Shown: positions 1-64,000 of the stretch, in pieces
How the letters are laid out: every line of letters starts with the position of its first letter
Numbering within the stretch: position 1 is the stretch's first letter
The notes under the pieces: generated by a model
The model's database searches: none
What the model was told of the DNA's origin: nothing
What the model saw: only the letters and a program-made list of their open reading frames with translations
IMG/VR virus record: IMGVR_UViG_3300028840_001395
Span: 124,001-188,000 of that record
DNA: 64,000 bases
Reading direction: 5' to 3' (one strand)
Made by a program: the position numbers and the translations under genes

Positions 1-1
1 C

Positions 2-304
2 CTACTTGGCCTGGTTCCTGATCAGGAAGGAGATGGCGACCCGGAAGCCTTCCTGCGTGACGATGCCCTTGGCGTTGACCCACTTCTTCGCCAAGGCGAA
101 CTTGGCCTGCGGGGTCTCCATGTTCGGCACCGGCTTCTGCGCCAGGGTCAGTAGGCACCAGCGCGTGAGTGCCTCGACCGCCTGGCGCTGCATGGGAACT
201 GCCGGAGCCTTCGGCTTCACCGGGGCCTTCTTCGCCGGAACGGCCTTCTTCACCGGGGCCTTGACGGGACGACGAGCAGGGCTTGCGGGCTTGCGGGCTG
301 CCAT
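2..304 (-). CDS. Small basic protein with Lys/Ala/Pro-rich (histone-like) N-terminus
   Basis: PAKKA/PVKK repeats; GGAGG RBS upstream; preceded by a class II motif. Confidence 0.6.
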   Translation of the reverse strand: MAARKPASPARRPVKAPVKKAVPAKKAPVKPKAPAVPMQRQAVEALTRWCLLTLAQKPVPNMETPQAKFALAKKWVNAKGIVTQEGFRVAISFLIRNQAK

Positions 305-329
305 CTCATACCTCCAGAGGGAGTGTTCT

Positions 330-355
330 TTGGCTACTAGGTGGGGGGTATAGAG
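330..355 (-). promoter_or_regulatory. Class II motif copy (CTCTAT-N12-GTAGCC)
   Basis: Same 12-nt spacing as copies at 56472 and 62067; sits in the intergenic gap upstream of the 2..304 gene. Confidence 0.4.
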
Positions 356-358
356 GCT

Positions 359-934
359 CTAGTGAGATGTCCCGTAGAGCTTGTGCTCCAGAATGTAGTC
401 CATCACCTTGGGCGGAACCATCTTCCGAGCATGACCCAGACCACCTGGGCCGCTCGCCAGGCTCATCCTGATGTCCGTGCTGCTGATGTCAGGGAGGACG
501 AAGGGCATCTGGGACTCCGCACCATCGGGCCGGGGCATCACGAAGAATTCGACCAACCCGGCCAAGTCCTGCCAACGATGCCAGGAGTGCATCACGCCCT
601 CATTGTCCGAGCCGATGATCAGGAACAGGTCGAAGTCCTCCTTCGGGTACTCGACCCGCATCTTCTCCATGAGATCCACCGTGTAGCGGATACGCAGGAG
701 TCGCTCCATCGAGGACACATGGACGTCCGGCATACCACTGAACGCCCGTCCACACATGAAAAGCCGATGGTCGAAGTCGATGAGGTGGGAGTCCTTGTCG
801 AAGGCGTGGTGCCAGCAGGGGTGGACGTAGATGCGGTCAAACTGGCCCATCACCTGGGCGTAGGCCAGGCCCATGACATGAGCGATGTGGGGTGGGTTGA
901 ACCCGCCGCCGAAGAACGCGATACGCTGCTTCAT
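359..934 (-). CDS. nadD: Nicotinate-nucleotide adenylyltransferase
   Basis: FFGGGFNPPHIAH (HxGH-like), IIGSDN and ISSTDIR motifs typical of NadD. Confidence 0.92.
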   Translation of the reverse strand: MKQRIAFFGGGFNPPHIAHVMGLAYAQVMGQFDRIYVHPCWHHAFDKDSHLIDFDHRLFMCGRAFSGMPDVHVSSMERLLRIRYTVDLMEKMRVEYPKEDFDLFLIIGSDNEGVMHSWHRWQDLAGLVEFFVMPRPDGAESQMPFVLPDISSTDIRMSLASGPGGLGHARKMVPPKVMDYILEHKLYGTSH

Positions 935-1152
935 GGTAACACCAACCCCCAGAAGCCAGGAGTGACCCGAGCTACGTCAGGGCAGAGGTAGGCCCGGCAG
1001 ACGGTGGGTCTCTCCTCACGAGGGAGGGTACATCCCGTGTCGCTCCAGTGGCGACAGTAGCCGTCCTTGCGGTAGGGCTTGGCGAAGCCGTAGCCAGGCT
1101 GGTAGCAGCACTCGCCGCATCCCGTGGGGCATTCCCAGTCCTGACCTTCCAT
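931..1152 (-). CDS. Small CxxxCxxCC cysteine-cluster protein (YkgJ-like)
   Basis: CPTGCGECC...CRHW...C...RPTVCRAYLC. Confidence 0.65.
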   Translation of the reverse strand: MEGQDWECPTGCGECCYQPGYGFAKPYRKDGYCRHWSDTGCTLPREERPTVCRAYLCPDVARVTPGFWGLVLP

Positions 1153-1168
1153 CGGGGCCTCCAGTCAC

Positions 1169-1200
1169 CTAGACTACTCTCGCGTGTGCCCGTGTAAGCC
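1169..1200 (-). promoter_or_regulatory. Class I bipartite phage promoter motif
   Basis: GGCTTAC-N14-GAGTAGTCTAG on the minus strand, upstream of the Cys-cluster/nadD pair. Confidence 0.75.
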
Positions 1201-1504
1201 CCTGGATGGTCGCCATCACCCTGCCGGGGATATTCTGCTCGTAGGGGCGATAGTCCCAGGCGAGCATCTTGGTGAGCCTCTCCTGGTCGAAGGTGTCCTC
1301 GGAGCCTTCCGGATTCCACTCCTGGTCGAAGATGACCAGCATGGTCTTGATGAACTTCCGCAGGTAGTGGTGAACCGAAGGATCTCCGGAGATCTTCCTG
1401 AACACGTCCATGTACTCTACGGGAATGGCGTGGAAGCCCCGCCAGGTGAACGGGAGGAACGCTTGACTACCATCGGGGAGGGTCTTCTGAATCAGATGGT
1501 GCAT
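1169..1504 (-). CDS. Hypothetical protein
   Basis: Co-oriented, fits operon spacing, GC3-biased codons. Confidence 0.6.
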   Translation of the reverse strand: MHHLIQKTLPDGSQAFLPFTWRGFHAIPVEYMDVFRKISGDPSVHHYLRKFIKTMLVIFDQEWNPEGSEDTFDQERLTKMLAWDYRPYEQNIPGRVMATIQGLTRAHARVV

Positions 1505-1517
1505 CCTCGATGCCCTT

Positions 1518-1958
1518 TCACATCAACTTCAAGTGTCCCGTGATCTCATCGATGGCCTTGGGGTGTGCCGGACCGATGGCCACACAGGTCTTGGTAGGTA
1601 CCCCGTGGAACTCCGTCGCCCCCGAATCAGTGATGACTGCCGTGGGGAATCCGAGTTTCTGGGACTCCTCCGCCAGGGCGAGAAGCTCCTCCTCGTCCTT
1701 GCAGCCCACGACGACCTTGGTGAACAGCCCCTTGATCCAGCCCTCCAACCCCGCCGTGTCCAGCATGACGATGAGACAGGCCATCTCCTTGGTCGTCCTG
1801 CCGGGATTCTGAGGGTCGGCATCGACCTCGACCATCCCGAACTCTCCCCGGTCAAGCAGCACCTTCATCGAGGCATGGGCCACCTGGGCGGCAATCTTGC
1901 CCTTCCGCATCTTGAGATCCTTGCGGACGACGATCACCTGCTTCATCTCATCGGCCAT
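1518..1958 (-). CDS. pth2: Peptidyl-tRNA hydrolase, Pth2 family
   Basis: KQVIVVRKDLKMRKGKIAAQVAHAS, TKVVV, ITDSGATE, TCVAIGP...IDEITGHLKL; start reassigned to ATG at 1958. Confidence 0.92.
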   Translation of the reverse strand: MADEMKQVIVVRKDLKMRKGKIAAQVAHASMKVLLDRGEFGMVEVDADPQNPGRTTKEMACLIVMLDTAGLEGWIKGLFTKVVVGCKDEEELLALAEESQKLGFPTAVITDSGATEFHGVPTKTCVAIGPAHPKAIDEITGHLKLM

Positions 1959-1959
1959 G

Positions 1960-2652
1960 CTACACCTCGAAGAAGATGCCGTCCTTCTGGAGTCGGCGGT
2001 ACGTGGGGCAGTCGAAGCGGTAGAGCTTCGGAGGACGCCGCCCGATGCTCTTGGTCTCCCCGGTCTCGACCAGGACACCCAGGCGGAGCACCCGGCGGCG
2101 GAAGTTCCGCTTGTCGAGCTTGCGGTCGAGGATGATCTCGTACACTCGCTGCAACTCGGTCAGGGTGAACTCCTCGGGCAACAGGTCGATGCCCAGCGGC
2201 TGCCAGCGGACCTTGGAACGAAGCCGCTCCAGGCCCACCGCCAGAATCTCGGCATGGTCGAAGGCCAGCGCACCCTGGATCTTGTCGGCGGGTGCCCAGG
2301 TGACGCCCTGGGCGTCGCTGCCAGGTTGAAGCTGCATCCCTGTCCTGACCAGCGCCAGGTAGGCGGTCGAGATGTAGTGCCCTCGGGGATCCCGCTTGGG
2401 CTTGCCGAACGTGTAGAGCTGTTCCAGGTAGGAGAGCTTGAGCCCTGTCTCCTCCTGAAGTTCCCGCTTGACCGCTGCATCGAGGTCTTCATCCGGCTCC
2501 ACATGGCCCCCAGGGAGCGCCAGGAGGCCCTTGAACGGCTCCTCTCCCCTTTGGATGAGCAAGACCTGGAGTTCCTCGAAGTCGGCGCTCACACCGAAGA
2601 CCACGGCGTCCACGGTGTTGACGGCTCGCGGGTACTCGTAGGTGTAGCTCAC
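1960..2652 (-). CDS. nrtR: NrtR-family Nudix + winged-helix regulator
   Basis: Intact Nudix box GHVEPDEDLDAAVKRELQEETGL; AFDHAEIL; C-terminal FTLTELQRVYEIILDRKLDKRNFRRRVL wHTH. Confidence 0.9.
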   Translation of the reverse strand: MSYTYEYPRAVNTVDAVVFGVSADFEELQVLLIQRGEEPFKGLLALPGGHVEPDEDLDAAVKRELQEETGLKLSYLEQLYTFGKPKRDPRGHYISTAYLALVRTGMQLQPGSDAQGVTWAPADKIQGALAFDHAEILAVGLERLRSKVRWQPLGIDLLPEEFTLTELQRVYEIILDRKLDKRNFRRRVLRLGVLVETGETKSIGRRPPKLYRFDCPTYRRLQKDGIFFEV

Positions 2653-3302
2653 GATGCCCCCCGGACAGGCACCTTGCGAATGGCACCCTCCTCGTTGCGC
2701 TCGACGGCCACGTAGACGACCTCGGTGGCGACCACGGCGACGGGAGCCGCTTCACCATCGCGGGAGAACTCCACTTCGACCTTGATGGTCAGGGAGGTGT
2801 TGCCGATCTTCACCAGCGTCGTGTAGAGCGTCACCACGTCACCGATAGACACGGGATGGTTGAACTCGATGCCGTTCATGAAGCGGGTGGCAACATCATG
2901 CTTCGTGTGCTTGCGGGCCTCCACGGCTCCTGCCAGATCGATCTCCGCGAGGATAGCTCCGCCGAATACCTCGCCCCGGTGGTTGGTGTCCTTGGGCAGC
3001 AGGATGCGCCGGATGGCCAGATTCCGCCGAGGGGGCTCCTCCTTGAGCTTCTGTGGCTCATCGTGCATCTGGCACTCGGAGACGTGGGTGAGCATGTGCC
3101 GGTATCCCTCCCGTTCGGGGTCAGGTTCGGTGAGGGTGGTGGCCCAGCACCGACAGTCCGGGTCGCCACAGTCGAGGTCGCAGTAGTCGAAGGCATCCTC
3201 GTCCTCGGGCTGGATCTCGACCCGCAGGCGGTTGGAGTTCTTGATGTAGCCGCTGCCCGGAGAGGGCCACACCCAGTCGCCCGGCTTTCGGCGCTTACTC
3301 AT
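2649..3302 (-). CDS. Hotdog-fold acyl-CoA thioesterase (YciA-like) with N-terminal Cys/His-rich extension
   Basis: PKDTNHRGEVFGGAILAEIDLAG motif and PVSIGDVV; start at MSKRRKPG. Confidence 0.8.
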   Translation of the reverse strand: MSKRRKPGDWVWPSPGSGYIKNSNRLRVEIQPEDEDAFDYCDLDCGDPDCRCWATTLTEPDPEREGYRHMLTHVSECQMHDEPQKLKEEPPRRNLAIRRILLPKDTNHRGEVFGGAILAEIDLAGAVEARKHTKHDVATRFMNGIEFNHPVSIGDVVTLYTTLVKIGNTSLTIKVEVEFSRDGEAAPVAVVATEVVYVAVERNEEGAIRKVPVRGAS

Positions 3303-3342
3303 CTTCGACCTCCAGTTCCTCAATGTACCCCTCGGGGCCACC

Positions 3343-3543
3343 CTAGTCGTCCCGGAAGGTGGCGACGAACTCGCCCTCCATCGTGACCTCGTAGCCATGC
3401 TCGTCGTGGATGGTGTCGGGGAAGATCAGCCCTGCGAACTCACCGTGGAGAACCTCGACCGCGACCTGGCGGTGACGGCTGGCCTTGATCACGTCCGAGG
3501 GTGTGTCCGGCTCGTGTCGGTATCTGGCGACGTAGATCTTCAT
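3343..3543 (-). CDS. Hypothetical protein (66 aa, MKIYVARY...)
   Basis: ATGA overlap with upstream gene; GGAG RBS. Confidence 0.5.
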   Translation of the reverse strand: MKIYVARYRHEPDTPSDVIKASRHRQVAVEVLHGEFAGLIFPDTIHDEHGYEVTMEGEFVATFRDD

Positions 3544-3776
3544 TCGGGAAGCTCCTTCTCCGACCAGATGATGAACGGCCCCTGTCCTGACCCCAAGATC
3601 ATGTAGCCGTGCTCGGGATGCTTGGCCAACCCAGTCGGCCCACTGGGGCCGTCCATCTCCATCCGGAGAATCGCGCGGCCCTCTTCGGGCATCTTGGGGA
3701 GATGCTGTCTCCACTGAGACAGCGGGATGAGGTGCTTCTCGGCCTCGAAGGCGATCTTGCTCAGGTGGTGACTCAC
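3540..3776 (-). CDS. Hypothetical protein
   Basis: Coupled overlaps on both sides. Confidence 0.55.
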   Translation of the reverse strand: MSHHLSKIAFEAEKHLIPLSQWRQHLPKMPEEGRAILRMEMDGPSGPTGLAKHPEHGYMILGSGQGPFIIWSEKELPE

Positions 3777-5518
3777 TTGCTCCCCTTCATCTTGGCCCAG
3801 TAGAGCTTGTCGCCCTGGGCGATGACGAGCTTCGACCCGCTCTTGTAGAGCCGCATGTCGCCCGAGAGCGCCGGGTCATCGATCTCCTTGACCGACGCCG
3901 AATCCTTCCGGGAGGAGCACAGCTCCAGCTTGGAATCCTCGTTGAGACAGACACACACGCCCGAAGCGAGCACCACGAAGTTGAGACCCCCGTGCTGGAT
4001 GTCCTCGACCAGGCGCACGTCGTAGCTGTAGTCACGGGGGTCGAAGCGGAACACCAGCCGGTCATACTGGCCCTTCTTCTCCCCGATGACCATCAGCACT
4101 CCACCGCTGTCCTCATCGGTGCTGTCGAACTTGGCGTCGAGGACGCGGTAGTCGTCCAACTCCTTCATCCGCACCTGGTAGGACTGATCCCCCCGCAGGA
4201 TGGAGACGTGAACGGCCCCGAGGAGTTTCTGGACGACCACACCGGGGTAGAGCCGGGCCGCGTGCTCCAACGTCTGGGCGACCTTGTTGGAGGAGGCGAT
4301 GATATCTGGCCCGGCCTCGTTGAGCACGATGCGATACACGGCGTCCCGAGTCCGCATGTAGAGGTTGCCCCCACCCGACGACACCTCCAGGGCTTCCAGG
4401 TTGAATCCGAGGTACTTGCGATCCTTCACGCTATAGAGCTTGAGCGTCCCGCCCGAGTGGTCAGCCAGCACGGGCCATGCACACCAGGTAAAGCCCAGGC
4501 CAGAGAGCTTTTTCGGGGCGTCTCCACACCGCTTGCCCGGATGGCCCAGGTTGTACCAGATGCCCTGGTCGGTGACAGCGACCAGGGCAGAGGTCGAGTG
4601 CTGGAAGCTGTCCATGCTCCAGAAGCCTCGGACGGTGCCCTTGTGTCCCAGGTCGTCCAGTTCGACCATCTCGATGATGTCCGACCCGGCCACGGCCTTG
4701 ACCTTCGGGACGATGACGGCCACGACTCCGAACTCGCCCGGAGGAGGCAGGCGCTTGCCCTGCTTGAACAGCGCCTCGTACCACTGCCGGTAGGCGGAGG
4801 GGATGACGCTGAAGTCGTAGGCCACCGCAGGCACCTTGACGTTCGGGTCGAACACCGAGATGCCCCGCTGCATCCGGGTCTCCAATCCCTTCGCCGTGGG
4901 GTGCTTGCCCTTGTAGGGGTGGATGCCGGTGAACATCTGGAAGCTGACGATGGCGAAGCTGAACCAGTCGGACAGTTCCGAGAAGTCTGCGGGCTCGACC
5001 GACCAGTCCCGGATCGAGGGCATGATCGCAGAGGCGGGGAAGCTCCGCGTCTGGTAGCTGGCGGCGTCGATGCCGTAGACATCATCGAACTTCTTGCCGA
5101 CGAGGAAGTTCATCTCATTGCCGTCCACCAGGAGCACGTCGGCCTTGTGGACATTGGATACCAGGTCTTGTAGCTTGCGAACAAGCTCCCGCATCCTGTC
5201 GTGGGTCAGGCCCTCTCGCTCTCGGAAGACACGGGGGAACAACTGGCACAACGCCCAGGCGTCCCTGATGAAGCGCATGGTGTAGCCGATGGGCTTCTTC
5301 TTGGTGTCGGTCAGGAGTCCCAACGGGCGAATCACCCGGTCATCCTTGATGGCTGACAGTTCGTGGATCTTGCCCAGCGGGGGCATCGTCTTGGGGTCGT
5401 GGTAGACCTTGAATGACCGCTGGCCACGGGCGTACACGACGCCTTCGCCGCCCTCTCCGACGTAGTTCGCCTGCGTCAGCGTGACCGGCTTGGACTCGCC
5501 CTTGACGTAGACCTTCAT
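3773..5518 (-). CDS. Ser/Thr-type protein kinase (TerY-P triad kinase, YegI-like) with beta-rich C-terminal domain
   Basis: GEGGEGVVY P-loop, FKVYH lysine, DGNEMNFLV catalytic loop, IDAASYQ, SDWFSFAI, GIHPY. Confidence 0.85.
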   Translation of the reverse strand: MKVYVKGESKPVTLTQANYVGEGGEGVVYARGQRSFKVYHDPKTMPPLGKIHELSAIKDDRVIRPLGLLTDTKKKPIGYTMRFIRDAWALCQLFPRVFREREGLTHDRMRELVRKLQDLVSNVHKADVLLVDGNEMNFLVGKKFDDVYGIDAASYQTRSFPASAIMPSIRDWSVEPADFSELSDWFSFAIVSFQMFTGIHPYKGKHPTAKGLETRMQRGISVFDPNVKVPAVAYDFSVIPSAYRQWYEALFKQGKRLPPPGEFGVVAVIVPKVKAVAGSDIIEMVELDDLGHKGTVRGFWSMDSFQHSTSALVAVTDQGIWYNLGHPGKRCGDAPKKLSGLGFTWCAWPVLADHSGGTLKLYSVKDRKYLGFNLEALEVSSGGGNLYMRTRDAVYRIVLNEAGPDIIASSNKVAQTLEHAARLYPGVVVQKLLGAVHVSILRGDQSYQVRMKELDDYRVLDAKFDSTDEDSGGVLMVIGEKKGQYDRLVFRFDPRDYSYDVRLVEDIQHGGLNFVVLASGVCVCLNEDSKLELCSSRKDSASVKEIDDPALSGDMRLYKSGSKLVIAQGDKLYWAKMKGSK

Positions 5519-5772
5519 TTCACCACCCACAGCCAGCCGACGATGCGGCTTTTCTGGTCACCCCTCATGGAATGGAACAGCACGAAGGGATCACCTTTCC
5601 ATCCTTTGCATTTGGGAGGAAGGTCACGTTCGTAGTGGTATCTTTCCACCACGAACCCACAACAGGACTGCGGCTCGGACTCCACCACGAGGATGCACTG
5701 GTTGGGCTGTCCCTCTGGAAGCTCCTCGATGGGGTGAAGGAGAGCCTTGAAGTCGGGATGGAGGGTCTTCAT
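5515..5772 (-). CDS. Hypothetical protein
   Basis: Coupled overlaps, co-oriented. Confidence 0.55.
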   Translation of the reverse strand: MKTLHPDFKALLHPIEELPEGQPNQCILVVESEPQSCCGFVVERYHYERDLPPKCKGWKGDPFVLFHSMRGDQKSRIVGWLWVVK

Positions 5773-6098
5773 CCTGGTGCTCCCGGTGCGAACATCCCCA
5801 TGCCGTAGGTGCCGAAGAACATCTGGGCAAGCTCGCTCTCACGCTTCTCGTCCCGCTTGCCGTCGTTGAGGGCCTCCACGATGAGGCGGATGGCGAGGAG
5901 GAACCGAGGCTGGACCGGCATCTCGTCCGGGATGGCGCTCATGCAGTCCTTGACGGCAGCCACGGCCCAGACGAACTTGCCCGTCCACACCATGTCCTCA
6001 TCCATCGAGCCGTCATCCCAGGCGGAGTCCCAGACGATGCGGAAGCCACCGATGCGCTCGCCTCGCAGTTTGACCTCGATGATGCGTGTGTCAGCCAT
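5769..6098 (-). CDS. Hypothetical protein
   Basis: Coupled, co-oriented. Confidence 0.6.
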   Translation of the reverse strand: MADTRIIEVKLRGERIGGFRIVWDSAWDDGSMDEDMVWTGKFVWAVAAVKDCMSAIPDEMPVQPRFLLAIRLIVEALNDGKRDEKRESELAQMFFGTYGMGMFAPGAPG

Positions 6099-6365
6099 CT
6101 AGCTCCCCCAGTACTCGGCACGGAGCATCTTCTCCGTGAGTGCGTATCCCTTGTTGCACCTCGTCCCGACCAGGTACACCCCATCTTCCAGGGTCCAGCC
6201 GGGCGCACCGAAGTTCGGATGCCGCTGGGCGTGTTCGTGGCCGGAGCAGACGATGATCTTGCCCGATTCGTGGACGAGCAGGCAGTAGTCCTTGAGAAGC
6301 AGGTAGGCCAGGTGCTCCTGATCTTCCAGGGCTGCCTCTGCGATCTCGTCGGCCAGCGTACTCAC
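6099..6365 (-). CDS. Hypothetical protein
   Basis: GTGA overlap with the PP2C gene. Confidence 0.6.
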   Translation of the reverse strand: MSTLADEIAEAALEDQEHLAYLLLKDYCLLVHESGKIIVCSGHEHAQRHPNFGAPGWTLEDGVYLVGTRCNKGYALTEKMLRAEYWGS

Positions 6366-7267
6366 GCATCCCCCAGGTAGATCGCACCGACGCCCAGGTC
6401 ATCGTAGTGCTGCCAGTGGTTCTTCACGCAGAAGCGGGTCAGGAAGCTCTTGCACCTCCGGGCCATAAACTCCCCCGTAAAGCTCTTGATGTCCGTCAAA
6501 TGACCCAGAACCCAGGCCATCGGGATGCGCTCCATCGTCTCGGCGTCCTGGAAGCTCTGAACGCCATCGGAGAACACCGCCACCAGGTCGTACAGCTTGG
6601 GGTCGAAGGTCATGACGAAGGGGAAGTTGTCGTAGGTGACCGTCTGACCCGGTTCACCCTCGATAATCACGGGCCAGTCCCAGTGGTTGTCCGGCTCGGC
6701 CCCCTCCCGCAGCTTCTCCAGGGAATCCCACCGACGCAAGATGCGACCCTCATGCGTCCCACTCGCCTCCATCGTCGCCTCGATGGCCTCCTTGTAGACC
6801 AGGAGCCGGTCCGGGTTGAGCAGGTAGGACAGATAGCTCGGGGCGTTCTGGCAGTCGATCTCGACCACCTCGACCTGTCCCGTCTCCCGCTGCCGGGCAG
6901 CTATCACCCCATCCCCGCAGGTGATGACCTGCACGGAGCCGTCATCCTGCTGGTAGGCCGTCAAGAGGGTGGCGTCAAGACTTTGACGCTTGAGGCTCTG
7001 GGGCAGCTTGTCCAGGGCGTGCCAGATGAGCCAGTCCACCTTCTCGGGCAGCCGGTCACCCAGAATCTCGATCCCCGTGACAGCGGCCATCGTCAGGAGC
7101 CGGGAGCCGAAGTCCGTGTCCGGCGAGCCGGAGCAGCCGTCCGAGACGATGGCGAAGGTGCGGGCACCCTCGTCCACCCCGAACCGGGCCGGGGTCCGAC
7201 CAGAGCGGGCGTAGTCCTGGCAGACCGCGTGAGCCTTGCCCCGAGTGAAGAAGGCATCCGAGTGCAT
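6362..7267 (-). CDS. PP2C-family protein phosphatase (TerY-P triad, YegK-like)
   Basis: AIVSDGCSG, CGDG, AVFSDGV, DDLGVGAI metal-binding motifs. Confidence 0.88.
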   Translation of the reverse strand: MHSDAFFTRGKAHAVCQDYARSGRTPARFGVDEGARTFAIVSDGCSGSPDTDFGSRLLTMAAVTGIEILGDRLPEKVDWLIWHALDKLPQSLKRQSLDATLLTAYQQDDGSVQVITCGDGVIAARQRETGQVEVVEIDCQNAPSYLSYLLNPDRLLVYKEAIEATMEASGTHEGRILRRWDSLEKLREGAEPDNHWDWPVIIEGEPGQTVTYDNFPFVMTFDPKLYDLVAVFSDGVQSFQDAETMERIPMAWVLGHLTDIKSFTGEFMARRCKSFLTRFCVKNHWQHYDDLGVGAIYLGDA

Positions 7268-7279
7268 CGTAGGCCCCCG

Positions 7280-8020
7280 TCAGAAGGTCAACGACTGCGA
7301 CGGCCCGCCCGTGCCGAGCGCCTGGCTCTGAGACGAGAAGGACTTGGAGATGAAACCGCCCAGCTTGGCCAGCTCCTTCTCGGTCGCGTTGGCGATGGCC
7401 ACGTACTGCTGGAACCCCGCCTCGTCCCGGAAGTCCTCCAGGTAGGAGTTGAGGCCCGTGCTGGCGTCCGTGTTCACGCCGATGAGGACCGGCATGATGG
7501 ACTCCAGGGCCTCCTTGCGGCGGGCCTCGGCCAGGGCGTCCTTGACCATCTTGCGGCTGCACTTGCCCTTGTTGTGCTCCCCGTCCGTGATGACGAACAC
7601 GCAGGCGTTGCAGTCGAAGTCGTTGTCCACGAGGGTCTGGCCGTACTGCATGGCCGAGTGGACGGCCTGGTAGGTCGCGTCGTGCAGCGCCGTCAGCCCA
7701 CCCTCGGGCAGGCAGTCGTCGTAGTCGGCCTCGTTGCAGTCCGCCAGCGGCTTGAAGCCGTGGAACTCCTGCACCTTGTCATCGAAGAAGGTCACGCGGA
7801 GCATCATGTTGTCCGCACGGGGAGACCGGCGGCAGGCCTTGACGACCTCCTTGAGCGCGGCCTCGATCTCCTTGCGGAAACCCCAGACCGAGCCGGACAC
7901 GTCCACGACGATCTCGCCCAGCGTGTACTCGGTCGCGCCGAGTTCCTCGATGCGGGTGCCGGAGAACTTGAAGTTGGTGCCACCGATCTGGTGGGTCTCC
8001 ATGTCAGCGAGCTTGGGCAT
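7280..8020 (-). CDS. vWA-domain protein (TerY-like)
   Basis: MIDAS DVSGS, GGLTALHDA, FVITDG; directly upstream of PP2C and kinase. Confidence 0.85.
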   Translation of the reverse strand: MPKLADMETHQIGGTNFKFSGTRIEELGATEYTLGEIVVDVSGSVWGFRKEIEAALKEVVKACRRSPRADNMMLRVTFFDDKVQEFHGFKPLADCNEADYDDCLPEGGLTALHDATYQAVHSAMQYGQTLVDNDFDCNACVFVITDGEHNKGKCSRKMVKDALAEARRKEALESIMPVLIGVNTDASTGLNSYLEDFRDEAGFQQYVAIANATEKELAKLGGFISKSFSSQSQALGTGGPSQSLTF

Positions 8021-8032
8021 CTTGCCCTCCCT

Positions 8033-8887
8033 TCAGGCCAGGAAGTTGACGGTGGTGTCGGTCTTCATCCCCTTGGCGGTCATCTCCTTCACGAAGTCGT
8101 CGCCCAGGGACTCGAAGCCGCCGACGCTGCTGCTGGCGTCCGTGAGCAGGCACAGCTTCTCGACGTACTTGGGGTCGGAGAAGCAGTCCGCGATGTCCCG
8201 CGCCGTGTTGGCCATGCAGTGCGAGAGCGCCTCGCCCGTCATGCCGATGATGTCGGCCTCCTCCAGCGTCTGGATGAGCTTGGTGTTGACCTGCGACTCG
8301 GGGTCGTTCGGGTCGGGCACCTCGGCCTTGACGCCGGAGAAGTGCTCCGTCCAGGGGTTGCTGCCCTTGGTCACGTAGTCGGTCTGGGCGAAGTTGCGCT
8401 CCTCCCAGCCCTGGAGCGCCTGGAACACGACGGGCACGATGTTGTGGCCCCAGGAGCCGATGAGGCAGTGCGGGGGCCAGATGCAGTGCGGGTAGCGCCC
8501 ACCCGCCGTCAGGGCCTTGAGGTAGTCCCGCGAGCGGTCGAGGAAGCTCGGCAGGTGGGTGGTGAACTCCTGGTCGGTCGGGGCCATGTTGTTCGTCGGG
8601 TCGAGGGCAACGATCTTGTCACCGTCCATCCCGAGCAGCGTGAAGGGCGCGGGCGGGTTGCCCGCCGAGTCCTTCCACCACTTCGGGTGGGAGATGTCGA
8701 TCAGCCGGTGGCTGTCGAGGGTGACGTGGATGTCATCGAACTTGTCGCCCACGCGGTCGATCATCGCCGCGAGTCGCGTCATGTCCTCGTCCGCGCCGGG
8801 CACCACGAGTGCCCCCTGGTTGCCGTGTCCGTCGTCCGCGATGCAGAAGTCGTTCTGCGGGTCGATGATCAAGAGCTGGATGTTCAT
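8033..8887 (-). CDS. pncA: Nicotinamidase (isochorismatase/cysteine hydrolase family)
   Basis: LLIIDPQNDF, TLDSH...HP..W, WPPHC...WG, KG, GEALSHC catalytic Cys. Confidence 0.88.
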   Translation of the reverse strand: MNIQLLIIDPQNDFCIADDGHGNQGALVVPGADEDMTRLAAMIDRVGDKFDDIHVTLDSHRLIDISHPKWWKDSAGNPPAPFTLLGMDGDKIVALDPTNNMAPTDQEFTTHLPSFLDRSRDYLKALTAGGRYPHCIWPPHCLIGSWGHNIVPVVFQALQGWEERNFAQTDYVTKGSNPWTEHFSGVKAEVPDPNDPESQVNTKLIQTLEEADIIGMTGEALSHCMANTARDIADCFSDPKYVEKLCLLTDASSSVGGFESLGDDFVKEMTAKGMKTDTTVNFLA

Positions 8888-8923
8888 GGTCTCCTCCTCA
8901 CCCCTCCGTTGGGGCGCTTGGTT

Positions 8924-10000
8924 TCACTCGGGCACCTGGGGAAGCTCATCGGTCAGGAAGCCCGCCTTGACCAGTTCCGCTCGCGTCCCCAGCATCGGGA
9001 TGTTCGGGTTCGCCTTGTGTCTCGTCTGCGCCTCGGCCCGGCGGGCAGCCTTGAGGAAGTCCAGCACGAACGCCTTGGGCACCGGCTGCCAGAGGGCGCT
9101 CTTCACCGCGAAGCCTTCGAGGGACTTCCAATCCGGCTCCGTGAAATCGAACAGCACCTTGTCCACCTGGACGAGGCTGCTGTAGCGCACATCGTAGTAG
9201 GGGATCTCCACATCGAGGAACCGGCTCACCCGCTCGATGGTGCCGATACGCATGATGTCGCCCGTGTCCGGGTTGATGCGCCCGTAGGTGAAGGGCATCC
9301 CGAGCCAGTCGAGAAGCTCCTTCTCGTCCGAGTGCCCATCCCCGGTCCCCCACAGGTCGGGCGACGGGGTGGCCTCGATGATGGGCCGGACGACATCGTA
9401 GATGCCCAGCTTGTTGCCCAGGTAGAAGGCAAGCTGGTACACCTCGGTCTTGCTCAGCATGGCGAGCGGATTGGTGTCCACCTCGCCGTCGCCGCCCTTC
9501 TGGTAGAAGCGCAGCCAGCGATCCTCGCACTCGTTGCCGGTCCCGTGCCGGATGCCCCCGCCCATGATGCGGTTGTAGGCACGACCGATGGGTGCCCGCA
9601 GGGTCGAGCGGATGCTTCCGAGGATGGTCGGGTCGGCATCCATGCGTTCCTTGATCTCGGTGCCGATGTCGGTGCCGAAGTGGGCGTCCACGAGCGACGT
9701 GATCACCTCGTCACGGACGTTGTTGAAGATGTCGTTGAAGTGTCCGATGGCCAGAGGCACCTGGAGAGCCTCGCACAGCTCCCGCGCACGGTCGGTCTGC
9801 TGGAAGCTCGTGTGGATGATGGTGTGGTCGAAGATGCAGTTCTCCGGCCCCAGCGCCTTCACGAGCAACATCGTCATCACGGCGGAGTCGATGCCCCCGG
9901 AGATGTCGAGCTGCGCCTTCGGAACCCCGAACTCGTCGTGATACTCACGGATGGACTGCATCCGGTCACGAGCGAGTCCCTTGGCATCAATGACAGGCAT
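8924..10000 (-). CDS. nadE: NH3-dependent NAD+ synthetase (single domain, no glutaminase)
   Basis: ISGGIDSAV ATP-PPase loop, GTGNECED, YQKGGDG, PLAMLSKTEVYQLA, PSPDLW; ATG at 10000 overlaps the pncB stop (TGATG). Confidence 0.9.
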   Translation of the reverse strand: MPVIDAKGLARDRMQSIREYHDEFGVPKAQLDISGGIDSAVMTMLLVKALGPENCIFDHTIIHTSFQQTDRARELCEALQVPLAIGHFNDIFNNVRDEVITSLVDAHFGTDIGTEIKERMDADPTILGSIRSTLRAPIGRAYNRIMGGGIRHGTGNECEDRWLRFYQKGGDGEVDTNPLAMLSKTEVYQLAFYLGNKLGIYDVVRPIIEATPSPDLWGTGDGHSDEKELLDWLGMPFTYGRINPDTGDIMRIGTIERVSRFLDVEIPYYDVRYSSLVQVDKVLFDFTEPDWKSLEGFAVKSALWQPVPKAFVLDFLKAARRAEAQTRHKANPNIPMLGTRAELVKAGFLTDELPQVPE

Positions 10001-11466
10001 CACATACCTCCCCGGACACGCGCCCACTGCTCCTTGATCATGGCCTTCAGCGCCCTCGTGTGTTCCGACACCTCGGGCTTCACGGTGTCCGTGTGGGTCA
10101 GCCGGTGGAAGCCCTTCGGCTCGGACTCCCACTCCTGGCCGACGACGCTGCGCTTGCCATCCTCACTGCGGAAGATCACGGGCTTGCCGGGCAAGGACAT
10201 CTTGCCCTCGACGGCGAACTTCATCACGTCGCGCTCGCCCGTCCGGCACAGCTTGTAGACCGCCGACACGGCGTTCCGGGTGAACTTGTGCGGGGAGGGG
10301 TCGCAGACGAGGAAGCCGCCAGAGCCGTAGCCCGACTGCTCGGGAGTGATGCCCAGCGACTCGCAGAGCACCTCCTGCGCTCGCGCCTTGAGGACGTTGA
10401 TTCCGTCCATGAACATGTAGAAGGGATTGACGTGTTCCTCGGCCTCGGCCTGGACGTACTCGCGGAGCTGAGCCTCCTGGTCGCCCGAGTCGAAGCGGAC
10501 ACCGTGCTGGATGTCCGGGCGTTCCTTCATCGCCTGGACGGCGGCGGGGATGCCGACCTCCATCGCGTCGAAGGTGTCGAACAGGTAGGAGGGCCGCTGC
10601 GGGCGCATGTCCCGGATGGCCCGGAAGGCGTCCAGGTCGTTGCCCCACCGCTGCTGATGCTCGTGGCCCGTGGTGCCGACCGGCACCATCCCCATCTGCT
10701 TCGCGCCCCAGACGTTCGATGTCCGGGTGATGCCCGCCTCCTTGCAGGCGGACAGGGCGATCTCGTGCATCTGGAGGCAGGTCGCGCCTCGCATCCCGAC
10801 CTCGAAGATGCGGTCGCCGCCGACGATGTTGACCAGCCCCTTGGCGTTGTGGAGCACCTTCATGAAGTAGTCGTCCTGCTGGACGGTGATGTCCCGGTCA
10901 TCCTCGCGCTCGATGGCCTCGCAGGTGAGCCGGACGATCTCGGCCTCATCCTCGCAGGTGCAGCGGAACTCACGGGTGTCGTTGGTCAGCACCTCGGTTG
11001 CGATCTGGATGGGGAAGTGCAGGGCGATGGCCAGCGGCTCCAGCCACGACACCAGGAACGAGGGGCCGGTGATGGTGGCGATGGGTTCCCGTGCCATGAC
11101 CCAGGTGCCAGGAGGCGCACAGGTGACCTCGATGTCCTGCTTGAGCGCGACCTCCATCGACTGCGACATGCCGTAGCCGAACATCCGGAGGTAGTCGTTC
11201 TCACCGGGCCAGATCTCGTCCGGCAGCAGCTCGCGGATGAGCAGGTTGAGGTCGAAGGGGATGTAGTGGGTGCCACGTCGGAAGGACAGGTAGAACGTCT
11301 CGCGCCGGAGGGGGAAGCCCGCCTGGGCCATCGAGAACTTGTAGCCGTCCGACATCAGCACGGACGGATCCTTGCCGTTGAGCATCCGCCCGGCGACATC
11401 GAACTCGATGCACTGGTCGGTTCCGACCCTCGCCAGTCTGCTCTGTCTCTTTGCTCTCTCGTTCAC
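10000..11466 (-). CDS. pncB: Nicotinate phosphoribosyltransferase
   Basis: DGYKFSM, EVGMRG, TSNV, GTTGHE, DTFD, GVRFDSGD, VYKL, K..LPGK; adjacent pncA/nadE favour a nicotinate (not nicotinamide) PRTase. Confidence 0.85.
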   Translation of the reverse strand: MNERAKRQSRLARVGTDQCIEFDVAGRMLNGKDPSVLMSDGYKFSMAQAGFPLRRETFYLSFRRGTHYIPFDLNLLIRELLPDEIWPGENDYLRMFGYGMSQSMEVALKQDIEVTCAPPGTWVMAREPIATITGPSFLVSWLEPLAIALHFPIQIATEVLTNDTREFRCTCEDEAEIVRLTCEAIEREDDRDITVQQDDYFMKVLHNAKGLVNIVGGDRIFEVGMRGATCLQMHEIALSACKEAGITRTSNVWGAKQMGMVPVGTTGHEHQQRWGNDLDAFRAIRDMRPQRPSYLFDTFDAMEVGIPAAVQAMKERPDIQHGVRFDSGDQEAQLREYVQAEAEEHVNPFYMFMDGINVLKARAQEVLCESLGITPEQSGYGSGGFLVCDPSPHKFTRNAVSAVYKLCRTGERDVMKFAVEGKMSLPGKPVIFRSEDGKRSVVGQEWESEPKGFHRLTHTDTVKPEVSEHTRALKAMIKEQWARVRGGM

Positions 11467-11468
11467 CT

Positions 11469-11511
11469 TTAGTGTCCCTCCGACACCTTTATAGTGTCAC
11501 CCGCACACTTT
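11469..11511. promoter_or_regulatory. Two tandem NrtR-box-like palindromes
   Basis: ttaGTGTC-cctcc-GACACctt (11469-11489) and ataGTGTC-acccg-CACACttt (11491-11511); each has a GT-N7-AC core; centres 22 bp apart. Confidence 0.7.
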
Positions 11512-11516
11512 GTCAA
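11488..11516 (-). promoter_or_regulatory. Host sigma70-type promoter of the pncB operon
   Basis: TTGACA-N17-TATAAA on the minus strand. Confidence 0.8.
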
Positions 11517-11534
11517 GCACTTTCTTCGTGCCAC

Positions 11535-11566
11535 CTAGACTACTCTCGCGGGAACACAGATAAGCC
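11535..11566 (-). promoter_or_regulatory. Class I bipartite phage promoter motif
   Basis: GGCTTAT-N14-GAGTAGTCTAG. Confidence 0.75.
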
Positions 11567-12172
11567 TGAAATTCCCGGCTCCCCTCCCATCCTCGGAGGG
11601 TCAGGCAATCCGTTGTGTTTCCAGATGAGTCGCATCAGTCGATCCTCGGCGTCCGCGACAACGGCCCAGGTCATGGCCACCGAGGACACCCCCTCTTTCT
11701 GGACGACTGCGGTGAGGAGCTTCCGGGCGTTCTCCTTCGCGTGACCCTGGAACAGGTTCCACAGGCTGCCATGCTCTCGTCCGGCGTCCATGAGGCGGTT
11801 GTATCGTTCGTGGCCTCGCAGGTAGCCGATGACGTGGACCAGGAGGTAGCGCCGGGGGTTGTCGCTGGGACGCTCGACACCAAGCTCCTTGTAGAGCCAG
11901 GTGAAGTAGAACGAGTGCTGTATCGACACCGTGGCCAGGCCGAGAGGCACCCTCTCGCTGATGAGCCTGTATTGCTCATCGTGAACGTCGCTGATCTGGA
12001 GGCACTGCAACATGAACTCGGGGTACACGCCCCTGATGTTGTTCAGCACCTCCTTCATGTAGATGCACGCTTCGCCCTGACGCTTGAGGTAGGCGTCCAT
12101 GTCGAGATTCTGTGCCCACTCGGGCGGGGACTTGGCGGGGATGTTGAAGTCGAGGTCTTTCATCAGAGGCAT
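11540..12172 (-). CDS. Hypothetical protein (210 aa)
   Basis: Co-oriented, overlaps the end of the CoaB-like gene. Confidence 0.65.
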   Translation of the reverse strand: MPLMKDLDFNIPAKSPPEWAQNLDMDAYLKRQGEACIYMKEVLNNIRGVYPEFMLQCLQISDVHDEQYRLISERVPLGLATVSIQHSFYFTWLYKELGVERPSDNPRRYLLVHVIGYLRGHERYNRLMDAGREHGSLWNLFQGHAKENARKLLTAVVQKEGVSSVAMTWAVVADAEDRLMRLIWKHNGLPDPPRMGGEPGISGLSVFPRE

Positions 12173-13287
12173 TGGATGAACCCATGTCCTTCGATGTTGA
12201 AAACGGGGCCGGGGATGATCCGGTTGTTGTCGCGGACGGTGCCCGGCGGAGCGTGCGGCACAGTCGGCACGTCGGGAAGCTGCTCGTGCAGGTGGAGGAC
12301 GGCCTTGGACTCGTGGGTTTCTCCGACCGCGATGAGCAGCGGGGCGTTGAGCGTGGCCTTGGTGTTGCCCTCAACCAAGATGGTCGAGCCGTGTGTGGCA
12401 CACCCCTCCCACCCCTTCACCAGCACAGCATCCTTGCTGGTGAATCCCACACCCTTCTCCCGAGGGCTGCACAGCCATCCGAACCCCGGCAGCTTGACGG
12501 CGAGGGAACCGAACACTCGATGTTCTCCTTCGATGGGCTTGATGAAGCGGTCGAGGTTCTCCTCCACAATGCGGTCGAACAGGCGGAACCGATCCGGGAA
12601 GTTCTTCTGCGCCTGCTCCATGAGGATGTAGCCCCCGCTCAGTTCCGTCCGGTAGTGCTCGTCCTCGATGACCGCCAGGAGGTCGGCGTAGAAGGCGTTC
12701 CAGTCGTCCTCGTGGGTCACGACCGTCCTGTCCTTGTGGACGAGGTACTTGGTCTTGAGGCCACGGCCCATGTCGTTGGCGATCACCAGGTTGCAGCGAG
12801 CGTTGAGCAGGACGTGGTACGCCGCCTCGATCAGCGCCTCGTGATCCGCGTTGACCAGCATCTTGCAGCCGATGAGGGTCAGCTTCGGGTTGTTGACCTT
12901 CATGTCCTCGATGACCCGAGGGGCGAGGATGAAGGGCACCCGAATGATGTCTCCGGGCTTGTACCCGGCGGTGGGCATCTTGCCCTCGTAGGGTTCGGCG
13001 GGAATCCAGTTGACCACGGCTGCGGCCATGATGGCGGCGTCGTGGGTCTTGGCGAGTTCCAGGGCCTTCATGTGGTACTGCATGAAGCCCTTGTGCCGGA
13101 CGACCTTGATACCCACAGAGGGCTGGTGCTGGAACGTGTCCGCCACCAGGAGCGTGACCTGGTGGCCTCGCCGGACGAGGTAGTGACCGAACTTCACGGC
13201 CCAGATACCCCGGATTCTGTTGCTCACGAGCTTGTTGGCGTCTAGCGACCCGTAGACGGGGCCAGCAGTGATGAGGATCTTCTTCAC
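12163..13287 (-). CDS. CoaB/Dfp-like phosphopantothenate-cysteine-ligase-family domain fused to a class II aldolase-like domain
   Basis: KKILITAGP...SN...G, MAAAV, LIGCK, VIAND (CoaB pattern); C-terminal GSLAVK...VLHLHE...GHG; GTG start overlaps the MTase stop. Confidence 0.65.
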   Translation of the reverse strand: MKKILITAGPVYGSLDANKLVSNRIRGIWAVKFGHYLVRRGHQVTLLVADTFQHQPSVGIKVVRHKGFMQYHMKALELAKTHDAAIMAAAVVNWIPAEPYEGKMPTAGYKPGDIIRVPFILAPRVIEDMKVNNPKLTLIGCKMLVNADHEALIEAAYHVLLNARCNLVIANDMGRGLKTKYLVHKDRTVVTHEDDWNAFYADLLAVIEDEHYRTELSGGYILMEQAQKNFPDRFRLFDRIVEENLDRFIKPIEGEHRVFGSLAVKLPGFGWLCSPREKGVGFTSKDAVLVKGWEGCATHGSTILVEGNTKATLNAPLLIAVGETHESKAVLHLHEQLPDVPTVPHAPPGTVRDNNRIIPGPVFNIEGHGFIQCL

Positions 13288-13946
13288 TTCGCAACCTCCA
13301 GATGCTTCGGCTTGGTGCAGACCCAGCGCAGCCCCCGCCCGTGCTCCTCCAAGAGCACCTTGAATCCCGCCAGGCAGAGGAGGCGGCGGATGTCCTGAGC
13401 CGGGTGATACCGGAAGTGGGTCACGTCCCAGCCCGTCCCCAGCCGCCACTGGAGATGGACGACATGCTCGCCCCAGGCGTAGTGGCACTCGAAGTATCGG
13501 GAATCCCTGAACTTGTAGGACTTCCATGAGTAGGGCCGGGGCTGGATGAACGTGCTGAACACGAACTGACCGCCGGGCTGCAGGACGCGGAAGACCGCCG
13601 GAATGACGAGCGATGGATTGAGGTAGCCCATCGCCTGTCGGCAGACGACCACATCAAAGGTGTCACGCGGGAAGTAGATGGCCAGGTTCTCGGCCCGGCC
13701 CCGGACGGTCTCGATCTCCTTGTGCTTGCAGCGAGGGTTGATATCGAACAGCGTGATGTCTGAGGGATTCTGGCGACCGGCTTCCCAGCCTCGGCAGTGA
13801 GCGGCCAGCGACACGGCTCCCGTTCCCCCGCAGAGGTCGAGCAGCTTGAGGCCCGGCTCGTAGTCCACCAGGTCGAGCAGGTCGTGGGGCTGTTGCAGCC
13901 AGGGGGCGTAGATGTCGGCGTACTTCTCGGTGGTGCAGTTCAGCAA
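13284..13946 (-). CDS. Class I SAM-dependent methyltransferase
   Basis: LLDLCGGTG motif I, FDIN, FDVVVCRQAM, VLQPGG. Confidence 0.85.
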   Translation of the reverse strand: MLNCTTEKYADIYAPWLQQPHDLLDLVDYEPGLKLLDLCGGTGAVSLAAHCRGWEAGRQNPSDITLFDINPRCKHKEIETVRGRAENLAIYFPRDTFDVVVCRQAMGYLNPSLVIPAVFRVLQPGGQFVFSTFIQPRPYSWKSYKFRDSRYFECHYAWGEHVVHLQWRLGTGWDVTHFRYHPAQDIRRLLCLAGFKVLLEEHGRGLRWVCTKPKHLEVAK

Positions 13947-14140
13947 TCGATGACCTCCAGGGCTGCTCGGACGCGCTCGACACGCTCCGGGTTGGAACCC
14001 CCGTCATAGGCGGCAGCGACCAGGGCGGCAGCCCCTCGCAGGAGAACGCGGAAGCCTTCTCCCAGGACTCGATCACCGACCTTGGCGTGGGCCATGATCT
14101 CGCGGACGACTAGGTTGAGGGTCTGACGGGGTTGAGCCAT
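13940..14140 (-). CDS. Hypothetical protein
   Basis: GGAG RBS, co-oriented. Confidence 0.5.
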   Translation of the reverse strand: MAQPRQTLNLVVREIMAHAKVGDRVLGEGFRVLLRGAAALVAAAYDGGSNPERVERVRAALEVIDC

Positions 14141-14196
14141 CTGTCTATCTCCTTCCCCTGCCCGAAGTCGGGCGGGGAGGTCAGCACCAAGTCATG

Positions 14197-14757
14197 CTAC
14201 CCGATCTCCTCCCAGCAGCGCTTGAACTCCTCGAACTCCTCGTCCATGAACAGCATGAAGGTCAGCTCCTGGAGCCGCCACTGCTTGCAGGCGATGATGG
14301 CCTTGACCGTTCTGACGAAGTTCTCGATGGTGCAGCCGAACACCCCGCACGAGATCGCGGGCATCGCCATCGTGCGGAGGTGCATGGCCGAGGCCATGTC
14401 CAGGCAGGCGACGATGGACAGCCCGAGCATCACCTCGGGGGCAGCGAAGTACTTGCCCTCGCCCGGATGAACCGGGGCGCGAGCCGTGGGGCTGTCGGGG
14501 AAGATGGGACCGACCGTGTGGATGATGAAGTTGGCGGGCAGATCGAAACCCGGCGTCACGCGGGCGTCTCCGGTCGGACAGCGGACGTGGATGGACACCT
14601 CGGGGATCTTCTTGCAGCACTCCAGCAGTTCCGACCCGGCAGCCCGGTGGATGCAGCCATCCACTCCCCCGCCGCCCAGGAGAGTCACGTTGGCGGCGTT
14701 GACGATGGCGTCACCCTCGAACTGTGTGATGTCGCCTTGCTCGATCTTGATCTTCAT
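14197..14757 (-). CDS. Macrodomain (ADP-ribose-binding/hydrolase, YmdB-like)
   Basis: GDIT, DAIVNAAN..LLGGGGVDGCIHRAAG, IIHTVGP, AMPAISCGVFG. Confidence 0.93.
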   Translation of the reverse strand: MKIKIEQGDITQFEGDAIVNAANVTLLGGGGVDGCIHRAAGSELLECCKKIPEVSIHVRCPTGDARVTPGFDLPANFIIHTVGPIFPDSPTARAPVHPGEGKYFAAPEVMLGLSIVACLDMASAMHLRTMAMPAISCGVFGCTIENFVRTVKAIIACKQWRLQELTFMLFMDEEFEEFKRCWEEIG

Positions 14758-14771
14758 GTCATTACCTCCAC

Positions 14772-14803
14772 CTAGACTACTCTGCCAGGGTGGAAAGTAA
14801 GCC
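14772..14803 (-). promoter_or_regulatory. Class I bipartite phage promoter motif
   Basis: GGCTTAC-N14-GAGTAGTCTAG followed by a GGAGG RBS and the macrodomain ATG. Confidence 0.8.
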
Positions 14804-17191
14804 CTAGTCGATGGTCAGGCTCCATATCGCGTGCGGGTTGGCCTCCCAGGAGCGGCAGCGCCGGATCTCCCACCAGCCCTCGACCAGCCCCGCGATGTCG
14901 TCGTGCTCCGGGTGGCTCACGGACAGCCCCGTGGGCGCGTAGAGGAAGCCCAGCCGGTTCTTCGGCGTCTTGGCCTCGCTCTCGTAGAGCTTCATCGGCC
15001 CACCCACACCCAGCGGCGAGAAGCGGTGCGACTCGAACTCGATGGACATGGACTCCTGGGGCTCCTTGACCTTGGCCCCCTTCTCCACCGGGTCGTGCGG
15101 GTGCTTGATGAAGATGAGGTCGCCCTGCTGGGCCGACACGTCCGAGGCCGGGATGTTGCCCGCCATGTACTGGTAGCACGCCTCGATCAGCTCGCAGCCC
15201 GGCGTCTTGCGCCCGTTCTTGCTGCGCTGCGGGCGGACGCGGTGGAAGTGGACGCGGGTGCCCGCCGCGAGGCGCTCGAAGATGATGAGGAAGGTGGGGT
15301 AGCCCCGCGCCGTCTCGGTGCCCGTCAGGGTGTAGTAGCACAGCCCGTAGTCGTCGCGCCCGTTGAGCTTGATCTCCAGTTCGTTGACCACGATGCCGCC
15401 GCTCTCCGGGTCGGTGAACCCCTCCTCGAAGAGATGGTAGTGGCGGGCGTAGCACCACTGGGTACGGACGCCGGACACGCTCACGGCCACGTAGGGAACG
15501 GTGACGATGCCGGTCTCGTTGTCCGCGACGGGCGTGAAGGCGGAGCGCCGCTTGGTGGTGCCACCGTCGTCGGCCTCGTCCATTTCCAGTTCCCACTGGC
15601 TCTGGACGAACTTGGGCATCGCGGTCCACTTCCGCTTGCTGTGCTTCTTGAGGTACTTCTCGATGCGGAACAGGAAGGCCAGGTAGGGCGTGATGTCCTT
15701 CTCGTAGGTGCTGCGACCCGAGGCGTTCACGGCGATCTCGTAGATGACCTCGGCCCAGCCCTTGCGCTTGAGGGCCTTCTCCCAGATGGCGAACTCGCGG
15801 TTGACCGGGTTCTTGTCCGGCTGGCGGAACACGTTGGTCGGGATCTCGCCCGCCTCGACGGCCTTGCGGAGCTTGGGGTACTTGGCCTTGTCGATGCCCA
15901 ACGCATCGGCCTGCTTGCCGTTGCTCTTGGCCTTGGCCCAGTCCGCCTTGGCGTCCTGCTCCTGCACCTTCTCCTTCGCGCCCGGCAGTTCCAGGCAGAT
16001 GGCCCGGCGGGACTCGAAGAAGCGACCGTGCTTGTCGATGTCGTGGTGGTAGCCGTCGAAGGCGGGGGTGGTCGGGGCGATCACGTTGCGGGCGTGCTGG
16101 AGAGCCTCGGTCAGCTTGTAGAAGTCGTCACCGATGGCCCGGAGCATCGCAGCCAGCAGGCTGTTGTTCGACCGCTTGTTCACGGTCTTGCCGCCTGACA
16201 GCCACTTGAAGAAGCGCCAGTCGGTGGGTGCCGCGACCCGAAGCTGGTCGATGGAGGGCTTGATCTTCTTCTGCTTGAGCACGGCGGCGAGGCCCTTCAT
16301 GTCCAGCTTCTCGTCCGTGGGCACGACCGCGTTGGAGTCGAAGAACCGCTCCCACCAGGCGTCCTTGCCGTCCGGAAGCTCGCTCCCGGTCAGGTGCCGG
16401 TAGAGCACGCTCAGCGGCTCGCTGTTCAGGGTGTCGTGGCCCCGGTAGTTGCCGGAAGTGAGGCGCATCGTGTGCGGGCCGAGATGCTCCTCCCACTCAT
16501 CCTTGACCCCGTAGAACTCGGACTTGATGGTGATGATGTCGTTCGTGGGGGCGAGGGTGGCGACGCCCACGTCCGGCTGCTTGGTGAGGAACTCGCCCTC
16601 GACCGAAGTGCCGTCCTGGGTGGTCACGCGGATGGTGAGGTAGATGAACGGGGTGTAGCGACCCGTGGCCTCGCGGTAGTTGTCCCTGTTGGTGTAGCGG
16701 TGGCCCCCGTAGCGCCCGTCGAAGGGGGCCGTCCGGATGTAGCCGTGAAGCACGACCTTGGGCTCGCCCTTCTCCTTCTCACCGAAGGGGAGCCTGACCT
16801 TGCGGGGCGAGAGCTTCTCGGTCTGGATGGCCCGCGTCTCGGCCTTGAGCACCTCGATGGTGACGAAGGGTTCCACGGTCTTGTCGGGAACGTGACCGTA
16901 ATCCCGACCCCAGAGGTGCCACTCGTCATTCCCGTAGTGGCCCCCCATGTTGCTCTGGCCGATGAAGACGTGATTCCCCAGGGCCGTGACGGGGATCTTG
17001 ATGCCCTGGCCCAAGTCCACCTCACACCGCTGGAACCGCGAGGTCTTGGGCGGCTTGTCATCGGGGAACTTCTTGTCGAGGAAGTCCTCGACGTTGGGGA
17101 ACCGCCCCGGTTCCTTGAGGAGATCCGGGTAGTTCCGCATCATGTGGATTCTGGTCTTGGTCGGCTCGGTCTGGACTGCGGCTCCGCTCAT
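14804..17191 (-). CDS. Large hypothetical protein (795 aa) with C-terminal QGD...H...HPEH module
   Basis: Strong GC3 bias, AAGGAGG RBS; C-terminal QQGDLIF...ESHRF...VSHPEHDDI...GWWEIRR. Confidence 0.75.
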   Translation of the reverse strand: MSGAAVQTEPTKTRIHMMRNYPDLLKEPGRFPNVEDFLDKKFPDDKPPKTSRFQRCEVDLGQGIKIPVTALGNHVFIGQSNMGGHYGNDEWHLWGRDYGHVPDKTVEPFVTIEVLKAETRAIQTEKLSPRKVRLPFGEKEKGEPKVVLHGYIRTAPFDGRYGGHRYTNRDNYREATGRYTPFIYLTIRVTTQDGTSVEGEFLTKQPDVGVATLAPTNDIITIKSEFYGVKDEWEEHLGPHTMRLTSGNYRGHDTLNSEPLSVLYRHLTGSELPDGKDAWWERFFDSNAVVPTDEKLDMKGLAAVLKQKKIKPSIDQLRVAAPTDWRFFKWLSGGKTVNKRSNNSLLAAMLRAIGDDFYKLTEALQHARNVIAPTTPAFDGYHHDIDKHGRFFESRRAICLELPGAKEKVQEQDAKADWAKAKSNGKQADALGIDKAKYPKLRKAVEAGEIPTNVFRQPDKNPVNREFAIWEKALKRKGWAEVIYEIAVNASGRSTYEKDITPYLAFLFRIEKYLKKHSKRKWTAMPKFVQSQWELEMDEADDGGTTKRRSAFTPVADNETGIVTVPYVAVSVSGVRTQWCYARHYHLFEEGFTDPESGGIVVNELEIKLNGRDDYGLCYYTLTGTETARGYPTFLIIFERLAAGTRVHFHRVRPQRSKNGRKTPGCELIEACYQYMAGNIPASDVSAQQGDLIFIKHPHDPVEKGAKVKEPQESMSIEFESHRFSPLGVGGPMKLYESEAKTPKNRLGFLYAPTGLSVSHPEHDDIAGLVEGWWEIRRCRSWEANPHAIWSLTID

Positions 17192-17213
17192 TGTTCGATC
17201 CTCCTTGGATCCT

Positions 17214-17726
17214 CTACTCTTTGCGGAAGGGATTGGGCCTACCCCGTAGGGCTGTCAGGAACCCCTCGTACCAGACCATCCCCATCGGGCTGTGGGGGTC
17301 GTAGGGGTTGTCCTTTTCGTGGTGCATGTAGATGCCCTGGTCGAGCTTGGGCAGCGGCCACGACACCCCGATGTCTCGGAGCATCTTCATCAGGTGCTTG
17401 TAGCCCTCGATGTAGAACGGTTCCAGATCATCCAACCGTGGACGCACGACAACCTGGTATCCGTCGTTCTCCAGGTGGTAGGTGGTGACGCTGGAGTGCC
17501 CCTTGTGCTGACCGAACGGGACGCCGAAGCCGGACACAAAGCCGATGGTGTCGATCCACCTTTCCAGCTTCTCGCCCTCATGGTTACGGGTGATACGGGC
17601 CTCGTAGTTGACATCGGAGAGGAACTTGAGCATTCGCCAGGCTCCGGTGAGGACGGGAGTGCCGATGGGCATGAATTCCAGGTCGTCAGCGGTTAACGGT
17701 TGGAGGATGACTCGGGGGAGTTCCAT
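17214..17726 (-). CDS. Hypothetical protein (170 aa, MELPRVIL...)
   Basis: 3' part of the track ORF 17214..18362; its upstream part is an off-frame shadow of rIIB. Confidence 0.55.
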   Translation of the reverse strand: MELPRVILQPLTADDLEFMPIGTPVLTGAWRMLKFLSDVNYEARITRNHEGEKLERWIDTIGFVSGFGVPFGQHKGHSSVTTYHLENDGYQVVVRPRLDDLEPFYIEGYKHLMKMLRDIGVSWPLPKLDQGIYMHHEKDNPYDPHSPMGMVWYEGFLTALRGRPNPFRKE

Positions 17727-17737
17727 CGGAGCACCGG

Positions 17738-18763
17738 CTACTTGCCGTCCCGCACCTTGCAGATGGTGGCGACCAGGGCCACCTTGCCGCCCCGGATCTT
17801 GCTCGCGCCGACGATCTCCAGGTGGCAGGTCGCGTAGCGCCGGAGGTGGTGGAGATCCTGCTTGAGCAGGCCCGCCGAGTCCTTCCGGTTGAAGCGGTGG
17901 AACCGCTTGCGCTCCGTGGACGTGGGCGGCGTGACCTGGCCCCGCGTCTTCCCCTTGGCCTTGACCTTGGTGGTCTTGCCCGGCTTCTTGCCGTCCGCAG
18001 CCGCCTGGGTGACCGTGCGCTTCGCGGGGGCGGGCACGTCGCGGGCCGGGATGGTCGTGCTCCCCAGCTTGGCCCCGTGGAAGCCGATGACCTCGTACTC
18101 GCAGACGCGCATCTTGCGGGCGGACTCGTCGTAGGGCACGCTGACCACGTTCTCCGGATCCACCTTGCAGATGACCACGCGGGGGCCGAAGGTCTCGGCG
18201 TAGGACAGCGCCCCGACGTGGAACCCCTCGTGGCACGCCTCGCGCGGGTCGTCGCTGATCTTGTTGCGGGGCATCCGGTTGGTCGCGCCCGGCTTGTTGT
18301 TCCACTGGCCGGAGTGCAAGTCCTTGAGCCTGTGGGTGACGCCCTTGTACGCCAGGAAGCACCCATCCTCGGTGATGGGGTGCCCGCCGTGCTGCAAGAA
18401 GGCGAAGAGTTGCTCCACCGACCGCTTCGACGGGTTGCGGGCCAGGCGCTCGAAGAAGCGGCAGAGCGGCTTCGGATCCTCGCCCCGCTGGAGCATGGCC
18501 GTCAGGCGCTTGCCGAACGCGGCGGGGACGGACTCGCCCTGGTAGCGCACGGCGTCGTCCTGGAGGGTGAACTCGCCCTCCGACCAGGACGCGACGGCCC
18601 GCTTGACCGTCAGGAAGCCGGGCACCTCGTCCCAGGCCTTGCGCTCCAACGCCGACTTGAGGCCCTTGAAGTGCGGGCTCGACTCGGCCACCGTGAAGGG
18701 CTGGCCCTTGTACACGATGCTGATGGAATCGGTGGTCATCGTGAAGCTCGGGATGGTACTCAT
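17738..18763 (-). CDS. rIIB: rIIB-like protein
   Basis: PITEDGCFLAYKGV, GFHVG...Y...F, KVDPENVVSVPYD...KMRVCEYEV; start at MSTIPSF with a GGAGG RBS. Confidence 0.85.
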   Translation of the reverse strand: MSTIPSFTMTTDSISIVYKGQPFTVAESSPHFKGLKSALERKAWDEVPGFLTVKRAVASWSEGEFTLQDDAVRYQGESVPAAFGKRLTAMLQRGEDPKPLCRFFERLARNPSKRSVEQLFAFLQHGGHPITEDGCFLAYKGVTHRLKDLHSGQWNNKPGATNRMPRNKISDDPREACHEGFHVGALSYAETFGPRVVICKVDPENVVSVPYDESARKMRVCEYEVIGFHGAKLGSTTIPARDVPAPAKRTVTQAAADGKKPGKTTKVKAKGKTRGQVTPPTSTERKRFHRFNRKDSAGLLKQDLHHLRRYATCHLEIVGASKIRGGKVALVATICKVRDGK

Positions 18764-18789
18764 GGCTTGTTCCTCCTTCTCCTCTTCCC

Positions 18790-18821
18790 CTAGCCTACTC
18801 TGTCGAGAGCCGAAGTAAGCC
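18790..18821 (-). promoter_or_regulatory. Class I bipartite phage promoter motif (variant GAGTAGGCTAG)
   Basis: GGCTTAC-N14-GAGTAGGCTAG upstream of rIIB. Confidence 0.7.
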
Positions 18822-20943
18822 CCCCGGCATTCTTCTTGGCCTCGCGGGTATCGACCATCTTGATGTACTCGGCCCACTCGTTCGCCTCGACCCAGGTGGG
18901 CTTGTCCGCGTACCGGCTGTCCGGCTCCCACAGGGCCTCGACACTCGCGTGCCGGGTGAACAGCGGGTAGCGATCCCTGATGCGCTTGAGCGCCGGGCCT
19001 GCGGTCGGATGCTTCGGCCCGCCGAACCGCTGGCGCAGAGTACCCATGATATCGCGGATCTTGCGGGGGCACTTGTTCATCGTCTTGATGCCCCGCAGGT
19101 GCCGCTCGAACAGCTTGACGATGGGGTGATCCTCGCCCAGGAGCTTGACCAGGTGCTCCTTGACGGCCTCGGCCTTCGCCGCCTGGGTCTTGCCCTTCCA
19201 GGGGTTGTGGTAGCCGCTCGTCCAGCTCGTCCGGAGCAGGTTCGCCCACTCGTTGTAGGACATGTAGCGCCACAGGAGCGGGGTCATCTTGCCCTCGAAG
19301 AACTTGTCGCGCCACACGCGGTAGTTCATCCCGTCGCAGTCCTTGTCCGTGACCGGCTTCTTGCTGGTGGTCTTGTATCCGTAGACCTCGGGCATCTCCA
19401 GCCCCAGGGCGTCGGCCAGGTACTTGTCCTGCTCGTAGGCCCGGTAGAAGTCCCCGAAGTCCACGGCCTCGAAGCGGCTGATGATGACGAACACGTCATC
19501 GTCCGTGGGCTCCCGATCCACGATCTCCCAGTTCCGCGAGCGGGAGCCGTAGGTCGAGGTGCCCACCAGCCGGAAGCTGCGGACGCGGTGCTTCTTGTTC
19601 GGGGTGCGCCCGTTGTTGGCCTGGACGACCGAGTAGGGCAGCGTCGAGATGTCCACCACCTCGATGCCGACCATCCCGGCCTTCTTGAGCAGCTTGGCCA
19701 GGAAGTCTCGGACGGCCTGCATCGACTCGCCGGGGTTGGGATTGACCACGTAGTCGTACTGGCCCAGGCGGTAGCCCTTGATCTTCTTCTTGTCGTTGCG
19801 GATGACGATCCGGGTGTCGCTGTTGACCATGACCTGCCCGACCGCCGAGCTTCCCCGCAGGATGGTGAACGGAACCTTCGTGCCCTTCTTGATCTTGTCG
19901 TAGAGTCGGACGTTCTCGGCCACCCACTCCTTCGCGGAGTCGGGGAACGGCAGGCCCAGCTTGCCCATCCCGTGCAGGCGCAGGCGCTTGGCCCAGGAGA
20001 GCACCTTGTCGTCCTTGAGCATTTTCAGGGAGTGCTCGACGTACTCCTCGAACAGCTTCTCGAAGCGGGAGAGGAGGATCTCCTTCGTCCGCTTGGAGTA
20101 CTTCAGCTCCTCGCGGCTGGCGCTGATCTCGACCTCCCCGATGTCGAACTTGAGCACTCCGCTCATCCGGTTCAGCGGGAGCCACAGCCCCTCGGCCTCG
20201 TCGCTCCCGCGAAGCTGCTCGATGTTGATGCGGTAGGGGACGCAGCCCATGAGGGCCAGCCACTCGCCGTCATCCTCGTGGACGACACCGCTCGGGAGCA
20301 CCGCCGCCGCCTCCTTCTCGGGGGCCAGCGTGACGTTGATCTCCGGACGCGGGGTGTAGTAGCTGTAGAGGTTGCGGGCCTTGCGCTCGAACTCCCACAG
20401 GTCTTCCGGCCTCACCGCGACCTTGACCTCCACGCCGGTCTCGCTCTCGTCGCAGGGCTCCTCGTGGAGCCGCTGCATGACGCCCAGGTCGGAGTCGTCC
20501 AGCGCCGCCACGTACACCCGCTTCATGCCCCCGTGCCAGGAGGTGATGGTGAAGGTGTCGCTGTAGGCGAACGCCGACTTGGAGCCGATGCCGAGCATCC
20601 CGACCGCCAGGTCGGAGCCCCGCTTGGTGGACTTGCCGTACTGGGTGTAGACCGTGAACACCTCGGCGTCCGAGAGGCCCGGCCCGAAGTCCCGGATGGT
20701 CAGCGTCGGGTCGGCGTTGGTCGGGACGTGGATCTTGAGCGGGGTGTCGCCCCGCCCCGCCTCGCGGTTGGCATCCCAGGCGTTGGCCCCGTACTCGCGC
20801 AAGACCGCGAGCACCCGGTCGGTGTACAGGGTGTCGCGCAGGATGCCCATGATGTGGGCGGTGTCGTCGGCGGAGATGCCGAACGTCGCCTGCTCGCTGA
20901 CGCCGCTGCTCTGCACGTTGCGATCCTTGGAATTGGGAATCAT
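18790..20943 (-). CDS. rIIA: rIIA-like protein (N-terminal GHKL/Hsp90-type ATPase)
   Basis: LREYGANAWDA, IRDFGPGLS, STKRGSDLAVGMLGIGSKSAFAYSDTF; directly upstream of rIIB. Confidence 0.88.
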   Translation of the reverse strand: MIPNSKDRNVQSSGVSEQATFGISADDTAHIMGILRDTLYTDRVLAVLREYGANAWDANREAGRGDTPLKIHVPTNADPTLTIRDFGPGLSDAEVFTVYTQYGKSTKRGSDLAVGMLGIGSKSAFAYSDTFTITSWHGGMKRVYVAALDDSDLGVMQRLHEEPCDESETGVEVKVAVRPEDLWEFERKARNLYSYYTPRPEINVTLAPEKEAAAVLPSGVVHEDDGEWLALMGCVPYRINIEQLRGSDEAEGLWLPLNRMSGVLKFDIGEVEISASREELKYSKRTKEILLSRFEKLFEEYVEHSLKMLKDDKVLSWAKRLRLHGMGKLGLPFPDSAKEWVAENVRLYDKIKKGTKVPFTILRGSSAVGQVMVNSDTRIVIRNDKKKIKGYRLGQYDYVVNPNPGESMQAVRDFLAKLLKKAGMVGIEVVDISTLPYSVVQANNGRTPNKKHRVRSFRLVGTSTYGSRSRNWEIVDREPTDDDVFVIISRFEAVDFGDFYRAYEQDKYLADALGLEMPEVYGYKTTSKKPVTDKDCDGMNYRVWRDKFFEGKMTPLLWRYMSYNEWANLLRTSWTSGYHNPWKGKTQAAKAEAVKEHLVKLLGEDHPIVKLFERHLRGIKTMNKCPRKIRDIMGTLRQRFGGPKHPTAGPALKRIRDRYPLFTRHASVEALWEPDSRYADKPTWVEANEWAEYIKMVDTREAKKNAGGLTSALDRVG

Positions 20944-20962
20944 CGTCGTCTCCCTCTCGGTT

Positions 20963-21166
20963 CTACTTCGGTCCCGTAGACTCGGTGCCCCGGCGCTTCG
21001 ACTTGAACCCCGCGTTCCACAGGGCGTAGCGCCGTGAGCCGTAGGGGTAAGGGTTCATGCAACCCCGCGCCCTCTCGCTTCCCCCGTCCGAGATGCCCAG
21101 GTGAGTCATCTCGGCGGCAGCGGTCTGACCATTCTCGTAGGCCACGTTCCCGCCCGGCCAGTCCAT
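20963..21166 (-). CDS. Small hypothetical protein (67 aa)
   Basis: TGATG coupling to the upstream ORF. Confidence 0.4.
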   Translation of the reverse strand: MDWPGGNVAYENGQTAAAEMTHLGISDGGSERARGCMNPYPYGSRRYALWNAGFKSKRRGTESTGPK

Positions 21167-21303
21167 CACTTGCGCCCCCGGCGCTTGCCCGCGTGGAGCT
21201 TGACGCCGACCGGCCTCACCACCTCGGGCGGGCGGCTCGGGATAGCCCCCGCCGTGAGGGCCACCAGGAACAGGGCCAGGGAGCACAGTGTCATCGTCTT
21301 CAT
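21166..21303 (-). CDS. Small signal-peptide-like protein (45 aa)
   Basis: MKTMTLCSLALFLVALTAGA hydrophobic N-terminus; GGAGG RBS directly after a class I promoter. Confidence 0.5.
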   Translation of the reverse strand: MKTMTLCSLALFLVALTAGAIPSRPPEVVRPVGVKLHAGKRRGRK

Positions 21304-21317
21304 CGCTTCCTCCTGGC

Positions 21318-21349
21318 CCAGACTACTCTCGTCCCTGTCTAAATAAGAC
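21318..21349 (-). promoter_or_regulatory. Class I bipartite phage promoter motif
   Basis: GTCTTAT-N14-GAGTAGTCTGG. Confidence 0.75.
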
Positions 21350-22294
21350 CTACGCCGCGTCGTGTTCGGCGGGGTCAACCTCGGTCTCGACCTCGGCGTC
21401 CGGCACCACCTTGACCTTGGTGAAGTTCGCCGCGTCGCGGGCGAGGCGGGCGGCGGTGAACACCGCGTACTTGTCGCCCTTGAGGATCTTCAGCCAGTGG
21501 CCGATGTACTCCTCGTGCTGGAGCTTGCCCTCGATGGCGTAGTCGGCGCAGAGGAAGGCCGCACCCAACTCCGCGACCAGCTCCTCGGCGGCGTAGCTCG
21601 CGTCCCCGAACCGGCCCTTGAGGTCACGGTCGCAGCGCCCCTCGGCCCCCGTCCAGTGGATGACCTCGTGGAAGGCCGTCGCCAGGTAATCCTCGGGGGT
21701 CTTGAAGGCCTCGACCGGCGGCAGACCGATGCGGTCGCGCTTGGGGTCGTAGAAGGCCTTGGCCCCGCCGTGCTTGATGTCGGCCCCGCAGGTGGCGAGG
21801 AACTCGACCGCCTCGGCGTGGAGGGCCTCCAGGTCCACCGGCTCCGCGTCGGTGAGCTTGGGCTCCTTGTCCGCATCCTCCCACTTGACCTGCTCGTGGT
21901 TGAACACCGTCCAGACCGAGAGGCGCGGCACCTTGCGGTGCTTGCGAGCCTCGAAGTCCTCGTCGGTCTCGTCCTTGCGCTGCTTCGGCACCACGAACCG
22001 CCAGTGGACGATCTTGATGCCGTGCTGGCCCCGCAGGTTCCCGCCCAGCGCCTTGGCCTGGTTGAACGTGTACCAGCGGGGGTCCTGGTATCCAGCGGCC
22101 CAGGCGGCGGCGAACGTCAGCCAGGTGTTGATCCCGTTGTAGACGTGCCCGTTCGCCCCGTTCCGGCTCAGGCCCAGGGTGCGATCCCAGGGGCAGGTCC
22201 ACGGCGCGACTCCCTCTTCGAGAGACGCGATGATGGCGTTGGTGATCTCCGCGTAGTGATCCTTCGGCTTCCAGTTCTTCTTGCCCCGTGCCAT
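21350..22294 (-). CDS. ardC: ArdC-like antirestriction protein (ssDNA-binding domain + zincin metallopeptidase-like domain)
   Basis: LEEGVAPW..PW, YNGIN, WYTFNQAKALGG, FHEVIHWTG...R, YAAEELVAELGAAFLC. Confidence 0.88.
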   Translation of the reverse strand: MARGKKNWKPKDHYAEITNAIIASLEEGVAPWTCPWDRTLGLSRNGANGHVYNGINTWLTFAAAWAAGYQDPRWYTFNQAKALGGNLRGQHGIKIVHWRFVVPKQRKDETDEDFEARKHRKVPRLSVWTVFNHEQVKWEDADKEPKLTDAEPVDLEALHAEAVEFLATCGADIKHGGAKAFYDPKRDRIGLPPVEAFKTPEDYLATAFHEVIHWTGAEGRCDRDLKGRFGDASYAAEELVAELGAAFLCADYAIEGKLQHEEYIGHWLKILKGDKYAVFTAARLARDAANFTKVKVVPDAEVETEVDPAEHDAA

Positions 22295-22320
22295 CGTATC
22301 TCTCCTTTCCCTTGCCTCAC

Positions 22321-22438
22321 CTAGACTACTCTGGCCCAGGGCGAAATAAGACCCCATCTGAAATAAAAAGTACGCGCCCGCGTAGGCGCTTTTTTCGCGC
22401 GAAAGGGTCTTATCTCGGGCCGGGACAGAGTAGTCTAG
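22321..22438. promoter_or_regulatory. Back-to-back divergent class I promoters forming a ~38-bp inverted repeat
   Basis: Minus copy 22321-22352 and plus copy 22407-22438, both GTCTTAT-N14-GAGTAGTCTAG; marks the minus-to-plus gene-orientation switch. Confidence 0.8.
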
Positions 22439-22632
22439 GTGGAACGAGAGGTGCCTCCCGCATCGACCCCCGGCGGGAAGGGAAGGCGCTCCTCCGACGT
22501 AGCTGGGATAGCCTGTATCGCGTCCCGCGTTAGGCTGTCCTGGCAGAAGGCCTGCGGAGGGGAAGGGGGCTAGCATTACACGGGGGCTCACCAAGTCCCC
22601 GATAGCGTAGAAGGGTCAGAACGGAGGAAGCT

Positions 22633-23163
22633 GTGGACGTTCGGAAACTCGCCGTCGAGGCCCATGCTGGTCAGCTCTACGGAGACCGGCCCTACGCTGT
22701 CCACCTGGACGACGTGGCCGCTGTCCTGCGGGAGTTCGGCTACGTTGACGCAGCGCACCAGGACGGGGCGTTCTGCCACGACATCGTGGAGGACACCGAC
22801 CTGACCGCCAAGTCGCTGCTCGACGCGGGCGTATCGGACGAGGCTGTGGCCATCGCGCTGTTCTGCACCGACGAGTCCGGCCCGAACAGGAAGACGCGGA
22901 AGGCTCTCACCATGAAGCGGGTACACGCGCTCCTGAGCCTGCACCTCAAGGACAAGGACGCCTACCCCTACGTGCCCGCTGGCATCCGGGTCAAGGTGGC
23001 CGACAGGATTGCCAACGTCCGGGCCTGCCTGCGGGACGGGGCCGAAGGCCGGGGCCTGCTCAAGATGTACCGGCGCGAAGCGGTGGCCTTCAAGGAGGCC
23101 CTCTACCACCCCGGCATGGCCGACGCCATGTGGGAGGAACTGGACAAGCTGATGGAGGGCTAG
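22633..23163 (+). CDS. HD-domain hydrolase, Mesh1/SpoT-HD-like
   Basis: AHAGQ...PYAVH...VA, CHDIVEDT, VKVADRIAN. Confidence 0.85.
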   Translation: MDVRKLAVEAHAGQLYGDRPYAVHLDDVAAVLREFGYVDAAHQDGAFCHDIVEDTDLTAKSLLDAGVSDEAVAIALFCTDESGPNRKTRKALTMKRVHALLSLHLKDKDAYPYVPAGIRVKVADRIANVRACLRDGAEGRGLLKMYRREAVAFKEALYHPGMADAMWEELDKLMEG

Positions 23164-23642
23164 TGTCCCGAGAGAAGAAGAACACAGGGAACCGGCCCGG
23201 CAAGAAGAAGCCGGGCCGGTCTTCCCCCATTGGCCCAAGTCCAGAACCTCGGACTGCCCTGGACGAAGAACCTGGCTCCAAGGCCCGCCTCCGACTACAG
23301 AGGGCTGCGTGCGAAGAGATTGCCGAGCAGATCGAGGAGGCCGGGTTCCAGGCCGAGTGCCGGTCGGGCACCGTCTACGTCTGGTCTGACAGTGACCACA
23401 TCGCCACATTGTCCTGGCGCAAGAAGCAGGGCTGGTGCCTCATGGTCAGGCAACCGGCAACCTACACCCGCCATGACCTCGGACACGCAATCGAAGAGAT
23501 GCGTCGTTGTCAGGCGGGTATCTTGGCTGTGAACAAGGCCTGGGAGAGATACAAGAAATCCAAGACGAACAAGAACTGGGCCGAGTATCAGGGTGCGCTG
23601 GCGGCGCACTTCTTCCGGCTCTACACGGGAGGGAACGAATGA
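23163..23642 (+). CDS. Hypothetical protein
   Basis: GTG overlapping the HD stop; co-oriented. Confidence 0.5.
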   Translation: MSREKKNTGNRPGKKKPGRSSPIGPSPEPRTALDEEPGSKARLRLQRAACEEIAEQIEEAGFQAECRSGTVYVWSDSDHIATLSWRKKQGWCLMVRQPATYTRHDLGHAIEEMRRCQAGILAVNKAWERYKKSKTNKNWAEYQGALAAHFFRLYTGGNE

Positions 23643-23875
23643 GCCTGCTCGAAGGCAAGTCCAAGGCCGAACTCGACTTCATCAAGGAGTCCGCTCGCAC
23701 CTACCTGGTGAGCTGGGCCGACAAGCAGATCCGGCGAGGCCAGATGCCACAGGAATTCGCCAATGCCGATGTCTTTCTGGAGTTCGCCCAGAGCAAGGGC
23801 TGGGTCTCCAAGACGGAGCCGTTCAAGGTGCTGGCCAAGGGCTTCCAGACGGCGGCAGCGTTCCTCCGGAGGTAG
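23639..23875 (+). CDS. Hypothetical protein (78 aa)
   Basis: ATGA overlap, GGAGG RBS. Confidence 0.6.
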   Translation: MSLLEGKSKAELDFIKESARTYLVSWADKQIRRGQMPQEFANADVFLEFAQSKGWVSKTEPFKVLAKGFQTAAAFLRR

Positions 23876-23878
23876 GTC

Positions 23879-24232
23879 ATGGCCGATGAAGAAGCTCCTT
23901 GCTGTCGGAAGTGGCGCAAGGCTCGCGCTCAGGCACAAGCCTGGGCCGCAACTACGAATGTCCTGGTCGGGGGCATCCCCCGCTACATCCACCAGATGTT
24001 CGACATCGCCTGCCGACACGACCCGAACTTCGCAGCGGTGATGCGTCTCGGCACACGGGACAGGTGCCCGTGCCAGGAATCCCCCTACCCCGAAGCCATG
24101 CGGGAGTTGTTCCGCAGGATGGTGTCCAGCGGGATGAAGTACAACCCGGACGGCCCACGCGCCCTCGACTTCGACAAGATGTGCGACCTGGCCAACGACA
24201 TCGCACGCGAGAGAGGTCTCATAGATGAGTGA
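23879..24232 (+). CDS. Hypothetical protein
   Basis: GGAGGT RBS, co-oriented. Confidence 0.6.
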   Translation: MADEEAPCCRKWRKARAQAQAWAATTNVLVGGIPRYIHQMFDIACRHDPNFAAVMRLGTRDRCPCQESPYPEAMRELFRRMVSSGMKYNPDGPRALDFDKMCDLANDIARERGLIDE

Positions 24233-24659
24233 GAAGAAGATCGTCATCCCGACCCCCGAGCAGGTCGAATCCATCACCAACCCCTCACCCCCTTCGGGGG
24301 GCTGGATGATGTGCGAGTACTCGGGCATGGAGATACTCAAGGTGCCCTCCGACATCCAGGACAAGAGCTACGACGACCTCACCGACCAGGACTCCGAGTG
24401 CCTCCGGCAGATGATCAAGAAGCCCCAAGACCACTGGGTCACCACACGCGAGGGCCTGCGGGTCGGGGACAAGATTCTGTGCTTCATGGCCCTGGAGCAC
24501 TGGTACTGGGCGACGGTCTCCGAGCTTGACGAGGATGGTGGTCTGGCCATGTCTCCCGATGCCGGGCTGGCCTTTGAGCTTGAGTTCTCCGACGATGACC
24601 GCCACTGCTGGGTGACTCCGGGTGCGATGAACCTGGAAGCCCTGGAGAAGTGCCGATGA
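24225..24659 (+). CDS. Hypothetical protein, paralogue of 24650..25297
   Basis: Shared C-terminal L.VGDKI...W...V.EL...SP...DDRHCW...NL. Confidence 0.65.
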   Translation: MSEKKIVIPTPEQVESITNPSPPSGGWMMCEYSGMEILKVPSDIQDKSYDDLTDQDSECLRQMIKKPQDHWVTTREGLRVGDKILCFMALEHWYWATVSELDEDGGLAMSPDAGLAFELEFSDDDRHCWVTPGAMNLEALEKCR

Positions 24660-25297
24660 CCGACGAGAAGAAGCCCACCCCTCCGGGTGACGATGAGGAA
24701 GACGACGATCTCGACCTCCTGAACCTGGGTGAGTTGCAACCCGGCGAAGCCTACGTGGCCGATGAGCCCAAGTTCGTCGGAAAGATCCCGCCTCGCAAGG
24801 ATCTGCCCATCAAGCCCAAGAGACACTTCCACCACTGCAAGGCTCCCGATCATCCAGGGATCGACTTCCCCGACGATCCAGAGCCTCGCATCCTCGGTCC
24901 GGACGAGCCGAAGCCCGAGCTGTTCGGCTTCGAGGCCGTGGAGGTTCAGGGGACACCCATCGTCCGGGTGCCCGAGGATCTCCAGAATCGTGACCCCGAC
25001 AGCTTCAGCGAATCCGAGCGGGCACGCCTGAAGGCGCTGGTCGATGACCCCTACGAGCATTGCCTCAAGTCCTTCGATGACCTGAAAGTCGGGGACAAGA
25101 TCATGTCCCTCGGGTTCGCCGGGTGGAACTGGTCCGTCGTGGATGAGCTTCGCCCCGAGCGGAAGAACGGCTCCGCGCTCAGCCCTGGCGGCAAGACCCT
25201 CTACATGCTGATGTTCGACCAGGACGACCGCCACTGCTGGGCCTGCATCGGGTCCGGCAACCTGATCGGTCTCAAGCGCCTGCGGATACAGCGATGA
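24650..25297 (+). CDS. Hypothetical protein, paralogue of 24225..24659, with acidic/Pro-rich N-terminus
   Basis: LKVGDKIM...DDRHCWACIGSGNL. Confidence 0.65.
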   Translation: MPMTDEKKPTPPGDDEEDDDLDLLNLGELQPGEAYVADEPKFVGKIPPRKDLPIKPKRHFHHCKAPDHPGIDFPDDPEPRILGPDEPKPELFGFEAVEVQGTPIVRVPEDLQNRDPDSFSESERARLKALVDDPYEHCLKSFDDLKVGDKIMSLGFAGWNWSVVDELRPERKNGSALSPGGKTLYMLMFDQDDRHCWACIGSGNLIGLKRLRIQR

Positions 25298-25578
25298 GCA
25301 AGATCACCTGGGAACCTGTCCACCCCATCCACCACAACAAGCGAGCCGGAGGCAAGCTCCCCAAGAGCTACACCGAGGTCGCCCATATCGGGGATGTGAT
25401 TCTGTTCAAGAGCAAGACCCGCATCCGAGCTGGACTACCGCTCACGGGCTGCGACATGACGGCCACGCCGAAGAAGGGTCAGACCCTCAACGAGGTCGCC
25501 AGAATCGTGGCCCGGCGGGTCCAGGCCGAGGTGGACATCCTGGCTCAACGGTTCCAGAGGGGCTTACTGCGGCCCTGA
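25294..25578 (+). CDS. Hypothetical basic protein
   Basis: ATGA overlap. Confidence 0.55.
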   Translation: MSKITWEPVHPIHHNKRAGGKLPKSYTEVAHIGDVILFKSKTRIRAGLPLTGCDMTATPKKGQTLNEVARIVARRVQAEVDILAQRFQRGLLRP

Positions 25579-25592
25579 ATGGAGTAGTCTGG
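25561..25592 (+). promoter_or_regulatory. Class I bipartite phage promoter motif
   Basis: GGCTTAC-N14-GAGTAGTCTGG. Confidence 0.75.
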
Positions 25593-25625
25593 AGTGAAGG
25601 GAGGGCCACAGATGCCTGCTAGAGT

Positions 25626-26174
25626 CTATTCCCGAATGAAACTCTTGACCCGATTCTTGAAGTCTTCAGGGATGGATTCTAGGGCGCAGACTTCTTCCAG
25701 AAGCCCTATGGCTTTCGACACCCGGTCCTCCAATCTGGCGACGGCATGACGACGTTTACGAACCATGTCACGGGAATTTTGGGCTTTGGTGCCCTTCCAG
25801 AGGTGATCTGGATTGCAACAACGAGGGTTGTCGCAAGTATGACAGACCGCGAATCCTGTGGGGTACTCCTGGTTTTGGATAGCCCAAGCAGCCCGATGGG
25901 CACCGATGGGTTTACCGTTGATCATGAACTGCCCATACCCGTGCTTGTTGGTGCTGGCAGTCCATTCCCAACACTCTTGCGGAGAACCTTTTGCCACCTT
26001 ACTCCAAAATCTCTTCTTCAGAGCAGGGTCACTAAGTTGTTGGGGTTCATTCCGATAGGGAGTCCTCCCGTTGTAGCAGCTTTTACAAAGTCCCTTGCAA
26101 TACAGCTTGATGATGCCCCCGAATCTTCCTCGGGAACCCCACTCACGCCCACACTTTTTGCAGCTCCCACCCAT
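25626..26174 (-). mobile_element. Free-standing HNH homing endonuclease gene
   Basis: RFWSKV...CWEWT...GYGQF...AHRAAW...VCHTCDNPRCCNPDHLW.GT..QN..DM; AT-richer than flanks; opposite orientation. Confidence 0.88.
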
Positions 26175-26180
26175 ACCAAT

Positions 26181-26209
26181 AGGATAGCCCCTTTTATTGG
26201 TGTTGTCAA
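26181..26209 (-). promoter_or_regulatory. sigma70-type promoter for the HNH gene (probably leaderless mRNA)
   Basis: TTGACA-N17-TATCCT, with the -10 element ending 7 nt before the HNH ATG. Confidence 0.6.
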
Positions 26210-26221
26210 GGATAGTGCCTG

Positions 26222-26776
26222 ATGGAAACCTACATCAGTATCGATGTCGAAGCGGACGGACCCATTCCCGGAGAATTCTCAATGCTTTCCTTGGGGGCGG
26301 CAGCATTCTCTCTCGGAAATCGAACTCCCCTTTCTACATTTGGGGCCAATCTGAAGACCCTTCCTGATGCCTCGACCCACCCGTCAACGATGGCTTGGTG
26401 GGACAAAAATCAGGAGGCCTGGAAGGAAGCCACCACAGACCCTCGTGACCCTGAAGAAGTGATGAAGGACTTCCAGAGGTGGATGAGAGGGTTGCCTGGT
26501 AAACCCGTTCTTGTGGGCTATCCCATCACTTTCGATTTTTCCTTTGTTTACTGGTACTACGTCCGCTTCGTCGGCTTCCCGGCCCCGTTCAGCTTCTCGG
26601 CCCTCGACCTCAAGACGATGGCGATGGTCAAGATGGGCACCGGCTTCCACACGGCTGCCAAGCGCCGGATGCCGAAGAAGTGGTTCGAGGGCGCTCCGGC
26701 CCACACACACAGGGCGCTCGATGACGCCATCGGCCAGGGAGTCCTGTTCGTGAACATGATGCTCGACAAGGAGTAG
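26222..26776 (+). CDS. DEDDh 3'-5' exonuclease
   Basis: ISIDVEADGP (ExoI), FDFSF (ExoII), HRALDDA (ExoIII). Confidence 0.88.
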   Translation: METYISIDVEADGPIPGEFSMLSLGAAAFSLGNRTPLSTFGANLKTLPDASTHPSTMAWWDKNQEAWKEATTDPRDPEEVMKDFQRWMRGLPGKPVLVGYPITFDFSFVYWYYVRFVGFPAPFSFSALDLKTMAMVKMGTGFHTAAKRRMPKKWFEGAPAHTHRALDDAIGQGVLFVNMMLDKE

Positions 26777-26778
26777 TC

Positions 26779-27228
26779 ATGGCCAAGCCGGACGCTCAGA
26801 CAGGGACAGTCATCCAGGAAACCACCTACGCCGAGTTCCTTCATCCGGACGAAGAGAACCCCGGCCAGGTCGAGTACTCCGAGCGTGAGGTGGATGACCG
26901 CAACCCCCGCGTCCCGCCGGGCTGGCCCGCTGATGCCATTGGTGTCCGCTTCTTCGACCGCATCACCGTGACCTTCACCTACAAGGGCGAGGAGATCACC
27001 TGCACATCCGAACGACGCAACCCGAGCGCCGGGACGACCTTCTACAAGGGTGAGGTGCTCTACCGCTCCGACTTCGACCAGAACAGCGGGCGCTTGCTGG
27101 CCGTCAAGATCCCCACCATCGTCAAGCAGACCATCGAGGCCACGATGCACCGCAACGGCTGGGATGCGGTCATCTACATCGACGGCCTGGCACTGCCGCT
27201 CGACCCCAAGACCGACAAGACGCTCTGA
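26779..27228 (+). CDS. Hypothetical protein
   Basis: AAGGAG RBS, GC3 bias. Confidence 0.65.
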   Translation: MAKPDAQTGTVIQETTYAEFLHPDEENPGQVEYSEREVDDRNPRVPPGWPADAIGVRFFDRITVTFTYKGEEITCTSERRNPSAGTTFYKGEVLYRSDFDQNSGRLLAVKIPTIVKQTIEATMHRNGWDAVIYIDGLALPLDPKTDKTL

Positions 27229-27425
27229 TGTCCCGAGCACTGACCCAAGAGGAGCGCATCGCCCGCGAGAAGAAGCGTATCAACGCCTGCACCAACCCCA
27301 TCCACGGACTCGGGTTCTACGGCAAGATGGGGTGCGGCCTGTGCGACGCCTGCAAGGCCGTCCAAGCCGAGTTCGACGCCGAAGATGAGCGCGAGGGAAT
27401 CGTGTATCCGAGGGTGTACGTATGA
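27228..27425 (+). CDS. Small Cys-containing hypothetical protein
   Basis: TGATG coupling; C..H...CGLCDAC. Confidence 0.55.
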   Translation: MSRALTQEERIAREKKRINACTNPIHGLGFYGKMGCGLCDACKAVQAEFDAEDEREGIVYPRVYV

Positions 27426-27760
27426 GCGAGTTCCGACTCATCCTGAGCTTCGCCTACCTCGACCCCCTCGTGGCCGTTATCAGAGACGAGCCGGAGTGGG
27501 AGTCCGTTGAGCCTTATGAGGAGGACTTCCGGTTCGCCAGCGAGGACAAAGCCCGAGAGATGTACAACGAGGCCAAGGCGATTCTGGCCGACCCGAAGGC
27601 GAGCGATGATGACCCTACCCAGGCCCAGCAGGACTTCGTCACGAAGCACGGGATCGGGATGCGCGACTTCGACGGCAACGACATGGAAGACGCCAAGCTC
27701 GCTCTGATCGAAATCGTGGACTTCCTGCGGGTCGAGAATCTGATCGAGGAGGAGGAATGA
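27422..27760 (+). CDS. Acidic hypothetical protein
   Basis: ATGA overlap. Confidence 0.6.
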   Translation: MSEFRLILSFAYLDPLVAVIRDEPEWESVEPYEEDFRFASEDKAREMYNEAKAILADPKASDDDPTQAQQDFVTKHGIGMRDFDGNDMEDAKLALIEIVDFLRVENLIEEEE

Positions 27761-28263
27761 TGAGTCAGTTGACCGGCGTGCATCTGATCGCCGCCGAACG
27801 TGCCCGACAGCGCAAGGACGAAGGCTGGGACGAACATCACGACAGCGAGCACGCGGATGGTGAGATGGCCCTCGCTGCTGCGTGCTACGCAATCGTGGAC
27901 GCCGATGCCGTCGCCCACAAGGGCTTCCTCGATGACCTCTGGGGAATGCTCTGGCCCACGACGGGATGGAGCATCAAGTGGTGGAAGCCGAAGGATCCCC
28001 TCCGCAACCTCGTCCGGGCCGGGGCGCTCATCGCCGCCGAGATCGACCGACGACTGCGGGCGGGCGAGAAGATGCTGCCTCGCCGTGGTGAAGTGGAGGA
28101 TCTCATCCTCGACCTGCTCCGACAGAAGGACGGCACCCTCCGCGAGAGGGGCCACTTCTGCACCAACCTCCAAGAGGAAGATGGACACTCGGGGCTCGTC
28201 GCCTGCGGCAAGTGCGATGCCTGTGAGGCGTTCGACGCTCTGACGGCTCTCGTGGTAGACTGA
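27757..28263 (+). CDS. Phage-type conserved domain of unknown function plus C-terminal CxxCxxC
   Basis: IAAERARQ...EGW..HD..H..GEMALAAACYA...WWKP...RNLVRAGALIAAEIDR, a pattern I recognise from phage proteins. Confidence 0.7.
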   Translation: MMSQLTGVHLIAAERARQRKDEGWDEHHDSEHADGEMALAAACYAIVDADAVAHKGFLDDLWGMLWPTTGWSIKWWKPKDPLRNLVRAGALIAAEIDRRLRAGEKMLPRRGEVEDLILDLLRQKDGTLRERGHFCTNLQEEDGHSGLVACGKCDACEAFDALTALVVD

Positions 28264-28271
28264 AGACCTAC

Positions 28272-28359
28272 GCGGCCAGGGACCCCACCTAGCAGGCAGC
28301 ATGGGGTGTGCGGTGCCCTTCCCCCTATCCACCGCCTCCCTGGCCGCTCTTCCCCATGC
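28272..28359. ncRNA. Candidate structured RNA element (three stems plus possible pseudoknot)
   Basis: Complementary pairs 28272-82/28337-47, 28310-15/28330-35 and 28299-306/28352-59 in an intergenic gap. Confidence 0.3.
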
Positions 28360-28414
28360 CCCAGCATCCACCAATAGAAGTCCTTTCACGACGATCTAGC
28401 AGGAGGGTGCTGAT

Positions 28415-28651
28415 ATGCCCAAGTTCCGGGTGCTCCACCTCAACCGCGTAGGCGACGATTTCGTAGTCTCTTCCGGGGTGGGACGCATCATCGAAGCGGA
28501 CTCGGAACACTGGGCTATCCGAACGGTTGCGGATGACCTCGGAATACCGCCCCGCTGGTTCAAGGCTGAACGCCTCATCCTGTCTGATGCCGACCGTCAA
28601 TGGTATCTCTCCTCCACTACCAGAGTGACGGCTCCCATCCGAAGAATCTGA
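28415..28651 (+). CDS. Hypothetical protein
   Basis: GGAGGG RBS. Confidence 0.5.
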   Translation: MPKFRVLHLNRVGDDFVVSSGVGRIIEADSEHWAIRTVADDLGIPPRWFKAERLILSDADRQWYLSSTTRVTAPIRRI

Positions 28652-28669
28652 CAGACAATCTCTTCGAGG

Positions 28670-28701
28670 GTCTTATCTCCCCGCGTGGGGGAGTAGTCTA
28701 G
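28670..28701 (+). promoter_or_regulatory. Class I bipartite phage promoter motif
   Basis: GTCTTAT-N14-GAGTAGTCTAG. Confidence 0.78.
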
Positions 28702-28806
28702 GTGTCATCGCCTCCTTTCTCGGTTCGGGGGCGAGGCCACCGGGGCAATGCTGTCAGCGGGGCCTCGCCCCCTTCCTCTTGGGGGTAAGATGAGTAGGGA
28801 CGAACG

Positions 28807-29529
28807 ATGAAGCTGGAACGCATCACCATCACGGGACTCGACAGGAAGACGGACGTGTTCCGCCTGGAGAGGATCGCCAAGGGCTTCTGGCCCCTGCCGG
28901 AGTTCGGTATCCTGGCCAGTCCCTCGCGGGCGGGCAAAGACCCGCGCTACCCGAGGATGGATGAGATCAAGAGGTGGCTCGGTCACGCCCGGCTGTTCAA
29001 GATGGCCGTCCACGTCTGCGGACGTTTCTCGCGGAAGCCGGGGGAGTTCTTCGAGACCATCGGGGAGCACTCCCGCTTCTTCGAGCGGATGCAGTGGAAC
29101 GTGGCCCCGTCGCACCTCAAGCCGAAGGCGGTCACGGAGATGGCCATGAGGGCGTCGGAGGGGCAGCACACGGTCATCGTCCAGATACGGGACGAAGCCA
29201 GCGTCGAGCTTCTCCGCACCCTCCAGGACAACCATGTCTCGGCACAACCGCTGTTCGACGCCTCTGGTGGTCGGGGCGTGCCGTTCGAGACGGTGCAGGA
29301 GCCGCTTGACATCCCCGCAGAGGGACGTTGGACGGGCTACGCGGGTGGAATCACCCCCGAGACCGTTTCGGGCGTCCTGGAGCGCCTGGAGGCCGAGCTT
29401 CCGAAGGACCAGCCGGTCTGGATCGACATGGAGACCGGCGTGCGGACCGACGACTGGCTCGACCTGGACAAGGTGCAGGAGGTTCTCTGCCGCTGCTTCA
29501 TCTTCATGCAGGAGCAGAAGCGATCATGA
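28807..29529 (+). CDS. TrpF/phosphoribosylanthranilate-isomerase-like TIM barrel
   Basis: TITGLD, LFDASGGRG, GYAGGITPETV, WIDMETGVRT...DLDKV. Confidence 0.75.
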   Translation: MKLERITITGLDRKTDVFRLERIAKGFWPLPEFGILASPSRAGKDPRYPRMDEIKRWLGHARLFKMAVHVCGRFSRKPGEFFETIGEHSRFFERMQWNVAPSHLKPKAVTEMAMRASEGQHTVIVQIRDEASVELLRTLQDNHVSAQPLFDASGGRGVPFETVQEPLDIPAEGRWTGYAGGITPETVSGVLERLEAELPKDQPVWIDMETGVRTDDWLDLDKVQEVLCRCFIFMQEQKRS

Positions 29530-29741
29530 GCAAGCTACGCGACTGGTGGGCCAAGACCAAGACGGCGCGGGACATCATCGTCTGCGTCCTGATCCTCGCG
29601 CTCATCGCCATCTTCGGCTATGTCCAGTACGTCAAGCAGGACTGCCGTGACCTCTGCAAGGCGGAGGGTTTCGACAGCGGTGAGGGCTTCCACGCCGAGT
29701 GCAAGTGCATCACCTACACGCCCTACGCGGGAGAGTGGTGA
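29526..29741 (+). CDS. Small single-TM membrane protein with Cys-rich tail
   Basis: IIVCVLILALIAIFGYV; C...C...F....C.C. Confidence 0.6.
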   Translation: MSKLRDWWAKTKTARDIIVCVLILALIAIFGYVQYVKQDCRDLCKAEGFDSGEGFHAECKCITYTPYAGEW

Positions 29742-29744
29742 ACA

Positions 29745-29927
29745 ATGCCCGTCGAACGCAACCCCGCCTACACCCAACTCTCGACCGAGGAGTTGAAAAA
29801 GTCCCTCAACGAAGCCCAAAAGGCCCTGCTCCGCGACGAACGCACCAGCATCTCTTCGGATGACCCGGTGTACCGGAGATGGTCGGAGTTGTGCTGGGAG
29901 GAGCGGTGCCGGAGGGCGCTGGCCTAG
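29745..29927 (+). CDS. Hypothetical protein
   Basis: Co-oriented. Confidence 0.5.
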   Translation: MPVERNPAYTQLSTEELKKSLNEAQKALLRDERTSISSDDPVYRRWSELCWEERCRRALA

Positions 29928-30247
29928 CTACGCGAGATTTCGATGAAGGGCTGAGCCTCAAAGGGCTTCCCGAGCCTTCCGCCCTTGATCATGTAACCCA
30001 CGATCCCACTGATACCCCACTCGCTGGTCGTGCTGTCTGCCACCCACGAACGGGAAGGGGATAGGGCATCCCCCGAGATCCCAGAGCGCATGTTCCATCT
30101 GACAGAACCTCGGACATAGCCCCGGTCACGACCATGCTTGATGAGGAAGGCATCAATCTGTTTGAGGTTGATGGAGCCACCCTGCGACCCCAGAGGGACA
30201 CGCGCAGCCTCCAGATAGCGTCGGGCTACCCGGTCTGCCATGTTCAT
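29924..30247 (-). CDS. Hypothetical protein with N-terminal RVARRY peptide
   Basis: MNMADRVARRYLEAA; ATGA-coupled to the upstream gene. Confidence 0.6.
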   Translation of the reverse strand: MNMADRVARRYLEAARVPLGSQGGSINLKQIDAFLIKHGRDRGYVRGSVRWNMRSGISGDALSPSRSWVADSTTSEWGISGIVGYMIKGGRLGKPFEAQPFIEISRS

Positions 30248-30636
30248 CGGTCGTCCTCGACCTCGACCTGGAAGTCTCTGTCGAACAGGCCGTCCTCAAG
30301 GATCACATCCACCGCATCATCTTCCCGAGTCGTGACCGTGAACTGTGCGTGGACGCGGATACCACTCCTCTCGGGCTGGATGACGTTCCGGTCACTCGAC
30401 GTGTCCAACCTGGCGTTGATACGCCGAGGAATGAGGTCAGCAGATTTCTGGATGAGATCCCTGGCATCGGTGAGAAGTTCGATCAGCCCGTCAGTGGACA
30501 TGAGATCCCTGAACTCGACCATGATGTCGAAGCTGATGTAGAACTGACGGGAGTGGGGAATGTAGATCTTGCACTTGTTGCTCCAACGAGTCGCCGTCTT
30601 GGCGATGGTTGGCCCCCACTGTTCGCCCAAGCCCAT
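30244..30636 (-). CDS. Hypothetical protein (N-terminal IAKTATRW)
   Basis: Downstream of a class II motif. Confidence 0.55.
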   Translation of the reverse strand: MGLGEQWGPTIAKTATRWSNKCKIYIPHSRQFYISFDIMVEFRDLMSTDGLIELLTDARDLIQKSADLIPRRINARLDTSSDRNVIQPERSGIRVHAQFTVTTREDDAVDVILEDGLFDRDFQVEVEDDR

Positions 30637-30670
30637 GTCAAACCCCGCTCTAGACAGACGTCACATGACG

Positions 30671-30696
30671 CCTCCTATAAAATCCCCCCCTATAGC
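30671..30696 (-). promoter_or_regulatory. Class II motif copy (GGCTAT-N12-ATAGGAG)
   Basis: Same spacing as other class II copies. Confidence 0.45.
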
Positions 30697-30843
30697 CTAT
30701 CCACCGAAGATGAACCGACACCACCCGATATTTGCATGGTAAATAGCGATTATTACAGGGAACACTACACTTAACTTTCGACCCCCTGCAAGCTCATCTA
30801 AGTGCCTTGTAACCCCCACTTCAGCTCGACATCGTCTTGAGGG

Positions 30844-30875
30844 GGCTTACCCGTAGGTCCAATGGAGTAGTCTAG
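30844..30875 (+). promoter_or_regulatory. Class I bipartite phage promoter motif
   Basis: GGCTTAC-N14-GAGTAGTCTAG. Confidence 0.78.
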
Positions 30876-30921
30876 CCGGAGGACGTGAGATGGACTTCAC
30901 TGGCTACCCCTGGGACATCAC

Positions 30922-31689
30922 ATGAGGGTCAGAGAACTCAACCAGGCATTCATGACCTTCAGGAAGCTCCTCCGGGCTGCCGAAGCCGACGAGACGCTCG
31001 ATGAGGGCACCCGCGCCAACATCCCCGAAGTCAAGGAGTCCTTCAAGGACATCCTGAAAGAGATGAGCGACCAGCGCCGGGAGATCCAGAAAGAGGCCCG
31101 CGAAGAGGAACAACAGGTCATCGATGATGCCACCGAAGAGATCAAGCGGGTGACCGAGAACCTCAAGTGGTACCTGGGCACCATCGACTGCCCCCGATGC
31201 TGGGGTTCCGGCATGGATACCGTCGCCGTCCTCGGAGAACACACGACCGACATCGAGATCGACCCCGAGGAGGCCCGAAGCCTGACCTCGCTGGCCAAGA
31301 TCATCGAGTGGGTACACGACCACCGGAAAGACCCCACGGTCGCACCCGTCTACGAGAAGATGAACCGACGCTGCCAGCTCTGTGAGGGCAAGCTCCGCCT
31401 GCCTCGCAACTTCGACGTGCCCCTCGACAGCGCCATCAAGGGCTGCTGGATCTACCGGAAGAACGCAGGCTCCCTCCGCATGAGGAAGGACGCCCCCGAA
31501 GCCTTCACCAAGCCCCTGGTCGAAGCCGGACTACTCAAGCCCTCCGAGGCTGGAACTGGCATCCTCTTTTTCACCCAGGAGTTCCGGGACAAGCACCTGG
31601 AGAAGGTCGCTCCGGGGAAGTCCAACCTGCAAATCGGGGACGACTACTACTGCCTCGACAGGACATCGCTCAACAAGGAGACACCGTGA
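30922..31689 (+). CDS. Coiled-coil + CxxCxGxG zinc-finger hypothetical protein
   Basis: CPRCWGSG ... CQLCEG; N-terminal helical region. Confidence 0.65.
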   Translation: MRVRELNQAFMTFRKLLRAAEADETLDEGTRANIPEVKESFKDILKEMSDQRREIQKEAREEEQQVIDDATEEIKRVTENLKWYLGTIDCPRCWGSGMDTVAVLGEHTTDIEIDPEEARSLTSLAKIIEWVHDHRKDPTVAPVYEKMNRRCQLCEGKLRLPRNFDVPLDSAIKGCWIYRKNAGSLRMRKDAPEAFTKPLVEAGLLKPSEAGTGILFFTQEFRDKHLEKVAPGKSNLQIGDDYYCLDRTSLNKETP

Positions 31690-31982
31690 GCCAGAACCCA
31701 ACCCTCATCATCAAGGGGAGCCACTACCCCCTCCAGGTCTATCACCACATCAAGAAGGGCTGGCAGCGCATGACCGTCGTGCGAGTCACCTTCGATGGCA
31801 GCCTCGCCAGCCAGAAGAAGGCAATCTTCTCGGCACCTGGGAAGGGGAAGATCGTCCTCCACGGGATGAACGCCAACTACGACGCCGCCGTCGAACTCCT
31901 CATGGGCGAGATCCAGAAGGCTTTGAGCGACGGTCGCCTCGTCTGCCGGGACAACCAGACCCGGCTGGACTTCCCGGCATGA
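31686..31982 (+). CDS. Hypothetical protein
   Basis: GTGA overlap, AAGGAG RBS. Confidence 0.55.
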   Translation: MSQNPTLIIKGSHYPLQVYHHIKKGWQRMTVVRVTFDGSLASQKKAIFSAPGKGKIVLHGMNANYDAAVELLMGEIQKALSDGRLVCRDNQTRLDFPA

Positions 31983-32485
31983 GCTTCCCCGAACGACATC
32001 AGACCATCCACGTCAACTACCGAGGCTCCTACATCGTGGTCAAGGTCAAGCGGGAACTGGACGACCGCAGTTGGGGCATCCTCACCACCTGCGAAGCACA
32101 CTTCGACCGCCACTGCGAGAAGTGCCACAAGCCCGGCAACGGGGGACTCGTCCTCCGAGCCACGTCGGACCGGGGCCTGAGCTTCACGCTCCAAGACCTC
32201 ATGAACAAGGTCAAGGAGGCCATGCGGAAGAAGCGCCTCGCCTTCAACGACCAGAGCGACGACAAGACCCCCAAGGGCTTCTACGTGCCGACCGTGCCCC
32301 CTATCATGTGCATGGACTGCACCCACTGGCCCCACGACAAGGCCAAGCGCCCCGTCTACGACTGGCACCCGGCTACGTGCCCCGGTGGCGCGGACATGAA
32401 CATCTTCGACGGCCAGCCCTACCTGCGAGCCGAATACGACGCCTCCGACTGCGAGCACTTCGCGGAGCGGGAGCGGAAGAAGTGA
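31979..32485 (+). CDS. Cys-rich hypothetical protein
   Basis: CxxxxxxxCxxC and CxxCxHW motifs. Confidence 0.6.
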   Translation: MSFPERHQTIHVNYRGSYIVVKVKRELDDRSWGILTTCEAHFDRHCEKCHKPGNGGLVLRATSDRGLSFTLQDLMNKVKEAMRKKRLAFNDQSDDKTPKGFYVPTVPPIMCMDCTHWPHDKAKRPVYDWHPATCPGGADMNIFDGQPYLRAEYDASDCEHFAERERKK

Positions 32486-32619
32486 GCGACCACGATACCA
32501 AGGAATTCTCCATCAGCGGGTGGGAGATCGACGCCCCCCTGCACATGGCCATCGGCATCGCCGCCATGCTGCTCGGTGTCGGCACGGGTATCCTGATCGG
32601 ATGGGGAATCTGGGGATGA
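32482..32619 (+). CDS. Small single-TM protein (45 aa)
   Basis: MAIGIAAMLLGVGTGILIGWGIW; GTGA overlap. Confidence 0.5.
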   Translation: MSDHDTKEFSISGWEIDAPLHMAIGIAAMLLGVGTGILIGWGIWG

Positions 32620-32631
32620 AGGAGGAGTCCA

Positions 32632-34092
32632 ATGGATAGCCGCACCCTCAAGTTCAAGAAGACCTCCATCACCGTCCACTTCAGCGAGGAAGTGAGTGAG
32701 AACGGCCTCGTCCTCACCACGGCCCGCACCGACTTCTTGAGGAAGTCACCCGGCATCTGCACCCCGCTCACCGTCACCACGAACTGTAACTCCCGAGAAG
32801 ACGCGCTCCAGGCACTCATCTACAAGATCAACAACATGATCGCGGAAGGCACGCTGGTCTACGAGGAACACCCCTACGACCCCACGACGGCCAGCATCTA
32901 CAAGGCCGAAGGCGTCAAGCCCATCATGCCAGGAGACACCGCCCCGCCGCTGCCCGTCATCACAAGACCCCTCGTCTCCAAGCCCAAATACGAGGGCAAG
33001 CCAGGCCAGAGAGTCCTCATCCTCCAGAACATGGAAGACGGACGCTCACCCTACGTCCACCAACACGTCATCCCCCCCAACCGGGACTTCTTCACGGTGC
33101 CCGAGATCGACATCTGGGGCCACGGCTGCGACCGCGAATCCGCCGAACAAGCCTTCAAGCGCCAGCGACGGAGAGCACTCGAACTGGTCGAGGAGTTCGC
33201 CCACGGAACCTACGGCTCCGACCAGTTCGTCATCTACGAGTACCGCTGCGGCAGCGACAGCCCCGTCCTCTCGGAAGGTGCCTACTCCAAGAGCGGATGG
33301 GACGCCCACCGCAAAGCCGTCATCTTCGCCCTGTCCAACAAGCACGAGGCCGAGTTCTACATGCTCAAGTGCGGAGCCGATGACCCCACCCGATTCCGCG
33401 AGGTGCTGACCCTCATCTACAAGAGAGTGGAAACCTACCTCCGGGACAAGAGCGAGATCCGACCAGGTGACCCCGAGAAGGAACTCAAAGAGATCCAGAC
33501 GCTGGCCCAAGCCTACCTGGCGTCATGCTCATCCACTGACCCCGACAAGTACAAGTTCCAAGACCCCAGCCCCATCAGTGACCCCAAGAAGGCCCGCAGC
33601 ATCATGGAACTCATCCTCCGTGCCTGCATGACGACCGAGAACCGCCCGCCCGACCCCCAACTCGCCCTGGATACCATCAGGACAATGGCCAAGGAGTCCC
33701 TGGAACCGGCGAAGCCCGAGCCCAACCCCATGCTCGACATCCTCCCCAAGCTCATCGACTGCTTCAAGACCATCACACAGGACATCAAGGACGATCCCGA
33801 GGTCAAGGAGATCGAAGGCGAGCTTTCCAACTGCATCAAGAAAGCCAAGGAGAAGATCGAGACCCCCGACCCCTACACCGACGCCATCAACCACATCATG
33901 AAGACCATCGAGCAGTCGCTCGACCCCCACCCGCAGGGTGCCAACCGACCACCCGCAGCCATCCTCGATGAGATCATCCACGATGCGGCCAAGGCCCTGC
34001 TCACTGCGGGCTACTACGCCAATGCACCCACCCTGCGTGACCACCTCGACAGCATCGTCCGGGTCATGGAAGCAAGAGAGAACCAGGGGTAA
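32632..34092 (+). CDS. Large hypothetical protein (486 aa)
   Basis: AGGAGGAG RBS; long open frame with C-ending codons. Confidence 0.7.
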   Translation: MDSRTLKFKKTSITVHFSEEVSENGLVLTTARTDFLRKSPGICTPLTVTTNCNSREDALQALIYKINNMIAEGTLVYEEHPYDPTTASIYKAEGVKPIMPGDTAPPLPVITRPLVSKPKYEGKPGQRVLILQNMEDGRSPYVHQHVIPPNRDFFTVPEIDIWGHGCDRESAEQAFKRQRRRALELVEEFAHGTYGSDQFVIYEYRCGSDSPVLSEGAYSKSGWDAHRKAVIFALSNKHEAEFYMLKCGADDPTRFREVLTLIYKRVETYLRDKSEIRPGDPEKELKEIQTLAQAYLASCSSTDPDKYKFQDPSPISDPKKARSIMELILRACMTTENRPPDPQLALDTIRTMAKESLEPAKPEPNPMLDILPKLIDCFKTITQDIKDDPEVKEIEGELSNCIKKAKEKIETPDPYTDAINHIMKTIEQSLDPHPQGANRPPAAILDEIIHDAAKALLTAGYYANAPTLRDHLDSIVRVMEARENQG

Positions 34093-34751
34093 GGAAGAAA
34101 AAAGGCCCCTTGTCTATATAAAGGCCCCTCCCCTGAGAGCATACTTCTTTAACTTTCATCAATGTTTGCAAACTTCGGCCCCCCATAGCCCCCAAAGAAC
34201 CCGTTTCGGATTCGGAAGTGAGATTTTCAGTACAACTTCAATTTGAGATTTTTGACTACCGACCCCCTCTCGAAAAGTTTTTTATCCGGTTTTCACACCC
34301 CTCCCCCTACCTACCCCACCAGTCCTCCCCCTGGTAACGCGAGAGATCCATGACGCCTCACCACGAAGTTGTCAAACTTCGCCTCACATGTTATACTCAA
34401 TGTTTCACCTAGACCCATAGTAAGCAAACTCGTAGTCAGCCCAGCCCCAGGTTTCATTACTTCGGGCAGCCGGGCTCAATCTTTGGGGCTGTCGGGTCGT
34501 GTGAGGTCGGCTTGGGTCGGCGCGGGTTGGAGGCTTCGGGAAGAGTCATTCATCTAAGTGGCCTACAAGGGCTGTGTATCTAAGGCTACAGGCGGCCCGA
34601 AACTGCAGGTGGCCGCCTGCCTTAAAACAGACTGGTTTTTCTTGACCCCCCGCTCTCACACGGGGGAGCTACCCCACCCAGGAGGAGGAGTCCTCCTCGT
34701 GTCGCCTGCGGGAAGTGGACGCTGCCCCGGAGACTCTGCGGGGTGGGGTAG
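34093..34751. other. Non-coding AT-rich gap with GC-skew switch; candidate replication origin
   Basis: AT-rich 34130-34300; plus strand C-rich to about 34470, then abruptly G/T-rich. Confidence 0.5.
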
Positions 34752-35789
34752 CTAGGCTTTCGTCTGCCTGCGCCAGTCAGCCGCCACCTGACGGATGAGA
34801 CTCATCCCTCTGCTCACCATGTTCATGCTGACCTGAATCAAGTCCGACAGCTCTGCCCGTGTGTACCCCTCCTCCACATAGGGCAAGAGCCGGAGAGCTA
34901 CCTGACCGTCCCTGGTCTGCTGTACCCGTGGGTCTGCCCGGATGAACTCCACCAAGGCGTTGGCTTCCAGACACTGGGCCTGACTGGGCTCCTGGCACCC
35001 TGTAGGGTTCGACAGGAGACTCGCACCCGAAGCCACGTCCACAGAGGTCAGGTCACCATGATCCCAGCCCGGTGCCCCTACCTGCTCGACAGCCCTCCGC
35101 CGGGTCATCCTCCGATGGTAGTTGGCCACGATGCAGCCACAGACCATGTGGACGTAGTGGCCGAAGGAGGACTTCCTGGAGTCCCAAGGGCACCGACCCT
35201 TGTTCCTCGACAGCAGACCCTTGTAGACCTCCTGCAACACGTCCTCGGGGTCATAGCCAGCAGCATAGACCCGCTGACCGAACCCAGCATAGAACAGCTT
35301 CGCCACCTCATGTGACCGATTCACCAGGTCAATACCCAGAGGTTGAGTCGAAGTTACGAAACTCGCGTCCGGCGCAGGGTCGAAGTTTGGAACTTCCGTG
35401 ACCGTGAGGGCCGGGGAAGTTTCGATAGGCATCCCGGAGGGCGTAGTTGCGAGGTCATCGGGAAGAAAGAGGTCGAGAGCGGGTACTATGGGTTGGTTGT
35501 GAGCGAGGGTGAGGCTTGGGGGGGCATGGCGGCCTGTCTTGAAGTATCGGTCGAAGGTCCAGTTGCGAGCGTTGGGGTGGCCGGTGATGGCGATGAGCAA
35601 CTGGCGTGCTGACGTGAAGGTCTGGACGGGGCCTCCCCCTGAAGCCAGGGAGGGTCGGAGTTGGAAGTCCCCGTCCGGTGTCAGAATCACTTTGTCTGCA
35701 CCATCCCTCCACCGACTGTAGAGATACTTCGACTTCGCAGTGCGGGTGCCTTCGCTTCGTTTTGCGCGAAGGTTTGACTTTCCGGGCAT
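34752..35789 (-). CDS. ECF-like sigma70-family sigma factor with N-terminal extension
   Basis: Region-2-like DPEDVLQEVYKGLL...WDSRKSSFGHYVHMVCGCIVANYHRR; region-4-like GYTRAELSDLIQVSMNMVSRGM. Confidence 0.65.
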   Translation of the reverse strand: MPGKSNLRAKRSEGTRTAKSKYLYSRWRDGADKVILTPDGDFQLRPSLASGGGPVQTFTSARQLLIAITGHPNARNWTFDRYFKTGRHAPPSLTLAHNQPIVPALDLFLPDDLATTPSGMPIETSPALTVTEVPNFDPAPDASFVTSTQPLGIDLVNRSHEVAKLFYAGFGQRVYAAGYDPEDVLQEVYKGLLSRNKGRCPWDSRKSSFGHYVHMVCGCIVANYHRRMTRRRAVEQVGAPGWDHGDLTSVDVASGASLLSNPTGCQEPSQAQCLEANALVEFIRADPRVQQTRDGQVALRLLPYVEEGYTRAELSDLIQVSMNMVSRGMSLIRQVAADWRRQTKA

Positions 35790-35954
35790 CCCCTGACCCC
35801 CTTCGGTCTAGCGACCCTCCGTTTTATGGCACGTCATTCATTTGCTCCCTCTACCATTCCTACGGATAGGGCGTTGGGCTGTCAAGAAATACGGTGTCAT
35901 CCGGGTGGGGTTTTTTGTCGCGTGGGGGTATCTTGGGCGTATGGAGGTGCATGG

Positions 35955-36170
35955 ATGGAGTCCAATGTTCATCTTCATGGGCTGTGGGTTGGTGACACGG
36001 TGAAGTATCCTCTCCGCCGGGGGGAGTCTCCTCCGGGTGAATTCTCGCGGGTGAGGTTGATCGACAGTCCGAATGACCTGGAAGCTGAGGGCGAGGTCAT
36101 TGGTGTTCGGGGGACGATGGTTCAGGTTCGGTTGGTCGAGGAGCCTCGGGAGTTCGATAGAAGGGTGTGA
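35955..36170 (+). CDS. Small beta-rich hypothetical protein
   Basis: GGAGGT RBS upstream; VGDTVKY...GEVIGV. Confidence 0.4.
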   Translation: MESNVHLHGLWVGDTVKYPLRRGESPPGEFSRVRLIDSPNDLEAEGEVIGVRGTMVQVRLVEEPREFDRRV

Positions 36171-36267
36171 CCAGGGCTTTAGCACCACCCGCTGCAATCC
36201 CGCAGCGGGCTTCGGGTAGAGGAGGTGCTGACACTCCGGCCCCTGGTCACGATTGGAGTGCTGACCT

Positions 36268-37020
36268 CTATGATACCCCACTGGACGCTTGTGCGGGTGG
36301 GCAGGCCATGAATTTCAGGGTGTCGTGTATATGCAGGGCGATGGAGTCTGCGTCGTGGGTGATCTTGTTGAGGTCATATCTGCCCGTGTCGGTGACGATG
36401 GGGCTGTGGAGGTAGAAGATGACGGCCATGTCAGTGGTGTCGGTGTCTTGGACTTCGAGCACCCAGGGCAGATGAGGGCCTCCGTATCGTCTATCGATGC
36501 AGCGGGCGATGACGTAGAGGGCCAGGATGGAGGCCGAAGTCATCCAGATGCCGAAGGGGTGCTTGCCGTGTCCACAGCAGGACTCGAAGGTCTTGATGCC
36601 GGGTACGTGGTTGAGGGCGTCACAGAGCCTTCGGCACTCGGGGTCGAAGTCGGGGTCGTGGTGATAGTCGAATCGGCCCCCCTGGGGGCTGGCCATTTGG
36701 AGGCCGTGGTCACGGCGTAGTTGCAGATGGAGCTTGTAGAGCCACGCTCGGTCAATGGCGTTGAACGTGGTGCTGGGAGCGTCGTCTTGGTGCTCCAGTA
36801 GGAAGTCGAGTCCGTTGCGGGTCATCCTGTAGCTGTAGGGGCCTCTGTCTCCCCAGTCTCCTTTGCCTGTTCTCATGAGGCATCCTCTGTCGTGGAGGCT
36901 CTTGAGGGCGGCGGAGACTTTCCGGGTTGGGAGGTTGAGCTTCTGGGCGAGGCTTCGGGCTTCGATGGCCGTGTCCAGGGCCGACAGTGCGAGGAGGACT
37001 TGTTCTTGTAGGGGGGTCAT
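36268..37020 (-). CDS. Winged-helix protein fused to a SCCGH-containing domain
   Basis: N-terminal ARSLAQKLNLPTRKVSAALKSLHDRG wHTH; C-terminal LN..PGIKTFESCCGH. Confidence 0.65.
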   Translation of the reverse strand: MTPLQEQVLLALSALDTAIEARSLAQKLNLPTRKVSAALKSLHDRGCLMRTGKGDWGDRGPYSYRMTRNGLDFLLEHQDDAPSTTFNAIDRAWLYKLHLQLRRDHGLQMASPQGGRFDYHHDPDFDPECRRLCDALNHVPGIKTFESCCGHGKHPFGIWMTSASILALYVIARCIDRRYGGPHLPWVLEVQDTDTTDMAVIFYLHSPIVTDTGRYDLNKITHDADSIALHIHDTLKFMACPPAQASSGVS

Positions 37021-37023
37021 GTG

Positions 37024-37254
37024 CTAGGGGCCTCCCGTGATGGTCGCGCCACCGGGCGCACCCGCGCTAGGGGCATCGCCGTCGAGGTTGATGGACAGGG
37101 CTTCTTGGATACCGAGGGCGATGAGGTTGACCACGGCGTCAGTTCGGGAGACGTGTTTCCCTGGCCCTGCGTGAGCTTGGAGTCTGGCCTGGTGGAATTC
37201 GATATCCCGTAGCAGTGGTTCGGGGATACGGACGGTGACTTGCTTGGTGCTCAT
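37024..37254 (-). CDS. Ribbon-helix-helix (Arc/CopG-like) DNA-binding protein
   Basis: KQVTVRIPEPLLRDI...VSRTDAVVNLI. Confidence 0.7.
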   Translation of the reverse strand: MSTKQVTVRIPEPLLRDIEFHQARLQAHAGPGKHVSRTDAVVNLIALGIQEALSINLDGDAPSAGAPGGATITGGP

Positions 37255-37271
37255 GGCTTGCCTCCCGTGCT

Positions 37272-37303
37272 CTATGCTACCCCGAAGTCGGAGTAGGTGA
37301 GTC
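37272..37303 (-). promoter_or_regulatory. Divergent class I-like motif embedded in an inverted repeat
   Basis: GACTCAC-N14-GGGTAGCATAG; overlaps ccgaagtcgg...ccgacttcgg. Confidence 0.4.
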
Positions 37304-37373
37304 CCCCGACTTCGGGAGGTTGCACGAGGTTGCTATAGACAGATGAGACCCCGGCAGAGGGCCGGGAGGGAGA

Positions 37374-37553
37374 TCACTTTTTCTTGGTCTGGCGCTTCTT
37401 GGCGACCTTGAGGTGGGTCTTGCAGAGCTTCTGGCCCTTGGCCTTGGGGCGTGTACAGCGCCGGGTCTTGTTCCCGTAGGCGGGCATGGGTATCTGCCAG
37501 GTACAGCGATCCTTGTTGGCGGGCAGGCTCCGACTCTCCGTGTAACCACTCAT
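37374..37553 (-). CDS. Small basic CCCH zinc-finger protein (59 aa, absent from ORF track)
   Basis: MSGYTESR...RCTW...RRCTRP...LCKTH...KKK; GGGAGG RBS. Confidence 0.6.
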   Translation of the reverse strand: MSGYTESRSLPANKDRCTWQIPMPAYGNKTRRCTRPKAKGQKLCKTHLKVAKKRQTKKK

Positions 37554-37660
37554 CTGTCCTCCCTCTGACTGGGGGTGCTTGACTTTCTTGTCAAGCCTAG
37601 CTCACTATCGGGGGTATAGTCAAGCTCGTGTTGGGGTAGGACTGGGTGGAGGGCTTCGGG

Positions 37661-38200
37661 ATGGATGATACGGCAGAGCGCAAGCAGGTCGCTCACGAGG
37701 TTGCCTTCGAGGAGGCCGCTTCGCGGGCGTATGACAAGGGTCAGACGAAGATCAAGCTCGATGTGGACATGGCCTACGCGGTGGCGATGAAGCTCAAGAC
37801 GCTTCGCCGGGAGAAGGAGCGTCGGGTCTACTATCAGGGCATCGTGTATGACGTGTGCAACCTGATCGACGTGAGTGGGCCGGGCGACCGGAACTCCGTC
37901 GTCAGCGGCACGGTGGAGCAGCCCTCGAATGAAGTCCAGAAGCACGTCCGGGCGCTGATTCAGCGGACATCCTCCAAGCAGGATACGGTCTGGCTGGCGA
38001 TGCACCAGGCGGTCGAGGACTTCGGTGGCGAGGAGGAAGGCATCTTCAATGCTGCGGGCTTCGGGGCAGCCTTGATGCGAATCGCTGGTCTCAAGGGGGT
38101 CATTGACGGGCATCTGGTTCGGGCTATCCTGTCCGGGCGCACGGATGTCGAGATCCTGAAGCCGGGCGACGCTCATTTCAGGCTCCTGGGAGAGAGATGA
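37661..38200 (+). CDS. Hypothetical protein
   Basis: GGAGG RBS, co-oriented block. Confidence 0.6.
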   Translation: MDDTAERKQVAHEVAFEEAASRAYDKGQTKIKLDVDMAYAVAMKLKTLRREKERRVYYQGIVYDVCNLIDVSGPGDRNSVVSGTVEQPSNEVQKHVRALIQRTSSKQDTVWLAMHQAVEDFGGEEEGIFNAAGFGAALMRIAGLKGVIDGHLVRAILSGRTDVEILKPGDAHFRLLGER

Positions 38201-38379
38201 TGGCCGTGATCGCGTCGAAAAAGGGTCTTGAGCTTCTGATGAGTAACATGGCCGAGATCAAGCCCGGCGAGTGGGTTCCGGCCAAGCCCTTGCCCGGCCC
38301 GCTTCGGGGGCGTCTGCGGGATGCGTGGGCCGTCCTGTGGGGCCGGGCGGAGGCGCTCTACTTCAAGGGGCAGCGATGA
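38197..38379 (+). CDS. Hypothetical protein
   Basis: Coupled overlaps. Confidence 0.5.
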   Translation: MMAVIASKKGLELLMSNMAEIKPGEWVPAKPLPGPLRGRLRDAWAVLWGRAEALYFKGQR

Positions 38380-38768
38380 AGGAGTGGGCGTGTGGGCCGA
38401 AGCTCAAGGAACTCATCTTCGAGGTCTGCGGCTTGACGGGCTCACGGGAGCACCTCGACCCCCAGCAGTGCCTCTTGCACGTCAAGAAGCACATGGGCGA
38501 GCAGTTGGGCTGGATTGCCCGTCAGGGCTGTGAGGATCCGAGTCCCGACGAGATGGGCCATAGAAGGGGCGTCTGCGGCCACTGTCCGCCCTGTGAAGCC
38601 CGTGACCGACTCCGCGAGGCTGGACTGCCGGTGCCGTTCCAATGTGCTGTCTGCGGGGCGACGAAGCCCTGTCGGCACGTCACGGTAGGTTCTCCCGAGG
38701 GTCCGGCGCGGGGCGTCGTGGAAGTATCAGGGGTGTCACCGCCCTTCAAGGAGCCGTGTGATGACTAA
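38376..38768 (+). CDS. Cys-rich hypothetical protein
   Basis: ATGA overlap; CGHCPPC, CAVCG..KPC. Confidence 0.55.
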   Translation: MKEWACGPKLKELIFEVCGLTGSREHLDPQQCLLHVKKHMGEQLGWIARQGCEDPSPDEMGHRRGVCGHCPPCEARDRLREAGLPVPFQCAVCGATKPCRHVTVGSPEGPARGVVEVSGVSPPFKEPCDD

Positions 38769-39231
38769 GGACTGCGACTTCCGCTCACCGACAAACTCGG
38801 ATGACACGATCTACTGCCATCGGCGGCAGGGCCAGCGTCCGGCGGCGACGTGCAACGAGGAGGCGTGTGGCGGCTGGGAGCACCAGGAGCCAGTGCCCGA
38901 CTACGAGGGCGACCTGAAGAAGCTCCGCAAGGGCTTGTGGAGCCTCCTGCCGGACTTCGAGAATACGGTCAGGCGCATGATCGATCTGCGTAGTGCCTCC
39001 CGCGACTTGCGGGATATCATCACGAGACTCAGGCTGCTGTTGGGGCCTCCCCGTGACGAAGATGAGGCAGCCTGCTACGGGGCGACGACCATCCGGCAGG
39101 CCGAGGATGCCCGGATTCTGGACGAGCTAGACCAGGCAGCGACGAAGGGCAACCACGTCCCGGAGGGCGATCAGTGCCAGTTCTGTGGGGTGGTCAAGCC
39201 CGTGATCGACAAGGAGCCGTGTGATGGATAG
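38758..39231 (+). CDS. Cys-rich hypothetical protein
   Basis: AAGGAG RBS; CQFCG..KP. Confidence 0.6.
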   Translation: MMTKDCDFRSPTNSDDTIYCHRRQGQRPAATCNEEACGGWEHQEPVPDYEGDLKKLRKGLWSLLPDFENTVRRMIDLRSASRDLRDIITRLRLLLGPPRDEDEAACYGATTIRQAEDARILDELDQAATKGNHVPEGDQCQFCGVVKPVIDKEPCDG

Positions 39232-40201
39232 CTGCAAGACCTGCCTGCGTCTGTATTCGTTGTGCAAGGGGTGCGGGCCTGATGACCCCGGCTGCCAGTG
39301 GCACACCGACCTGGACGGCACAGAGAGAATGGTTCCGGGGCCGGGCGGCAAGCCCGTGCGCTACGGCCCGGTGAAGCCGCCCGAGATGGTGCTAGTGCGG
39401 GCCGCAGAGGGTGGCCCGACCGTGGAAGCCCCCAAGGAAACTTGGGAGGAGATGACCGCCTCACCTCCGATGTCGATGGGCTGCCAGGTGGCCGGGCCGT
39501 CGCCGTGCCGTATCTGTGCGGAGAGCGAGCGTGTCGTAGAAGAGATGACGAACGGCCAGACCACCCCCTCGGGGGTTGACCAGGAGGCGGTGACTCGGGT
39601 GATGTCGGAGTTGCCCCCTGCAAAGCGGACTTCGGAGGAGTGTGACCGTGTGACTCCCACGGTGGGCTGGGAAGGCAAGCCCGCCAAGAAGGGTGAGGGT
39701 GAGCTTGAGCTTCCGCCACCCTGTTCTCCCGAGGAGGTTGAGAAGCTGCTTCAGGAGGGCATCGAGGCTGCTGCGGAGGAGCACAAGAGGGTGGCTCCGA
39801 TGCGGGCGAGACCGAGCCGGATGCCCCTGAAGTCGGGTCAGAAGACTGTGGGCGGAGAGATCATCGAGCACCTGGACAACTACCAGGCAGCCATTGACAG
39901 GATCGTGGGCGACGTGCGGCCCGAAGGTCGAAGGGACTTCACCAACATGCCTCCGTTGACCCCTGTGGAGGTCATCAGACGGTATCCCGAGCAGGTGATC
40001 GTTGTGGTTCAGAAGCTCATGGACGAGAACCTCAAGCTCAAGGAGGCGCTGAGGTTCTGGGATGACCTCGGTGTCCGCATCCGACGCGAGGGTACGGAGC
40101 CGGATGGCCCCGAGAACCTGCCGGACAACTGGCCGTGGATCTGCCAGTTCCTGAAGGAAGGCCAGAGACTCGCCCACCGCGCGTTGGGCAAGGAGAAGTA
40201 A
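39221..40201 (+). CDS. Hypothetical protein (326 aa)
   Basis: AAGGAG RBS; N-terminal CxxC cluster. Confidence 0.6.
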   Translation: MMDSCKTCLRLYSLCKGCGPDDPGCQWHTDLDGTERMVPGPGGKPVRYGPVKPPEMVLVRAAEGGPTVEAPKETWEEMTASPPMSMGCQVAGPSPCRICAESERVVEEMTNGQTTPSGVDQEAVTRVMSELPPAKRTSEECDRVTPTVGWEGKPAKKGEGELELPPPCSPEEVEKLLQEGIEAAAEEHKRVAPMRARPSRMPLKSGQKTVGGEIIEHLDNYQAAIDRIVGDVRPEGRRDFTNMPPLTPVEVIRRYPEQVIVVVQKLMDENLKLKEALRFWDDLGVRIRREGTEPDGPENLPDNWPWICQFLKEGQRLAHRALGKEK

Positions 40202-40202
40202 G

Positions 40203-40619
40203 ATGGGACTGCTTTGGACGACGAATCACAACCACCCGACGCGCACGGAGTTCGTGACCCGTGAGGTTCACGAGCATCGGGCACCCACGGATGAGAGTGT
40301 CCGGCTGCTCAACGAGATGCAGCAGAAGGCGGCGGAGAACCTCATCCGCACGGCGCACATCGAGGACAACGTGCTGCGGGACGCCATCGTGGGGGTGTCA
40401 CAGGACAAGTTCGAGGACTACACCGTCTGGTACCGCCTCACGGTCAATGGTCGTGAAGTGATGGGCGACTTCAAGATCCCCAACTACGACTTCAAGGTGG
40501 CCGGGGAGCAGATCATCTACGAGCGCATCATCGAGGAACTGACCCACCACATCATGGCGGGCCTCCGTGGCGGCATCGCCACGGAGATGATGAGCCTTCA
40601 GGCCCAGAGGACCCGATGA
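40203..40619 (+). CDS. Hypothetical protein
   Basis: AAGGAG RBS. Confidence 0.6.
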   Translation: MGLLWTTNHNHPTRTEFVTREVHEHRAPTDESVRLLNEMQQKAAENLIRTAHIEDNVLRDAIVGVSQDKFEDYTVWYRLTVNGREVMGDFKIPNYDFKVAGEQIIYERIIEELTHHIMAGLRGGIATEMMSLQAQRTR

Positions 40620-40840
40620 CCGGAGACTCGACCAGTAAGGAAGTGCTCAAGACGAGAATTCGTCTCCTGGAGCGCAAGTGCGAGCGGTATCACGATGAGG
40701 TCGAAGGCTACATGGATCTCATCAACACGTTGAAATCGAGACTCGGGGAGGCCCTTGGGGTCGAGGAGGGTCTTCGGGCGATGGAGCTTGTGGACCGGGC
40801 CGTTTTGGCACTCAAGGAGAGGGGAAATGGCGATGACTAG
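40616..40840 (+). CDS. Small coiled-coil protein
   Basis: ATGA overlap; heptad pattern. Confidence 0.55.
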   Translation: MTGDSTSKEVLKTRIRLLERKCERYHDEVEGYMDLINTLKSRLGEALGVEEGLRAMELVDRAVLALKERGNGDD

Positions 40841-41174
40841 CACCGGAGCGTTGATCTGCACAGCCTGTCAACAGGAGATCGGCGGGGCCTCGATCTGGGA
40901 GGGGAGTCTCCCCTACCATCCCGCGTGTGCTCCCTCGTCCATCCACATCGACCCCTCGGGGGTCTCACCCGAGGATGCGATCATGGCGGCAGCCTCGGTG
41001 GTCTGGGAGGCCGAGAAGGCGGACGTGATTGCCCGACTGTCGAAGGCATTGGGGGTCGAGGGGCCGGTCACCCTGGAGGGCTTGCTTCAGCAGGTCGAGG
41101 GGCGACTGGACGAGCATCGGGAGTTCACCCAGAAGCTCCGCGATGACGGTGTGGTCTGGAAGGGAAAGAGCTGA
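40827..41174 (+). CDS. Hypothetical protein with LIM-like CxxC...YHPAC
   Basis: GGAG RBS. Confidence 0.55.
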   Translation: MAMTSTGALICTACQQEIGGASIWEGSLPYHPACAPSSIHIDPSGVSPEDAIMAAASVVWEAEKADVIARLSKALGVEGPVTLEGLLQQVEGRLDEHREFTQKLRDDGVVWKGKS

Positions 41175-41257
41175 TGGCGTGGCCCGCGACGGTGTGCCCC
41201 CACTGTGGGCGTGTGCTCTACCCCTGGGTGCAGTACTGCTCCTGTAGGGAGCCGTGA
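41174..41257 (+). CDS. 27-aa zinc-ribbon peptide (absent from ORF track)
   Basis: MAWPATVCPHCGRVLYPWVQYCSCREP; TGATG-coupled at its start, stop overlaps the next ORF. Confidence 0.45.
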   Translation: MAWPATVCPHCGRVLYPWVQYCSCREP

Positions 41258-41946
41258 AGATGGCCGGTGAGTTCAAATGCCCATTCTGTGGGGCTACAGA
41301 GCCGTGCGCCCATGCCATCATGACCCGAACCTGCGGCGTGTGCGACGCCTTCATGCGGTATTCGGGCGAGTGTACGATCAAGGGCATCAAGGTTGACCCC
41401 AAGACCGAGATCCGTGTCCTGACAGACACGGGCGAGTGGAACTGCATCCGATACCCCCGCAATGAGAACCCCTGCCGGACGTGTGATAGGGGTGCCTTTT
41501 GTCGAGAGTGGCCCTATAGCCTTCGATGTGAGAAAGAGCGACGCCCGATGCTCGACATGGACAAGATCGCCAAGGGCCTTGGCGCGGAGCGGCGGGGCAA
41601 GGTTCCCAAACCCGGTGGGGGCTACTTCGGGGCGATGCAGACAGCGACGGAGCGTGTGACCCGGCGATACAGTCGGCACGTCCCGACCCCGGACGACTGG
41701 TATCCGACGTGGGCGAACGGGACGGCCAAGGGGTCGGTCATCCAGAATCCTCCGTGGCGGGGGACGATCCTGGTTCGGATGTGCTTCTGGGGTGCCGACG
41801 ACTTCGGACTGGAGAAGGACTTCCTGTTCGCGGAGGAGGATTCGTTCGGGGCGACCCAGCGATTCGAGTCGCTCAAGCGGCAGCTTGATGGTATGGCCAT
41901 CGTGACCCAAGAGGCCCTTCGGGAGATGGGCTTCGTGAACGCATAA
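41254..41946 (+). CDS. Mosaic Cys-rich hypothetical protein
   Basis: N-terminal CxxC clusters; internal MLDMDKIAKGLGAERRGKV...GYFGAMQ segment. Confidence 0.6.
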   Translation: MKMAGEFKCPFCGATEPCAHAIMTRTCGVCDAFMRYSGECTIKGIKVDPKTEIRVLTDTGEWNCIRYPRNENPCRTCDRGAFCREWPYSLRCEKERRPMLDMDKIAKGLGAERRGKVPKPGGGYFGAMQTATERVTRRYSRHVPTPDDWYPTWANGTAKGSVIQNPPWRGTILVRMCFWGADDFGLEKDFLFAEEDSFGATQRFESLKRQLDGMAIVTQEALREMGFVNA

Positions 41947-41956
41947 CAAGGAGAGA

Positions 41957-42397
41957 GTGATGACGAAGGCAAAGCGGACGAGAGCGAAGAAGGCGCACAA
42001 GGCCCGGCTTAGCCCGGCGATGCTCCTGTGTGCGGTGGGCCAGCGGGCGGTCAACTCCAAGGACTTCGAGTACGTCGAGATCCTCGACGCCAAGGGGCCT
42101 CTCCTGGCTGCGGAGATGAAGCGGCTGATCAAGGCCCAGGCCCCCTACCTGGGTATCGATGACTTCGCAGACCGGCAAGAGATGATCGCAGCGATGCCGA
42201 AGCGGTATCGGCAGACCTTCCTGTCTCCGGGCCTCTGGGTTCTGGGGGGTATCCCCAAGGCGGTCGAGCACGACGAACACAAGGGCAACGAGTCTGTCCC
42301 GCGTGTCTGCTTCAACGACAAGGAGAAGCTCACCTGGCGGCGTCCGCGAGAGTCCGACCAGTGGCCCAAGCGGCTGCACTGCGCGGGGAGCCTCTGA
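41957..42397 (+). CDS. Hypothetical protein
   Basis: AAGGAG RBS. Confidence 0.6.
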   Translation: MMTKAKRTRAKKAHKARLSPAMLLCAVGQRAVNSKDFEYVEILDAKGPLLAAEMKRLIKAQAPYLGIDDFADRQEMIAAMPKRYRQTFLSPGLWVLGGIPKAVEHDEHKGNESVPRVCFNDKEKLTWRRPRESDQWPKRLHCAGSL

Positions 42398-42603
42398 TGG
42401 CTGCCGTAGGTATCCGTCTCGCCGCGTTGGACGATTCCAGGACGTGTCCCGGCGCTTCGGTGTGCCACGAGGCTCCGAACTGCATTCTGGGGGATGGTGA
42501 CCGGCTTCCCACCGTCACGCTGTCGCAGCCCGACCATCCCGATGCGACCCTGGAGATCGTCTGCACCGAGTTCCAGATTCCGTGGCCCAAGGGGGTCGAG
42601 TGA
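42397..42603 (+). CDS. Small hypothetical protein
   Basis: TGATG coupling. Confidence 0.4.
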   Translation: MAAVGIRLAALDDSRTCPGASVCHEAPNCILGDGDRLPTVTLSQPDHPDATLEIVCTEFQIPWPKGVE

Positions 42604-43250
42604 GGGTCATCACCCTGGCCAGGAAGCCCTTGGTGGGGTCGGTAGCAGACAACGTGCTCCGGCACTCGACGGGCGGCTTGAACATCGATGCCACCCGCAT
42701 CGGGTATCAGAGCGACGCTGATAAAGCGTCTGCCACGCCGCAAGGATCATGCACGGCGATGAGTGGGCGTCTAGCTGGGAAAGTTCAGGGAGGTGGAGAT
42801 CGGTCGGAGTTCGAGCGGCCCCCCCAGAAGGGCCGTTGGCCCGCCAATGTCATCCTTGAGCACACTTCGGAGTGCCGTCAGGTCGGTACGAAGAAGGTCG
42901 AGGGATGGGACGACATTCGGGGCGGCAATGAAGTCGGGGAGGGTGGCCAGTTCGGGACGGACATCTATGGCGACTCGAAAGGCCGGACAAAGGCTACCCC
43001 CCGAGGCTACGGGGTCGAAGAAGTCCCGGCCTGGGACTGCCACCCCGAGTGCCCCGTCAAGGCCCTGGACGACCAGAGCGGCCCCGATAGAGGGGCCTTC
43101 GCACCCGTCAGGGGGTCAGAGCCGAGCGAAGCCGTCAAGACCGTGTACGGGCAACGTGAGCGCATAGAGGGCGTGTTCCACGGCGACACGGGTGGCGCGA
43201 GTCGGTTCTTCAAGCAGGTCGGAGGTGATGACCGTGCTGATCAGGAATGA
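42600..43250 (+). CDS. Stand-alone internal segment of a phage-type N6A/N4C DNA methyltransferase (no catalytic motifs)
   Basis: ITLARKPL.G.VADNVL.H.TGGLNIDATRI, GRWPANVIL, GGASRFF; no DPPY or FxGxG seen. Confidence 0.65.
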   Translation: MRVITLARKPLVGSVADNVLRHSTGGLNIDATRIGYQSDADKASATPQGSCTAMSGRLAGKVQGGGDRSEFERPPQKGRWPANVILEHTSECRQVGTKKVEGWDDIRGGNEVGEGGQFGTDIYGDSKGRTKATPRGYGVEEVPAWDCHPECPVKALDDQSGPDRGAFAPVRGSEPSEAVKTVYGQRERIEGVFHGDTGGASRFFKQVGGDDRADQE

Positions 43251-43701
43251 CAAGCAACGAGAGAAGTCGGTCAAGCTCCTCGGTGAGATGCAGGCCGAGG
43301 CGAAGGCCTTCAAGAAGAAGCTCCAGAGCGAGGGTCACACTCGGAAGGAGATCAAAGAGCTTCTCGATCCGATGATCAGCCAGTACGAGGATGTTCAGGC
43401 CGACATCGACCAGTACGACCGCTGGAAGGGTGGCGACCTCACTGACTTCGAGGCAGCAGACCTCGACCAACTGGGCATCTTCCTCATCGCTGCCCGAATC
43501 GCCAAGGGCGTGACCCAGCGCGAGTTGGCCGAGAGGTTGGGGGTCAACGAGTCCAGTGTGAGCCGGGACGAGCGCAACGACTACCACGGCATCACCATCC
43601 AGCGGGCCGTCAAGATTCTGGCGGCGCTCGATGTCAGCGTCGTGATCGACATCTGGCCCCAGCGGATTCTGCCACCTCCTGCCGACCACGCCGTGCCGTG
43701 A
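43228..43701 (+). CDS. XRE-family HTH protein (antitoxin-like)
   Basis: LIAARIAKGVTQRELAERLGVNESSVSRDE; GGAGGT RBS. Confidence 0.85.
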   Translation: MTVLIRNDKQREKSVKLLGEMQAEAKAFKKKLQSEGHTRKEIKELLDPMISQYEDVQADIDQYDRWKGGDLTDFEAADLDQLGIFLIAARIAKGVTQRELAERLGVNESSVSRDERNDYHGITIQRAVKILAALDVSVVIDIWPQRILPPPADHAVP

Positions 43702-44006
43702 GAGTCTTTGAGGGCGGCGAGCACGCTGCCGCCAAGGCCCGCCAGGTCGCCTCCACCAAGGGCACGATCACCATCTGGTTGACGGTGGACAGGGACGGCA
43801 AGGAGATCGGCTGGCTATACGGCCCCGAAGAGAAGTTGCTCCACATCGGACGCATCATCTACAGCCGGACGGGCAAGGTGTTCGTTATCGCACAGGTCGG
43901 GACAGAGCACCAGCACATCACCGTCTACCAGCCGCAGCTTCAGAATGCTATCAAGCTCTGTCGGTTCGGTGAAATTTCCGACGACCCCTACCGCCGTCGC
44001 CGTTAG
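43698..44006 (+). CDS. Hypothetical protein
   Basis: GTGA overlap. Confidence 0.5.
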   Translation: MRVFEGGEHAAAKARQVASTKGTITIWLTVDRDGKEIGWLYGPEEKLLHIGRIIYSRTGKVFVIAQVGTEHQHITVYQPQLQNAIKLCRFGEISDDPYRRRR

Positions 44007-44009
44007 ATT

Positions 44010-44035
44010 GTCTATGAGCCTCCTCTCCATAGGAG
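44010..44035 (+). promoter_or_regulatory. Class II motif copy (GTCTAT-N13-ATAGGAG), overlapping an RBS-sequestering hairpin
   Basis: gagcctcct...aggaggctc inverted repeat covers the AGGAGG of 44049. Confidence 0.45.
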
Positions 44036-44048
44036 TAGGAGGCTCAAG

Positions 44049-44678
44049 ATGACCACACTCGCGGACTGGACATTCGTCAATAAGACCGCCGCCGCCGATG
44101 TTCCACAGATCAGGCAGTGGGTGGACGAGTGGGAGACCGACGACTATCCCTACGGGCGTTTCCGCACCACAGCCCGCTGGTGGGTAGACAAGAAGGGCAA
44201 CAAGGCCCGCGTAGGCCGCACCACGGTCAACCCCAAGAACGGGCGGGTCAACAAGCCCAAGTACACCACCTACGGGGCTGCAGCGAAGCTGGGCGTGGGT
44301 GCTGACGGTCGGGTGTACATCTTCGTCGGTGGTCCGGGCCAGATCAGGGTCATGGGCGGAGACATGAAGTATAGCCTGGGCAGTGTGTTCACCGATGACC
44401 CTCGGTATGCCGAGTTCGCCAAGCGGCTCAAGATCAAGACCGTGGACAGCCCCAGTGGCGGGACGGCACAGGTCAAGAAGGTCCAGAATGGGGCTCTCAT
44501 TGATGGTCTCCAGGGGACTTCGATGAGACTTCGTGAGCTTCTTGACCTGGCGGGGCTGAAGTCGAGAGATCAGGCGGACATCGACAAGGTCAAGCGGAAG
44601 GACACGATCACACACACCCTCTGGACGGTCATCTTCAAGTCTGACCGCCCCGATTACACCATCCAGGTCAAGACCTAG
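44049..44678 (+). CDS. Basic hypothetical protein with N-terminal LADWTFVNKTA peptide
   Basis: AGGAGG RBS; N-terminus shared with 54864..55190. Confidence 0.7.
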   Translation: MTTLADWTFVNKTAAADVPQIRQWVDEWETDDYPYGRFRTTARWWVDKKGNKARVGRTTVNPKNGRVNKPKYTTYGAAAKLGVGADGRVYIFVGGPGQIRVMGGDMKYSLGSVFTDDPRYAEFAKRLKIKTVDSPSGGTAQVKKVQNGALIDGLQGTSMRLRELLDLAGLKSRDQADIDKVKRKDTITHTLWTVIFKSDRPDYTIQVKT

Positions 44679-45025
44679 TGCAGCGTCAGGCTGTGACCCA
44701 CCACGCGCTTCTCCCCCTGTAGCATCTTCGTCGCCACTTCCAGCGTCGTGATCTCTTCCAGCGTCAGCTCTCGCTCGGGCCGGTAGAGGGCCAGCTCGAT
44801 CTTCTGGGCCACGCTGGGCAGCGCCTCGGGCTGCTCCCGCTGGATGCGGTAGAGGAACTTCTCGGCACAGTCCAGGCAGATGTGGACGACCGTGTTGGGC
44901 GGATGGTCAGCCTCGATGACCCACACGTCATCACCGACCTTGAAGGCCTTGTCGCACTCGTCGCACTCAAGGTCAGGGGGTAGCTCGGGCCACCCCTGCC
45001 ACTCGCCGGGCATATCCAGATTCAC
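44675..45025 (-). CDS. Zinc-binding hypothetical protein
   Basis: CDECD...HICLDC; GTGA overlap. Confidence 0.55.
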   Translation of the reverse strand: MNLDMPGEWQGWPELPPDLECDECDKAFKVGDDVWVIEADHPPNTVVHICLDCAEKFLYRIQREQPEALPSVAQKIELALYRPERELTLEEITTLEVATKMLQGEKRVVGHSLTLH

Positions 45026-45102
45026 TGGCACACCGCCTGAACGACTCCCGTGGCGATCATCACCAGGGCGAATCCGATGGTCAGCACCATGACGGCCTTC
45101 AT
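45022..45102 (-). CDS. 26-aa hydrophobic peptide (absent from ORF track)
   Basis: MKAVMVLTIGFALVMIATGVVQAVCQ; ATGA/GTGA-coupled on both sides. Confidence 0.45.
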   Translation of the reverse strand: MKAVMVLTIGFALVMIATGVVQAVCQ

Positions 45103-45239
45103 CGCACCGGGCTCTCCATGCCCTGTCCCGAGCTATCGACACCCGAAACGCAAGGGCCGACCCAGTTGACGACCGCCGTGGCCACGATGCCCACGATGGC
45201 GACGGTGATGAGAAGCTCGATGAGCGTATATCCCTTCAT
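45099..45239 (-). CDS. 46-aa type IV mini-pilin (prepilin N-methylation motif; absent from ORF track)
   Basis: MKG|YTLIELLITVAIVGIVATAVV with E5; GGGAG RBS; ATGA overlap. Confidence 0.75.
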   Translation of the reverse strand: MKGYTLIELLITVAIVGIVATAVVNWVGPCVSGVDSSGQGMESPVR

Positions 45240-45682
45240 GGATTCTCCCCTGTCAGCTTACGAAGAGTGCTGTAGATGGCGTCCAAGGCCCTCTCACGGG
45301 CCTGCTTGGCAACCTTGTCCTGATCCATGCCCTCACCCACGGTCATCATGGCCCCATGCAGCGTGAGGGCTGTTCCAAGCACCATCAAGGCATCGAAGCG
45401 TGCCAGCTTGAGGATCTTCGCCCGGATTCTCCGGGGGAGCTGGCCGAGATGCTTCTCGGAGCGCTCGACGTATAGCTCAACCTGGTGCCGATCATGTTCG
45501 ATGGCATCCTTGATGAACTGGGGCAACGAGGCTTCCAACTCGCGTTCGCGGCGCTTGACCGCCTCGGCCTCCCTACGAGCCTTGTCAAGTCGCTCTTTTT
45601 CGGCTTTTTCGCGCTGAGCAGATACGATCTGCTCCTCGGTGGCGAGTCCCGATTTCGTCAGAGCGTCTTGAAGTGAGCCCAT
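45236..45682 (-). CDS. Helical hypothetical protein
   Basis: MGSLQDALTKSGL..., charged coiled coil. Confidence 0.6.
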   Translation of the reverse strand: MGSLQDALTKSGLATEEQIVSAQREKAEKERLDKARREAEAVKRRERELEASLPQFIKDAIEHDRHQVELYVERSEKHLGQLPRRIRAKILKLARFDALMVLGTALTLHGAMMTVGEGMDQDKVAKQARERALDAIYSTLRKLTGENP

Positions 45683-45858
45683 TATTTCGGCCTCTTGAAG
45701 TAGTAGCGGGTCACACGGATGCCCTGGTCACGGTCGGTGAACTCACGGGTGTCATAGTGCTCCCATCCAGACTTCCCGTACTCGTTGAGGAGGGCCACGA
45801 TGCTCTTGTTCGTGGCCTCGGGGTCTTCACTGATGATCTGGTATTCCCATGCGTTCAT
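45682..45858 (-). CDS. DUF4177-like small protein
   Basis: WEY...LLNEYGKSGWE...YYFKRP. Confidence 0.7.
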   Translation of the reverse strand: MNAWEYQIISEDPEATNKSIVALLNEYGKSGWEHYDTREFTDRDQGIRVTRYYFKRPK

Positions 45859-46538
45859 CGCTTCTCCTGTGCAAGCTCCCATGCCTGCTCTGCGAGCTTC
45901 CGGGCGTCCTCGACCGGCGCTCCCTGCATATAGATACCTGCCTCACCCCGGAGACAGGCGGATTCGTGATGGCTCTGCGCCCAAGCGGCCAGGAAGCTGA
46001 TCACGAACTCCTCCACGAACCGAGCCTTGGACAGAGACTTGCCCTCCATCCACGGGGAGAGCATCCCTGACAAGACTACTCTAGGAAGGGCGTTCAATAA
46101 GCCCTCTACCGTCTGGGTGATTCGCATGGACACCTCGATGAACGTCCTGTTCACGGCGTCCAGGAGGGCCGTGAGCGCCTGATCGACCGTCTTGCGGCCC
46201 TCACACCCCACCGGGAACATCGGTTGCCCCAGAGGCATATCGATCCCCGCTCCCCAGCCGTTCGCCCGCTCGTCGCCCGTGATGGGGCAGAGGTCTGGCT
46301 CCTCATACCAGACGTGGATGACGGCGACCTTGCCCCCGTGGGGGTCGCCCTGGTCGGGCCAGCCGTGGAAGCTCTGGCAGCGAGGCTCTCCGGGGCCGGG
46401 GCCGGTCACACCGGAGTATTTCCACTTCATCGCCATCGGGGTCAGCTTCTGGAGCTTCTCGATGGTTTTCAGGGCGAAGTGGGCGTCCGCCTCGGCCTGG
46501 GCATCTTCCTCGGTTCCAGGGTAGTTTACGGGCATCAT
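45855..46538 (-). CDS. Hypothetical protein
   Basis: GGAGGAG RBS, coupled. Confidence 0.6.
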   Translation of the reverse strand: MMPVNYPGTEEDAQAEADAHFALKTIEKLQKLTPMAMKWKYSGVTGPGPGEPRCQSFHGWPDQGDPHGGKVAVIHVWYEEPDLCPITGDERANGWGAGIDMPLGQPMFPVGCEGRKTVDQALTALLDAVNRTFIEVSMRITQTVEGLLNALPRVVLSGMLSPWMEGKSLSKARFVEEFVISFLAAWAQSHHESACLRGEAGIYMQGAPVEDARKLAEQAWELAQEKR

Positions 46539-47971
46539 CTCCTCCCACTGCCGGGAATACGATGTCTAGGGCACGGAGAAGGATTCTCGGGGTTCTCGCC
46601 TGCTTGGCATTTCCAAGACCATACCCCGCTCTTGGACTTGGACGAAATCCCGTAGTCACACGCCGGACACTGGACACTCTTGCGGGTGCTGCCCTCTGCG
46701 GGCTTGTCCTCGTAGAAGTCACAGTCCTCGTACCCGGTCATGTTCACGTTGATATGGCAGTCACCGTCATCCTTGAGGTGCTTGCACGTCGTACACTTCG
46801 GCCACACTTTCGTTGGTGTCTTCTGCGAGTACAGGTTGCAGATCGGAGCCGTTCCCAACGCCTCGTCCACCTTGCAGGTGCCGGGGCCTCCGTAGTTCTC
46901 ACAGTTCTTGCAGTTGCGCTCCGAGGGACGGGTGGCCCGAAGTCCTGTCCCGCCCGTGGGGGCGATCCCGGCCCACTTGAAGTCCGCGCAACTGACGGGG
47001 TTGCCGATCACCCAGTTCAACCGACATCCGGGGACTTGGGCGTCGAAGTGGACGCACTGGGGGCAACTGGGCTTCGGGCCGGGGCTAGCCTTCTCGGCCT
47101 TGGTCTTGAAGTCTTCACAGTCCCGCGACGGGTAGTGGCCCCGCTGGCACTGCCAGTCCCAGTCGCCGTCCGACGCCTCAACACGGGTGCCATGCTGGCA
47201 GCGGCCACAAGGCACGTTGCGTGTCTCGCCCGTGGCCTGGAGGGGTTTCCAGTCGTTCGCCAGGGTCGGCTGCTTCGCCGCCGCCTTCGGCGGCGGCTTG
47301 GGCAAGTCAGTGGGATGGTCTGGCTGCTGGGCCTTGGGGACGTTGTGGAGGTGGTAGCAGCTACGGGTCTTGTTGGGGTCGCGCTTCTCCTTGCTGCCGC
47401 AGTTGATGAACTCCGCTGCACAGCCCCGACACGGGTCCGCATAGTCGTAGCACCGGACGACATAGCCCTTGGCCAACCACTCGCGGAGCTTGTCCGGCGT
47501 CACGTCGGCGGTCCCACTCTCGTCGGAGAACCGGATGGTGGCGTAGTCCTTGTCCACCGCGAAGAGGCTGCCCGCCCGGATCTCGCACGAGTACACCCCC
47601 CACGAATGGTTGAACGTCTTGACCACCATGTAGCTGTGAGGCAGCGGGAAAATGGCTCGGACAGAGGACAGCCATCCGATGAAATCGTCCTTGAGCGGCT
47701 TGATGACCACCCGCTCAGCCTCTTCCACCGTCCGGGCGAACGGATCCAGTCGGGTCACGATCTGACAGACGGCCCACTCGTTCTGATTCAGGATGATCTC
47801 CAGGCGGAGGGAGCGGTCGAAGTCCGCCTGGAGGATCCAGTGGATACCGTCCGGTGTCTGCCGGACTTCCCAAGCATGGGCGGAAATCTCGGGGAAGATT
47901 TCCCGCGCCAGCCGGACGATGCCGGTGATCGTCATGCCCTGCTGGGCCGCAGCCTGGGGAAGTGCGCTCAC
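46535..47971 (-). CDS. DFxGW-family paralogue with six short C-terminal Cys clusters
   Basis: EIFPE...DDFIGWLSS; repeated CxxC.H/N...C...C. Confidence 0.7.
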   Translation of the reverse strand: MSALPQAAAQQGMTITGIVRLAREIFPEISAHAWEVRQTPDGIHWILQADFDRSLRLEIILNQNEWAVCQIVTRLDPFARTVEEAERVVIKPLKDDFIGWLSSVRAIFPLPHSYMVVKTFNHSWGVYSCEIRAGSLFAVDKDYATIRFSDESGTADVTPDKLREWLAKGYVVRCYDYADPCRGCAAEFINCGSKEKRDPNKTRSCYHLHNVPKAQQPDHPTDLPKPPPKAAAKQPTLANDWKPLQATGETRNVPCGRCQHGTRVEASDGDWDWQCQRGHYPSRDCEDFKTKAEKASPGPKPSCPQCVHFDAQVPGCRLNWVIGNPVSCADFKWAGIAPTGGTGLRATRPSERNCKNCENYGGPGTCKVDEALGTAPICNLYSQKTPTKVWPKCTTCKHLKDDGDCHINVNMTGYEDCDFYEDKPAEGSTRKSVQCPACDYGISSKSKSGVWSWKCQAGENPENPSPCPRHRIPGSGRR

Positions 47972-48414
47972 CCTTCGCCCACCGTGTAGGCGTCACATTC
48001 ACCCGTCCCGCAACAGCCAAGGCACGAGGTTCCGCACACGGGGCATGACCCCTCCCCGTAGCACACGGGGCACGGGTCGCCTTCCTTGAGCGGGCCATCC
48101 GTGAACCAGAAGTCTCGGAGGTCGAGTCGCCACTTGCACCCGAGCTTCTCATCGGCCCGGTTGGCGAAGCAGTCGTAGCACCACACCCCAGCGTCGGAGC
48201 CGATGACCTCATCCCAGAGCTTCGGAGGCACCAGGAAGTCGTGGACGTTGCGGCCACAGTCCCGGCAGCGAGCACACTCCTCGATCAAGGGATACGTCTT
48301 GAGCGTGTGCCGGTTGACCCACTGGGTCAGGTTCCACAGGTGGATACGCCCGATCTTGAGCAGGTAGCCCACCATGTTCCGCCACCCGGTCATCTCTTCG
48401 CGGAGGTCAGTCAT
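47968..48414 (-). CDS. Cys-rich hypothetical protein
   Basis: CRDCG...WCYDCF; CPVC..EG.CPVC. Confidence 0.55.
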   Translation of the reverse strand: MTDLREEMTGWRNMVGYLLKIGRIHLWNLTQWVNRHTLKTYPLIEECARCRDCGRNVHDFLVPPKLWDEVIGSDAGVWCYDCFANRADEKLGCKWRLDLRDFWFTDGPLKEGDPCPVCYGEGSCPVCGTSCLGCCGTGECDAYTVGEG

Positions 48415-49042
48415 TGGGGAATCCACAGGCCGGGCACTTGTCCTGCCAGCTTGCGTTGTAACAGACCTCGCAGTTGGAGCACACGCGGGAGTGCTCGTGG
48501 CTGGCGTGCTCCGGGCAGAACTCGACAATCCGGCCTTCCTTCCAGGTGCAGGCGACACAGGCACAGGCGGAGCAGAACACACCGCCCTGCTCGCCGGGCT
48601 TGGCCCCGCAGATGTGGCAGGGCTTGTCCTCATCGCCCAGCGATTCGAGAAAGCGCATGACCTCCCGGTATCGGGGAGTCTCCTCGCCCCGCCACTTGGG
48701 GAAGTCTCGCAAGGCCCACTGAAGCTGTCGGATGGCCTCGGCCCGGCTCCGGGATAGCTCCAGCATCGCCCGTGGGAGCACGTCGGAGGGCTTGATGGTC
48801 GCCCCTGCCAGGCTGACATCCCGAAGCTCGTGAAGGTGGTCTTGGACGGCCAGACAGAGCCGTAGCACGGTGGTCTTGTACTCGTCGTAGGTGATCATGC
48901 CCATGTTGGCCAGTTCCCAGGCCAAAGCGTGAGCCGTCTCGTGCGGCGAAGAACACCGCTTCTCCAGCCACTTCCGGTCGCCCTCGTTGATGAGGGCGGC
49001 GAGCTTCTCGCGGAGCATCTCATCGGTCAGGGACAGGTTCAT
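48407..49042 (-). CDS. Helical hypothetical protein with C-terminal Cys clusters
   Basis: ATGA overlap, start MNLSLTDE. Confidence 0.6.
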   Translation of the reverse strand: MNLSLTDEMLREKLAALINEGDRKWLEKRCSSPHETAHALAWELANMGMITYDEYKTTVLRLCLAVQDHLHELRDVSLAGATIKPSDVLPRAMLELSRSRAEAIRQLQWALRDFPKWRGEETPRYREVMRFLESLGDEDKPCHICGAKPGEQGGVFCSACACVACTWKEGRIVEFCPEHASHEHSRVCSNCEVCYNASWQDKCPACGFPND

Positions 49043-49434
49043 TCGGGCACCCCCGGCCTCTTGGCCTTCCAGTCCCCGACTACTTCGTAGGGCTGGTCGA
49101 AGTAGCGGAAGCCCTGGAAGCCCTTCATCTTGATGGGCTTGACCCACTTCCACGAGTCGGCTCGCATCATCAGCCGGGCACCTTCGCCCCAGTCCCGGTT
49201 GGTGACCTCGCAGGTGTTCTGCTCGCCCCAGTCGATGCCCAGCAGGGTGCAGAAGCCCCGGACGTAGCCGTCCTCGACGTAGAACACCTTGTCGCCGGGT
49301 CGTAGTTCCTGGGGAACACGCTTCATCCGCCGGAAGTAGAGCACTCCCGGCCCGCCGCCCTGGGCCTTGGCCCACTCGGCTTCGGCCTCGGCGTTGACCC
49401 GCTCCGACTTGGGAGTCGTGACCACGATGTCCAT
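49039..49434 (-). CDS. ASCH/PUA-like domain protein
   Basis: PGDKVFYVEDGYVRGF...PIKMKGFQGFRY. Confidence 0.6.
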   Translation of the reverse strand: MDIVVTTPKSERVNAEAEAEWAKAQGGGPGVLYFRRMKRVPQELRPGDKVFYVEDGYVRGFCTLLGIDWGEQNTCEVTNRDWGEGARLMMRADSWKWVKPIKMKGFQGFRYFDQPYEVVGDWKAKRPGVPE

Positions 49435-49766
49435 CAGTCCCCCTCCTTGGTCACGAGCCGGAGCCGCCTCGACCGGGCGACTTCCTCCTCGAATCGGCGC
49501 TTGTCCTCCTCGTTGCAGAGGAGCATCACCTCATAGGCCAGCTTCATATCGAGCGGGAATCGCAAGTGAATGCAGATCTGGCCTCCGCCTTGGAACTCGT
49601 TCCGCACCTGGATGGACGCACAGCGCACGTTCTCGTAGCGGTCGGGGTCTCCGTTCACCCAGAGGCGCTCGATCTGGTTGAGGAAATGGCCCAGACGACC
49701 CTCACGGGGGTTGTCAAGCTCCTTGAGCGTCACGTCGAAGCTGAGGCCCTTCTCCAGATCGCCCAC
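49434..49766 (-). CDS. Hypothetical protein
   Basis: GGAGGT RBS after a class I promoter. Confidence 0.6.
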   Translation of the reverse strand: MGDLEKGLSFDVTLKELDNPREGRLGHFLNQIERLWVNGDPDRYENVRCASIQVRNEFQGGGQICIHLRFPLDMKLAYEVMLLCNEEDKRRFEEEVARSRRLRLVTKEGD

Positions 49767-49781
49767 AGGGGCACCTCCTAC

Positions 49782-49813
49782 AGAGACTACTCCGCCGGAG
49801 TGCCGGGTAAGCC
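49782..49813 (-). promoter_or_regulatory. Class I bipartite phage promoter motif
   Basis: GGCTTAC-N14-GAGTAGTCTCT. Confidence 0.72.
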
Positions 49814-49815
49814 CC

Positions 49816-50223
49816 CTAGTCGTGCCAGCGCTTGACCTCGAAGCCCTGGAGGTCGCCCAGCAAGAGCTTCTCGCCGCAGTCGGGACAGGGCTTGCCGACC
49901 TTCACGTCGTCGGTGCAGGTCTTGGCCTCCTGGCAGGTGTTGCACCAGACATCGAAGTTGGCCGTGATGAAGCCCCACCCCACCGAGTCCGTCCCGAACA
50001 GCCCGTTGAGCAGCCCCAGAATCCCGACCTTGAAGTTGCCGGGCGTGGGCTTCCCCGTCTGCTCATTGTAGGCCGATACCTGGATGGTCGGGTGGTCGGC
50101 CAACGCTTCGTTGCAAGGCACGCGGGCCTCGACCAGCGCCCGCATCGCAGCGGGATCGAGCTTGACGGCCTCGTTGAGCAGCTTCACGACATCTTCGGGG
50201 GTTACAGAGGTGATATCGGGCAT
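49816..50223 (-). CDS. Phage-type hypothetical protein with C-terminal zinc ribbon
   Basis: LLNEAVKLDP...RVPCN..LADHPTIQV...VGILGLLNGLFG; CxxC...CxxC. Confidence 0.65.
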   Translation of the reverse strand: MPDITSVTPEDVVKLLNEAVKLDPAAMRALVEARVPCNEALADHPTIQVSAYNEQTGKPTPGNFKVGILGLLNGLFGTDSVGWGFITANFDVWCNTCQEAKTCTDDVKVGKPCPDCGEKLLLGDLQGFEVKRWHD

Positions 50224-50236
50224 CCGGGCCTCCCTT

Positions 50237-50713
50237 CTAGTCGCAGTGGATGCAGAGGTTGTAGCGGTCGATGGTCTGCCCCTCGTCATCGGTCAGGAAC
50301 AGCCGGGTGTTGCACAGGACAGACGTGGACGGCCCCATGTCCGGGTCATCCCCCCGCAGCCAGAACTCGATGAGGTAGGCGTGGGTGTCCTCCACGGGGA
50401 TGTCCCGGAGACGGGGATGCTTGGCCCGTTCCTGATCCCGAGAACGGACGTGCTTCAGGTGTCGCCGGGCCTCGTCGTGGCTGAACTCGGACTGGCTGAA
50501 GTTGACCTGTCGGGAGGGGTAGATGATGGCCCCCTGCAACTCTACAGGCTCGCCCTTGTCATCAACGTGACCCTCGGGATAGAGCAGGATGGGGCCACCA
50601 TCCTTCCCCATCGCACCCGGTTCGGCCACGACACACCGGAGAACCCGGCACCGCCGGATGTCCTCGATGTAGGCCCAGCCCTCATCACCAACGGTCTGCA
50701 TCTTGAGAATCAT
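50237..50713 (-). CDS. Hypothetical protein
   Basis: GAGGAGG RBS; C-terminal FLTDDEGQTIDR. Confidence 0.6.
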   Translation of the reverse strand: MILKMQTVGDEGWAYIEDIRRCRVLRCVVAEPGAMGKDGGPILLYPEGHVDDKGEPVELQGAIIYPSRQVNFSQSEFSHDEARRHLKHVRSRDQERAKHPRLRDIPVEDTHAYLIEFWLRGDDPDMGPSTSVLCNTRLFLTDDEGQTIDRYNLCIHCD

Positions 50714-50767
50714 GACGTACCTCCTTCTGACTACTGACTACGCACTACTATTAGCCAGATTATACCG

Positions 50768-52204
50768 TCAGAAGGGGATGTCATCGACCTTCTCCTGGTG
50801 GAGAAGACAGTCGTCGGTCGAGGTCGTGTCACTACCCTGGACACAGGTTGTGGCTCCTGAGCCTGGATCAGTGCGCTTGTATTTACACCCCCGGCACAGG
50901 GACTCGCTCCGTTTCTTGGGCGGCGGGGGCGGCGGCTCTTCCAGTGTCCAGTCCTCACACTTCGGGTCATCGGCATACCGCTCGGGACGGGTGCAGCCAT
51001 TGTTGTAGTGCCAGCATCCTTCGCAGCCCGTGATCCCATGCTCGAAGAACGGCACCATCGCCCCGCTGGCGACCAGCTCGCGCACCTGATCGTCAGAATC
51101 ATCCCCCATCATGTGGATGATATGGCCCTTCCCCCAACGATTCTCGCCAATCTCGACCGTCTGGGTGGTCAGGAACTTGTAGCCCTTGACCTCGACGGGG
51201 TGGGGAACCATGCCAGCAACGACCGAGAGCCAACCCACGAAGTCATCCCAGGAATGACTGCCGAAGACGACCCTCGACTTCTCCCGATAGACCGGGTGGC
51301 TACCCCCGTCTGTTTCCTCTCGGGTCAGAATCCCAACGGTATCATCCACGCCGATCACGAACTCGACGTACCAATCTTGACCGAGAGAAGCGAAGATATC
51401 GGCCTTCGGAATTCCTTTCATCGGAGAGGTGATGTTCCAGTCGTGACCTGGCACCCACGGAAAGACCTCCTTGATGGTCGGCAGGATGTTCAGGGCGATG
51501 GCCAACGGAGGGCCTTCCAGGTCGGGTGTCTCGGGCGGCGGCTCCTCGGGAGGCATTGGGACCAGCCAGCCCCGCAGGTGGTCAGGATCGGCGCTAAGAT
51601 GATTTCCCGACCCCTTGTGTCGGATGAGATCACCCTTGACTTCGACCTCATCATCCTTGGCAAAGCCCACGTCGTTCACGAAGAACGGCACCGTCACCAC
51701 ACAGGGAACCCACTGGCCTCCGTTCTCGACCTTGACAAGCAAGCCTTCCCCGATGGCCTTGGAAAGCTCATCGGCGGCTACCGTCCACAGCAGATGAGGG
51801 TCTGTCCGTATCCCCCTCGCCGCCCCGTTCCGCAGGTTGATCTCCACGATCTGACCCTCGGTCAAATCGAACTTCGGGACAAGCTCGAAGTCACCCGTGA
51901 CTACGAACGAAGAAATCTCTTCGACGGGGACGGGCGGCTTGGCGACCTTCATCGGCTTCATCCGGGTGTCGAGGACTTCCGAGAGATGCTTGTCTGCGGG
52001 GAGCCACTTGCCCCCGGTAGCCCGGCAGCGGAACTTGCTAGCACCCGCTCCCGAGAACAAGACCTCGATGGTCTCCCCGATCTTGACGTGCTGCTGGCCG
52101 TCCTCCGTCTGTAGGATGAAGTTCCGGGTGACATCGTAGTCCCTGACCTCGGGGGTCACGTTCCCGGTGGAGGCGAAGCCGTGGGGCATGTCTTGGCTGG
52201 CCAC
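50768..52204 (-). CDS. DFxGW-family paralogue with N-terminal beta-barrel-like repeats and C-terminal Cys clusters
   Basis: KEVFPWV...WDDFVGWLSVV; CEGCWHY, CRGCKY. Confidence 0.7.
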   Translation of the reverse strand: MASQDMPHGFASTGNVTPEVRDYDVTRNFILQTEDGQQHVKIGETIEVLFSGAGASKFRCRATGGKWLPADKHLSEVLDTRMKPMKVAKPPVPVEEISSFVVTGDFELVPKFDLTEGQIVEINLRNGAARGIRTDPHLLWTVAADELSKAIGEGLLVKVENGGQWVPCVVTVPFFVNDVGFAKDDEVEVKGDLIRHKGSGNHLSADPDHLRGWLVPMPPEEPPPETPDLEGPPLAIALNILPTIKEVFPWVPGHDWNITSPMKGIPKADIFASLGQDWYVEFVIGVDDTVGILTREETDGGSHPVYREKSRVVFGSHSWDDFVGWLSVVAGMVPHPVEVKGYKFLTTQTVEIGENRWGKGHIIHMMGDDSDDQVRELVASGAMVPFFEHGITGCEGCWHYNNGCTRPERYADDPKCEDWTLEEPPPPPPKKRSESLCRGCKYKRTDPGSGATTCVQGSDTTSTDDCLLHQEKVDDIPF

Positions 52205-52207
52205 GGA

Positions 52208-52330
52208 TTAGCCCCCATACGCCTTGATCAGATAGTCCGCCAGGAACCCAGCACCGATCAGAATCCACGTCGCCGCGAGGAACCACCAGCAGGCCTTGAG
52301 CACGTCCTCGGGGATGTTCGGGACTCTCAC
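52208..52330 (-). CDS. 40-aa single-TM peptide (absent from ORF track)
   Basis: WWFLAATWILIGAGFLADYLI; GTGA overlap. Confidence 0.5.
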   Translation of the reverse strand: MRVPNIPEDVLKACWWFLAATWILIGAGFLADYLIKAYGG

Positions 52331-52920
52331 TTGCCCATCCCCATCACCACGCGGGGCTCGGGCAGGTCATCCCTCACGAACTCACAGCGACCATAGGTTG
52401 CCTCCGAGATCACGAAGGTCTGCTTCCCTGTTCGGATGACCGGGATGCCAAACAGCATATCTGGCTGGGAGTCAGGGGCATACTCGTGGCCCAGCGCCTC
52501 CTGAACCTTGTGTCTCATCAAGTGCCAGGAGAACTTGCCTCCCAGGTAGATCGTCCCCGGAGGGATGTCGGCCCTCTCCAGGGCGAGAACGGCCTCTCTG
52601 ACACGCATCAGGGCGTCCCAGGTGCATTCCCGGAGAGCCTGCTTGCGGTCTCGACGCTTCTGGGCCGTCCCATCCTCCTCGTAGCTCTGCTGGATGAAGG
52701 GCTCGATCTCGTCCCTGAACTCCCCGTCGTAGGCGAAGGCGGTGGTGATGTCGTCACGGGTCAGGTGGGGATAGACTTCGTGGACGGCCTGGAACCAGTC
52801 CGCCTGGGTTCCCACGTCGCGGGTGATTCTGGCGATGCGCCAGATGTAGCAGCCCTTGATGTGAGCGATACCCTTGGCGTCCTTCTGAACCTCGGGAAAC
52901 AGGTCTTCCTGGTCGCTCAT
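52327..52920 (-). CDS. DUF433-like N-terminal domain protein
   Basis: VYPHLTRDDITTAFAY; GGAGG RBS. Confidence 0.55.
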   Translation of the reverse strand: MSDQEDLFPEVQKDAKGIAHIKGCYIWRIARITRDVGTQADWFQAVHEVYPHLTRDDITTAFAYDGEFRDEIEPFIQQSYEEDGTAQKRRDRKQALRECTWDALMRVREAVLALERADIPPGTIYLGGKFSWHLMRHKVQEALGHEYAPDSQPDMLFGIPVIRTGKQTFVISEATYGRCEFVRDDLPEPRVVMGMGK

Positions 52921-53462
52921 CTCTTCCTCCCGTGGCCCAGGATTCCGTGGAGTTCGTCTCGCAGGGACTCCGCTTCCTTGATGATCTCGATGGCCTTGTC
53001 CACGCACTCGGCGTGGGTCGGGCTGCCGGGCAGCGGGACGGCCTCGGCCAACCCCTGCAGCAGGTTCTCGTAGTGATGGAGAGTGGCCCGAAGCTCTCGC
53101 TCCGACTGGGACTTCCCTGCCGGGGTCTCGCTCTGGTCGGCACCGAGGAGCGCGATGATGTTGTCAGCGGCCTCCTTCAGGTCGGAGTGGTCGAGATAGC
53201 CCTCGGGAGTCCGCTTCTCGACCAACTTCATCTCACCCGGCCCCAACGTGTCGCCCGGATCCTCGCTGTCGAGCCACTCGATCAGGGCCTCGACGCACTC
53301 CTCCGAGTGCGGGGCCTCGTTGCCCTGGGGACAGTCGTGAAAGAGCGGGCAGCCCGTGAAATGAACCGGACAACCTCCGAACCGGCCCGCAATCGAGGAC
53401 TCCCAGGTGAGCCGACACGTCTCCACCACGTTGCGAACCAGGATGCTGTCACGGCGGCTCAT
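52917..53462 (-). CDS. Hypothetical protein
   Basis: GGAGGT RBS after a class I variant; CP.H..GCP...DCP. Confidence 0.6.
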   Translation of the reverse strand: MSRRDSILVRNVVETCRLTWESSIAGRFGGCPVHFTGCPLFHDCPQGNEAPHSEECVEALIEWLDSEDPGDTLGPGEMKLVEKRTPEGYLDHSDLKEAADNIIALLGADQSETPAGKSQSERELRATLHHYENLLQGLAEAVPLPGSPTHAECVDKAIEIIKEAESLRDELHGILGHGRKR

Positions 53463-53479
53463 CCAGCACCTCCTCTGGG

Positions 53480-53511
53480 CTATACTACTCCGACCAGGGG
53501 GTGCGTAGCCC
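53480..53511 (-). promoter_or_regulatory. Class I motif variant
   Basis: GGGCTAC-N14-GAGTAGTATAG. Confidence 0.6.
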
Positions 53512-53546
53512 CCCCACTTCGGGGTATGATGCACGGGGAGGATACG

Positions 53547-53849
53547 ATGGCCAAGAAAGTCGTCAACTGTCCCTACTGCGAGAAGCCCGGCGTCCTGAAA
53601 ACCCGCGAGTCCACCTTCCGCCGGGAGGACAAGTTCGTCACCATCCAGGTCAAGCACTACGAGTGCCCTTCGGGCTGCGAGATGCCCCGAGGCCAGGGTG
53701 ACCCACCCCTGCCGGAGAAGTACCGGGTGTTCGGCTGGGAGGATATGGAGTTGATGAAAGAGAACTCGGAGCAGGCCAAGCTCGCCTGGCTGGCCAAGTA
53801 CGGCGAGGAGATGCCCAAGCCCCGTAGGATTCGGCGTAAGCAGCCGTGA
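53547..53849 (+). CDS. YgiT/MqsA-type zinc-finger protein
   Basis: CPYC...TF......VTIQVKHYECP..C; GGAGG RBS. Confidence 0.6.
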   Translation: MAKKVVNCPYCEKPGVLKTRESTFRREDKFVTIQVKHYECPSGCEMPRGQGDPPLPEKYRVFGWEDMELMKENSEQAKLAWLAKYGEEMPKPRRIRRKQP

Positions 53850-53935
53850 AGGTCATCGCGTTCATCGGGATGACCTTGGTGATGCTCAGCATCCTCTGGT
53901 TCGGGCTCAATGGAGAAGACGATGGAGAGGAATGA
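53846..53935 (+). CDS. 29-aa single-TM peptide (absent from ORF track)
   Basis: MKVIAFIGMTLVMLSILWFGL + acidic tail; GTGA overlap. Confidence 0.4.
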   Translation: MKVIAFIGMTLVMLSILWFGLNGEDDGEE

Positions 53936-54581
53936 CCGCCGGACAGGGCCACTGACAGCCCGAGTGTTCAACGTGGAACATCCGTTCATTTACGTGGAAG
54001 TCTCCGCACCTGGAGAGTCCGGCCCCGCTGACAATCCCTTTCCCTGGAAGGACTCACTGGGCCTCGCAGTCCGGCTCGGAGAGGATGCCTTCCTCAAGCT
54101 GGCCAACTCGCCCGAAGCCACGCCGCCCTGCGTCATCGTGGACGTGCCTCCGACCACGAGGGGCAATATCCTGCCCAAGATCGAGGGTTGGGAGCAGGAA
54201 TTTGCTCGGGACATGGAGAAGGCGACTGACTTCACCCAGGAGGATCAGAACTTCTGGACGATGGACAAGAAGATGGTCGTCCTCGTCCCGGCAGCCCATG
54301 TCCTCTACCACGATGACCGGAACGGCAAGTCGGGAGCCTACCTCTGGATGCGAATCCACCTGCTCGGCTCCGAGACTCCGGTCGAGGACATGGAGAGCCT
54401 TCTCAAGGCGCTCGGGTACAAGCACTTCCGCGATGAGGATGCCAGCAACGGCATGTTCACCCGCTGCGGCGAGGCCTACTGCTACATCAGCCCCGAATGG
54501 CGCTCCGGCTGGTGGCAGAATCACGCCCTGGCCGAAGGAGGCATGGGGCGCTACCACTGGCGAGGAGAGCCTTGTGAGTAG
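53910..54581 (+). CDS. Hypothetical protein
   Basis: Co-oriented, GC3 bias. Confidence 0.6.
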   Translation: MEKTMERNDRRTGPLTARVFNVEHPFIYVEVSAPGESGPADNPFPWKDSLGLAVRLGEDAFLKLANSPEATPPCVIVDVPPTTRGNILPKIEGWEQEFARDMEKATDFTQEDQNFWTMDKKMVVLVPAAHVLYHDDRNGKSGAYLWMRIHLLGSETPVEDMESLLKALGYKHFRDEDASNGMFTRCGEAYCYISPEWRSGWWQNHALAEGGMGRYHWRGEPCE

Positions 54582-54693
54582 AGGTGGGGGCCGGGCCTGT
54601 CAGGAGTCGAGCGGCGACCCGGCCCCCTGGCTCGCAGGCCGCTCACTCTACCTATGTCTGCGACCCCCGGAAAACTTGCAGGAAAAGTGACCT

Positions 54694-54867
54694 ATGCCCG
54701 TATATGAATACGAATGCCCCAAGTGCAAGCACCGCTTCGAGCGCCTCGTCAAGATCAGCGACCCGCTGCCCGAGTGTCCCGAGTGCGGTCACAAGCCCGT
54801 CGAGAAGGCTGTGAGCGTATCGACGTTCAAGCTGAAGGGTGGGGGCTGGGCCGAGGACGGGTACTAG
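54694..54867 (+). CDS. FmdB-family zinc-ribbon protein (57 aa, absent from ORF track)
   Basis: MPVYEYECPKCKHRFE...PECPECG...FKLKGGGW. Confidence 0.85.
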   Translation: MPVYEYECPKCKHRFERLVKISDPLPECPECGHKPVEKAVSVSTFKLKGGGWAEDGY

Positions 54868-55190
54868 CCGTAGGGCTTGTGCTCGACCACGATGGTCACG
54901 ACCTCGGTGCCGTCGTTCCGGCGCTTCGGGCGTCCTCTGACCTCGGTGACGAACTGATCACGCTTGAGTTCGGACGAGATCGCACGAACCTTGTCCTTGG
55001 GGATGTTGTAGAAGACGTAGCTCTCCTTGCGCCCCGAGAACTCGACCACGAAGTCCAGATCCCAGTCGTAGTCGAAGCCCCTCGGAAGATGCTTCCTGAC
55101 GACCTTGACCGCATCACGACCCGTTGGCCCACGCTCATCGAGATGCAGCCGCGCCTGGCGCTGAACGAACGTCCAGTCCTTGAGGTCCAT
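54864..55190 (-). CDS. Hypothetical protein with N-terminal LKDWTFV peptide
   Basis: 3' part of track ORF 54864..55892; N-terminus matches 44049. Confidence 0.6.
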   Translation of the reverse strand: MDLKDWTFVQRQARLHLDERGPTGRDAVKVVRKHLPRGFDYDWDLDFVVEFSGRKESYVFYNIPKDKVRAISSELKRDQFVTEVRGRPKRRNDGTEVVTIVVEHKPYG

Positions 55191-55195
55191 CGTTG

Positions 55196-56032
55196 CTACC
55201 CTGGCCTGTAGATGTTGTGCTTCCGCGCCCAGTCGAGAAGCTCCCGGTCGAAGTCGTGGAACTCCCGGCGGTGATTCATGAACCGGATGTGAGCCATCTC
55301 GTGAATCATCGTCCGCATCACGGCAGAGTACTTCCGCAGCTTCATCGGGTTCTTCTTCTGTCGGACGTTCAGGGCGATGACGCCCCCGCCGCCCCGGTTG
55401 AAGCCCAGCGACCCCTCGGCCACGGACTCCTTCATCTTCTTCCAGCGGAGGCCGAACTCCTTTGCAAGAGGCTTCACGTCGCGCTCGATGCGCCCCATGA
55501 TGGCCGCGACCTCTTCCTTGCCCTCGACATCGTAGACCGAGTAGCCGTTGATCACGGTCCGGGTCCAGTCCTTGCGCTGCTCGACCCGCTGCTTCTTGCC
55601 TTCCAGATGCTTCTTGCCCCACCTGACCCACTTGGGCAGATACTTCTGCTTGACGTAGTTGTCGGCGTCCATCCCCCACAGAATCAGGAGCTTGTTGCCC
55701 TTGATCTTGGCCTTGGAGCGGCGGTTGTCGGTGTTGACCTGGGTGACCTTGATGCCGTCGATCACCGAGTCCTCGTAGGGGCCGATGGCCTTGGCGGTCT
55801 TTCCTCGGGCCTTGATGCAGGCCTTGCAGTTGGCCTTCGCCCGACCGTCGTTCGACAGGATAGTCCAGTTCTCGTCCACACCCTTCCCGCACAGCGTCTT
55901 GTCCTCGTTCTCGGCCCAGTGGATTGGCCCGTAGGGCTTGCCGCTCTTTGAGCGGACACGCTGAACCGTGTAGAGGGGATACTTGCCCTTGGCACCCAGC
56001 CAGCGGGCGGCGATGCGTTCGGCGGTGTTCAT
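55196..56032 (-). CDS. WLM/SprT-like zincin metallopeptidase with N-terminal RIAARW peptide
   Basis: SLGFN...IALNVR...MRTMIHEMAHIRFMNHRREF. Confidence 0.75.
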   Translation of the reverse strand: MNTAERIAARWLGAKGKYPLYTVQRVRSKSGKPYGPIHWAENEDKTLCGKGVDENWTILSNDGRAKANCKACIKARGKTAKAIGPYEDSVIDGIKVTQVNTDNRRSKAKIKGNKLLILWGMDADNYVKQKYLPKWVRWGKKHLEGKKQRVEQRKDWTRTVINGYSVYDVEGKEEVAAIMGRIERDVKPLAKEFGLRWKKMKESVAEGSLGFNRGGGGVIALNVRQKKNPMKLRKYSAVMRTMIHEMAHIRFMNHRREFHDFDRELLDWARKHNIYRPG

Positions 56033-56457
56033 GTGATCAACATGTCGAAGCCGTCCCTCTGGACAAGGGCGGTGATTCGCTCCAGGGTGACGTTGATGAC
56101 TCCCTGCATGGAGCCTCTCCCGCTCCAAGTGGCGGTGCCCGTCACCTCGGCCTTGATGCTTCGTCCATCGGCCCACATGATGACCTTGCCGTAGTCGGCC
56201 TTCGCCCGGCCACCAGCCTTGCTGATGCCAGTCTTCAGCTCGGTGGTGACCTTCTGCGCGACCTTCCGCAAGAGGGCGTCCCGCTTGACGATCTCTTCGA
56301 GGACAGTCGTGCCACCCATGCTGGAAGTGACGATGATGTCGGCGCTTTTGTCCCGGGTACGGACTTCGACCAGCCCGTAGAGGCCCACAGCGGTCTTGGT
56401 GACGTAGCGGGAGGCGACTCGGCGGCGCATGGAACGGTCGGACTTCATCTGGGCCAT
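56029..56457 (-). CDS. Hypothetical protein with N-terminal RVASRY...KTA peptide
   Basis: GGAGG RBS after a class II motif. Confidence 0.65.
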   Translation of the reverse strand: MAQMKSDRSMRRRVASRYVTKTAVGLYGLVEVRTRDKSADIIVTSSMGGTTVLEEIVKRDALLRKVAQKVTTELKTGISKAGGRAKADYGKVIMWADGRSIKAEVTGTATWSGRGSMQGVINVTLERITALVQRDGFDMLIT

Positions 56458-56471
56458 GAGAATCCTCCACA

Positions 56472-56497
56472 GGTTCTACGGAGGGAGTCTCATAGAG
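56472..56497 (-). promoter_or_regulatory. Class II motif copy (CTCTAT-N12-GTAGAACC)
   Basis: Identical spacing and 3' box to the copy at 62067. Confidence 0.55.
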
Positions 56498-56500
56498 GAT

Positions 56501-56944
56501 CTACCGAGTTGGGAACCCCATTCCCCAGCCACCTTCGGGCAGAGCGCAGATCCCGACCCCTTGCAGAGCACCCATCAGGTCGTCAAACCGCTCTCGCAGA
56601 TAGGCTTCCTGCTCGGGATGGAGCTTGGCCGCATGAGGATCGTCCCCGGTCAGCATGAAGCGGAAGAACTTGAGCGACCGAAGTGCCGCCTTCATCTCTT
56701 CATCACCCTCGATGGGTTCGCCGGTCAGGTGGATTTCGAGCAAGAGGGCTTGCTTGTCGTCGTAGTTGGATCGGGCGCACTTGTCGCAGGCAGCGACGGC
56801 GGGATCTTCGGGCAAGATGCCGAAGGACTCGCCGTTGGTGAAGGGGCGCTTGCAGAAAGCGCAATGGTCAGGGGCCATATCGTGACTGTAGTGGGTGTTG
56901 CTCATAGGATAGATGCCTCCTCCTCGGTACGCCAGGTGTGCCAC
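56501..56944 (-). CDS. Zinc-binding hypothetical protein
   Basis: CAFC...CDKC. Confidence 0.55.
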   Translation of the reverse strand: MAHLAYRGGGIYPMSNTHYSHDMAPDHCAFCKRPFTNGESFGILPEDPAVAACDKCARSNYDDKQALLLEIHLTGEPIEGDEEMKAALRSLKFFRFMLTGDDPHAAKLHPEQEAYLRERFDDLMGALQGVGICALPEGGWGMGFPTR

Positions 56945-57630
56945 TCGGCGGGGATGTTCTTGTCCATCAGGTCATCCCCGTCGTACTCCCGTTCCAACAC
57001 CCCGTCGTGGATGAGCAACTCCAGTTTCGGCCCACAGCCGTTCTCCCGGCCTGGGAACCACGTCCAACCCACCCGGAACCAGCAGTCCGGGTGCCTGTTG
57101 GGATGCGGGACGACCCTCGCTCCCATCCAGGGTGTACGTTCTATACCGAGTCCTCCTACGCTGGTGTAACTACTTTCCAGGTCGCAGAGCAGATGCGAGT
57201 TGAGAATGGCCACTAGACGGCCCTGGGGCAGCCAGAGAGGCCCTTCGTCGGTGTCGAGGTGGATATCACCCGCCGCCCGGTAGATGCCCGACAGACCGCT
57301 CTCTGGAGCACTGAAGCTCCGGTCGAAGATGGTCTGGGCCAGGGAGCACCAGCCGATGAAGTCCTGTTCAGTCAGGTTGACCCGTCCACAGAGGCTCCGC
57401 AGCAGGTAGCCGTTGATCGAAGCTCGGAGGATGACGTACTCGCCCGTTTCGTCCAAGACCATCGGGCCTTCCACCACGAGGTTGCGGGCGACGATCTTGG
57501 CTTCGAGATACCCTGACCGAGGTTTCTCGAAGTGCGGCTTGCGGCCATGCAGGACTTCACCGAAGGTCTCCCGCATCGTGCGGCAGAACAGGTCACGCAG
57601 CGGGTCGTCCAGTGGGATGGTGACGCTCAT
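56902..57630 (-). CDS. DFxGW-family paralogue
   Basis: RETFGE...QDFIGWCSLA. Confidence 0.65.
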   Translation of the reverse strand: MSVTIPLDDPLRDLFCRTMRETFGEVLHGRKPHFEKPRSGYLEAKIVARNLVVEGPMVLDETGEYVILRASINGYLLRSLCGRVNLTEQDFIGWCSLAQTIFDRSFSAPESGLSGIYRAAGDIHLDTDEGPLWLPQGRLVAILNSHLLCDLESSYTSVGGLGIERTPWMGARVVPHPNRHPDCWFRVGWTWFPGRENGCGPKLELLIHDGVLEREYDGDDLMDKNIPAEWHTWRTEEEASIL

Positions 57631-58229
57631 TCGCTGATGGGTCGGAGGCAGCCCAGTCGAATCATGCGGGGGATGTTGGAGATGCTGTCGCTCTTGCTCG
57701 GGGTAATCCACGGCCCCCGGTCACTCCCGAAGTGAAGCCGGATACGGCGACCGTGACCGTATCCGGCCACCTGAACCCGGTCACCCTTCTTGAACCGCAC
57801 CGATGTCTGGGAGGGCTCGTCGTAGATGCCGAAGGTCTTGACCACATGAAAGAGCTGCCCCTCGGTGGAGATCCGGTCATACTCGGTCTTGACCTTGTAA
57901 ATCCACCCCTGAAAATCCGACCAAGATGAGTTCCGGAGGGCCGAACGGTCAAGCTCCTCGACCCGCTGTGGGGAGGAATCCCGGCGATAGAAGATGGCCA
58001 CGGCGGCGTGGTCATTGATGGAGATCTTCACCTTGTACTGGTCATCCAGGTCGCCCCGGAGGATGAACATGCCGCTCTGCCCACCATCCTCCCACTTGAA
58101 GTCCCGAGCGCAGTCATCCCCGAACACAGAGCACACCAGGTCAGCCACCTTGGCCAAGAACGGCTCCATCGCCCCCGGATGGGGCTTGATGACCAGACCT
58201 GGATTCAACGCCAGGGGCACCATTGTCAC
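57627..58229 (-). CDS. DFxGW-family paralogue
   Basis: CSVFGD...WSDFQGWIY; HVVKTF module. Confidence 0.65.
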   Translation of the reverse strand: MTMVPLALNPGLVIKPHPGAMEPFLAKVADLVCSVFGDDCARDFKWEDGGQSGMFILRGDLDDQYKVKISINDHAAVAIFYRRDSSPQRVEELDRSALRNSSWSDFQGWIYKVKTEYDRISTEGQLFHVVKTFGIYDEPSQTSVRFKKGDRVQVAGYGHGRRIRLHFGSDRGPWITPSKSDSISNIPRMIRLGCLRPISE

Positions 58230-58245
58230 TTCGACACCTCCCAGA

Positions 58246-58277
58246 GTAGACTACTCTGTCGGAAGGGAAATTAAGCC
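58246..58277 (-). promoter_or_regulatory. Class I bipartite phage promoter motif
   Basis: GGCTTAA-N14-GAGTAGTCTAC. Confidence 0.72.
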
Positions 58278-59239
58278 CCTGCTACCAGGCTCTTGGATAG
58301 CGATACCCAGCCCACGAAGTCATCCCAGCGGGCGTTGTCGAGGGTCGTATCGTCCAGCATCGGTTCATCCTCGGCACCCCGCACCATGCACCGGGACGAG
58401 TTGGGCCTGATCTGGACGAGGATGTCCCGATCCCTCTTGACCCTGACCAGGACGCTCACGATGAGACTGCCACTCTCAAGATCCTGGGTTTCGTTCAAGA
58501 TCCAGAGCTTGTCCGGCACCTCGGGGAACACGTCACGGAGAAGCTCCATGACCTTGCGGATGAATGCCGTGGAGGCCCTGTAGCCGCCCGCATCAGGCGG
58601 GAGCTTGCGAAGGGCCACCTCGGGGCGAATGAACTGAGGCAGTGTGTCGTTGTGAGGGGTCATATCGCTCTCCTCCGAGGGCTTGCTGAAGCTGTCCTCG
58701 GGCATCGGATTGCTCTTGAGCACGGCCTCGGCAGCGGTCACCAGAGCCAACAACGCTCGATTATCCCGTCCTCCGCCCCCCTCCTGCAACCTCTCCTTGA
58801 CCTCGGTGAGTGCCTCCTCGGTCAGGGGCGGCGGGTCAGTTTCCGGCTTGGCGTCCCAGTCAACGGGCCGGGCAGCCTTGGGGTCACCTACGGGGTAGCC
58901 CTCCTCGGTGTCCGCCGGAGGTGGAGTGAGCATCTCCGAGTCCACCTTGCCTGCGAGAGCCTGTGCTGCCTCGGTGTAGGTGGTGTTGTAGAGTGAATCA
59001 CGGGTCGAACCCGTGGTGCTCATAGGCCCAGCGATCAGCCGACCATCACGGATGGCCTCCTCGGTTTCTGCATCAATGTCCGCCCGAACTTCCGGGGGGA
59101 GATCCCTGACCTTGACCGTGTGATTCGCAAGCTGATCATCCAGTTCCTTGAGGTCATCACGGAGCTTCTCCGTGTCCGGTTCCGTGACTACGGTTCCCGT
59201 TCCCTTGACCAGCTTGTGCAGCCATTCACGCAGGCTCAT
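58271..59239 (-). CDS. DFxGW-family paralogue (domain at C-terminus)
   Basis: RDVFPEV...WDDFVGWVSL. Confidence 0.7.
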   Translation of the reverse strand: MSLREWLHKLVKGTGTVVTEPDTEKLRDDLKELDDQLANHTVKVRDLPPEVRADIDAETEEAIRDGRLIAGPMSTTGSTRDSLYNTTYTEAAQALAGKVDSEMLTPPPADTEEGYPVGDPKAARPVDWDAKPETDPPPLTEEALTEVKERLQEGGGGRDNRALLALVTAAEAVLKSNPMPEDSFSKPSEESDMTPHNDTLPQFIRPEVALRKLPPDAGGYRASTAFIRKVMELLRDVFPEVPDKLWILNETQDLESGSLIVSVLVRVKRDRDILVQIRPNSSRCMVRGAEDEPMLDDTTLDNARWDDFVGWVSLSKSLVAGA

Positions 59240-59261
59240 GGCCCTTCTACCCCACTCGGCG

Positions 59262-59293
59262 GCATCACGGCCCCCTCTTCGGGGGTAGAATAC
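59262..59293 (+). promoter_or_regulatory. Divergent class I-like motif
   Basis: GCATCAC-N14-GGGTAGAATAC upstream of 59299. Confidence 0.3.
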
Positions 59294-59298
59294 CCCCG

Positions 59299-59904
59299 AT
59301 GGATAGGCTGAAGGAACACCGTGACCTCGCTCTCAAGCTCCTCGTGGCCCGCAGCTTGCCCTCGGGCTTGCCCTGGTCGGTGGACGAGGACACCAAGTAT
59401 ATCGCCCGTGAGCGGGTCTTGTGGGCCGCTCTGTCGGACACCGAGAAGGAGCAGGAGCAGAAGTGGTTGCAGGAGTTCTGGGCCGAAGAGAAGCCCCGGA
59501 TGTACTGCCCCGACCCCTGCTGGGGTGACTGGGCCTCGAAGATCGAGGTGATCGAGATTCTGGACGAGGCGTTCGGAAGCCCCTCTGACGCCTTCAGGCC
59601 CTATCAGAAAGGGCCTCTCGGCCCCGACGTGGCCCCGAACCACCACAAGCTCTGTGACTGGCTCTGGACACGCGGATTCCATGCTGTCAGCGCCTCTGAC
59701 CCCCTCACCCTCATCATCCCTCCACACCGGGTCAATCAGGAAGCCGACCGGCTCCTGGCGCTCCTGGCTCGCAACTTCCCGAAGCTCGACATCCGCCCCT
59801 TCGGTGACAGGGGTGGCCCCGTCCAGTTGCGCTCGACCTATGATCCCGTCATGGGAACAGCCTTCATCGAGCTACACGGGCTAGATGATTCGGACTTCAA
59901 CTAA
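59299..59904 (+). CDS. Hypothetical protein
   Basis: Only long GC3-biased frame in this gap. Confidence 0.65.
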   Translation: MDRLKEHRDLALKLLVARSLPSGLPWSVDEDTKYIARERVLWAALSDTEKEQEQKWLQEFWAEEKPRMYCPDPCWGDWASKIEVIEILDEAFGSPSDAFRPYQKGPLGPDVAPNHHKLCDWLWTRGFHAVSASDPLTLIIPPHRVNQEADRLLALLARNFPKLDIRPFGDRGGPVQLRSTYDPVMGTAFIELHGLDDSDFN

Positions 59905-59928
59905 CCAACTACCTAGATTTTTCGGGGT

Positions 59929-61050
59929 CTAATTGGTTGGGGCTTGTGGCAACCCGTCCCGATTTTTCGGGCGATAATTCGTCAGGTGGATAGAGTGAAA
60001 TGCGTCGTTGTTCGCATTGGAGAAGATGACGGTGCCGTCCTCCACAAGGTCATTGGCGGTCAGCTCGATACCCCGGAACGTGACCCTTCCTTGAGCGGGC
60101 CTGAATGAGTCCGATACGTGCTCGGTGCGTTCTTTCAACAGGGCATGGAGCATCAGAGGGTTCATCTGGATGCGGCTCGGCCACCCGTTCGTCTTGGTGA
60201 CTACGGCGCTGACCCCCTCGTAGATGGCTTCCGAGATCGGTGTCCGGGTGCCCAGCGGGGGGTCGCCCCAACCCAGCGGACTCGCTGCAGGGGGGACGTG
60301 GCCGTGCCCCCGCAGAATCTCGACCGCCTTGTCCTCCATCTCCGCGACAGCCTTCTCCACGATGGAGGTGAGCAGTCCTGCCTTGTCGCTACGCTTGCCC
60401 GTGGGGTCGGGGAGGAGCCGGACGTAGGCATAGGGGTGCATCGCCCGCCAAGGCCGGGGGAACGTCACAGACCAGCGAGTCGTCGGGGCGACCTCGTAGG
60501 TGGCCTTGCTCAATGAGATCTGGTTGAACGGCGGGATTCCGACTGGAGCCATTCTCCAGCAGAGGGCCTGGAGGTTGGGCATCTTGTAGCGGGAGTGGGT
60601 GTCAAGAAGCAGGTCGTAGGTCAACTCGGGCAGCCAGTCCTTGACCCAGGACACCCAGCCGATGACCTCGCTCATGTCCTTCGCCAGGTGCTCATCTCGG
60701 ATACGCCAGTCGCTCTCATGGGAGCCGTCCGCCCAAGCGATCTCCTTGAGTGACAGGTAGATCTTCTTGTCGCTGTTGAGCCCCCAGAGGTGTTGGATGT
60801 CGAGGCGGAAGTCCTGGGTGTCCGCACTGTCCAGTTCTCCGGCCCTGATACGAACCGTGATGGGGGTCATGTCCTGATCTTCAGCGTCTCTGCGCTGGAA
60901 TCCGACTTCGACTGGGCTTTCAAGGAAGGTATCGAGGAGCAGTTCCACGACACCTCGGAGGTCGAGGCCGTTGCACCGTTCCCGCAAGGCGCAGTGGCTC
61001 ATCTTGTCGAGGGCGCTCCGAAGCGTGACGTTCGCGTCGGCCAAGGTCAC
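59929..61050 (-). CDS. DFxGW-family paralogue (divergent)
   Basis: LDTFLE...SEVIGWVSWVK. Confidence 0.65.
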   Translation of the reverse strand: MTLADANVTLRSALDKMSHCALRERCNGLDLRGVVELLLDTFLESPVEVGFQRRDAEDQDMTPITVRIRAGELDSADTQDFRLDIQHLWGLNSDKKIYLSLKEIAWADGSHESDWRIRDEHLAKDMSEVIGWVSWVKDWLPELTYDLLLDTHSRYKMPNLQALCWRMAPVGIPPFNQISLSKATYEVAPTTRWSVTFPRPWRAMHPYAYVRLLPDPTGKRSDKAGLLTSIVEKAVAEMEDKAVEILRGHGHVPPAASPLGWGDPPLGTRTPISEAIYEGVSAVVTKTNGWPSRIQMNPLMLHALLKERTEHVSDSFRPAQGRVTFRGIELTANDLVEDGTVIFSNANNDAFHSIHLTNYRPKNRDGLPQAPTN

Positions 61051-62048
61051 CTCTTGATGGCCACCGGAAGTAGCCGAGCACCTTGTTCCGTATGGTGCTT
61101 CATCACGTAGATCTGGCCCAAGTCCTTCCTCTCACCCCACTCTACCCAGAACGCTGCACCCAGCGTGTCCAGATCGTCACCGAGCTTCTTCGCCCACTTC
61201 TCGGGCGTGTCCACCTTCTTCGCGGGCTGGGCCACGGCCAGAATCCGGGTCGTGGTCAGGCGCGATAGCTCGGGAAGCCGGTCTTGCACCTTCTTGGTCA
61301 GGATGGGGTCATCGAGGACGACCAGGTGGGGCTTGTCGAGGCCCTTGATCCAGGTCACCAGGCTGTCGAACACGTCATGCGACTTGCCCTCGGTGTCGAA
61401 ACTGTGGACGGACAGCACCTTGTCGCTGTCGCGCCACTGGGGGAACCGTCTGGCGAAGCTGTTGAGGAACTCCACTGGCTCTTGCTCGTTGGTCAGGACG
61501 TGAACCGGCCCCTCGTCCAGCGCCGCGTAGGCGATGTGCAGGGCCACCGAGGACTTTCCGCCGCCCGGAGGCCCGGCGATGATGGCTGACCCGACCCAGA
61601 ACAAGTCGGACATCTCGATGAGGTGCTGCGCCCGCCCACTGGGCCGGACGTAGGCAGGCTTGCTGTCCGCCCCGTGCTTCACGGACAAGGGCGGCAGCGG
61701 GAAGTCGATGCCACAGGCGTCGAGCATCCGGCCAGCCTCCATGATGATCTCGCGGTAGACGCGCTCCATGAGCCAGGACTCGAACTTCTCCCAGTCCGGG
61801 TCGCCTGGCAGTTGGAAGGTCGAGATGGGGGTGGACTCGCACTGCTGGGAGAAGAACACGTCGATGATGTGGCCGTTGACCTCCTCCTCCAGCACGGGGG
61901 CGACTTCGATGTAGTAGCGGTTGGCTATCATGCCCTGATACACGTCACCGTCCGGCTCGTCAGGATCCCACTCCAGCTTGACGAACGGGAATACGTCCGC
62001 GATCAGAGCGGCCACGCGCTTCATCGTCTTGAGCAGTGATTCGTCCAT
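61047..62048 (-). CDS. DFxGW-family domain fused to a RecA/KaiC-like P-loop NTPase
   Basis: ADVFPFV...WEKFESWL; Walker A GPPGGGKS; Walker B LVVLDD. Confidence 0.75.
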   Translation of the reverse strand: MDESLLKTMKRVAALIADVFPFVKLEWDPDEPDGDVYQGMIANRYYIEVAPVLEEEVNGHIIDVFFSQQCESTPISTFQLPGDPDWEKFESWLMERVYREIIMEAGRMLDACGIDFPLPPLSVKHGADSKPAYVRPSGRAQHLIEMSDLFWVGSAIIAGPPGGGKSSVALHIAYAALDEGPVHVLTNEQEPVEFLNSFARRFPQWRDSDKVLSVHSFDTEGKSHDVFDSLVTWIKGLDKPHLVVLDDPILTKKVQDRLPELSRLTTTRILAVAQPAKKVDTPEKWAKKLGDDLDTLGAAFWVEWGERKDLGQIYVMKHHTEQGARLLPVAIKR

Positions 62049-62066
62049 GATCTTCCTCGACGTAGT

Positions 62067-62092
62067 GGTTCTACAAGGCCATCCCTATAGGG
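62067..62092 (-). promoter_or_regulatory. Class II motif copy (CCCTAT-N12-GTAGAACC)
   Basis: Matches the copy at 56472. Confidence 0.55.
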
Positions 62093-62095
62093 CAA

Positions 62096-62890
62096 TCAAG
62101 GGGCAATCGCCCTGGGACTCACCTTGACCGGATCCTCACTGAGCCGAAGATGGTCAAAGATCGCCTTGATGTAGAGCCGCTTGAGCAACTTCTGGGCTCG
62201 CTCGATGAAGGTGTCGTCCGACCCCCGGAACGTGATCTCGCCCTTCCGAGACAAGGTGTCCGTCCCGACCATAATCCTGTAGGCCCACTGGAAAGGCTGT
62301 TCACCCATGAAGCGGTTGTGAATCCGGCCCACGACGTTACCTTCGACGGCTCCGTTGACCTTGAACAGCATCGAGACGGGCTTGGTCGTGTCGTCGGTGT
62401 GGTTGAACATCCACTTGACGGTCATGTCGTCAGCCACGTAGCGGATGATCTCCTGCGGGGCCTTCCCGCACTGGCGGAGGACTTCCAACGCCCCTCGAAT
62501 CATGGCGTCGTTGTGGTGTCCCTGGTAGCCGTCCGGGAACAGGTCTGCCGGATCCATCATGCCGATCAACGTCTGCTGGGCCAGTTGGGCGATGCTCTCC
62601 CAGATGTAGGACAGCCAACCGATGAGGTCGGCCTCGGTACGGGGCCTGTACGCGTCGAGACGCTTCGCAGCCTCGACGTTCCAGCGCCAGCGACCACCCG
62701 CCTTCCACTCGACGCGGGCGACGTGGCTGGTCAGGTCGGTGTGCAGCAGGATGAAGTGCTTGCCGACGCGGAACGCCTCCGCGCCCTCCTTGTATTGATT
62801 CTTGTCGAACAGGGCGGTGCCGTCGTCTTTCTCGGCTCCAGGGAAGATGCTCCGGATGATACGACCACCCTCGTCCATTCGGATGGTCAT
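62096..62890 (-). CDS. DFxGW-family paralogue
   Basis: RSIFPG...ADLIGWLSY; ATGA overlap. Confidence 0.65.
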   Translation of the reverse strand: MTIRMDEGGRIIRSIFPGAEKDDGTALFDKNQYKEGAEAFRVGKHFILLHTDLTSHVARVEWKAGGRWRWNVEAAKRLDAYRPRTEADLIGWLSYIWESIAQLAQQTLIGMMDPADLFPDGYQGHHNDAMIRGALEVLRQCGKAPQEIIRYVADDMTVKWMFNHTDDTTKPVSMLFKVNGAVEGNVVGRIHNRFMGEQPFQWAYRIMVGTDTLSRKGEITFRGSDDTFIERAQKLLKRLYIKAIFDHLRLSEDPVKVSPRAIAP

Positions 62891-63603
62891 TGCTCCGCCC
62901 TCCACAGGCTGTCGAGGCGCTCGATCTCCGGCTTGGTGATCTGGCCCGTCAGGCGGCTGTTCTCCCGCTGGTCCTTGTACATATCCGCCCACTGGGGGTC
63001 GGACTCCGCCTTCTCCTCCGGGTCTGCCAGACCCTCATCTACCGCCGCCTCCATCGGGGACTGGGGACAACGCCAGCCGTTCTCATCCGTGAGCATCCAC
63101 AGGAGCTTCTGGCGCTCCTCGGGATCCTTGACGTGCTTGATGTCGGCTTCCATCAGGATTGGCCATGCTTCGCCGCAGTCGTAGCACATGTAGGGCACTG
63201 GCTTGGTGACGTGCCCGTTGGTGATGCTCCGGCACGTCCGGCGGCGTCCGCCCCGCAGCGCGAGCCAGTTGAGGATGACCCGCTCCCACTCCCACTCGGG
63301 GCCACTCACGCTGTAGTTGAAGCCGATCTTGGTCGTGCCCTTGCCGTCGTGGTAGAAGATCTCCTTCGGCCCGACACAGAGGATGCTGGACGTATCCCCC
63401 CGCTGGATGGACGCACGGACATCATCCAGGGTGCCCCCGTTGTCGAGGATATGGCCATACATGAAGTTGGTTTCGGCCCACCTCTGGAAGTGCTCGCTCT
63501 CGGCCAGGATCTCCGTCCAGGGGCGCATGTGTTCGCGCAGGAAGGCGGCGAACAGGTCGCGGGCCTTCTTCGACTTCATGGTCACAGAGATCGAGTAGCC
63601 CAT
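62887..63603 (-). CDS. Hypothetical protein
   Basis: GGAGGT RBS after a class I promoter. Confidence 0.7.
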   Translation of the reverse strand: MGYSISVTMKSKKARDLFAAFLREHMRPWTEILAESEHFQRWAETNFMYGHILDNGGTLDDVRASIQRGDTSSILCVGPKEIFYHDGKGTTKIGFNYSVSGPEWEWERVILNWLALRGGRRRTCRSITNGHVTKPVPYMCYDCGEAWPILMEADIKHVKDPEERQKLLWMLTDENGWRCPQSPMEAAVDEGLADPEEKAESDPQWADMYKDQRENSRLTGQITKPEIERLDSLWRAEQ

Positions 63604-63617
63604 GTGGACACCTCCAC

Positions 63618-63649
63618 GTAGACTACTCCGAAGGCAGGTCCGATAAGCC
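63618..63649 (-). promoter_or_regulatory. Class I bipartite phage promoter motif
   Basis: GGCTTAT-N14-GAGTAGTCTAC. Confidence 0.75.
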
Positions 63650-63651
63650 CC

Positions 63652-63930
63652 CTACTTGATGCCCTTGAGCGCCTCACGCGCCTGCTCCTGGCATCTCCGC
63701 AACGCCTGGATGGCGAAGGTCCCGTCACTGGCCTTGACCAGATCGTCCTCTCGGGCGATCTCCTGAAGGGCATCTCGCATCTTCTCGTACTGCCGGGCCT
63801 GAATCCAGCGGCCCATGCCCGGCTTGGCCCGTGCCTTCTGCTCCTCGGGAGTCAGCGCACCGAACTTCGCAGTCCCCCAGTTGCAGTCTGCGACCCAGTA
63901 GTTCCACAGGACTCGGAGCCAGTAGCGCAT
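63652..63930 (-). CDS. Hypothetical protein
   Basis: TGATG coupling to the upstream partial ORF. Confidence 0.55.
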   Translation of the reverse strand: MRYWLRVLWNYWVADCNWGTAKFGALTPEEQKARAKPGMGRWIQARQYEKMRDALQEIAREDDLVKASDGTFAIQALRRCQEQAREALKGIK

Positions 63931-64000
63931 CACTTCACCCTGTTGGGGCCGAGCAGCTTGCCGATGAGCCTCTCGGTCTTCTCGTCCAGCGTCCCTGGCT
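63930..64000 (-). CDS. Partial ORF (3' end only)
   Basis: ...LDEKTERLIGKLLGPNRVK stop, coupled to the next gene. Confidence 0.4.
   Translation of the reverse strand, partial: PGTLDEKTERLIGKLLGPNRVK

What the first reader, a model, noticed from the sequence alone, without database searches (positions are those of the whole stretch)
359..11516. Phage-borne complete deamidating NAD+ salvage pathway, apparently ADP-ribose-inducible through its own NrtR
Seen: pncB, nadE, pncA, nrtR and nadD are all on one strand. Two tandem GT-N7-AC palindromes (11469-11511) overlap a TTGACA-N17-TATAAA promoter directly in front of pncB. Established: NrtR repressors bind ~21-bp GT-N7-AC palindromes and release on binding ADP-ribose. 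SIR2/TIR-type antiphage effectors cleave NAD+ to ADP-ribose + nicotinamide. The described phage NAD+ reconstitution routes NARP1 and NARP2 are two-enzyme amidated routes. Inference: this is a four-step Nam->NA->NaMN->NaAD->NAD+ route wired as a sensor-response circuit, so the product of host NAD+ destruction would switch on phage NAD+ rebuilding. The intact Nudix box may also hydrolyse ADPR to ribose-5-P for PRPP supply. I know of no characterised phage counter-defence of this design, but could not search for one.
Basis: partly seen in the sequence, partly recalled or inferred. Interest (0 to 1): 0.92.

Follow-up and report, generated by a model that had tools for sequence, protein, structure and literature searches.

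The report
NrtR-controlled NAD+ salvage operon, huge phage
A 436-kb phage carries an 11-kb operon that should rebuild NAD+ from nicotinamide under its own ADP-ribose-sensing repressor; phage NAD+ pathways of this type are already reported, but the phage-borne repressor with its operators and an embedded nicotinamidase–vWA–phosphatase–kinase core are not.

Summary
On the minus strand, 11466→359, lie a NAPRTase-like gene, nadE, a nicotinamidase-like gene, nrtR and nadD. Two GTGT-N7-ACAC palindromes, the only two in 64 kb, overlap a TTGACA-N17-TATAAA promoter. The contig is an IMG/VR huge phage (435,804 bp) with rIIA/rIIB.

Comparison adds three points.
1. The operators match the TTAGTGT-N7-ACACTAA motif of the closest bacterial NrtR operons. 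They recur, with diverged spacers, in two related phage contigs.
2. The nicotinamidase-like gene forms a fixed quartet with vWA, PP2C and a Ser/Thr-kinase-like gene. This quartet occurs in over 50 bacterial species and in other huge phages, often with NrtR or its operator but rarely with pncB or nadE. It is the conserved core of the operon.
3. The pathway is not new in phages. Bacillus phage G is annotated with the enzyme genes plus a Nudix protein that I find to be NrtR-like, and "NAD-jumbo phages" with Preiss-Handler clusters were published in 2024.

What remains new is phage-encoded, NrtR-operator-controlled regulation and the uncharacterised quartet. ADP-ribose induction and counter-defence are inferred, not shown. 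I rate this a new variant of a known kind, of moderate interest.

The parts
11511..11516 (-). -35 hexamer TTGACA
   Evidence: Read. The pattern TTGACA-N16-18-TANNNW occurs 3 times in 64 kb against 0.46 expected. It is conserved in relative L002.
11488..11493 (-). -10 hexamer TATAAA, 17 nt after the -35
   Evidence: It lacks the final T, so the scan did not list it. The relative L002 has TATCCT at the same place.
11491..11511 (.). NrtR operator O1, a 21-bp site with core GTGT-N7-ACAC at 11494-11508, lying in the promoter spacer
   Evidence: Half-sites are conserved and the N7 spacer has diverged in L002. It matches TTAGTGT-N7-ACACTAA of Opitutus terrae pncB and of L011.
11469..11489 (.). NrtR operator O2, core 11472-11486, covering the likely transcription start and the ribosome-binding site
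   Evidence: Spacing to O1 is 22 bp here and 23 bp in L002, L014 and L007.
10000..11466 (-). Divergent NAPRTase-like type II phosphoribosyltransferase (PncB'), 488 aa
   Evidence: Pfam PF04095 23.5 bits. Only NAPRTase models hit in NCBIfam, best TIGR01513 at 2.9e-25 and below cutoff. AF2 model pLDDT 92.5. Best PDB match is E. faecalis NAPRTase at 2.9e-22; NAPRTases give TM 0.57-0.71 against 0.33 for NAMPT. 53% identical to a bacterial protein encoded next to nadE and nrtR. The N-terminal 27 codons are coding, by synonymous changes against L002.
8924..10000 (-). NH3-type NAD+ synthetase (NadE), about 358 aa; its start overlaps the PRTase stop
   Evidence: NAD_synthase 64.3 bits. SGGIDS PP-loop and no glutaminase domain. 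Relatives are 351-375 aa.
8033..8887 (-). Nicotinamidase-like amidase (PncA'), 284 aa, first gene of the conserved quartet
   Evidence: HMM evidence is weak. AF2 pLDDT 94. The top 24 PDB fold matches are all nicotinamidases. D9, K174, C224 and D58, H60, H140 are invariant in 32 homologues.
7280..8020 (-). vWA protein with an intact MIDAS motif (DVSGS)
   Evidence: VWA_2 E 3.5e-4, below cutoff. Motif read. 60-92% identical in relatives.
6362..7267 (-). PP2C-type protein phosphatase
   Evidence: PP2C_2 32.3 bits. Syntenic in all relatives.
5515..6365 (-). Three small ORFs (88, 109 and 85 aa) of unknown function
   Evidence: Coding-type GC3. Conserved only in the close relative L002/L003.
3773..5530 (-). 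Ser/Thr-protein-kinase-like protein with a C-terminal domain of about 330 aa of unknown fold
   Evidence: Motifs GEGGEG, K41, D136-x4-N141, D155 and D188-W are invariant. Weak kinase hits. A homologue carries a weak Pfam Pkinase hit. 43% identical to the bacterial L007 protein.
2649..3776 (-). Two small ORFs and a YciA-like hotdog acyl-CoA thioesterase (2649-3398)
   Evidence: 4HBT 43.4 bits and NF007970 80.6 bits. Thioesterase retained in L014 and L015.
1960..2652 (-). NrtR: Nudix effector domain with an intact Nudix box, plus a winged-helix DNA-binding domain
   Evidence: 55-66% identical to bacterial NrtRs.
1518..1958 (-). Pth2-type peptidyl-tRNA hydrolase
   Evidence: PTH2 112 bits. Follows nrtR in L004-L006.
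931..1504 (-). Two small ORFs (111 and 73 aa) of unknown function
   Evidence: The 73-aa ORF is conserved in L004-L006.
359..934 (-). NadD-type nicotinate-mononucleotide adenylyltransferase, 191 aa
   Evidence: CTP_transf_like 44.4 bits; TIGR00482 99.4 bits against cutoff 112. HIAH and SSTDIR motifs. 83-85% identical in close relatives, 37-38% in L014 and L015.

Best explanation
This is an operon of about 11 kb and 17 genes in an uncultivated huge phage. It is transcribed from one sigma-70-type promoter that carries two NrtR operators.

The operon is a mosaic of bacterial NrtR-regulon parts:
- a divergent NAPRTase and an ammonia-dependent NAD+ synthetase at the 5' end;
- a conserved quartet: nicotinamidase-like amidase, vWA protein, PP2C phosphatase and Ser/Thr-kinase-like protein;
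- a thioesterase;
- the NrtR repressor itself;
- Pth2;
- NadD at the 3' end.

Inferred mechanism:
1. NrtR dimers sit on O1 (promoter spacer) and O2 (start site and ribosome-binding site) and block host RNA polymerase.
2. ADP-ribose, released when NAD+ is cleaved, binds the Nudix domain and frees the DNA.
3. The enzymes then convert nicotinamide to nicotinate, NaMN, NaAD and NAD+.
4. The Nudix box is intact, so NrtR may also hydrolyse ADP-ribose.

nrtR is inside its own operon, so the circuit is a negative autoregulatory homeostat. It is a pre-set switch only if a host NrtR recognises the same sites.

What is shown: gene identities by homology and fold, operator identity by comparison, and viral origin. 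What is inferred: ligand response, enzyme specificities, any counter-defence benefit, and the role of the vWA-PP2C-kinase triad.
For: Genes and motifs.

Operators:
- They are the only two GTGT-N7-ACAC sites in 64 kb, and they are adjacent on the promoter.
- Half-sites are kept and spacers changed in the relative L002.
- Tandem sites over TTGACA-N17-TATACA lie before the PRTase gene of phage contig L014, which also encodes NrtR.
- The same motif stands before pncB and nrtR in Opitutus terrae, before the PRTase'-nadE-nrtR operon in L011, and before the quartet-nrtR operon in L007.
- Exact sites lie within 160 nt upstream of the PncA-like gene in 10 of 51 bacterial loci, against 0.0038 expected per window.

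Family properties: a GT-N7-AC core and ADPR-dependent release in EMSA (PMC2330246).

Operon structure: overlapping or closely spaced genes and no convincing minus-strand terminator.

Synteny in huge-phage contigs of 90-528 kb.

Phage origin.
Against: - There is no experimental datum.
- The PRTase, PncA-like, NadE and NadD proteins all fall below the NCBIfam equivalog cutoffs, so substrate specificity is open.
- The NrtR is as similar in sequence to the arabinose-sensing AraR (5bs6) as to the ADPR-binding Shewanella NrtR (3gz5). The effector is inferred from context and from the Nudix box.
- A catalytically active Nudix domain would destroy its own inducer.
- The -10 hexamer lacks the conserved final T, and read-through from upstream genes on the same strand is not excluded.
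- Relatives L013 and L015 keep the enzymes but show no such operators and no NrtR in the fetched range. Regulation is therefore dispensable.
- The PncA-like gene travels with the triad far more often than with pncB or nadE, so salvage may not be its primary role.
- Only 64 of 436 kb were seen.
Confidence: 0.6

Rival explanations
1. The anatomy is the same, but the purpose is metabolic housekeeping rather than counter-defence. The operon keeps NAD+ available for the phage's own NAD+-consuming enzymes. The ADP-ribose that NrtR senses comes from phage or host ADP-ribose turnover, for example through the nearby macro-domain enzyme.
For: [quoted passage not shown] A macro-domain protein resembling O-acetyl-ADP-ribose deacetylase lies 2.7 kb upstream; in L014 it sits next to nrtR. 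Negative autoregulation fits homeostasis. In bacteria this same regulon is ordinary NAD+ homeostasis.
Against: NARP1, NARP2 and NARP3 show that phage NAD+ synthesis does counter NAD+-depleting defences. The two roles are not exclusive, and no NAD+-consuming enzyme was identified in the window itself.
Confidence: 0.3
2. The functional unit is the NrtR-controlled quartet of nicotinamidase-like amidase, vWA, PP2C and Ser/Thr kinase. It would be an ADP-ribose-triggered phospho-signalling or conflict module of unknown output. The NAD+ enzymes are accessory additions in some phages.
For: The quartet keeps a fixed order in at least 55 of 80 bacterial loci across several phyla. NrtR is adjacent in 26 of them, PRTase' in 3 and NadE in 2. 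Operators are enriched upstream. Published huge phages LR745208.1 and LR756511.1 carry the quartet alone. The architecture resembles TerY-P triads, which have been reported as stand-alone defence systems and as predicted phospho-switches (PMC11090510). L007 lies next to a HepT/MNT toxin-antitoxin pair.
Against: The vWA and PP2C proteins hit no PADLOC model, and the kinase-like protein gave only marginal PD-T4-6 matches. No effector domain was recognised. In this phage and four relatives, PRTase' and NadE precede the quartet and, where the contig reaches that far, NadD follows it, which argues for pathway coupling. The bacterial locus L011 links a PncA-like fragment with PRTase', nadE and nrtR without the triad.
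Confidence: 0.2
3. The PRTase is not a nicotinate enzyme. Like Namat or Nampt, it uses nicotinamide with PRPP or with ADPR-pyrophosphate. The route would then be amidated, and NadE and the PncA-like protein would serve something else.
For: The family is very divergent, scoring 89 bits against a cutoff of 297. In relatives L014 and L015 a Prs-like gene sits directly after it. That PRTase-plus-Prs-like adjacency is the hallmark of NARP1.
Against: All sequence and fold evidence ranks NAPRTases above NAMPTs. There is no NAMPT_N domain. The gene co-occurs consistently with NadE, which only the deamidated route needs. No Prs-like or Nampt-like gene was found in this window.
Confidence: 0.1
4. The contig is a bacterial chromosome or megaplasmid fragment misfiled as viral, and the operon is an ordinary bacterial NrtR regulon.
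For: Every part has close bacterial homologues, 43-66% identical. No virion gene was seen in the 64-kb window.
Against: The contig is listed in IMG/VR. rIIA and rIIB are adjacent, with E 1e-98 and 2.6e-62. Most ORFs hit no family, there is no tRNA and no housekeeping gene was seen. The same rIIB-rIIA...DFP-methyltransferase-operon synteny occurs on a 528-kb contig. Quartet homologues occur in GenBank 'uncultured phage' genomes of 485 and 595 kb.
Confidence: 0.05

Closest known systems
Bacterial NrtR regulons for salvage I and universal NAD+ synthesis (Rodionov et al. 2008, PMC2330246), e.g. Opitutus terrae pncB-nadE-x-nrtR-pncA
   Same: Nudix-wHTH repressor. 21-bp palindromic operators with a GT-N7-AC core on the promoter. 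Regulated pncB, nadE, pncA and nadD, with nrtR inside the operon. The operator motif TTAGTGT-N7-ACACTAA is shared.
   Different: It is carried by a phage. The enzymes are divergent versions: NH3-type NadE instead of the glutamine-dependent form, a 284-aa PncA-like protein with an insertion of about 80 aa, and a PRTase only 26% identical to that of O. terrae. A vWA-PP2C-kinase triad and other genes are interleaved.
Preiss-Handler gene clusters of 'NAD-jumbo phages' (PMC11662467) and the Bacillus phage G region gp273-gp283
   Same: Huge phages encoding pncB, nadD, nadE and pncA as a cluster. Phage G also has a Nudix protein that is NrtR-like by my comparison, 37% identical, at the head of the region.
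   Different: The enzymes are only distantly related; the phage G NAPRTase is 27% identical. That paper does not mention NrtR, and I found no published phage operator. Upstream of phage G gp273 I saw only one half-site. Phage G was not seen to carry the triad.
NARP1, NARP2 and NARP3 phage NAD+ reconstitution pathways
   Same: Phage-encoded rebuilding of NAD+ from its breakdown products or precursors. All three have been shown to defeat NAD+-depleting defences.
   Different: Those are two-gene amidated routes: Adps+Namat, Nampt+Nmnat, and PnuC+NadR. None of their defining proteins was found in the window. The present route has four steps, runs via nicotinate, and comes with a dedicated repressor. 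It is untested.
TerY-P triads (vWA, PP2C, Ser/Thr kinase; Anantharaman 2012; Gao 2020; summarised in PMC11090510)
   Same: The same three domain types, in the same order, as a tight cassette.
   Different: The vWA and PP2C proteins hit no PADLOC model, and the kinase-like protein gave only marginal PD-T4-6 matches. The kinase has a different C-terminal domain of about 330 aa, with no recognised OB-fold or zinc ribbon. The triad is always preceded by a nicotinamidase-like gene and is often under NrtR control.
NrtR next to NadM-Nudix and Nampt in megaphage LR756504.1
   Same: A phage-encoded NrtR homologue, 43% identical, beside phage NAD+ salvage genes. A GTGT-N7-ACAC site lies directly before the first gene.
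   Different: There the regulated genes are of the amidated NARP2 type. The record carries no annotation, and I found no publication describing this arrangement.

Membership tests
NrtR transcriptional regulators | N-terminal Nudix-like domain fused to a C-terminal winged-helix DNA-binding domain | tested here: met
   PF00293 77.5 bits and PF21906 92.2 bits, both above cutoff. PDB 3gz5 NrtR E 1.2e-36 over the full length.
NrtR transcriptional regulators | Palindromic operators of about 21 bp with a GT-N7-AC core upstream of regulated genes | tested here: met
   Two sites on the operon promoter, unique in 64 kb. They are conserved in relatives and match the motif of homologous bacterial operons.
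NrtR transcriptional regulators | DNA binding relieved by ADP-ribose | not testable with these tools
   Inferred from the family. The Nudix box is intact. The protein is equally similar to the arabinose-sensing AraR. The NF050029 equivalog scores 188 bits against a cutoff of 400.
Nicotinamidase (PncA/Pnc1) | Isochorismatase-like fold closest to nicotinamidases | tested here: met
   Model pLDDT 94. The top 24 PDB matches are nicotinamidases, TM to target 0.72-0.82 for all but one.
Nicotinamidase (PncA/Pnc1) | Asp-Lys-Cys catalytic triad and Asp-His-His metal site | tested here: met
   D9, K174, C224 and D58, H60, H140 are invariant in 32 homologues. They align with PncA and Pnc1 motifs. The assignment of roles rests on my knowledge of PncA structures.
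Nicotinamidase (PncA/Pnc1) | Passes curated family thresholds | tested here: not met
   PF00857 17.3 bits against 27; NF008623 20 bits against 174. I therefore call it nicotinamidase-like, not PncA.
Nicotinate phosphoribosyltransferase (PncB) | Type II PRTase fold and family HMM | tested here: met
   PF04095 23.5 bits against 20.8. Fold match to 2f7f at 2.9e-22.
Nicotinate phosphoribosyltransferase (PncB) | Equivalog-level sequence membership and nicotinate specificity | tested here: not met
   Best equivalog TIGR01513 scores 89 bits against 297. The specificity itself cannot be tested here. The conserved His in GTTGHEH aligns with GTHAHS of O. terrae PncB.
NAD+ synthetase (NadE) | PP-loop ATP pyrophosphatase domain of the NAD synthase family | tested here: met
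   PF02540 64.3 bits against 21; SGGIDS motif. TIGR00552 is just under its cutoff, 59.7 against 63.65.
NaMN adenylyltransferase (NadD) | HxGH-type and ISSTxxR motifs, and the family HMM | tested here: inconclusive
   PF01467 44.4 bits. Motifs HIAH and SSTDIR are present. TIGR00482 scores 99.4 against 112.45. NaMN versus NMN preference is not testable here.
NARP1 / NARP2 / NARP3 | Adps plus Namat; Nampt plus Nmnat; or PnuC plus NadR | tested here: not met
   tblastn of Prs-like, Nampt and NadM-Nudix queries against the window found none, apart from the Nudix domain of NrtR. No NAMPT_N domain. PnuC and NadR were not searched directly, and the rest of the genome is unseen.
TerY-P triad | vWA, PP2C and Ser/Thr kinase encoded together | tested here: met
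TerY-P triad | Sequence membership in the defence-system models, and the kinase C-terminal OB-fold or zinc ribbon | tested here: not met
   No PADLOC hit for vWA or PP2C. The kinase gave only marginal PD-T4-6 hits. The fold of its C-terminal domain was not determined.

The most novel reading that the evidence does not exclude
The conserved core of the operon may be an undescribed ADP-ribose-triggered signalling module: a nicotinamidase-like amidase plus a vWA / PP2C / Ser-Thr-kinase triad under NrtR control. It is shared by many bacterial phyla and by huge phages. In this phage lineage it has been welded to NAPRTase, NadE and NadD. That would make a self-contained circuit that senses NAD+ cleavage and then both rebuilds NAD+ and switches a phosphorylation-dependent response.
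Probability: 0.3. Interest if true: 0.8.

Novelty: new variant of a known kind. Interest (0 to 1): 0.55.

Why it matters
NAD+ depletion is a common end-point of bacterial immunity, and three short phage pathways that undo it are known. If this operon works as read, it would be the first regulated one. The phage would carry the sensor (NrtR with ADP-ribose) as well as the repair enzymes, and would spend PRPP and ATP only when NAD+ is being destroyed.

It would also show that the long deamidating route, seen so far only in annotations, is under selection in huge phages.

Separately, the nicotinamidase-vWA-PP2C-kinase quartet is widespread, uncharacterised and wired to an ADP-ribose sensor in bacteria. 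That gives a concrete entry point into what TerY-P-like phospho-switches respond to.

Tried and rejected
- Megablast of 12 kb against 50,697 phage records gave no match, so the lineage has no close sequenced relative there.
- ARAGORN found no tRNA.
- The consensus promoter scan did not list the promoter because its -10 ends in A. I kept the promoter call on the strength of conservation in L002 and L014.
- PADLOC gave no hit for the vWA or PP2C protein and only marginal PD-T4-6 hits for the kinase. I rejected filing the triad as TerY-P.
- I considered starting the PRTase at Met28, because homologues align from there. I rejected this because the 27 upstream codons show synonymous changes against L002.
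- I looked for further operators in the window with up to 3 mismatches and found none beyond chance.
- No operators were found upstream of the PRTase gene in L013 or L015, or in L012. Upstream of phage G gp273 there is only a half-site.
- A Markov simulation of tandem-site probability timed out. I used an analytic estimate instead.
- Canonical PncA, NadE and NadD from O. terrae and phage G do not detect the window genes by tblastn. Only HMMs and folds do.
- Prs versus Adps identity of the Prs-like gene in relatives could not be resolved.
- Literature searches found no paper on a phage-encoded NrtR or on a nicotinamidase-vWA-PP2C-kinase operon. The library is incomplete, so this absence is not proof.

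Full report
**1. What is in the sequence**

The window is about 63% G+C. It corresponds to positions 124,001-188,000 of IMG/VR contig UViG_3300028840_001395, which is 435,804 bp long.

From 11466 down to 359, the minus strand carries a tight string of about 17 genes with overlapping or closely spaced ends. In order they are:
- a NAPRTase-family protein, 10000-11466;
- NAD synthase, 8924-10000. Its true start is Met45 of the long ORF, overlapping the upstream stop. It has an SGGIDS PP-loop and no glutaminase domain;
- a 284-aa isochorismatase-like protein, 8033-8887;
- a vWA protein, 7280-8020;
- a PP2C phosphatase, 6362-7267;
- three small ORFs;
- a 585-aa protein, 3773-5530;
- two small ORFs;
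- a YciA-like thioesterase, 2649-3398;
- NrtR, 1960-2652;
- Pth2;
- two small ORFs;
- NadD, 359-934.

Twelve further genes lie between them.

**2. The regulatory site**

Read on the minus strand, the 73-nt gap in front of the first gene holds these elements:
- TTGACA at 11516-11511;
- a 17-nt spacer;
- TATAAA at 11493-11488;
- GGAGGG at 11481-11476;
- the GTG start at 11466.

Two GTGT-N7-ACAC palindromes lie at 11494-11508 and 11472-11486, 22 bp apart. The first fills the promoter spacer. The second covers the likely start site and the ribosome-binding site.

They are the only two matches to that pattern in 64 kb, where 0.77 are expected. From that density, the chance of a pair within 40 bp is about 4e-4 (my arithmetic; the simulation timed out).

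The -10 hexamer lacks the usual final T, which is why the consensus scan did not list it. The nearest relative has TATCCT at the same place.

**3. Is it a phage?**

- The contig is in IMG/VR.
- rIIA (phrog_612, 1e-98) and rIIB (phrog_609, 2.6e-62) are adjacent at 17738-20943, and an ArdC-like gene follows.
- Most other ORFs hit no family.
- There are no tRNAs.
- Megablast finds no sequenced phage relative.
- The same arrangement, rIIB-rIIA ... DFP-methyltransferase followed by this operon, recurs on a 528-kb contig.
- Parts of the operon recur in GenBank 'uncultured phage' genomes of 485 and 595 kb.

I take viral origin as about 95% likely. No virion gene lies in the window, so full-contig annotation is still needed.

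**4. Are the enzymes what they seem?**

*NrtR.* The call is solid. Both Pfam domains score well above threshold, and the protein aligns over its full length to the Shewanella NrtR structure. The Nudix box is intact and is invariant in nine phage and bacterial homologues.

*NadE and NadD.* Both pass Pfam, carry their motifs, and fall just under the TIGRFAM cutoffs.

*The 'pncA'.* Sequence evidence alone is weak (E 5e-3).
- A 32-sequence alignment shows an invariant Asp9-Lys174-Cys224 triad and an invariant Asp58-His60-His140 set.
- The AlphaFold model has pLDDT 94.
- Its 24 best PDB matches are all nicotinamidases.
- It differs from them by an insertion of about 80 residues.

*The 'pncB'.* This is a divergent family.
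- It hits only NAPRTase models, far below equivalog cutoffs.
- Its model has pLDDT 92.5.
- The model matches E. faecalis NAPRTase best (2.9e-22). It superposes on NAPRTases at TM 0.57-0.71 but on NAMPTs at only 0.33.

Context supports the deamidated route. A bacterial homologue 53% identical sits in an operon of PRTase', glutamine-dependent nadE, a PncA-like fragment and nrtR.

No Prs/Adps-like or Nampt-like gene is in the window.

All four steps from nicotinamide to NAD+ therefore have credible candidates. None has a proven substrate.

**5. Comparative evidence for the operators**

The phage NrtR is 55-66% identical to NrtRs of Myxococcota, Planctomycetota and Verrucomicrobiota.
- In Opitutus terrae the operon is pncB-nadE-x-nrtR-pncA. 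A perfect TTAGTGT-N7-ACACTAA lies before pncB, and two sites lie before nrtR.
- L011 has TTAGTGT-N7-ACACTAT after a TTGACG.
- A scan with this 21-bp motif finds, in every locus where it finds anything strong, only promoter-proximal sites. In the window it finds only the two known sites.
- In the closest phage relative (NrtR 87% identical), promoter and half-sites are conserved, while 2 and 4 of the 7 spacer bases differ.
- In a more distant phage contig that encodes NrtR (L014), two GTGT-N7-ACAC sites 23 bp apart overlap TTGACA-N17-TATACA before the PRTase gene.
- Two relatives without a visible nrtR (L013, L015) have no such sites.

This is good evidence that the palindromes are NrtR operators. 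The GT-N7-AC core and ADPR-dependent release in vitro are established for the family (PMC2330246). Neither is tested for this protein.

**6.

The PncA-like, vWA, PP2C and 585-aa genes are homologous to a bacterial chromosomal cassette that ends in NrtR. Identities are 56%, 60%, 34% and 43%.
- The 585-aa protein has the kinase glycine loop, the catalytic lysine, D-x4-N, a DFG-like Asp and the D-W motif, all invariant.
- The vWA protein has an intact MIDAS motif.

A scan of one genome per bacterial species found 121 species with the kinase-like gene. Among 80 fetched loci:
- 55-56 have the PncA-like, vWA and PP2C genes in the same order;
- 26 have NrtR adjacent;
- only 3 have the PRTase and only 2 have NadE.

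Exact GTGT-N7-ACAC sites lie within 160 nt upstream of the PncA-like gene in 10 of 51 loci, against 0.0038 expected per window.

Two published huge phages carry the quartet alone.

The quartet is therefore the conserved, NrtR-linked core. This phage lineage has added PRTase' and NadE in front of it and NadD behind it.

The triad resembles TerY-P. However, the vWA and PP2C proteins hit no PADLOC model, the kinase-like protein gave only marginal PD-T4-6 matches, and the kinase has a different C-terminal domain. Its role here is unknown. I found no paper describing this module.

**7. How it most likely works**

- Host RNA polymerase uses the sigma-70-type promoter.
- NrtR bound at O1 and O2 occludes it.
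- ADP-ribose from NAD+ cleavage releases NrtR.
- The enzymes then carry nicotinamide through nicotinate, NaMN and NaAD to NAD+.

nrtR is the thirteenth gene of its own operon, so a fresh infection starts without phage repressor. The circuit is then an autoregulatory homeostat that stays on while ADP-ribose is high. Alternatively, it is pre-repressed if the host's own NrtR recognises the shared motif.

The intact Nudix box suggests that NrtR also hydrolyses ADP-ribose, as the cyanobacterial NuhA does. That would feed ribose-5-phosphate but would also damp the signal.

All of this is inference from homology.

**8. Comparison with what is known, and novelty**

- NrtR-controlled pncA/pncB/nadD/nadE operons are textbook in bacteria.
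- Phage NAD+ synthesis is known: NARP1, NARP2 and NARP3, all two-gene amidated routes, have been shown to defeat NAD+-depleting defences.
- The deamidated route in phages is already on record. Bacillus phage G is annotated with isochorismatase, NAPRTase, NadD and NAD synthetase beside a Nudix protein. I find that protein to be 37% identical to this NrtR over both domains.
- PMC11662467 reports 174 'NAD-jumbo phages' with complete salvage or Preiss-Handler gene sets, including a pncB-nadD-nadE cluster. It does not mention NrtR.
- A survey of viral NAD+/ADPr systems lists only NadV, NadM and NadR for phage NAD+ synthesis. It discusses Nudix-HTH regulators only in host systems.
- Megaphage LR756504.1 has an NrtR homologue next to NadM-Nudix and Nampt, with a GTGT-N7-ACAC site at the first gene. 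Phage-borne NrtR control of NAD+ genes has therefore arisen more than once.

The new elements are the phage-encoded repressor with identifiable operators and the embedded quartet. I rate the finding a new variant of a known kind, with interest 0.55.

Noticed in passing
window 17738-20943 (-): Adjacent rIIA (717 aa) and rIIB homologues, only about 30% identical to any sequenced phage. They are the clearest phage hallmark in the window.
   Followed up: partly
window 14197-14757 (-): Macro-domain protein resembling O-acetyl-ADP-ribose deacetylase (155 bits, below cutoff). In relative L014 its homologue (44% identical) sits inside the operon next to nrtR, so it may belong functionally with the ADP-ribose circuit.
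   Followed up: partly
window 12163-13527 (-) and 2649-3398 (-): A CoaB/DFP-like phosphopantothenate-cysteine ligase domain lies just upstream of the operon, and a YciA-like acyl-CoA thioesterase lies inside it. This is a second cofactor theme (coenzyme A) beside NAD+. The DFP gene keeps its position in L013 and L015.
   Followed up: no
window 1518-1958 (-): A Pth2 (archaeal/eukaryotic-type) peptidyl-tRNA hydrolase lies directly after nrtR. It is conserved in the close relatives L004-L006. Why it is in this operon is unexplained.
   Followed up: no
window 14804-17191 (-): A 795-aa protein hits no Pfam or PHROG family but is 46-55% identical to proteins flanking the same cluster in L014 and L015.
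   Followed up: no
window 21350-22594 (-): ArdC-like protein (ArdcN plus the zincin-like MPTase-PolyVal domain; phrog_7245 'anti-restriction'). A homologue also flanks the cluster in L014.
   Followed up: no
L014 7864-8757 and L015 7853-8749: In two related huge-phage contigs a Prs-like gene lies between the PRTase and NadE. This could be plain PRPP supply, or an Adps-like enzyme as in NARP1. It passes the TIGR01251 subfamily cutoff but none of the equivalog cutoffs, so the question stays open.
   Followed up: partly
L017 (LR756504.1, 636-kb phage) 11992-16668: An NrtR homologue, then a NadM-Nudix-like gene and a Nampt gene, with GTGTataatgtACAC immediately before the first of them. This appears to be an NrtR-controlled NARP2-type cluster in a published but unannotated megaphage.
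   Followed up: partly
L020-L099 (bacterial genomes): The quartet of PncA-like, vWA, PP2C and kinase-like genes is common in Armatimonadota, Acidobacteriota, Myxococcota, Desulfobacterota and sulfur-oxidising Gammaproteobacteria. Many loci have NrtR-type operators upstream even when nrtR is not adjacent.
   Followed up: partly
window 26181-26209 (-) and 35857-35885 (-): These are the only other TTGACA-N16-18-TANNNW promoter-like sites in the window (3 found against 0.46 expected). Sigma-70-type promoters seem rare in this phage.
   Followed up: no
window 55196-56470 (-) and 28807-29529 (+): A WLM/YgjP-type metallopeptidase domain, and a weak PRA-isomerase-like domain, among otherwise family-less ORFs.
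   Followed up: no

What the first reader, a model, noticed from the sequence alone, without database searches (positions are those of the whole stretch)
1169..63649. At least 14 copies of a fixed-spacing bipartite motif GKCTTAY-N14-GAGTAGTCTAG
Seen: copies at 1169, 11535, 14772, 18790, 21318, 22321, 22407, 25561, 28670, 30844, 49782, 53480, 58246 and 63618, plus weaker ones at 37272 and 59262. All have a 14-nt spacer, point in the direction of the downstream genes, and several are followed by a GGAGG RBS. The motif is unlike sigma70 consensus. Inference: it is a phage-specific promoter class defining a regulon, most simply read by the ECF-like sigma at 34752..35789 or by a phage RNAP encoded elsewhere.
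Basis: partly seen in the sequence, partly recalled or inferred. Interest (0 to 1): 0.72.

Follow-up and report, generated by a model that had tools for sequence, protein, structure and literature searches.

The report
Huge-phage promoter class, sigma-like readers
The repeated two-part motif is real and is very probably the promoter of about 64 early-type transcription units in a 436-kb phage; related giant phages share its layout, and a phage-made sigma-like protein probably reads it, though which one is not settled.

Summary
All 14 listed copies are at the stated coordinates (0.01 expected by chance). The two "weaker" ones are a different element, and there is one more copy with a 15-nt spacer.

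The window lies in a complete 435.8-kb virus record that carries 64 copies. Each copy points at the gene downstream. In 43 of 64, a Shine-Dalgarno-led start codon follows within 30 nt. There are no copies in the tail/baseplate block.

Relatives at 70-87% DNA identity keep both boxes and the spacing while the spacer sequence drifts. Four more distant huge phages have the same layout, [5-mer]-N16-GTAG. Their -35 boxes differ by lineage: GGCTTAY, GACTTAC, GGATCAT, GGTAAC, GGCTTGG.

So the conserved -10 is G(A/C/G)GTAG, not a sigma-70-type TAnnnT. TCTAG is peculiar to this lineage.

No phage RNA polymerase was detected. The ORF at 34752-35789 is a real, divergent ECF-like sigma that Pfam does not detect but profile and fold searches do. 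It has its own TTGACA-type promoter.

A second sigma-like protein and a tandem sigma-region-4 protein are also conserved in these phages. One lineage has the motif but no detectable homologue of the ECF-like sigma in its incomplete record.

The promoter reading is well supported. The assignment to that particular sigma is plausible but unproven. No transcript data exist.

The parts
1169..1200 (-). motif copy, exact; followed by GGAGG and ATG 17 nt later (small Cys-rich ORF)
11535..11566 (-). motif copy, exact. A TTGACA-type promoter follows in tandem, then the NAPRTase-like gene 10000-11466 and the NAD synthase gene 8924-10000.
14772..14803 (-). motif copy, exact; 14 nt before the Macro-domain gene 14197-14757
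18790..18821 (-). motif copy, 1 mismatch; 26 nt before the rIIB-like gene 17738-18763
21318..21349 (-). motif copy, 1 mismatch; heads two small ORFs and the rIIA-like gene 18790-20943
22321..22352 (-). motif copy, exact, GTCTTAT subtype. It is the left arm of a divergent pair and lies 26 nt before the ArdC-like anti-restriction gene 21350-22294.
22407..22438 (+). motif copy, exact, GTCTTAT subtype. It is the right arm of the divergent pair. A 194-nt leader precedes the HD-phosphohydrolase-like gene 22633-23163. A GC palindrome flanked by T runs (22374-22389) lies between the two arms.
25561..25592 (+). motif copy, 1 mismatch
28670..28701 (+). motif copy, exact; 105-nt leader before gene 28807-29529
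30844..30875 (+). motif copy, exact; heads genes 30952-34092
49782..49813 (-). motif copy, 2 mismatches; 15 nt before gene 49434-49766
53480..53511 (-). weakest copy, 3 mismatches (-35 box GGGCTAC, -10 GAGTAGTAT); 17 nt before gene 52917-53462
58246..58277 (-). motif copy, 2 mismatches; 22 nt before gene 57627-58223
63618..63649 (-). motif copy, 1 mismatch; 14 nt before gene 62887-63603
34752..35789 (-). gene 'E': a 345-aa divergent ECF-like sigma. It has a conserved N-terminal extension, sigma2 at about residues 155-236 and sigma4 at about residues 287-344. It is a candidate reader of the motif.
35856..35885 (-). sigma-70-type promoter of gene E: TTGACA-N17-TAGGAA(T), about 65 nt before its ATG

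Best explanation
The motif is a promoter. Its -35 box is GGCTTAY (GTCTTAT at divergent pairs). Its -10 box is GAGTAG, exactly 14 nt downstream of the 7-mer, which equals CTTAY-N16-GTAG. Transcription probably starts at the conserved GTG, 6-8 nt after GAGTAG. That gives very short leaders that begin almost at the Shine-Dalgarno sequence.

About 64 such promoters drive the early-type and accessory part of a 435.8-kb myovirus-type phage genome. Their genes include an anti-restriction protein, rIIA/rIIB, a Macro domain protein, NAD and CoA metabolism genes, tRNAs and the tmRNA. The tail/baseplate block has none.

No phage RNA polymerase is detectable. The most likely mechanism is therefore host core RNA polymerase reprogrammed by a phage-encoded sigma-70-family protein that is itself made from a host-type TTGACA promoter. 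This would be a cascade: host sigma, then phage sigma, then this regulon.

My first candidate is the divergent ECF-like sigma at window 34752-35789 (about 0.4 on its own). It is followed by the 382-aa sigma-like protein at genome 63762-64910 and the tandem sigma-region-4 protein at genome 31416-31949.

Shown: the motif, its placement, its conservation, and the sigma-like nature of the candidates. Inferred: the transcription start, the dependence on a phage factor, and which factor it is. The confidence given is for 'promoter class read by host core polymerase with a phage-encoded sigma-like factor', not for one particular factor.
For: Counts and placement:
- 14 sites in the window against 0.01 expected.
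- 60 sites in the genome at up to 3 mismatches, plus 4 with a 15-nt spacer.
- At least 48 of 51 exact GAGTAGTCT boxes have CTTA at 14 nt.
- Every site is co-oriented with the downstream gene. Seven divergent pairs sit at strand switches.
- An SD-led ORF starts within 30 nt in 43 of 64 sites.
- Copies also precede the tmRNA, a tRNA(CUA) and tRNA arrays.

Conservation:
- In 55 pairings of G000 sites with their homologous regions in 70-87% identical relatives, both boxes and the spacing are kept while the spacer sequence diverges.
- The same [5-mer]-N16-GTAG layout with lineage-specific -35 boxes occurs in four other huge phages.
  - G001: GGATCAT-N14-GAGTAG, 52 copies; the related 32-nt pattern search gave 30 matches and 0 in its backwards control.
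  - G002: GACTTAC-N14-GCGTAGAT, 63 copies, found de novo.
  - G003: GGTAAC-N14/15-nRGTAG, 32 against 5 in the control.
  - G033: CGGCTTGGAA..CCGGTAGT, 37 copies.

Not a sigma-70 promoter:
- The generic sigma-70 scan finds none of the copies.
- The would-be -7 T is not conserved in G001.

No phage polymerase: no RNAP beta or beta' domains were found.

Gene E is sigma-like:
- It has 771 homologues, some named sigma24 family by JGI.
- Its family profile hits sigma-H structure 3mzy at E 1.1e-5 across sigma2-sigma4.
- 7 of 40 homologues hit Sigma70_ECF.
- The Foldseek top hits are all ECF sigmas, down to E 1.4e-4.
- E sigma2 is 72-78% identical across lineages that share the GTAG core, while sigma4 is 15-41% identical, in lineages whose -35 boxes differ.
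- E and the 382-aa protein each have their own TTGACA/TTGACT promoter.
Against: - There are no transcript data. No RNA run holds this DNA, so the TSS and the need for a phage factor are inferred.
- The E family was not found in G033, which has the promoter class. That search used hmmsearch --max on all six frames of 381 kb. The record is only 72% complete.
- The 382-aa sigma-like protein has homologues in all five lineages. The tandem sigma4 protein has r4_2 matches in all of them. Presence and absence therefore do not single out E.
- Sigma4 divergence does not track -35 divergence cleanly for either E or the 382-aa protein.
- Other phages with E-like proteins show a different motif (G009) or none (G021, and the 20-kb flanks of about 30 loci).
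- The downstream genes are early-type genes. In T4 such genes are read by the unmodified host holoenzyme.
Confidence: 0.7

Rival explanations
1. Same promoter class, but the reader is the 382-aa sigma-like protein at genome 63762-64910 ('D'), not the ECF-like sigma in the window. D has an N-terminal winged-helix domain, a sigma2-like region and a C-terminal sigma4.
For: - D has 45 homologues, many on huge-phage contigs up to 536 kb.
- The family consensus carries a sigma region-2-like DDHIQNC..LATY.VRSG.TDIR block and a C-terminal region-4 HTH.
- All 50 listed Foldseek hits of its AF2 model (pLDDT 86) are sigma factors or sigma-containing models, mostly group-1 sigmaA.
- It has its own TTGACT-N16-TGgTATTGT promoter.
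- Homologues are present in all five lineages with the promoter class, including G033, where E was not found.
- A 15-nt conserved downstream block in G000 would fit extended -10, -10 and discriminator contacts of a sigmaA-like factor.
Against: - The Foldseek E-values are weak (7.6e-3 at best). The family profile finds no sigma among PDB sequences.
- In G001 the only D-like ORF is 224 aa and 35% identical in sigma2, although the -10 box there is identical to G000's.
- D sigma4 is 29% identical in G033, whose -35 box is the most similar to G000's.
- The extended downstream conservation (TCTAG) is specific to the G000 lineage.
Confidence: 0.25
2. The ~177-aa protein with two sigma-region-4-like HTH domains (genome 31416-31949, 'C') is the specificity factor. 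It would act as a 'minimal sigma' or as an activator that binds the two boxes, which lie about two helical turns apart, and recruits host polymerase.
For: - C gives the strongest sigma signature in the genome: Sigma70_r4_2 at 1.1e-12, with two region-4 stretches, and PHROG 'sigma factor' families.
- ORFs of 204-313 aa (stop-to-stop) matching r4_2 above the family cut-off occur in G001, G002, G003, G009 and G033; in G033 one ORF gives two r4_2 matches.
- Minimal HTH-only sigma factors are described for RNAP-less jumbo phages (PMC7824862, read).
- The box centres are about 20.5 bp apart, so they face the same side of the helix.
Against: - C has no sigma2, so promoter melting would still need another sigma.
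- Orthology of the r4_2 hits in the other phages was not checked beyond the domain match.
- No promoter was identified for C.
Confidence: 0.12
3. The motif is a family of strong early promoters read by unmodified host RNA polymerase holoenzyme, with the host primary or an alternative sigma. T4 early promoters work this way: they are far more uniform than host promoters.
For: - The genes behind the motif are classic early functions: ArdC-like anti-restriction, rIIA/rIIB, tRNAs and auxiliary metabolism.
- Early genes must be read before any phage protein is made.
- In the G000 lineage the -10 block contains TAGTCT, which fits TAnnnT with a 16-nt spacer to CTTAYN.
- A/T-rich stretches lie upstream of the divergent pairs.
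Against: - The genome also carries canonical TTGACA-N16-18-TAnnnT promoters. They precede tRNA arrays, an HNH gene and both sigma-like genes. This suggests the host primary sigma uses the standard consensus.
- The -7 T is not conserved in G001 or G003. The invariant core is GTAG.
- The -35 box changes between phage lineages, which is not expected for one host sigma. Different hosts could explain part of this, however.
- The host is unknown, so its alternative sigmas could not be examined.
Confidence: 0.12
4. The motif is read by a phage-encoded RNA polymerase too divergent to detect. This could be a virion-packaged or non-virion multisubunit enzyme as in phiKZ, or a single-subunit enzyme.
For: - High information content and conservation that runs through the start region recall phage RNAP promoters.
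- Many large proteins in the genome have no PHROG match.
- The PF00940 search rang in no control genome, so it was uninformative.
Against: - No beta or beta' double-psi barrel domains were found (PF00562, PF00623).
- The motif is bipartite, with an unconserved spacer of fixed length and modular -35 variation. That is the signature of sigma-type recognition, not of a contiguous RNAP promoter.
- Three sigma-like proteins are present.
- RNAP-less jumbo phages with sigma factors are a described group (PMC7824862, read).
Confidence: 0.06
5. The motif is not a promoter. It would be an operator for a repressor or regulator, or an RNA-level signal such as a processing site or translational enhancer, placed next to promoters.
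For: Its fixed position just before the Shine-Dalgarno sequence would also suit a translational or processing signal. A palindrome lies between the divergent pairs.
Against: - In tightly packed arrays the motif starts at or within a few bases of the previous stop codon. It is the only conserved intergenic element, so no room is left for a separate promoter.
- It also precedes tRNA and tmRNA genes, which are not translated.
- Its two boxes are not complementary and the spacer is not conserved.
- There is no Rfam match in the window.
Confidence: 0.04

Closest known systems
ECF (group 4) sigma-dependent promoters, e.g. E. coli sigmaE or M. tuberculosis sigmaH (from general knowledge and the PDB entries hit)
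   Same: Two short, highly conserved boxes with a rigid spacer of about 16 nt between the -35 5-mer and the -10 core, a start about 6 nt after the -10, and high information content. The candidate reader E has an ECF-type sigma2-sigma4 fold.
   Different: - The boxes are CTTAY and GTAG, not the usual AAC and CGT/GTC.
- E carries a conserved ~150-aa N-terminal extension and a long sigma2-sigma4 linker, and fails Pfam thresholds.
- No anti-sigma partner or autoregulatory promoter was seen. E has a housekeeping-type promoter instead.
- The regulon is about 64 phage promoters, not a stress regulon.
Phage sigma cascades: Bacillus phage SPO1 gp28 (middle) and gp33/34 (late), and T4 gp55 (late) (general knowledge)
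   Same: A phage-encoded sigma made from a host-type promoter redirects host core polymerase to a uniform, phage-specific promoter class. Separate promoter classes serve different gene blocks.
   Different: The sequences are unrelated. Here there are at least two full sigma-like proteins plus sigma4-only proteins. The class is shared, with modular -35 changes, across several giant-phage lineages. Timing is not known.
T4 early promoters (host sigma70, unusually uniform consensus)
   Same: Many near-identical promoters in front of early-type genes such as rIIA/rIIB and tRNAs, with short spacing to the genes.
   Different: T4 early promoters keep a recognisable TATAAT with the -7 T and a TTGACA-like -35. 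Here the cross-lineage core is GTAG without a conserved -7 T. Canonical TTGACA promoters coexist as a separate, small class.
Group 3 sigma promoters of the sigmaB/sigmaF type (GTTTAA-N12-15-GGGTAT; general knowledge)
   Same: The box shapes and the 14-nt spacing resemble GKCTTAY-N14-G(A/G)GTAG.
   Different: This is a resemblance only. No group-3 sigma was identified in the phage, and the host is unknown.
Single-subunit phage RNAP promoters (T7-like)
   Same: Dozens of nearly identical copies, with conservation reaching the start site in this lineage.
   Different: T7-type promoters are one contiguous block of about 20 bp. Here there are two boxes with a free spacer, and no such polymerase gene was found.

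Membership tests
Bacterial-type (sigma-dependent) promoter class | Two conserved boxes at a fixed distance with an unconstrained spacer sequence | tested here: met
   Logo. The spacer is 14 nt in 60 copies and 15 nt in 4. The spacer sequence diverges between orthologous sites. The same spacing is seen in G001, G002 and G033.
Bacterial-type (sigma-dependent) promoter class | Placed upstream of genes and co-oriented with them, including at divergent strand switches | tested here: met
   There are 7 divergent pairs, and 43 of 64 copies lie within 30 nt of an SD-led start.
Bacterial-type (sigma-dependent) promoter class | Transcripts start a few bases downstream of the -10 box | not testable with these tools
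   No RNA run holds this DNA.
Housekeeping sigma-70 promoter (TTGACA-N17-TATAAT) | At least 9 of 12 consensus positions, with A at -11 and T at -7 | tested here: not met
   The generic scan finds none of the 8 copies in 11100-31000. The -7 position is not conserved in G001.
Sigma-70 family, ECF group (for the ORF at 34752-35789) | Sigma2 and sigma4 domains detectable by sequence profile | tested here: inconclusive
   The protein itself gives 0 Pfam and 0 PHROG families. The family profile hits sigma-H structure 3mzy at E 1.1e-5 over both domains. 7 of 40 homologues hit Sigma70_ECF and 3 of 40 hit Sigma70_r2.
Sigma-70 family, ECF group (for the ORF at 34752-35789) | Sigma2-sigma4 fold | tested here: met
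   In the AF2 model the sigma part has pLDDT above 90. The top Foldseek PDB hits are ECF sigmas (SigH, sigmaE, AlgU, SigK), with E from 1.4e-4 to 1e-2 over about 190 columns.
Sigma-70 family, ECF group (for the ORF at 34752-35789) | Binds core RNA polymerase and directs initiation at a cognate promoter | not testable with these tools
   The complex-prediction job was not folded and gives no evidence.
Phage-encoded RNA polymerase system | A gene for a multisubunit (beta/beta') or single-subunit RNAP in the genome | tested here: not met
   PF00562 and PF00623 gave no match while ringing in all 14 control genomes. The PF00940 search rang nowhere, so the single-subunit case is inconclusive. None of the 15 large proteins scanned (888-1783 aa) had an RNAP PHROG match.

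The most novel reading that the evidence does not exclude
A whole clade of giant phages (five lineages seen here, 188-536 kb records) shares one previously undescribed promoter architecture, [lineage-specific 5-mer]-N16-GTAG. It would be read by a sigma family so divergent that Pfam misses it: an ECF-like core with a conserved N-terminal domain and 771 homologues. The -35 box and sigma4 would have diversified lineage by lineage. That would amount to a natural set of orthogonal sigma/promoter pairs and a two- or three-sigma cascade that runs a 436-kb genome without a phage polymerase.
Probability: 0.35. Interest if true: 0.65.

Novelty: new member of a known kind. Interest (0 to 1): 0.55.

Why it matters
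Giant phages without their own RNA polymerase must reprogram the host enzyme, but almost nothing is known about their promoters because none of these lineages is cultured.

This work gives a concrete, testable promoter consensus. It covers about 64 transcription units in one complete 436-kb genome, and equivalent sets exist in four other lineages. It also gives a short list of three candidate specificity factors.

This lets the genome be divided into transcription classes from sequence alone. It allows reporter or in vitro tests with synthesized genes in a laboratory strain. The lineage-specific -35 boxes could yield orthogonal sigma/promoter pairs.

Tried and rejected
- Megablast of 16 kb against deposited phages found no match.
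- The exact motif scan of IMG/VR found only one AT-rich chance hit.
- Distant rIIA relatives (32-41% aa identity) lack the motif.
- RNA evidence: only DNA runs hold the sequence, and the 'RNA' candidates are related-protein leads only.
- Complex prediction of the ECF-like sigma with promoter DNA was not folded by the tool. It is not evidence either way.
- Nine metagenome contigs share an identical GGCTTATGAAGCTGCTTTCGAGAGTAGTCTGG. This is a conserved unrelated sequence that matches the pattern by chance, not a promoter copy.
- L108 was unrelated to this phage by tblastx, so it was not pursued. L049 and L114 gave no tblastx hits and carry one copy each; they could be fragments of relatives but were not followed up.
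- A 12-mer, CACAGAATCTAG, clustered near the sigma gene of G001. It turned out to be a local repeat, not the genome-wide class.
- Repeats in L136 and L138 are coding repeats.
- I tried to separate the sigma candidates by presence or absence and by sigma2/sigma4 against box divergence. The results conflict.
- The literature search for the motif string found only unrelated primer sequences.

Full report
**1. Observation**

The pattern GKCTTAY-N14-GAGTAGTCTAG, with up to 3 mismatches, occurs 14 times in the window, at exactly the listed coordinates. Dinucleotide shuffles predict 0.01 occurrences.

- The two 'weaker' sites at 37272 and 59262 are not copies. They belong to another recurrent element, GGGTA(G/T)nAT. 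That element has 23 copies in the genome, 16 of them intergenic, although only 9% of the genome is intergenic.
- One additional copy with a 15-nt spacer lies at 46073-46103 (-).

**2. Context**

The window is bases 124001-188000 of a 435,804-bp IMG/VR virus record. The record has direct terminal repeats, is rated 100% complete, and has 62% G+C.

- It encodes a tail sheath and a baseplate wedge in a block at about 321-405 kb.
- It also encodes a DNA polymerase and a DnaB-like helicase.
- It carries 70 tRNA genes and a tmRNA.

I called about 500 genes with a simple codon-usage model.

**3. Genome-wide behaviour of the motif**

- There are 60 copies at up to 3 mismatches, plus 4 with a 15-nt spacer.
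- At least 48 of the 51 exact GAGTAGTCT boxes have CTTA 14 nt upstream.
- The logo reads gGKCTTAYYT-N11-RGAGTAGTCTAGGTGAGGAGG, with an uninformative spacer.
- Every copy points at the downstream gene. Seven divergent pairs, of the GTCTTAT subtype, mark strand switches.
- In 52 of 64 copies an SD-preceded ORF of at least 30 codons starts within 80 nt. In 43 it starts within 30 nt. The median is 16 nt.
- Other copies precede the tmRNA, a tRNA(CUA), tRNA arrays, or a second promoter in tandem.
- The tail/baseplate block has no copy in the direction of its genes. The only one there (genome 391126, +) points against them, with no + strand gene for 14 kb.

Genes behind the motif in the window include:

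- an ArdC-like anti-restriction protein;
- rIIA and rIIB;
- a Macro domain protein;
- NAPRTase-like, NAD synthase and CoaBC-like genes;
- an HD phosphohydrolase;
- further along these units, a PP2C phosphatase and a WLM-type peptidase.

This is an early or host-takeover and accessory gene set.

**4. Conservation**

An exact-pattern scan of metagenome contigs returned the source contig. It also returned about 40 short contigs from another set of samples. These are syntenic and 70-87% identical in DNA.

In 55 pairings of G000 sites with their homologous regions, CTTA and AGTAGTCTAG(GTG) are kept and the spacing is kept, while the spacer sequence changes freely. Part of this set was selected for containing one exact copy. 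However, many of the aligned sites were not the selecting ones.

More distant phages were reached through protein homology, not through the motif. Several of them have the same layout:

| Record | Size | Motif | Copies |
|---|---|---|---|
| G001 | 188-kb fragment | GGATCAT-N14-GAGTAG | 52, of which 50 with N14; the 32-nt pattern search gave 30 matches, control 0 |
| G002 | 536 kb (first 400 kb searched) | GACTTAC-N14-GCGTAGAT | 63, all N14, top hit of a de novo bipartite search |
| G003 | 402 kb | GGTAAC-N14/15-nRGTAG | 32 against 5 in the control |
| G033 | 381 kb | CGGCTTGGAA..CCGGTAGT | 37, against 1-5 at neighbouring spacings |

- Anchored on GTAG, the lineage-specific 5-mer sits at -21 in G000, G001, G002 and G033.
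- The same search on a block-shuffled genome gives at most 9.
- The invariant -10 core is therefore GTAG, preceded by two variable bases.
- TCTAG is specific to the G000 lineage.
- A conserved GTG five bases after GAGTAG is shared with G001. It is the likely start region.

This rules out reading the -10 as a sigma-70-type TAGTCT, because the -7 T is not conserved. A generic sigma-70 scan misses all copies.

G009 has a different bipartite motif (GTGTAA-N13-GTGCTAC, 40 copies). G021 has none.

**5. Who reads it**

No RNAP beta or beta' domain was found. The single-subunit RNAP search was uninformative. No canonical full-length sigma is detectable by Pfam or PHROG profiles.

Three divergent sigma-like proteins exist.

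*E, window 34752-35789 (-), 345 aa*

- It has no Pfam or PHROG hit itself.
- It has 771 homologues, some named 'sigma24 family' by JGI.
- A profile of 40 family members hits sigma-H structure 3mzy at E 1.1e-5 across sigma2 and sigma4.
- 7 of 40 members hit Sigma70_ECF.
- The AF2 model's best PDB matches are all ECF sigmas.
- It has its own TTGACA-N17-TAGGAA(T) promoter.

*D, genome 63762-64910 (+), 382 aa*

- It has 45 homologues, many on huge-phage contigs.
- It has a region-2-like block and a C-terminal region-4 HTH.
- All 50 listed Foldseek hits are sigma factors or sigma-containing models, though weakly.
- It has its own TTGACT-N16-TGgTATTGT promoter.

*C, genome 31416-31949 (-), 177 aa*

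- It consists of two region-4-like HTH domains.

A fourth small protein, at genome 241411-241926, carries a region-4.2-like helix like that of primary sigmas.

**6. Discriminating the candidates**

- E sigma2 is 72-78% identical across the lineages and sigma4 only 15-41%. This fits a constant -10 core and variable -35 boxes.
- D in G001 is only a 224-aa ORF, 35% identical in sigma2, although the -10 box there is identical to G000's.
- On the other hand, E is not found in the 381-kb G033 record, which has the promoter class. The search was hmmsearch --max on six-frame ORFs, and the record is 72% complete.
- D is present in all five lineages.
- r4_2 matches in ORFs of 204-313 aa occur in G001, G002, G003, G009 and G033, and the G033 ORF has two. 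These fit a C-like protein, but orthology was not checked.
- Sigma4 divergence does not track -35 divergence cleanly for either protein.

I therefore keep E as first candidate at about 0.4, D at about 0.25 and C at about 0.12.

**7. Mechanism proposed**

The host holoenzyme reads a small set of canonical TTGACA promoters. These precede the two sigma-like genes, tRNA arrays, an HNH gene and a DUF559 endonuclease gene.

A phage sigma-like factor then directs host core polymerase to the roughly 64 GGCTTAY-N14-GAGTAG promoters. Transcription would start at the GTG and give short SD-first leaders.

The structural and replication blocks carry a different, single-block element, TAG(C/A)-N4-5-(C/T)CTATA(C/A). 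Of 94 CTATA[CGA] sites, 62% are intergenic against the 9% expected. This may be the late class.

The motif statistics, placement and conservation are shown, as is the sigma-like fold of E and, more weakly, of D. The start site, the timing, the dependence on a phage factor and the identity of that factor are inferred.

**8. Comparison and novelty**

The system works like the phage sigma cascades of SPO1 and T4, and the promoter geometry is closest to ECF-type promoters. The box sequences are new, and no paper in the library mentions them.

RNAP-less jumbo phages that carry sigma factors, including 'minimal' HTH-only ones, are a described group (PMC7824862).

I file this as a new member of a known kind. 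The cross-lineage architecture and the Pfam-invisible sigma family are the parts that go beyond routine.

Noticed in passing
window 37285 (-), 53519 (+), 59279 (+); genome-wide 23 copies: A third promoter-like element, (CTTC)GGGGTA(G/T)nAT, which looks like an extended -10. Sixteen of 23 copies are intergenic, although only 9% of the genome is.
   Followed up: partly
genome 1-63 kb, 269-311 kb, 386-428 kb, e.g. G000:C1:115825, 124353 (window 353), 416790: A single-block element, TAG(C/A)-N4-5-(C/T)CTATA(C/A), lies 30-50 nt before start codons. It occurs mostly in structural and replication regions that lack the main motif, so it is a candidate late or middle promoter class.
   Followed up: partly
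window 37575-37625 (between genes 37374-37553 - and 37661-38200 +): Divergent TTGAC-type promoters overlap an inverted repeat, GCTTGACTTTCTTGTCAAGC, which looks like an operator. The surrounding 34-45 kb stretch of the window has no main-motif copy and contains the ECF-like sigma gene.
   Followed up: partly
window 25626-26174 (-), promoter 26181-26209: An HNH endonuclease gene on the opposite strand inside a + strand block, with its own near-consensus TTGACA-N17-TATCCT promoter. It is likely a mobile homing-type insertion.
   Followed up: partly
G000:C1:85246-122868 and 241943-242033: 70 tRNA genes and a tmRNA (tag ANDEAVLQAA) sit in arrays headed by the main motif in tandem with a TTGACA promoter. 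A tRNA with anticodon CUA (an amber suppressor type) lies directly behind a motif copy at 242267 and before a sigma-4.2-like protein gene. This might hint at stop-codon reassignment late in infection.
   Followed up: no
window 22352-22407 and six other strand switches (genome 98045-98088, 197490-197557, 230370-230411, 251122-251178, 270833-270835, 318706-318738): Divergent promoter pairs of the GTCTTAT subtype form a repeated cassette with A/T-rich tracts. In five of the seven a GC-rich palindrome or CGCGCG centre is visible between the two -35 boxes (for example GCGCCCGCGTAGGCGC at 22374-22389). At 270833-270835 the arms are only about 1 nt apart, so nothing fits there. The cassette is also conserved in the 70-87% identical relatives.
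   Followed up: partly
window 22439-22632, window 28702-28806, G000:C1:251210-251983: Long regions without an ORF lie directly behind motif copies: 194, 105 and 774 nt. The first about 40 nt of the third are nearly identical in a relative that otherwise diverges (L096). These may be non-coding RNAs or structured leaders.
   Followed up: no
G001 (L173-L182), e.g. 114001, 120539, 176335, 180125: In the 188-kb relative, about ten motif-driven leaders share a hairpin, GTGAGGGGCAAATGACCCCTGA, before the Shine-Dalgarno sequence. It is a conserved 5'UTR element of unknown role.
   Followed up: no
G009 (L266-L277): A 234-kb phage that has both E-like and D-like proteins uses a different bipartite motif, GTGTAA-N13-GTGCTAC (40 copies). 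Its -35 box resembles the TGTAAC box of some ECF sigmas.
   Followed up: partly
L055, L059, L060, L067, L069, L075, L077, L087, L090: Nine unrelated metagenome contigs share the identical string GGCTTATGAAGCTGCTTTCGAGAGTAGTCTGGTCGGAAGGCATGCAC. It is a conserved sequence of some abundant organism that matches the pattern by chance.
   Followed up: no
G000:C1:99430-100290 (+): A second ORF matches the N-terminal winged-helix part of the D family profile (E 6.7e-9). Counterparts exist in G001, G002 and G033.
   Followed up: no
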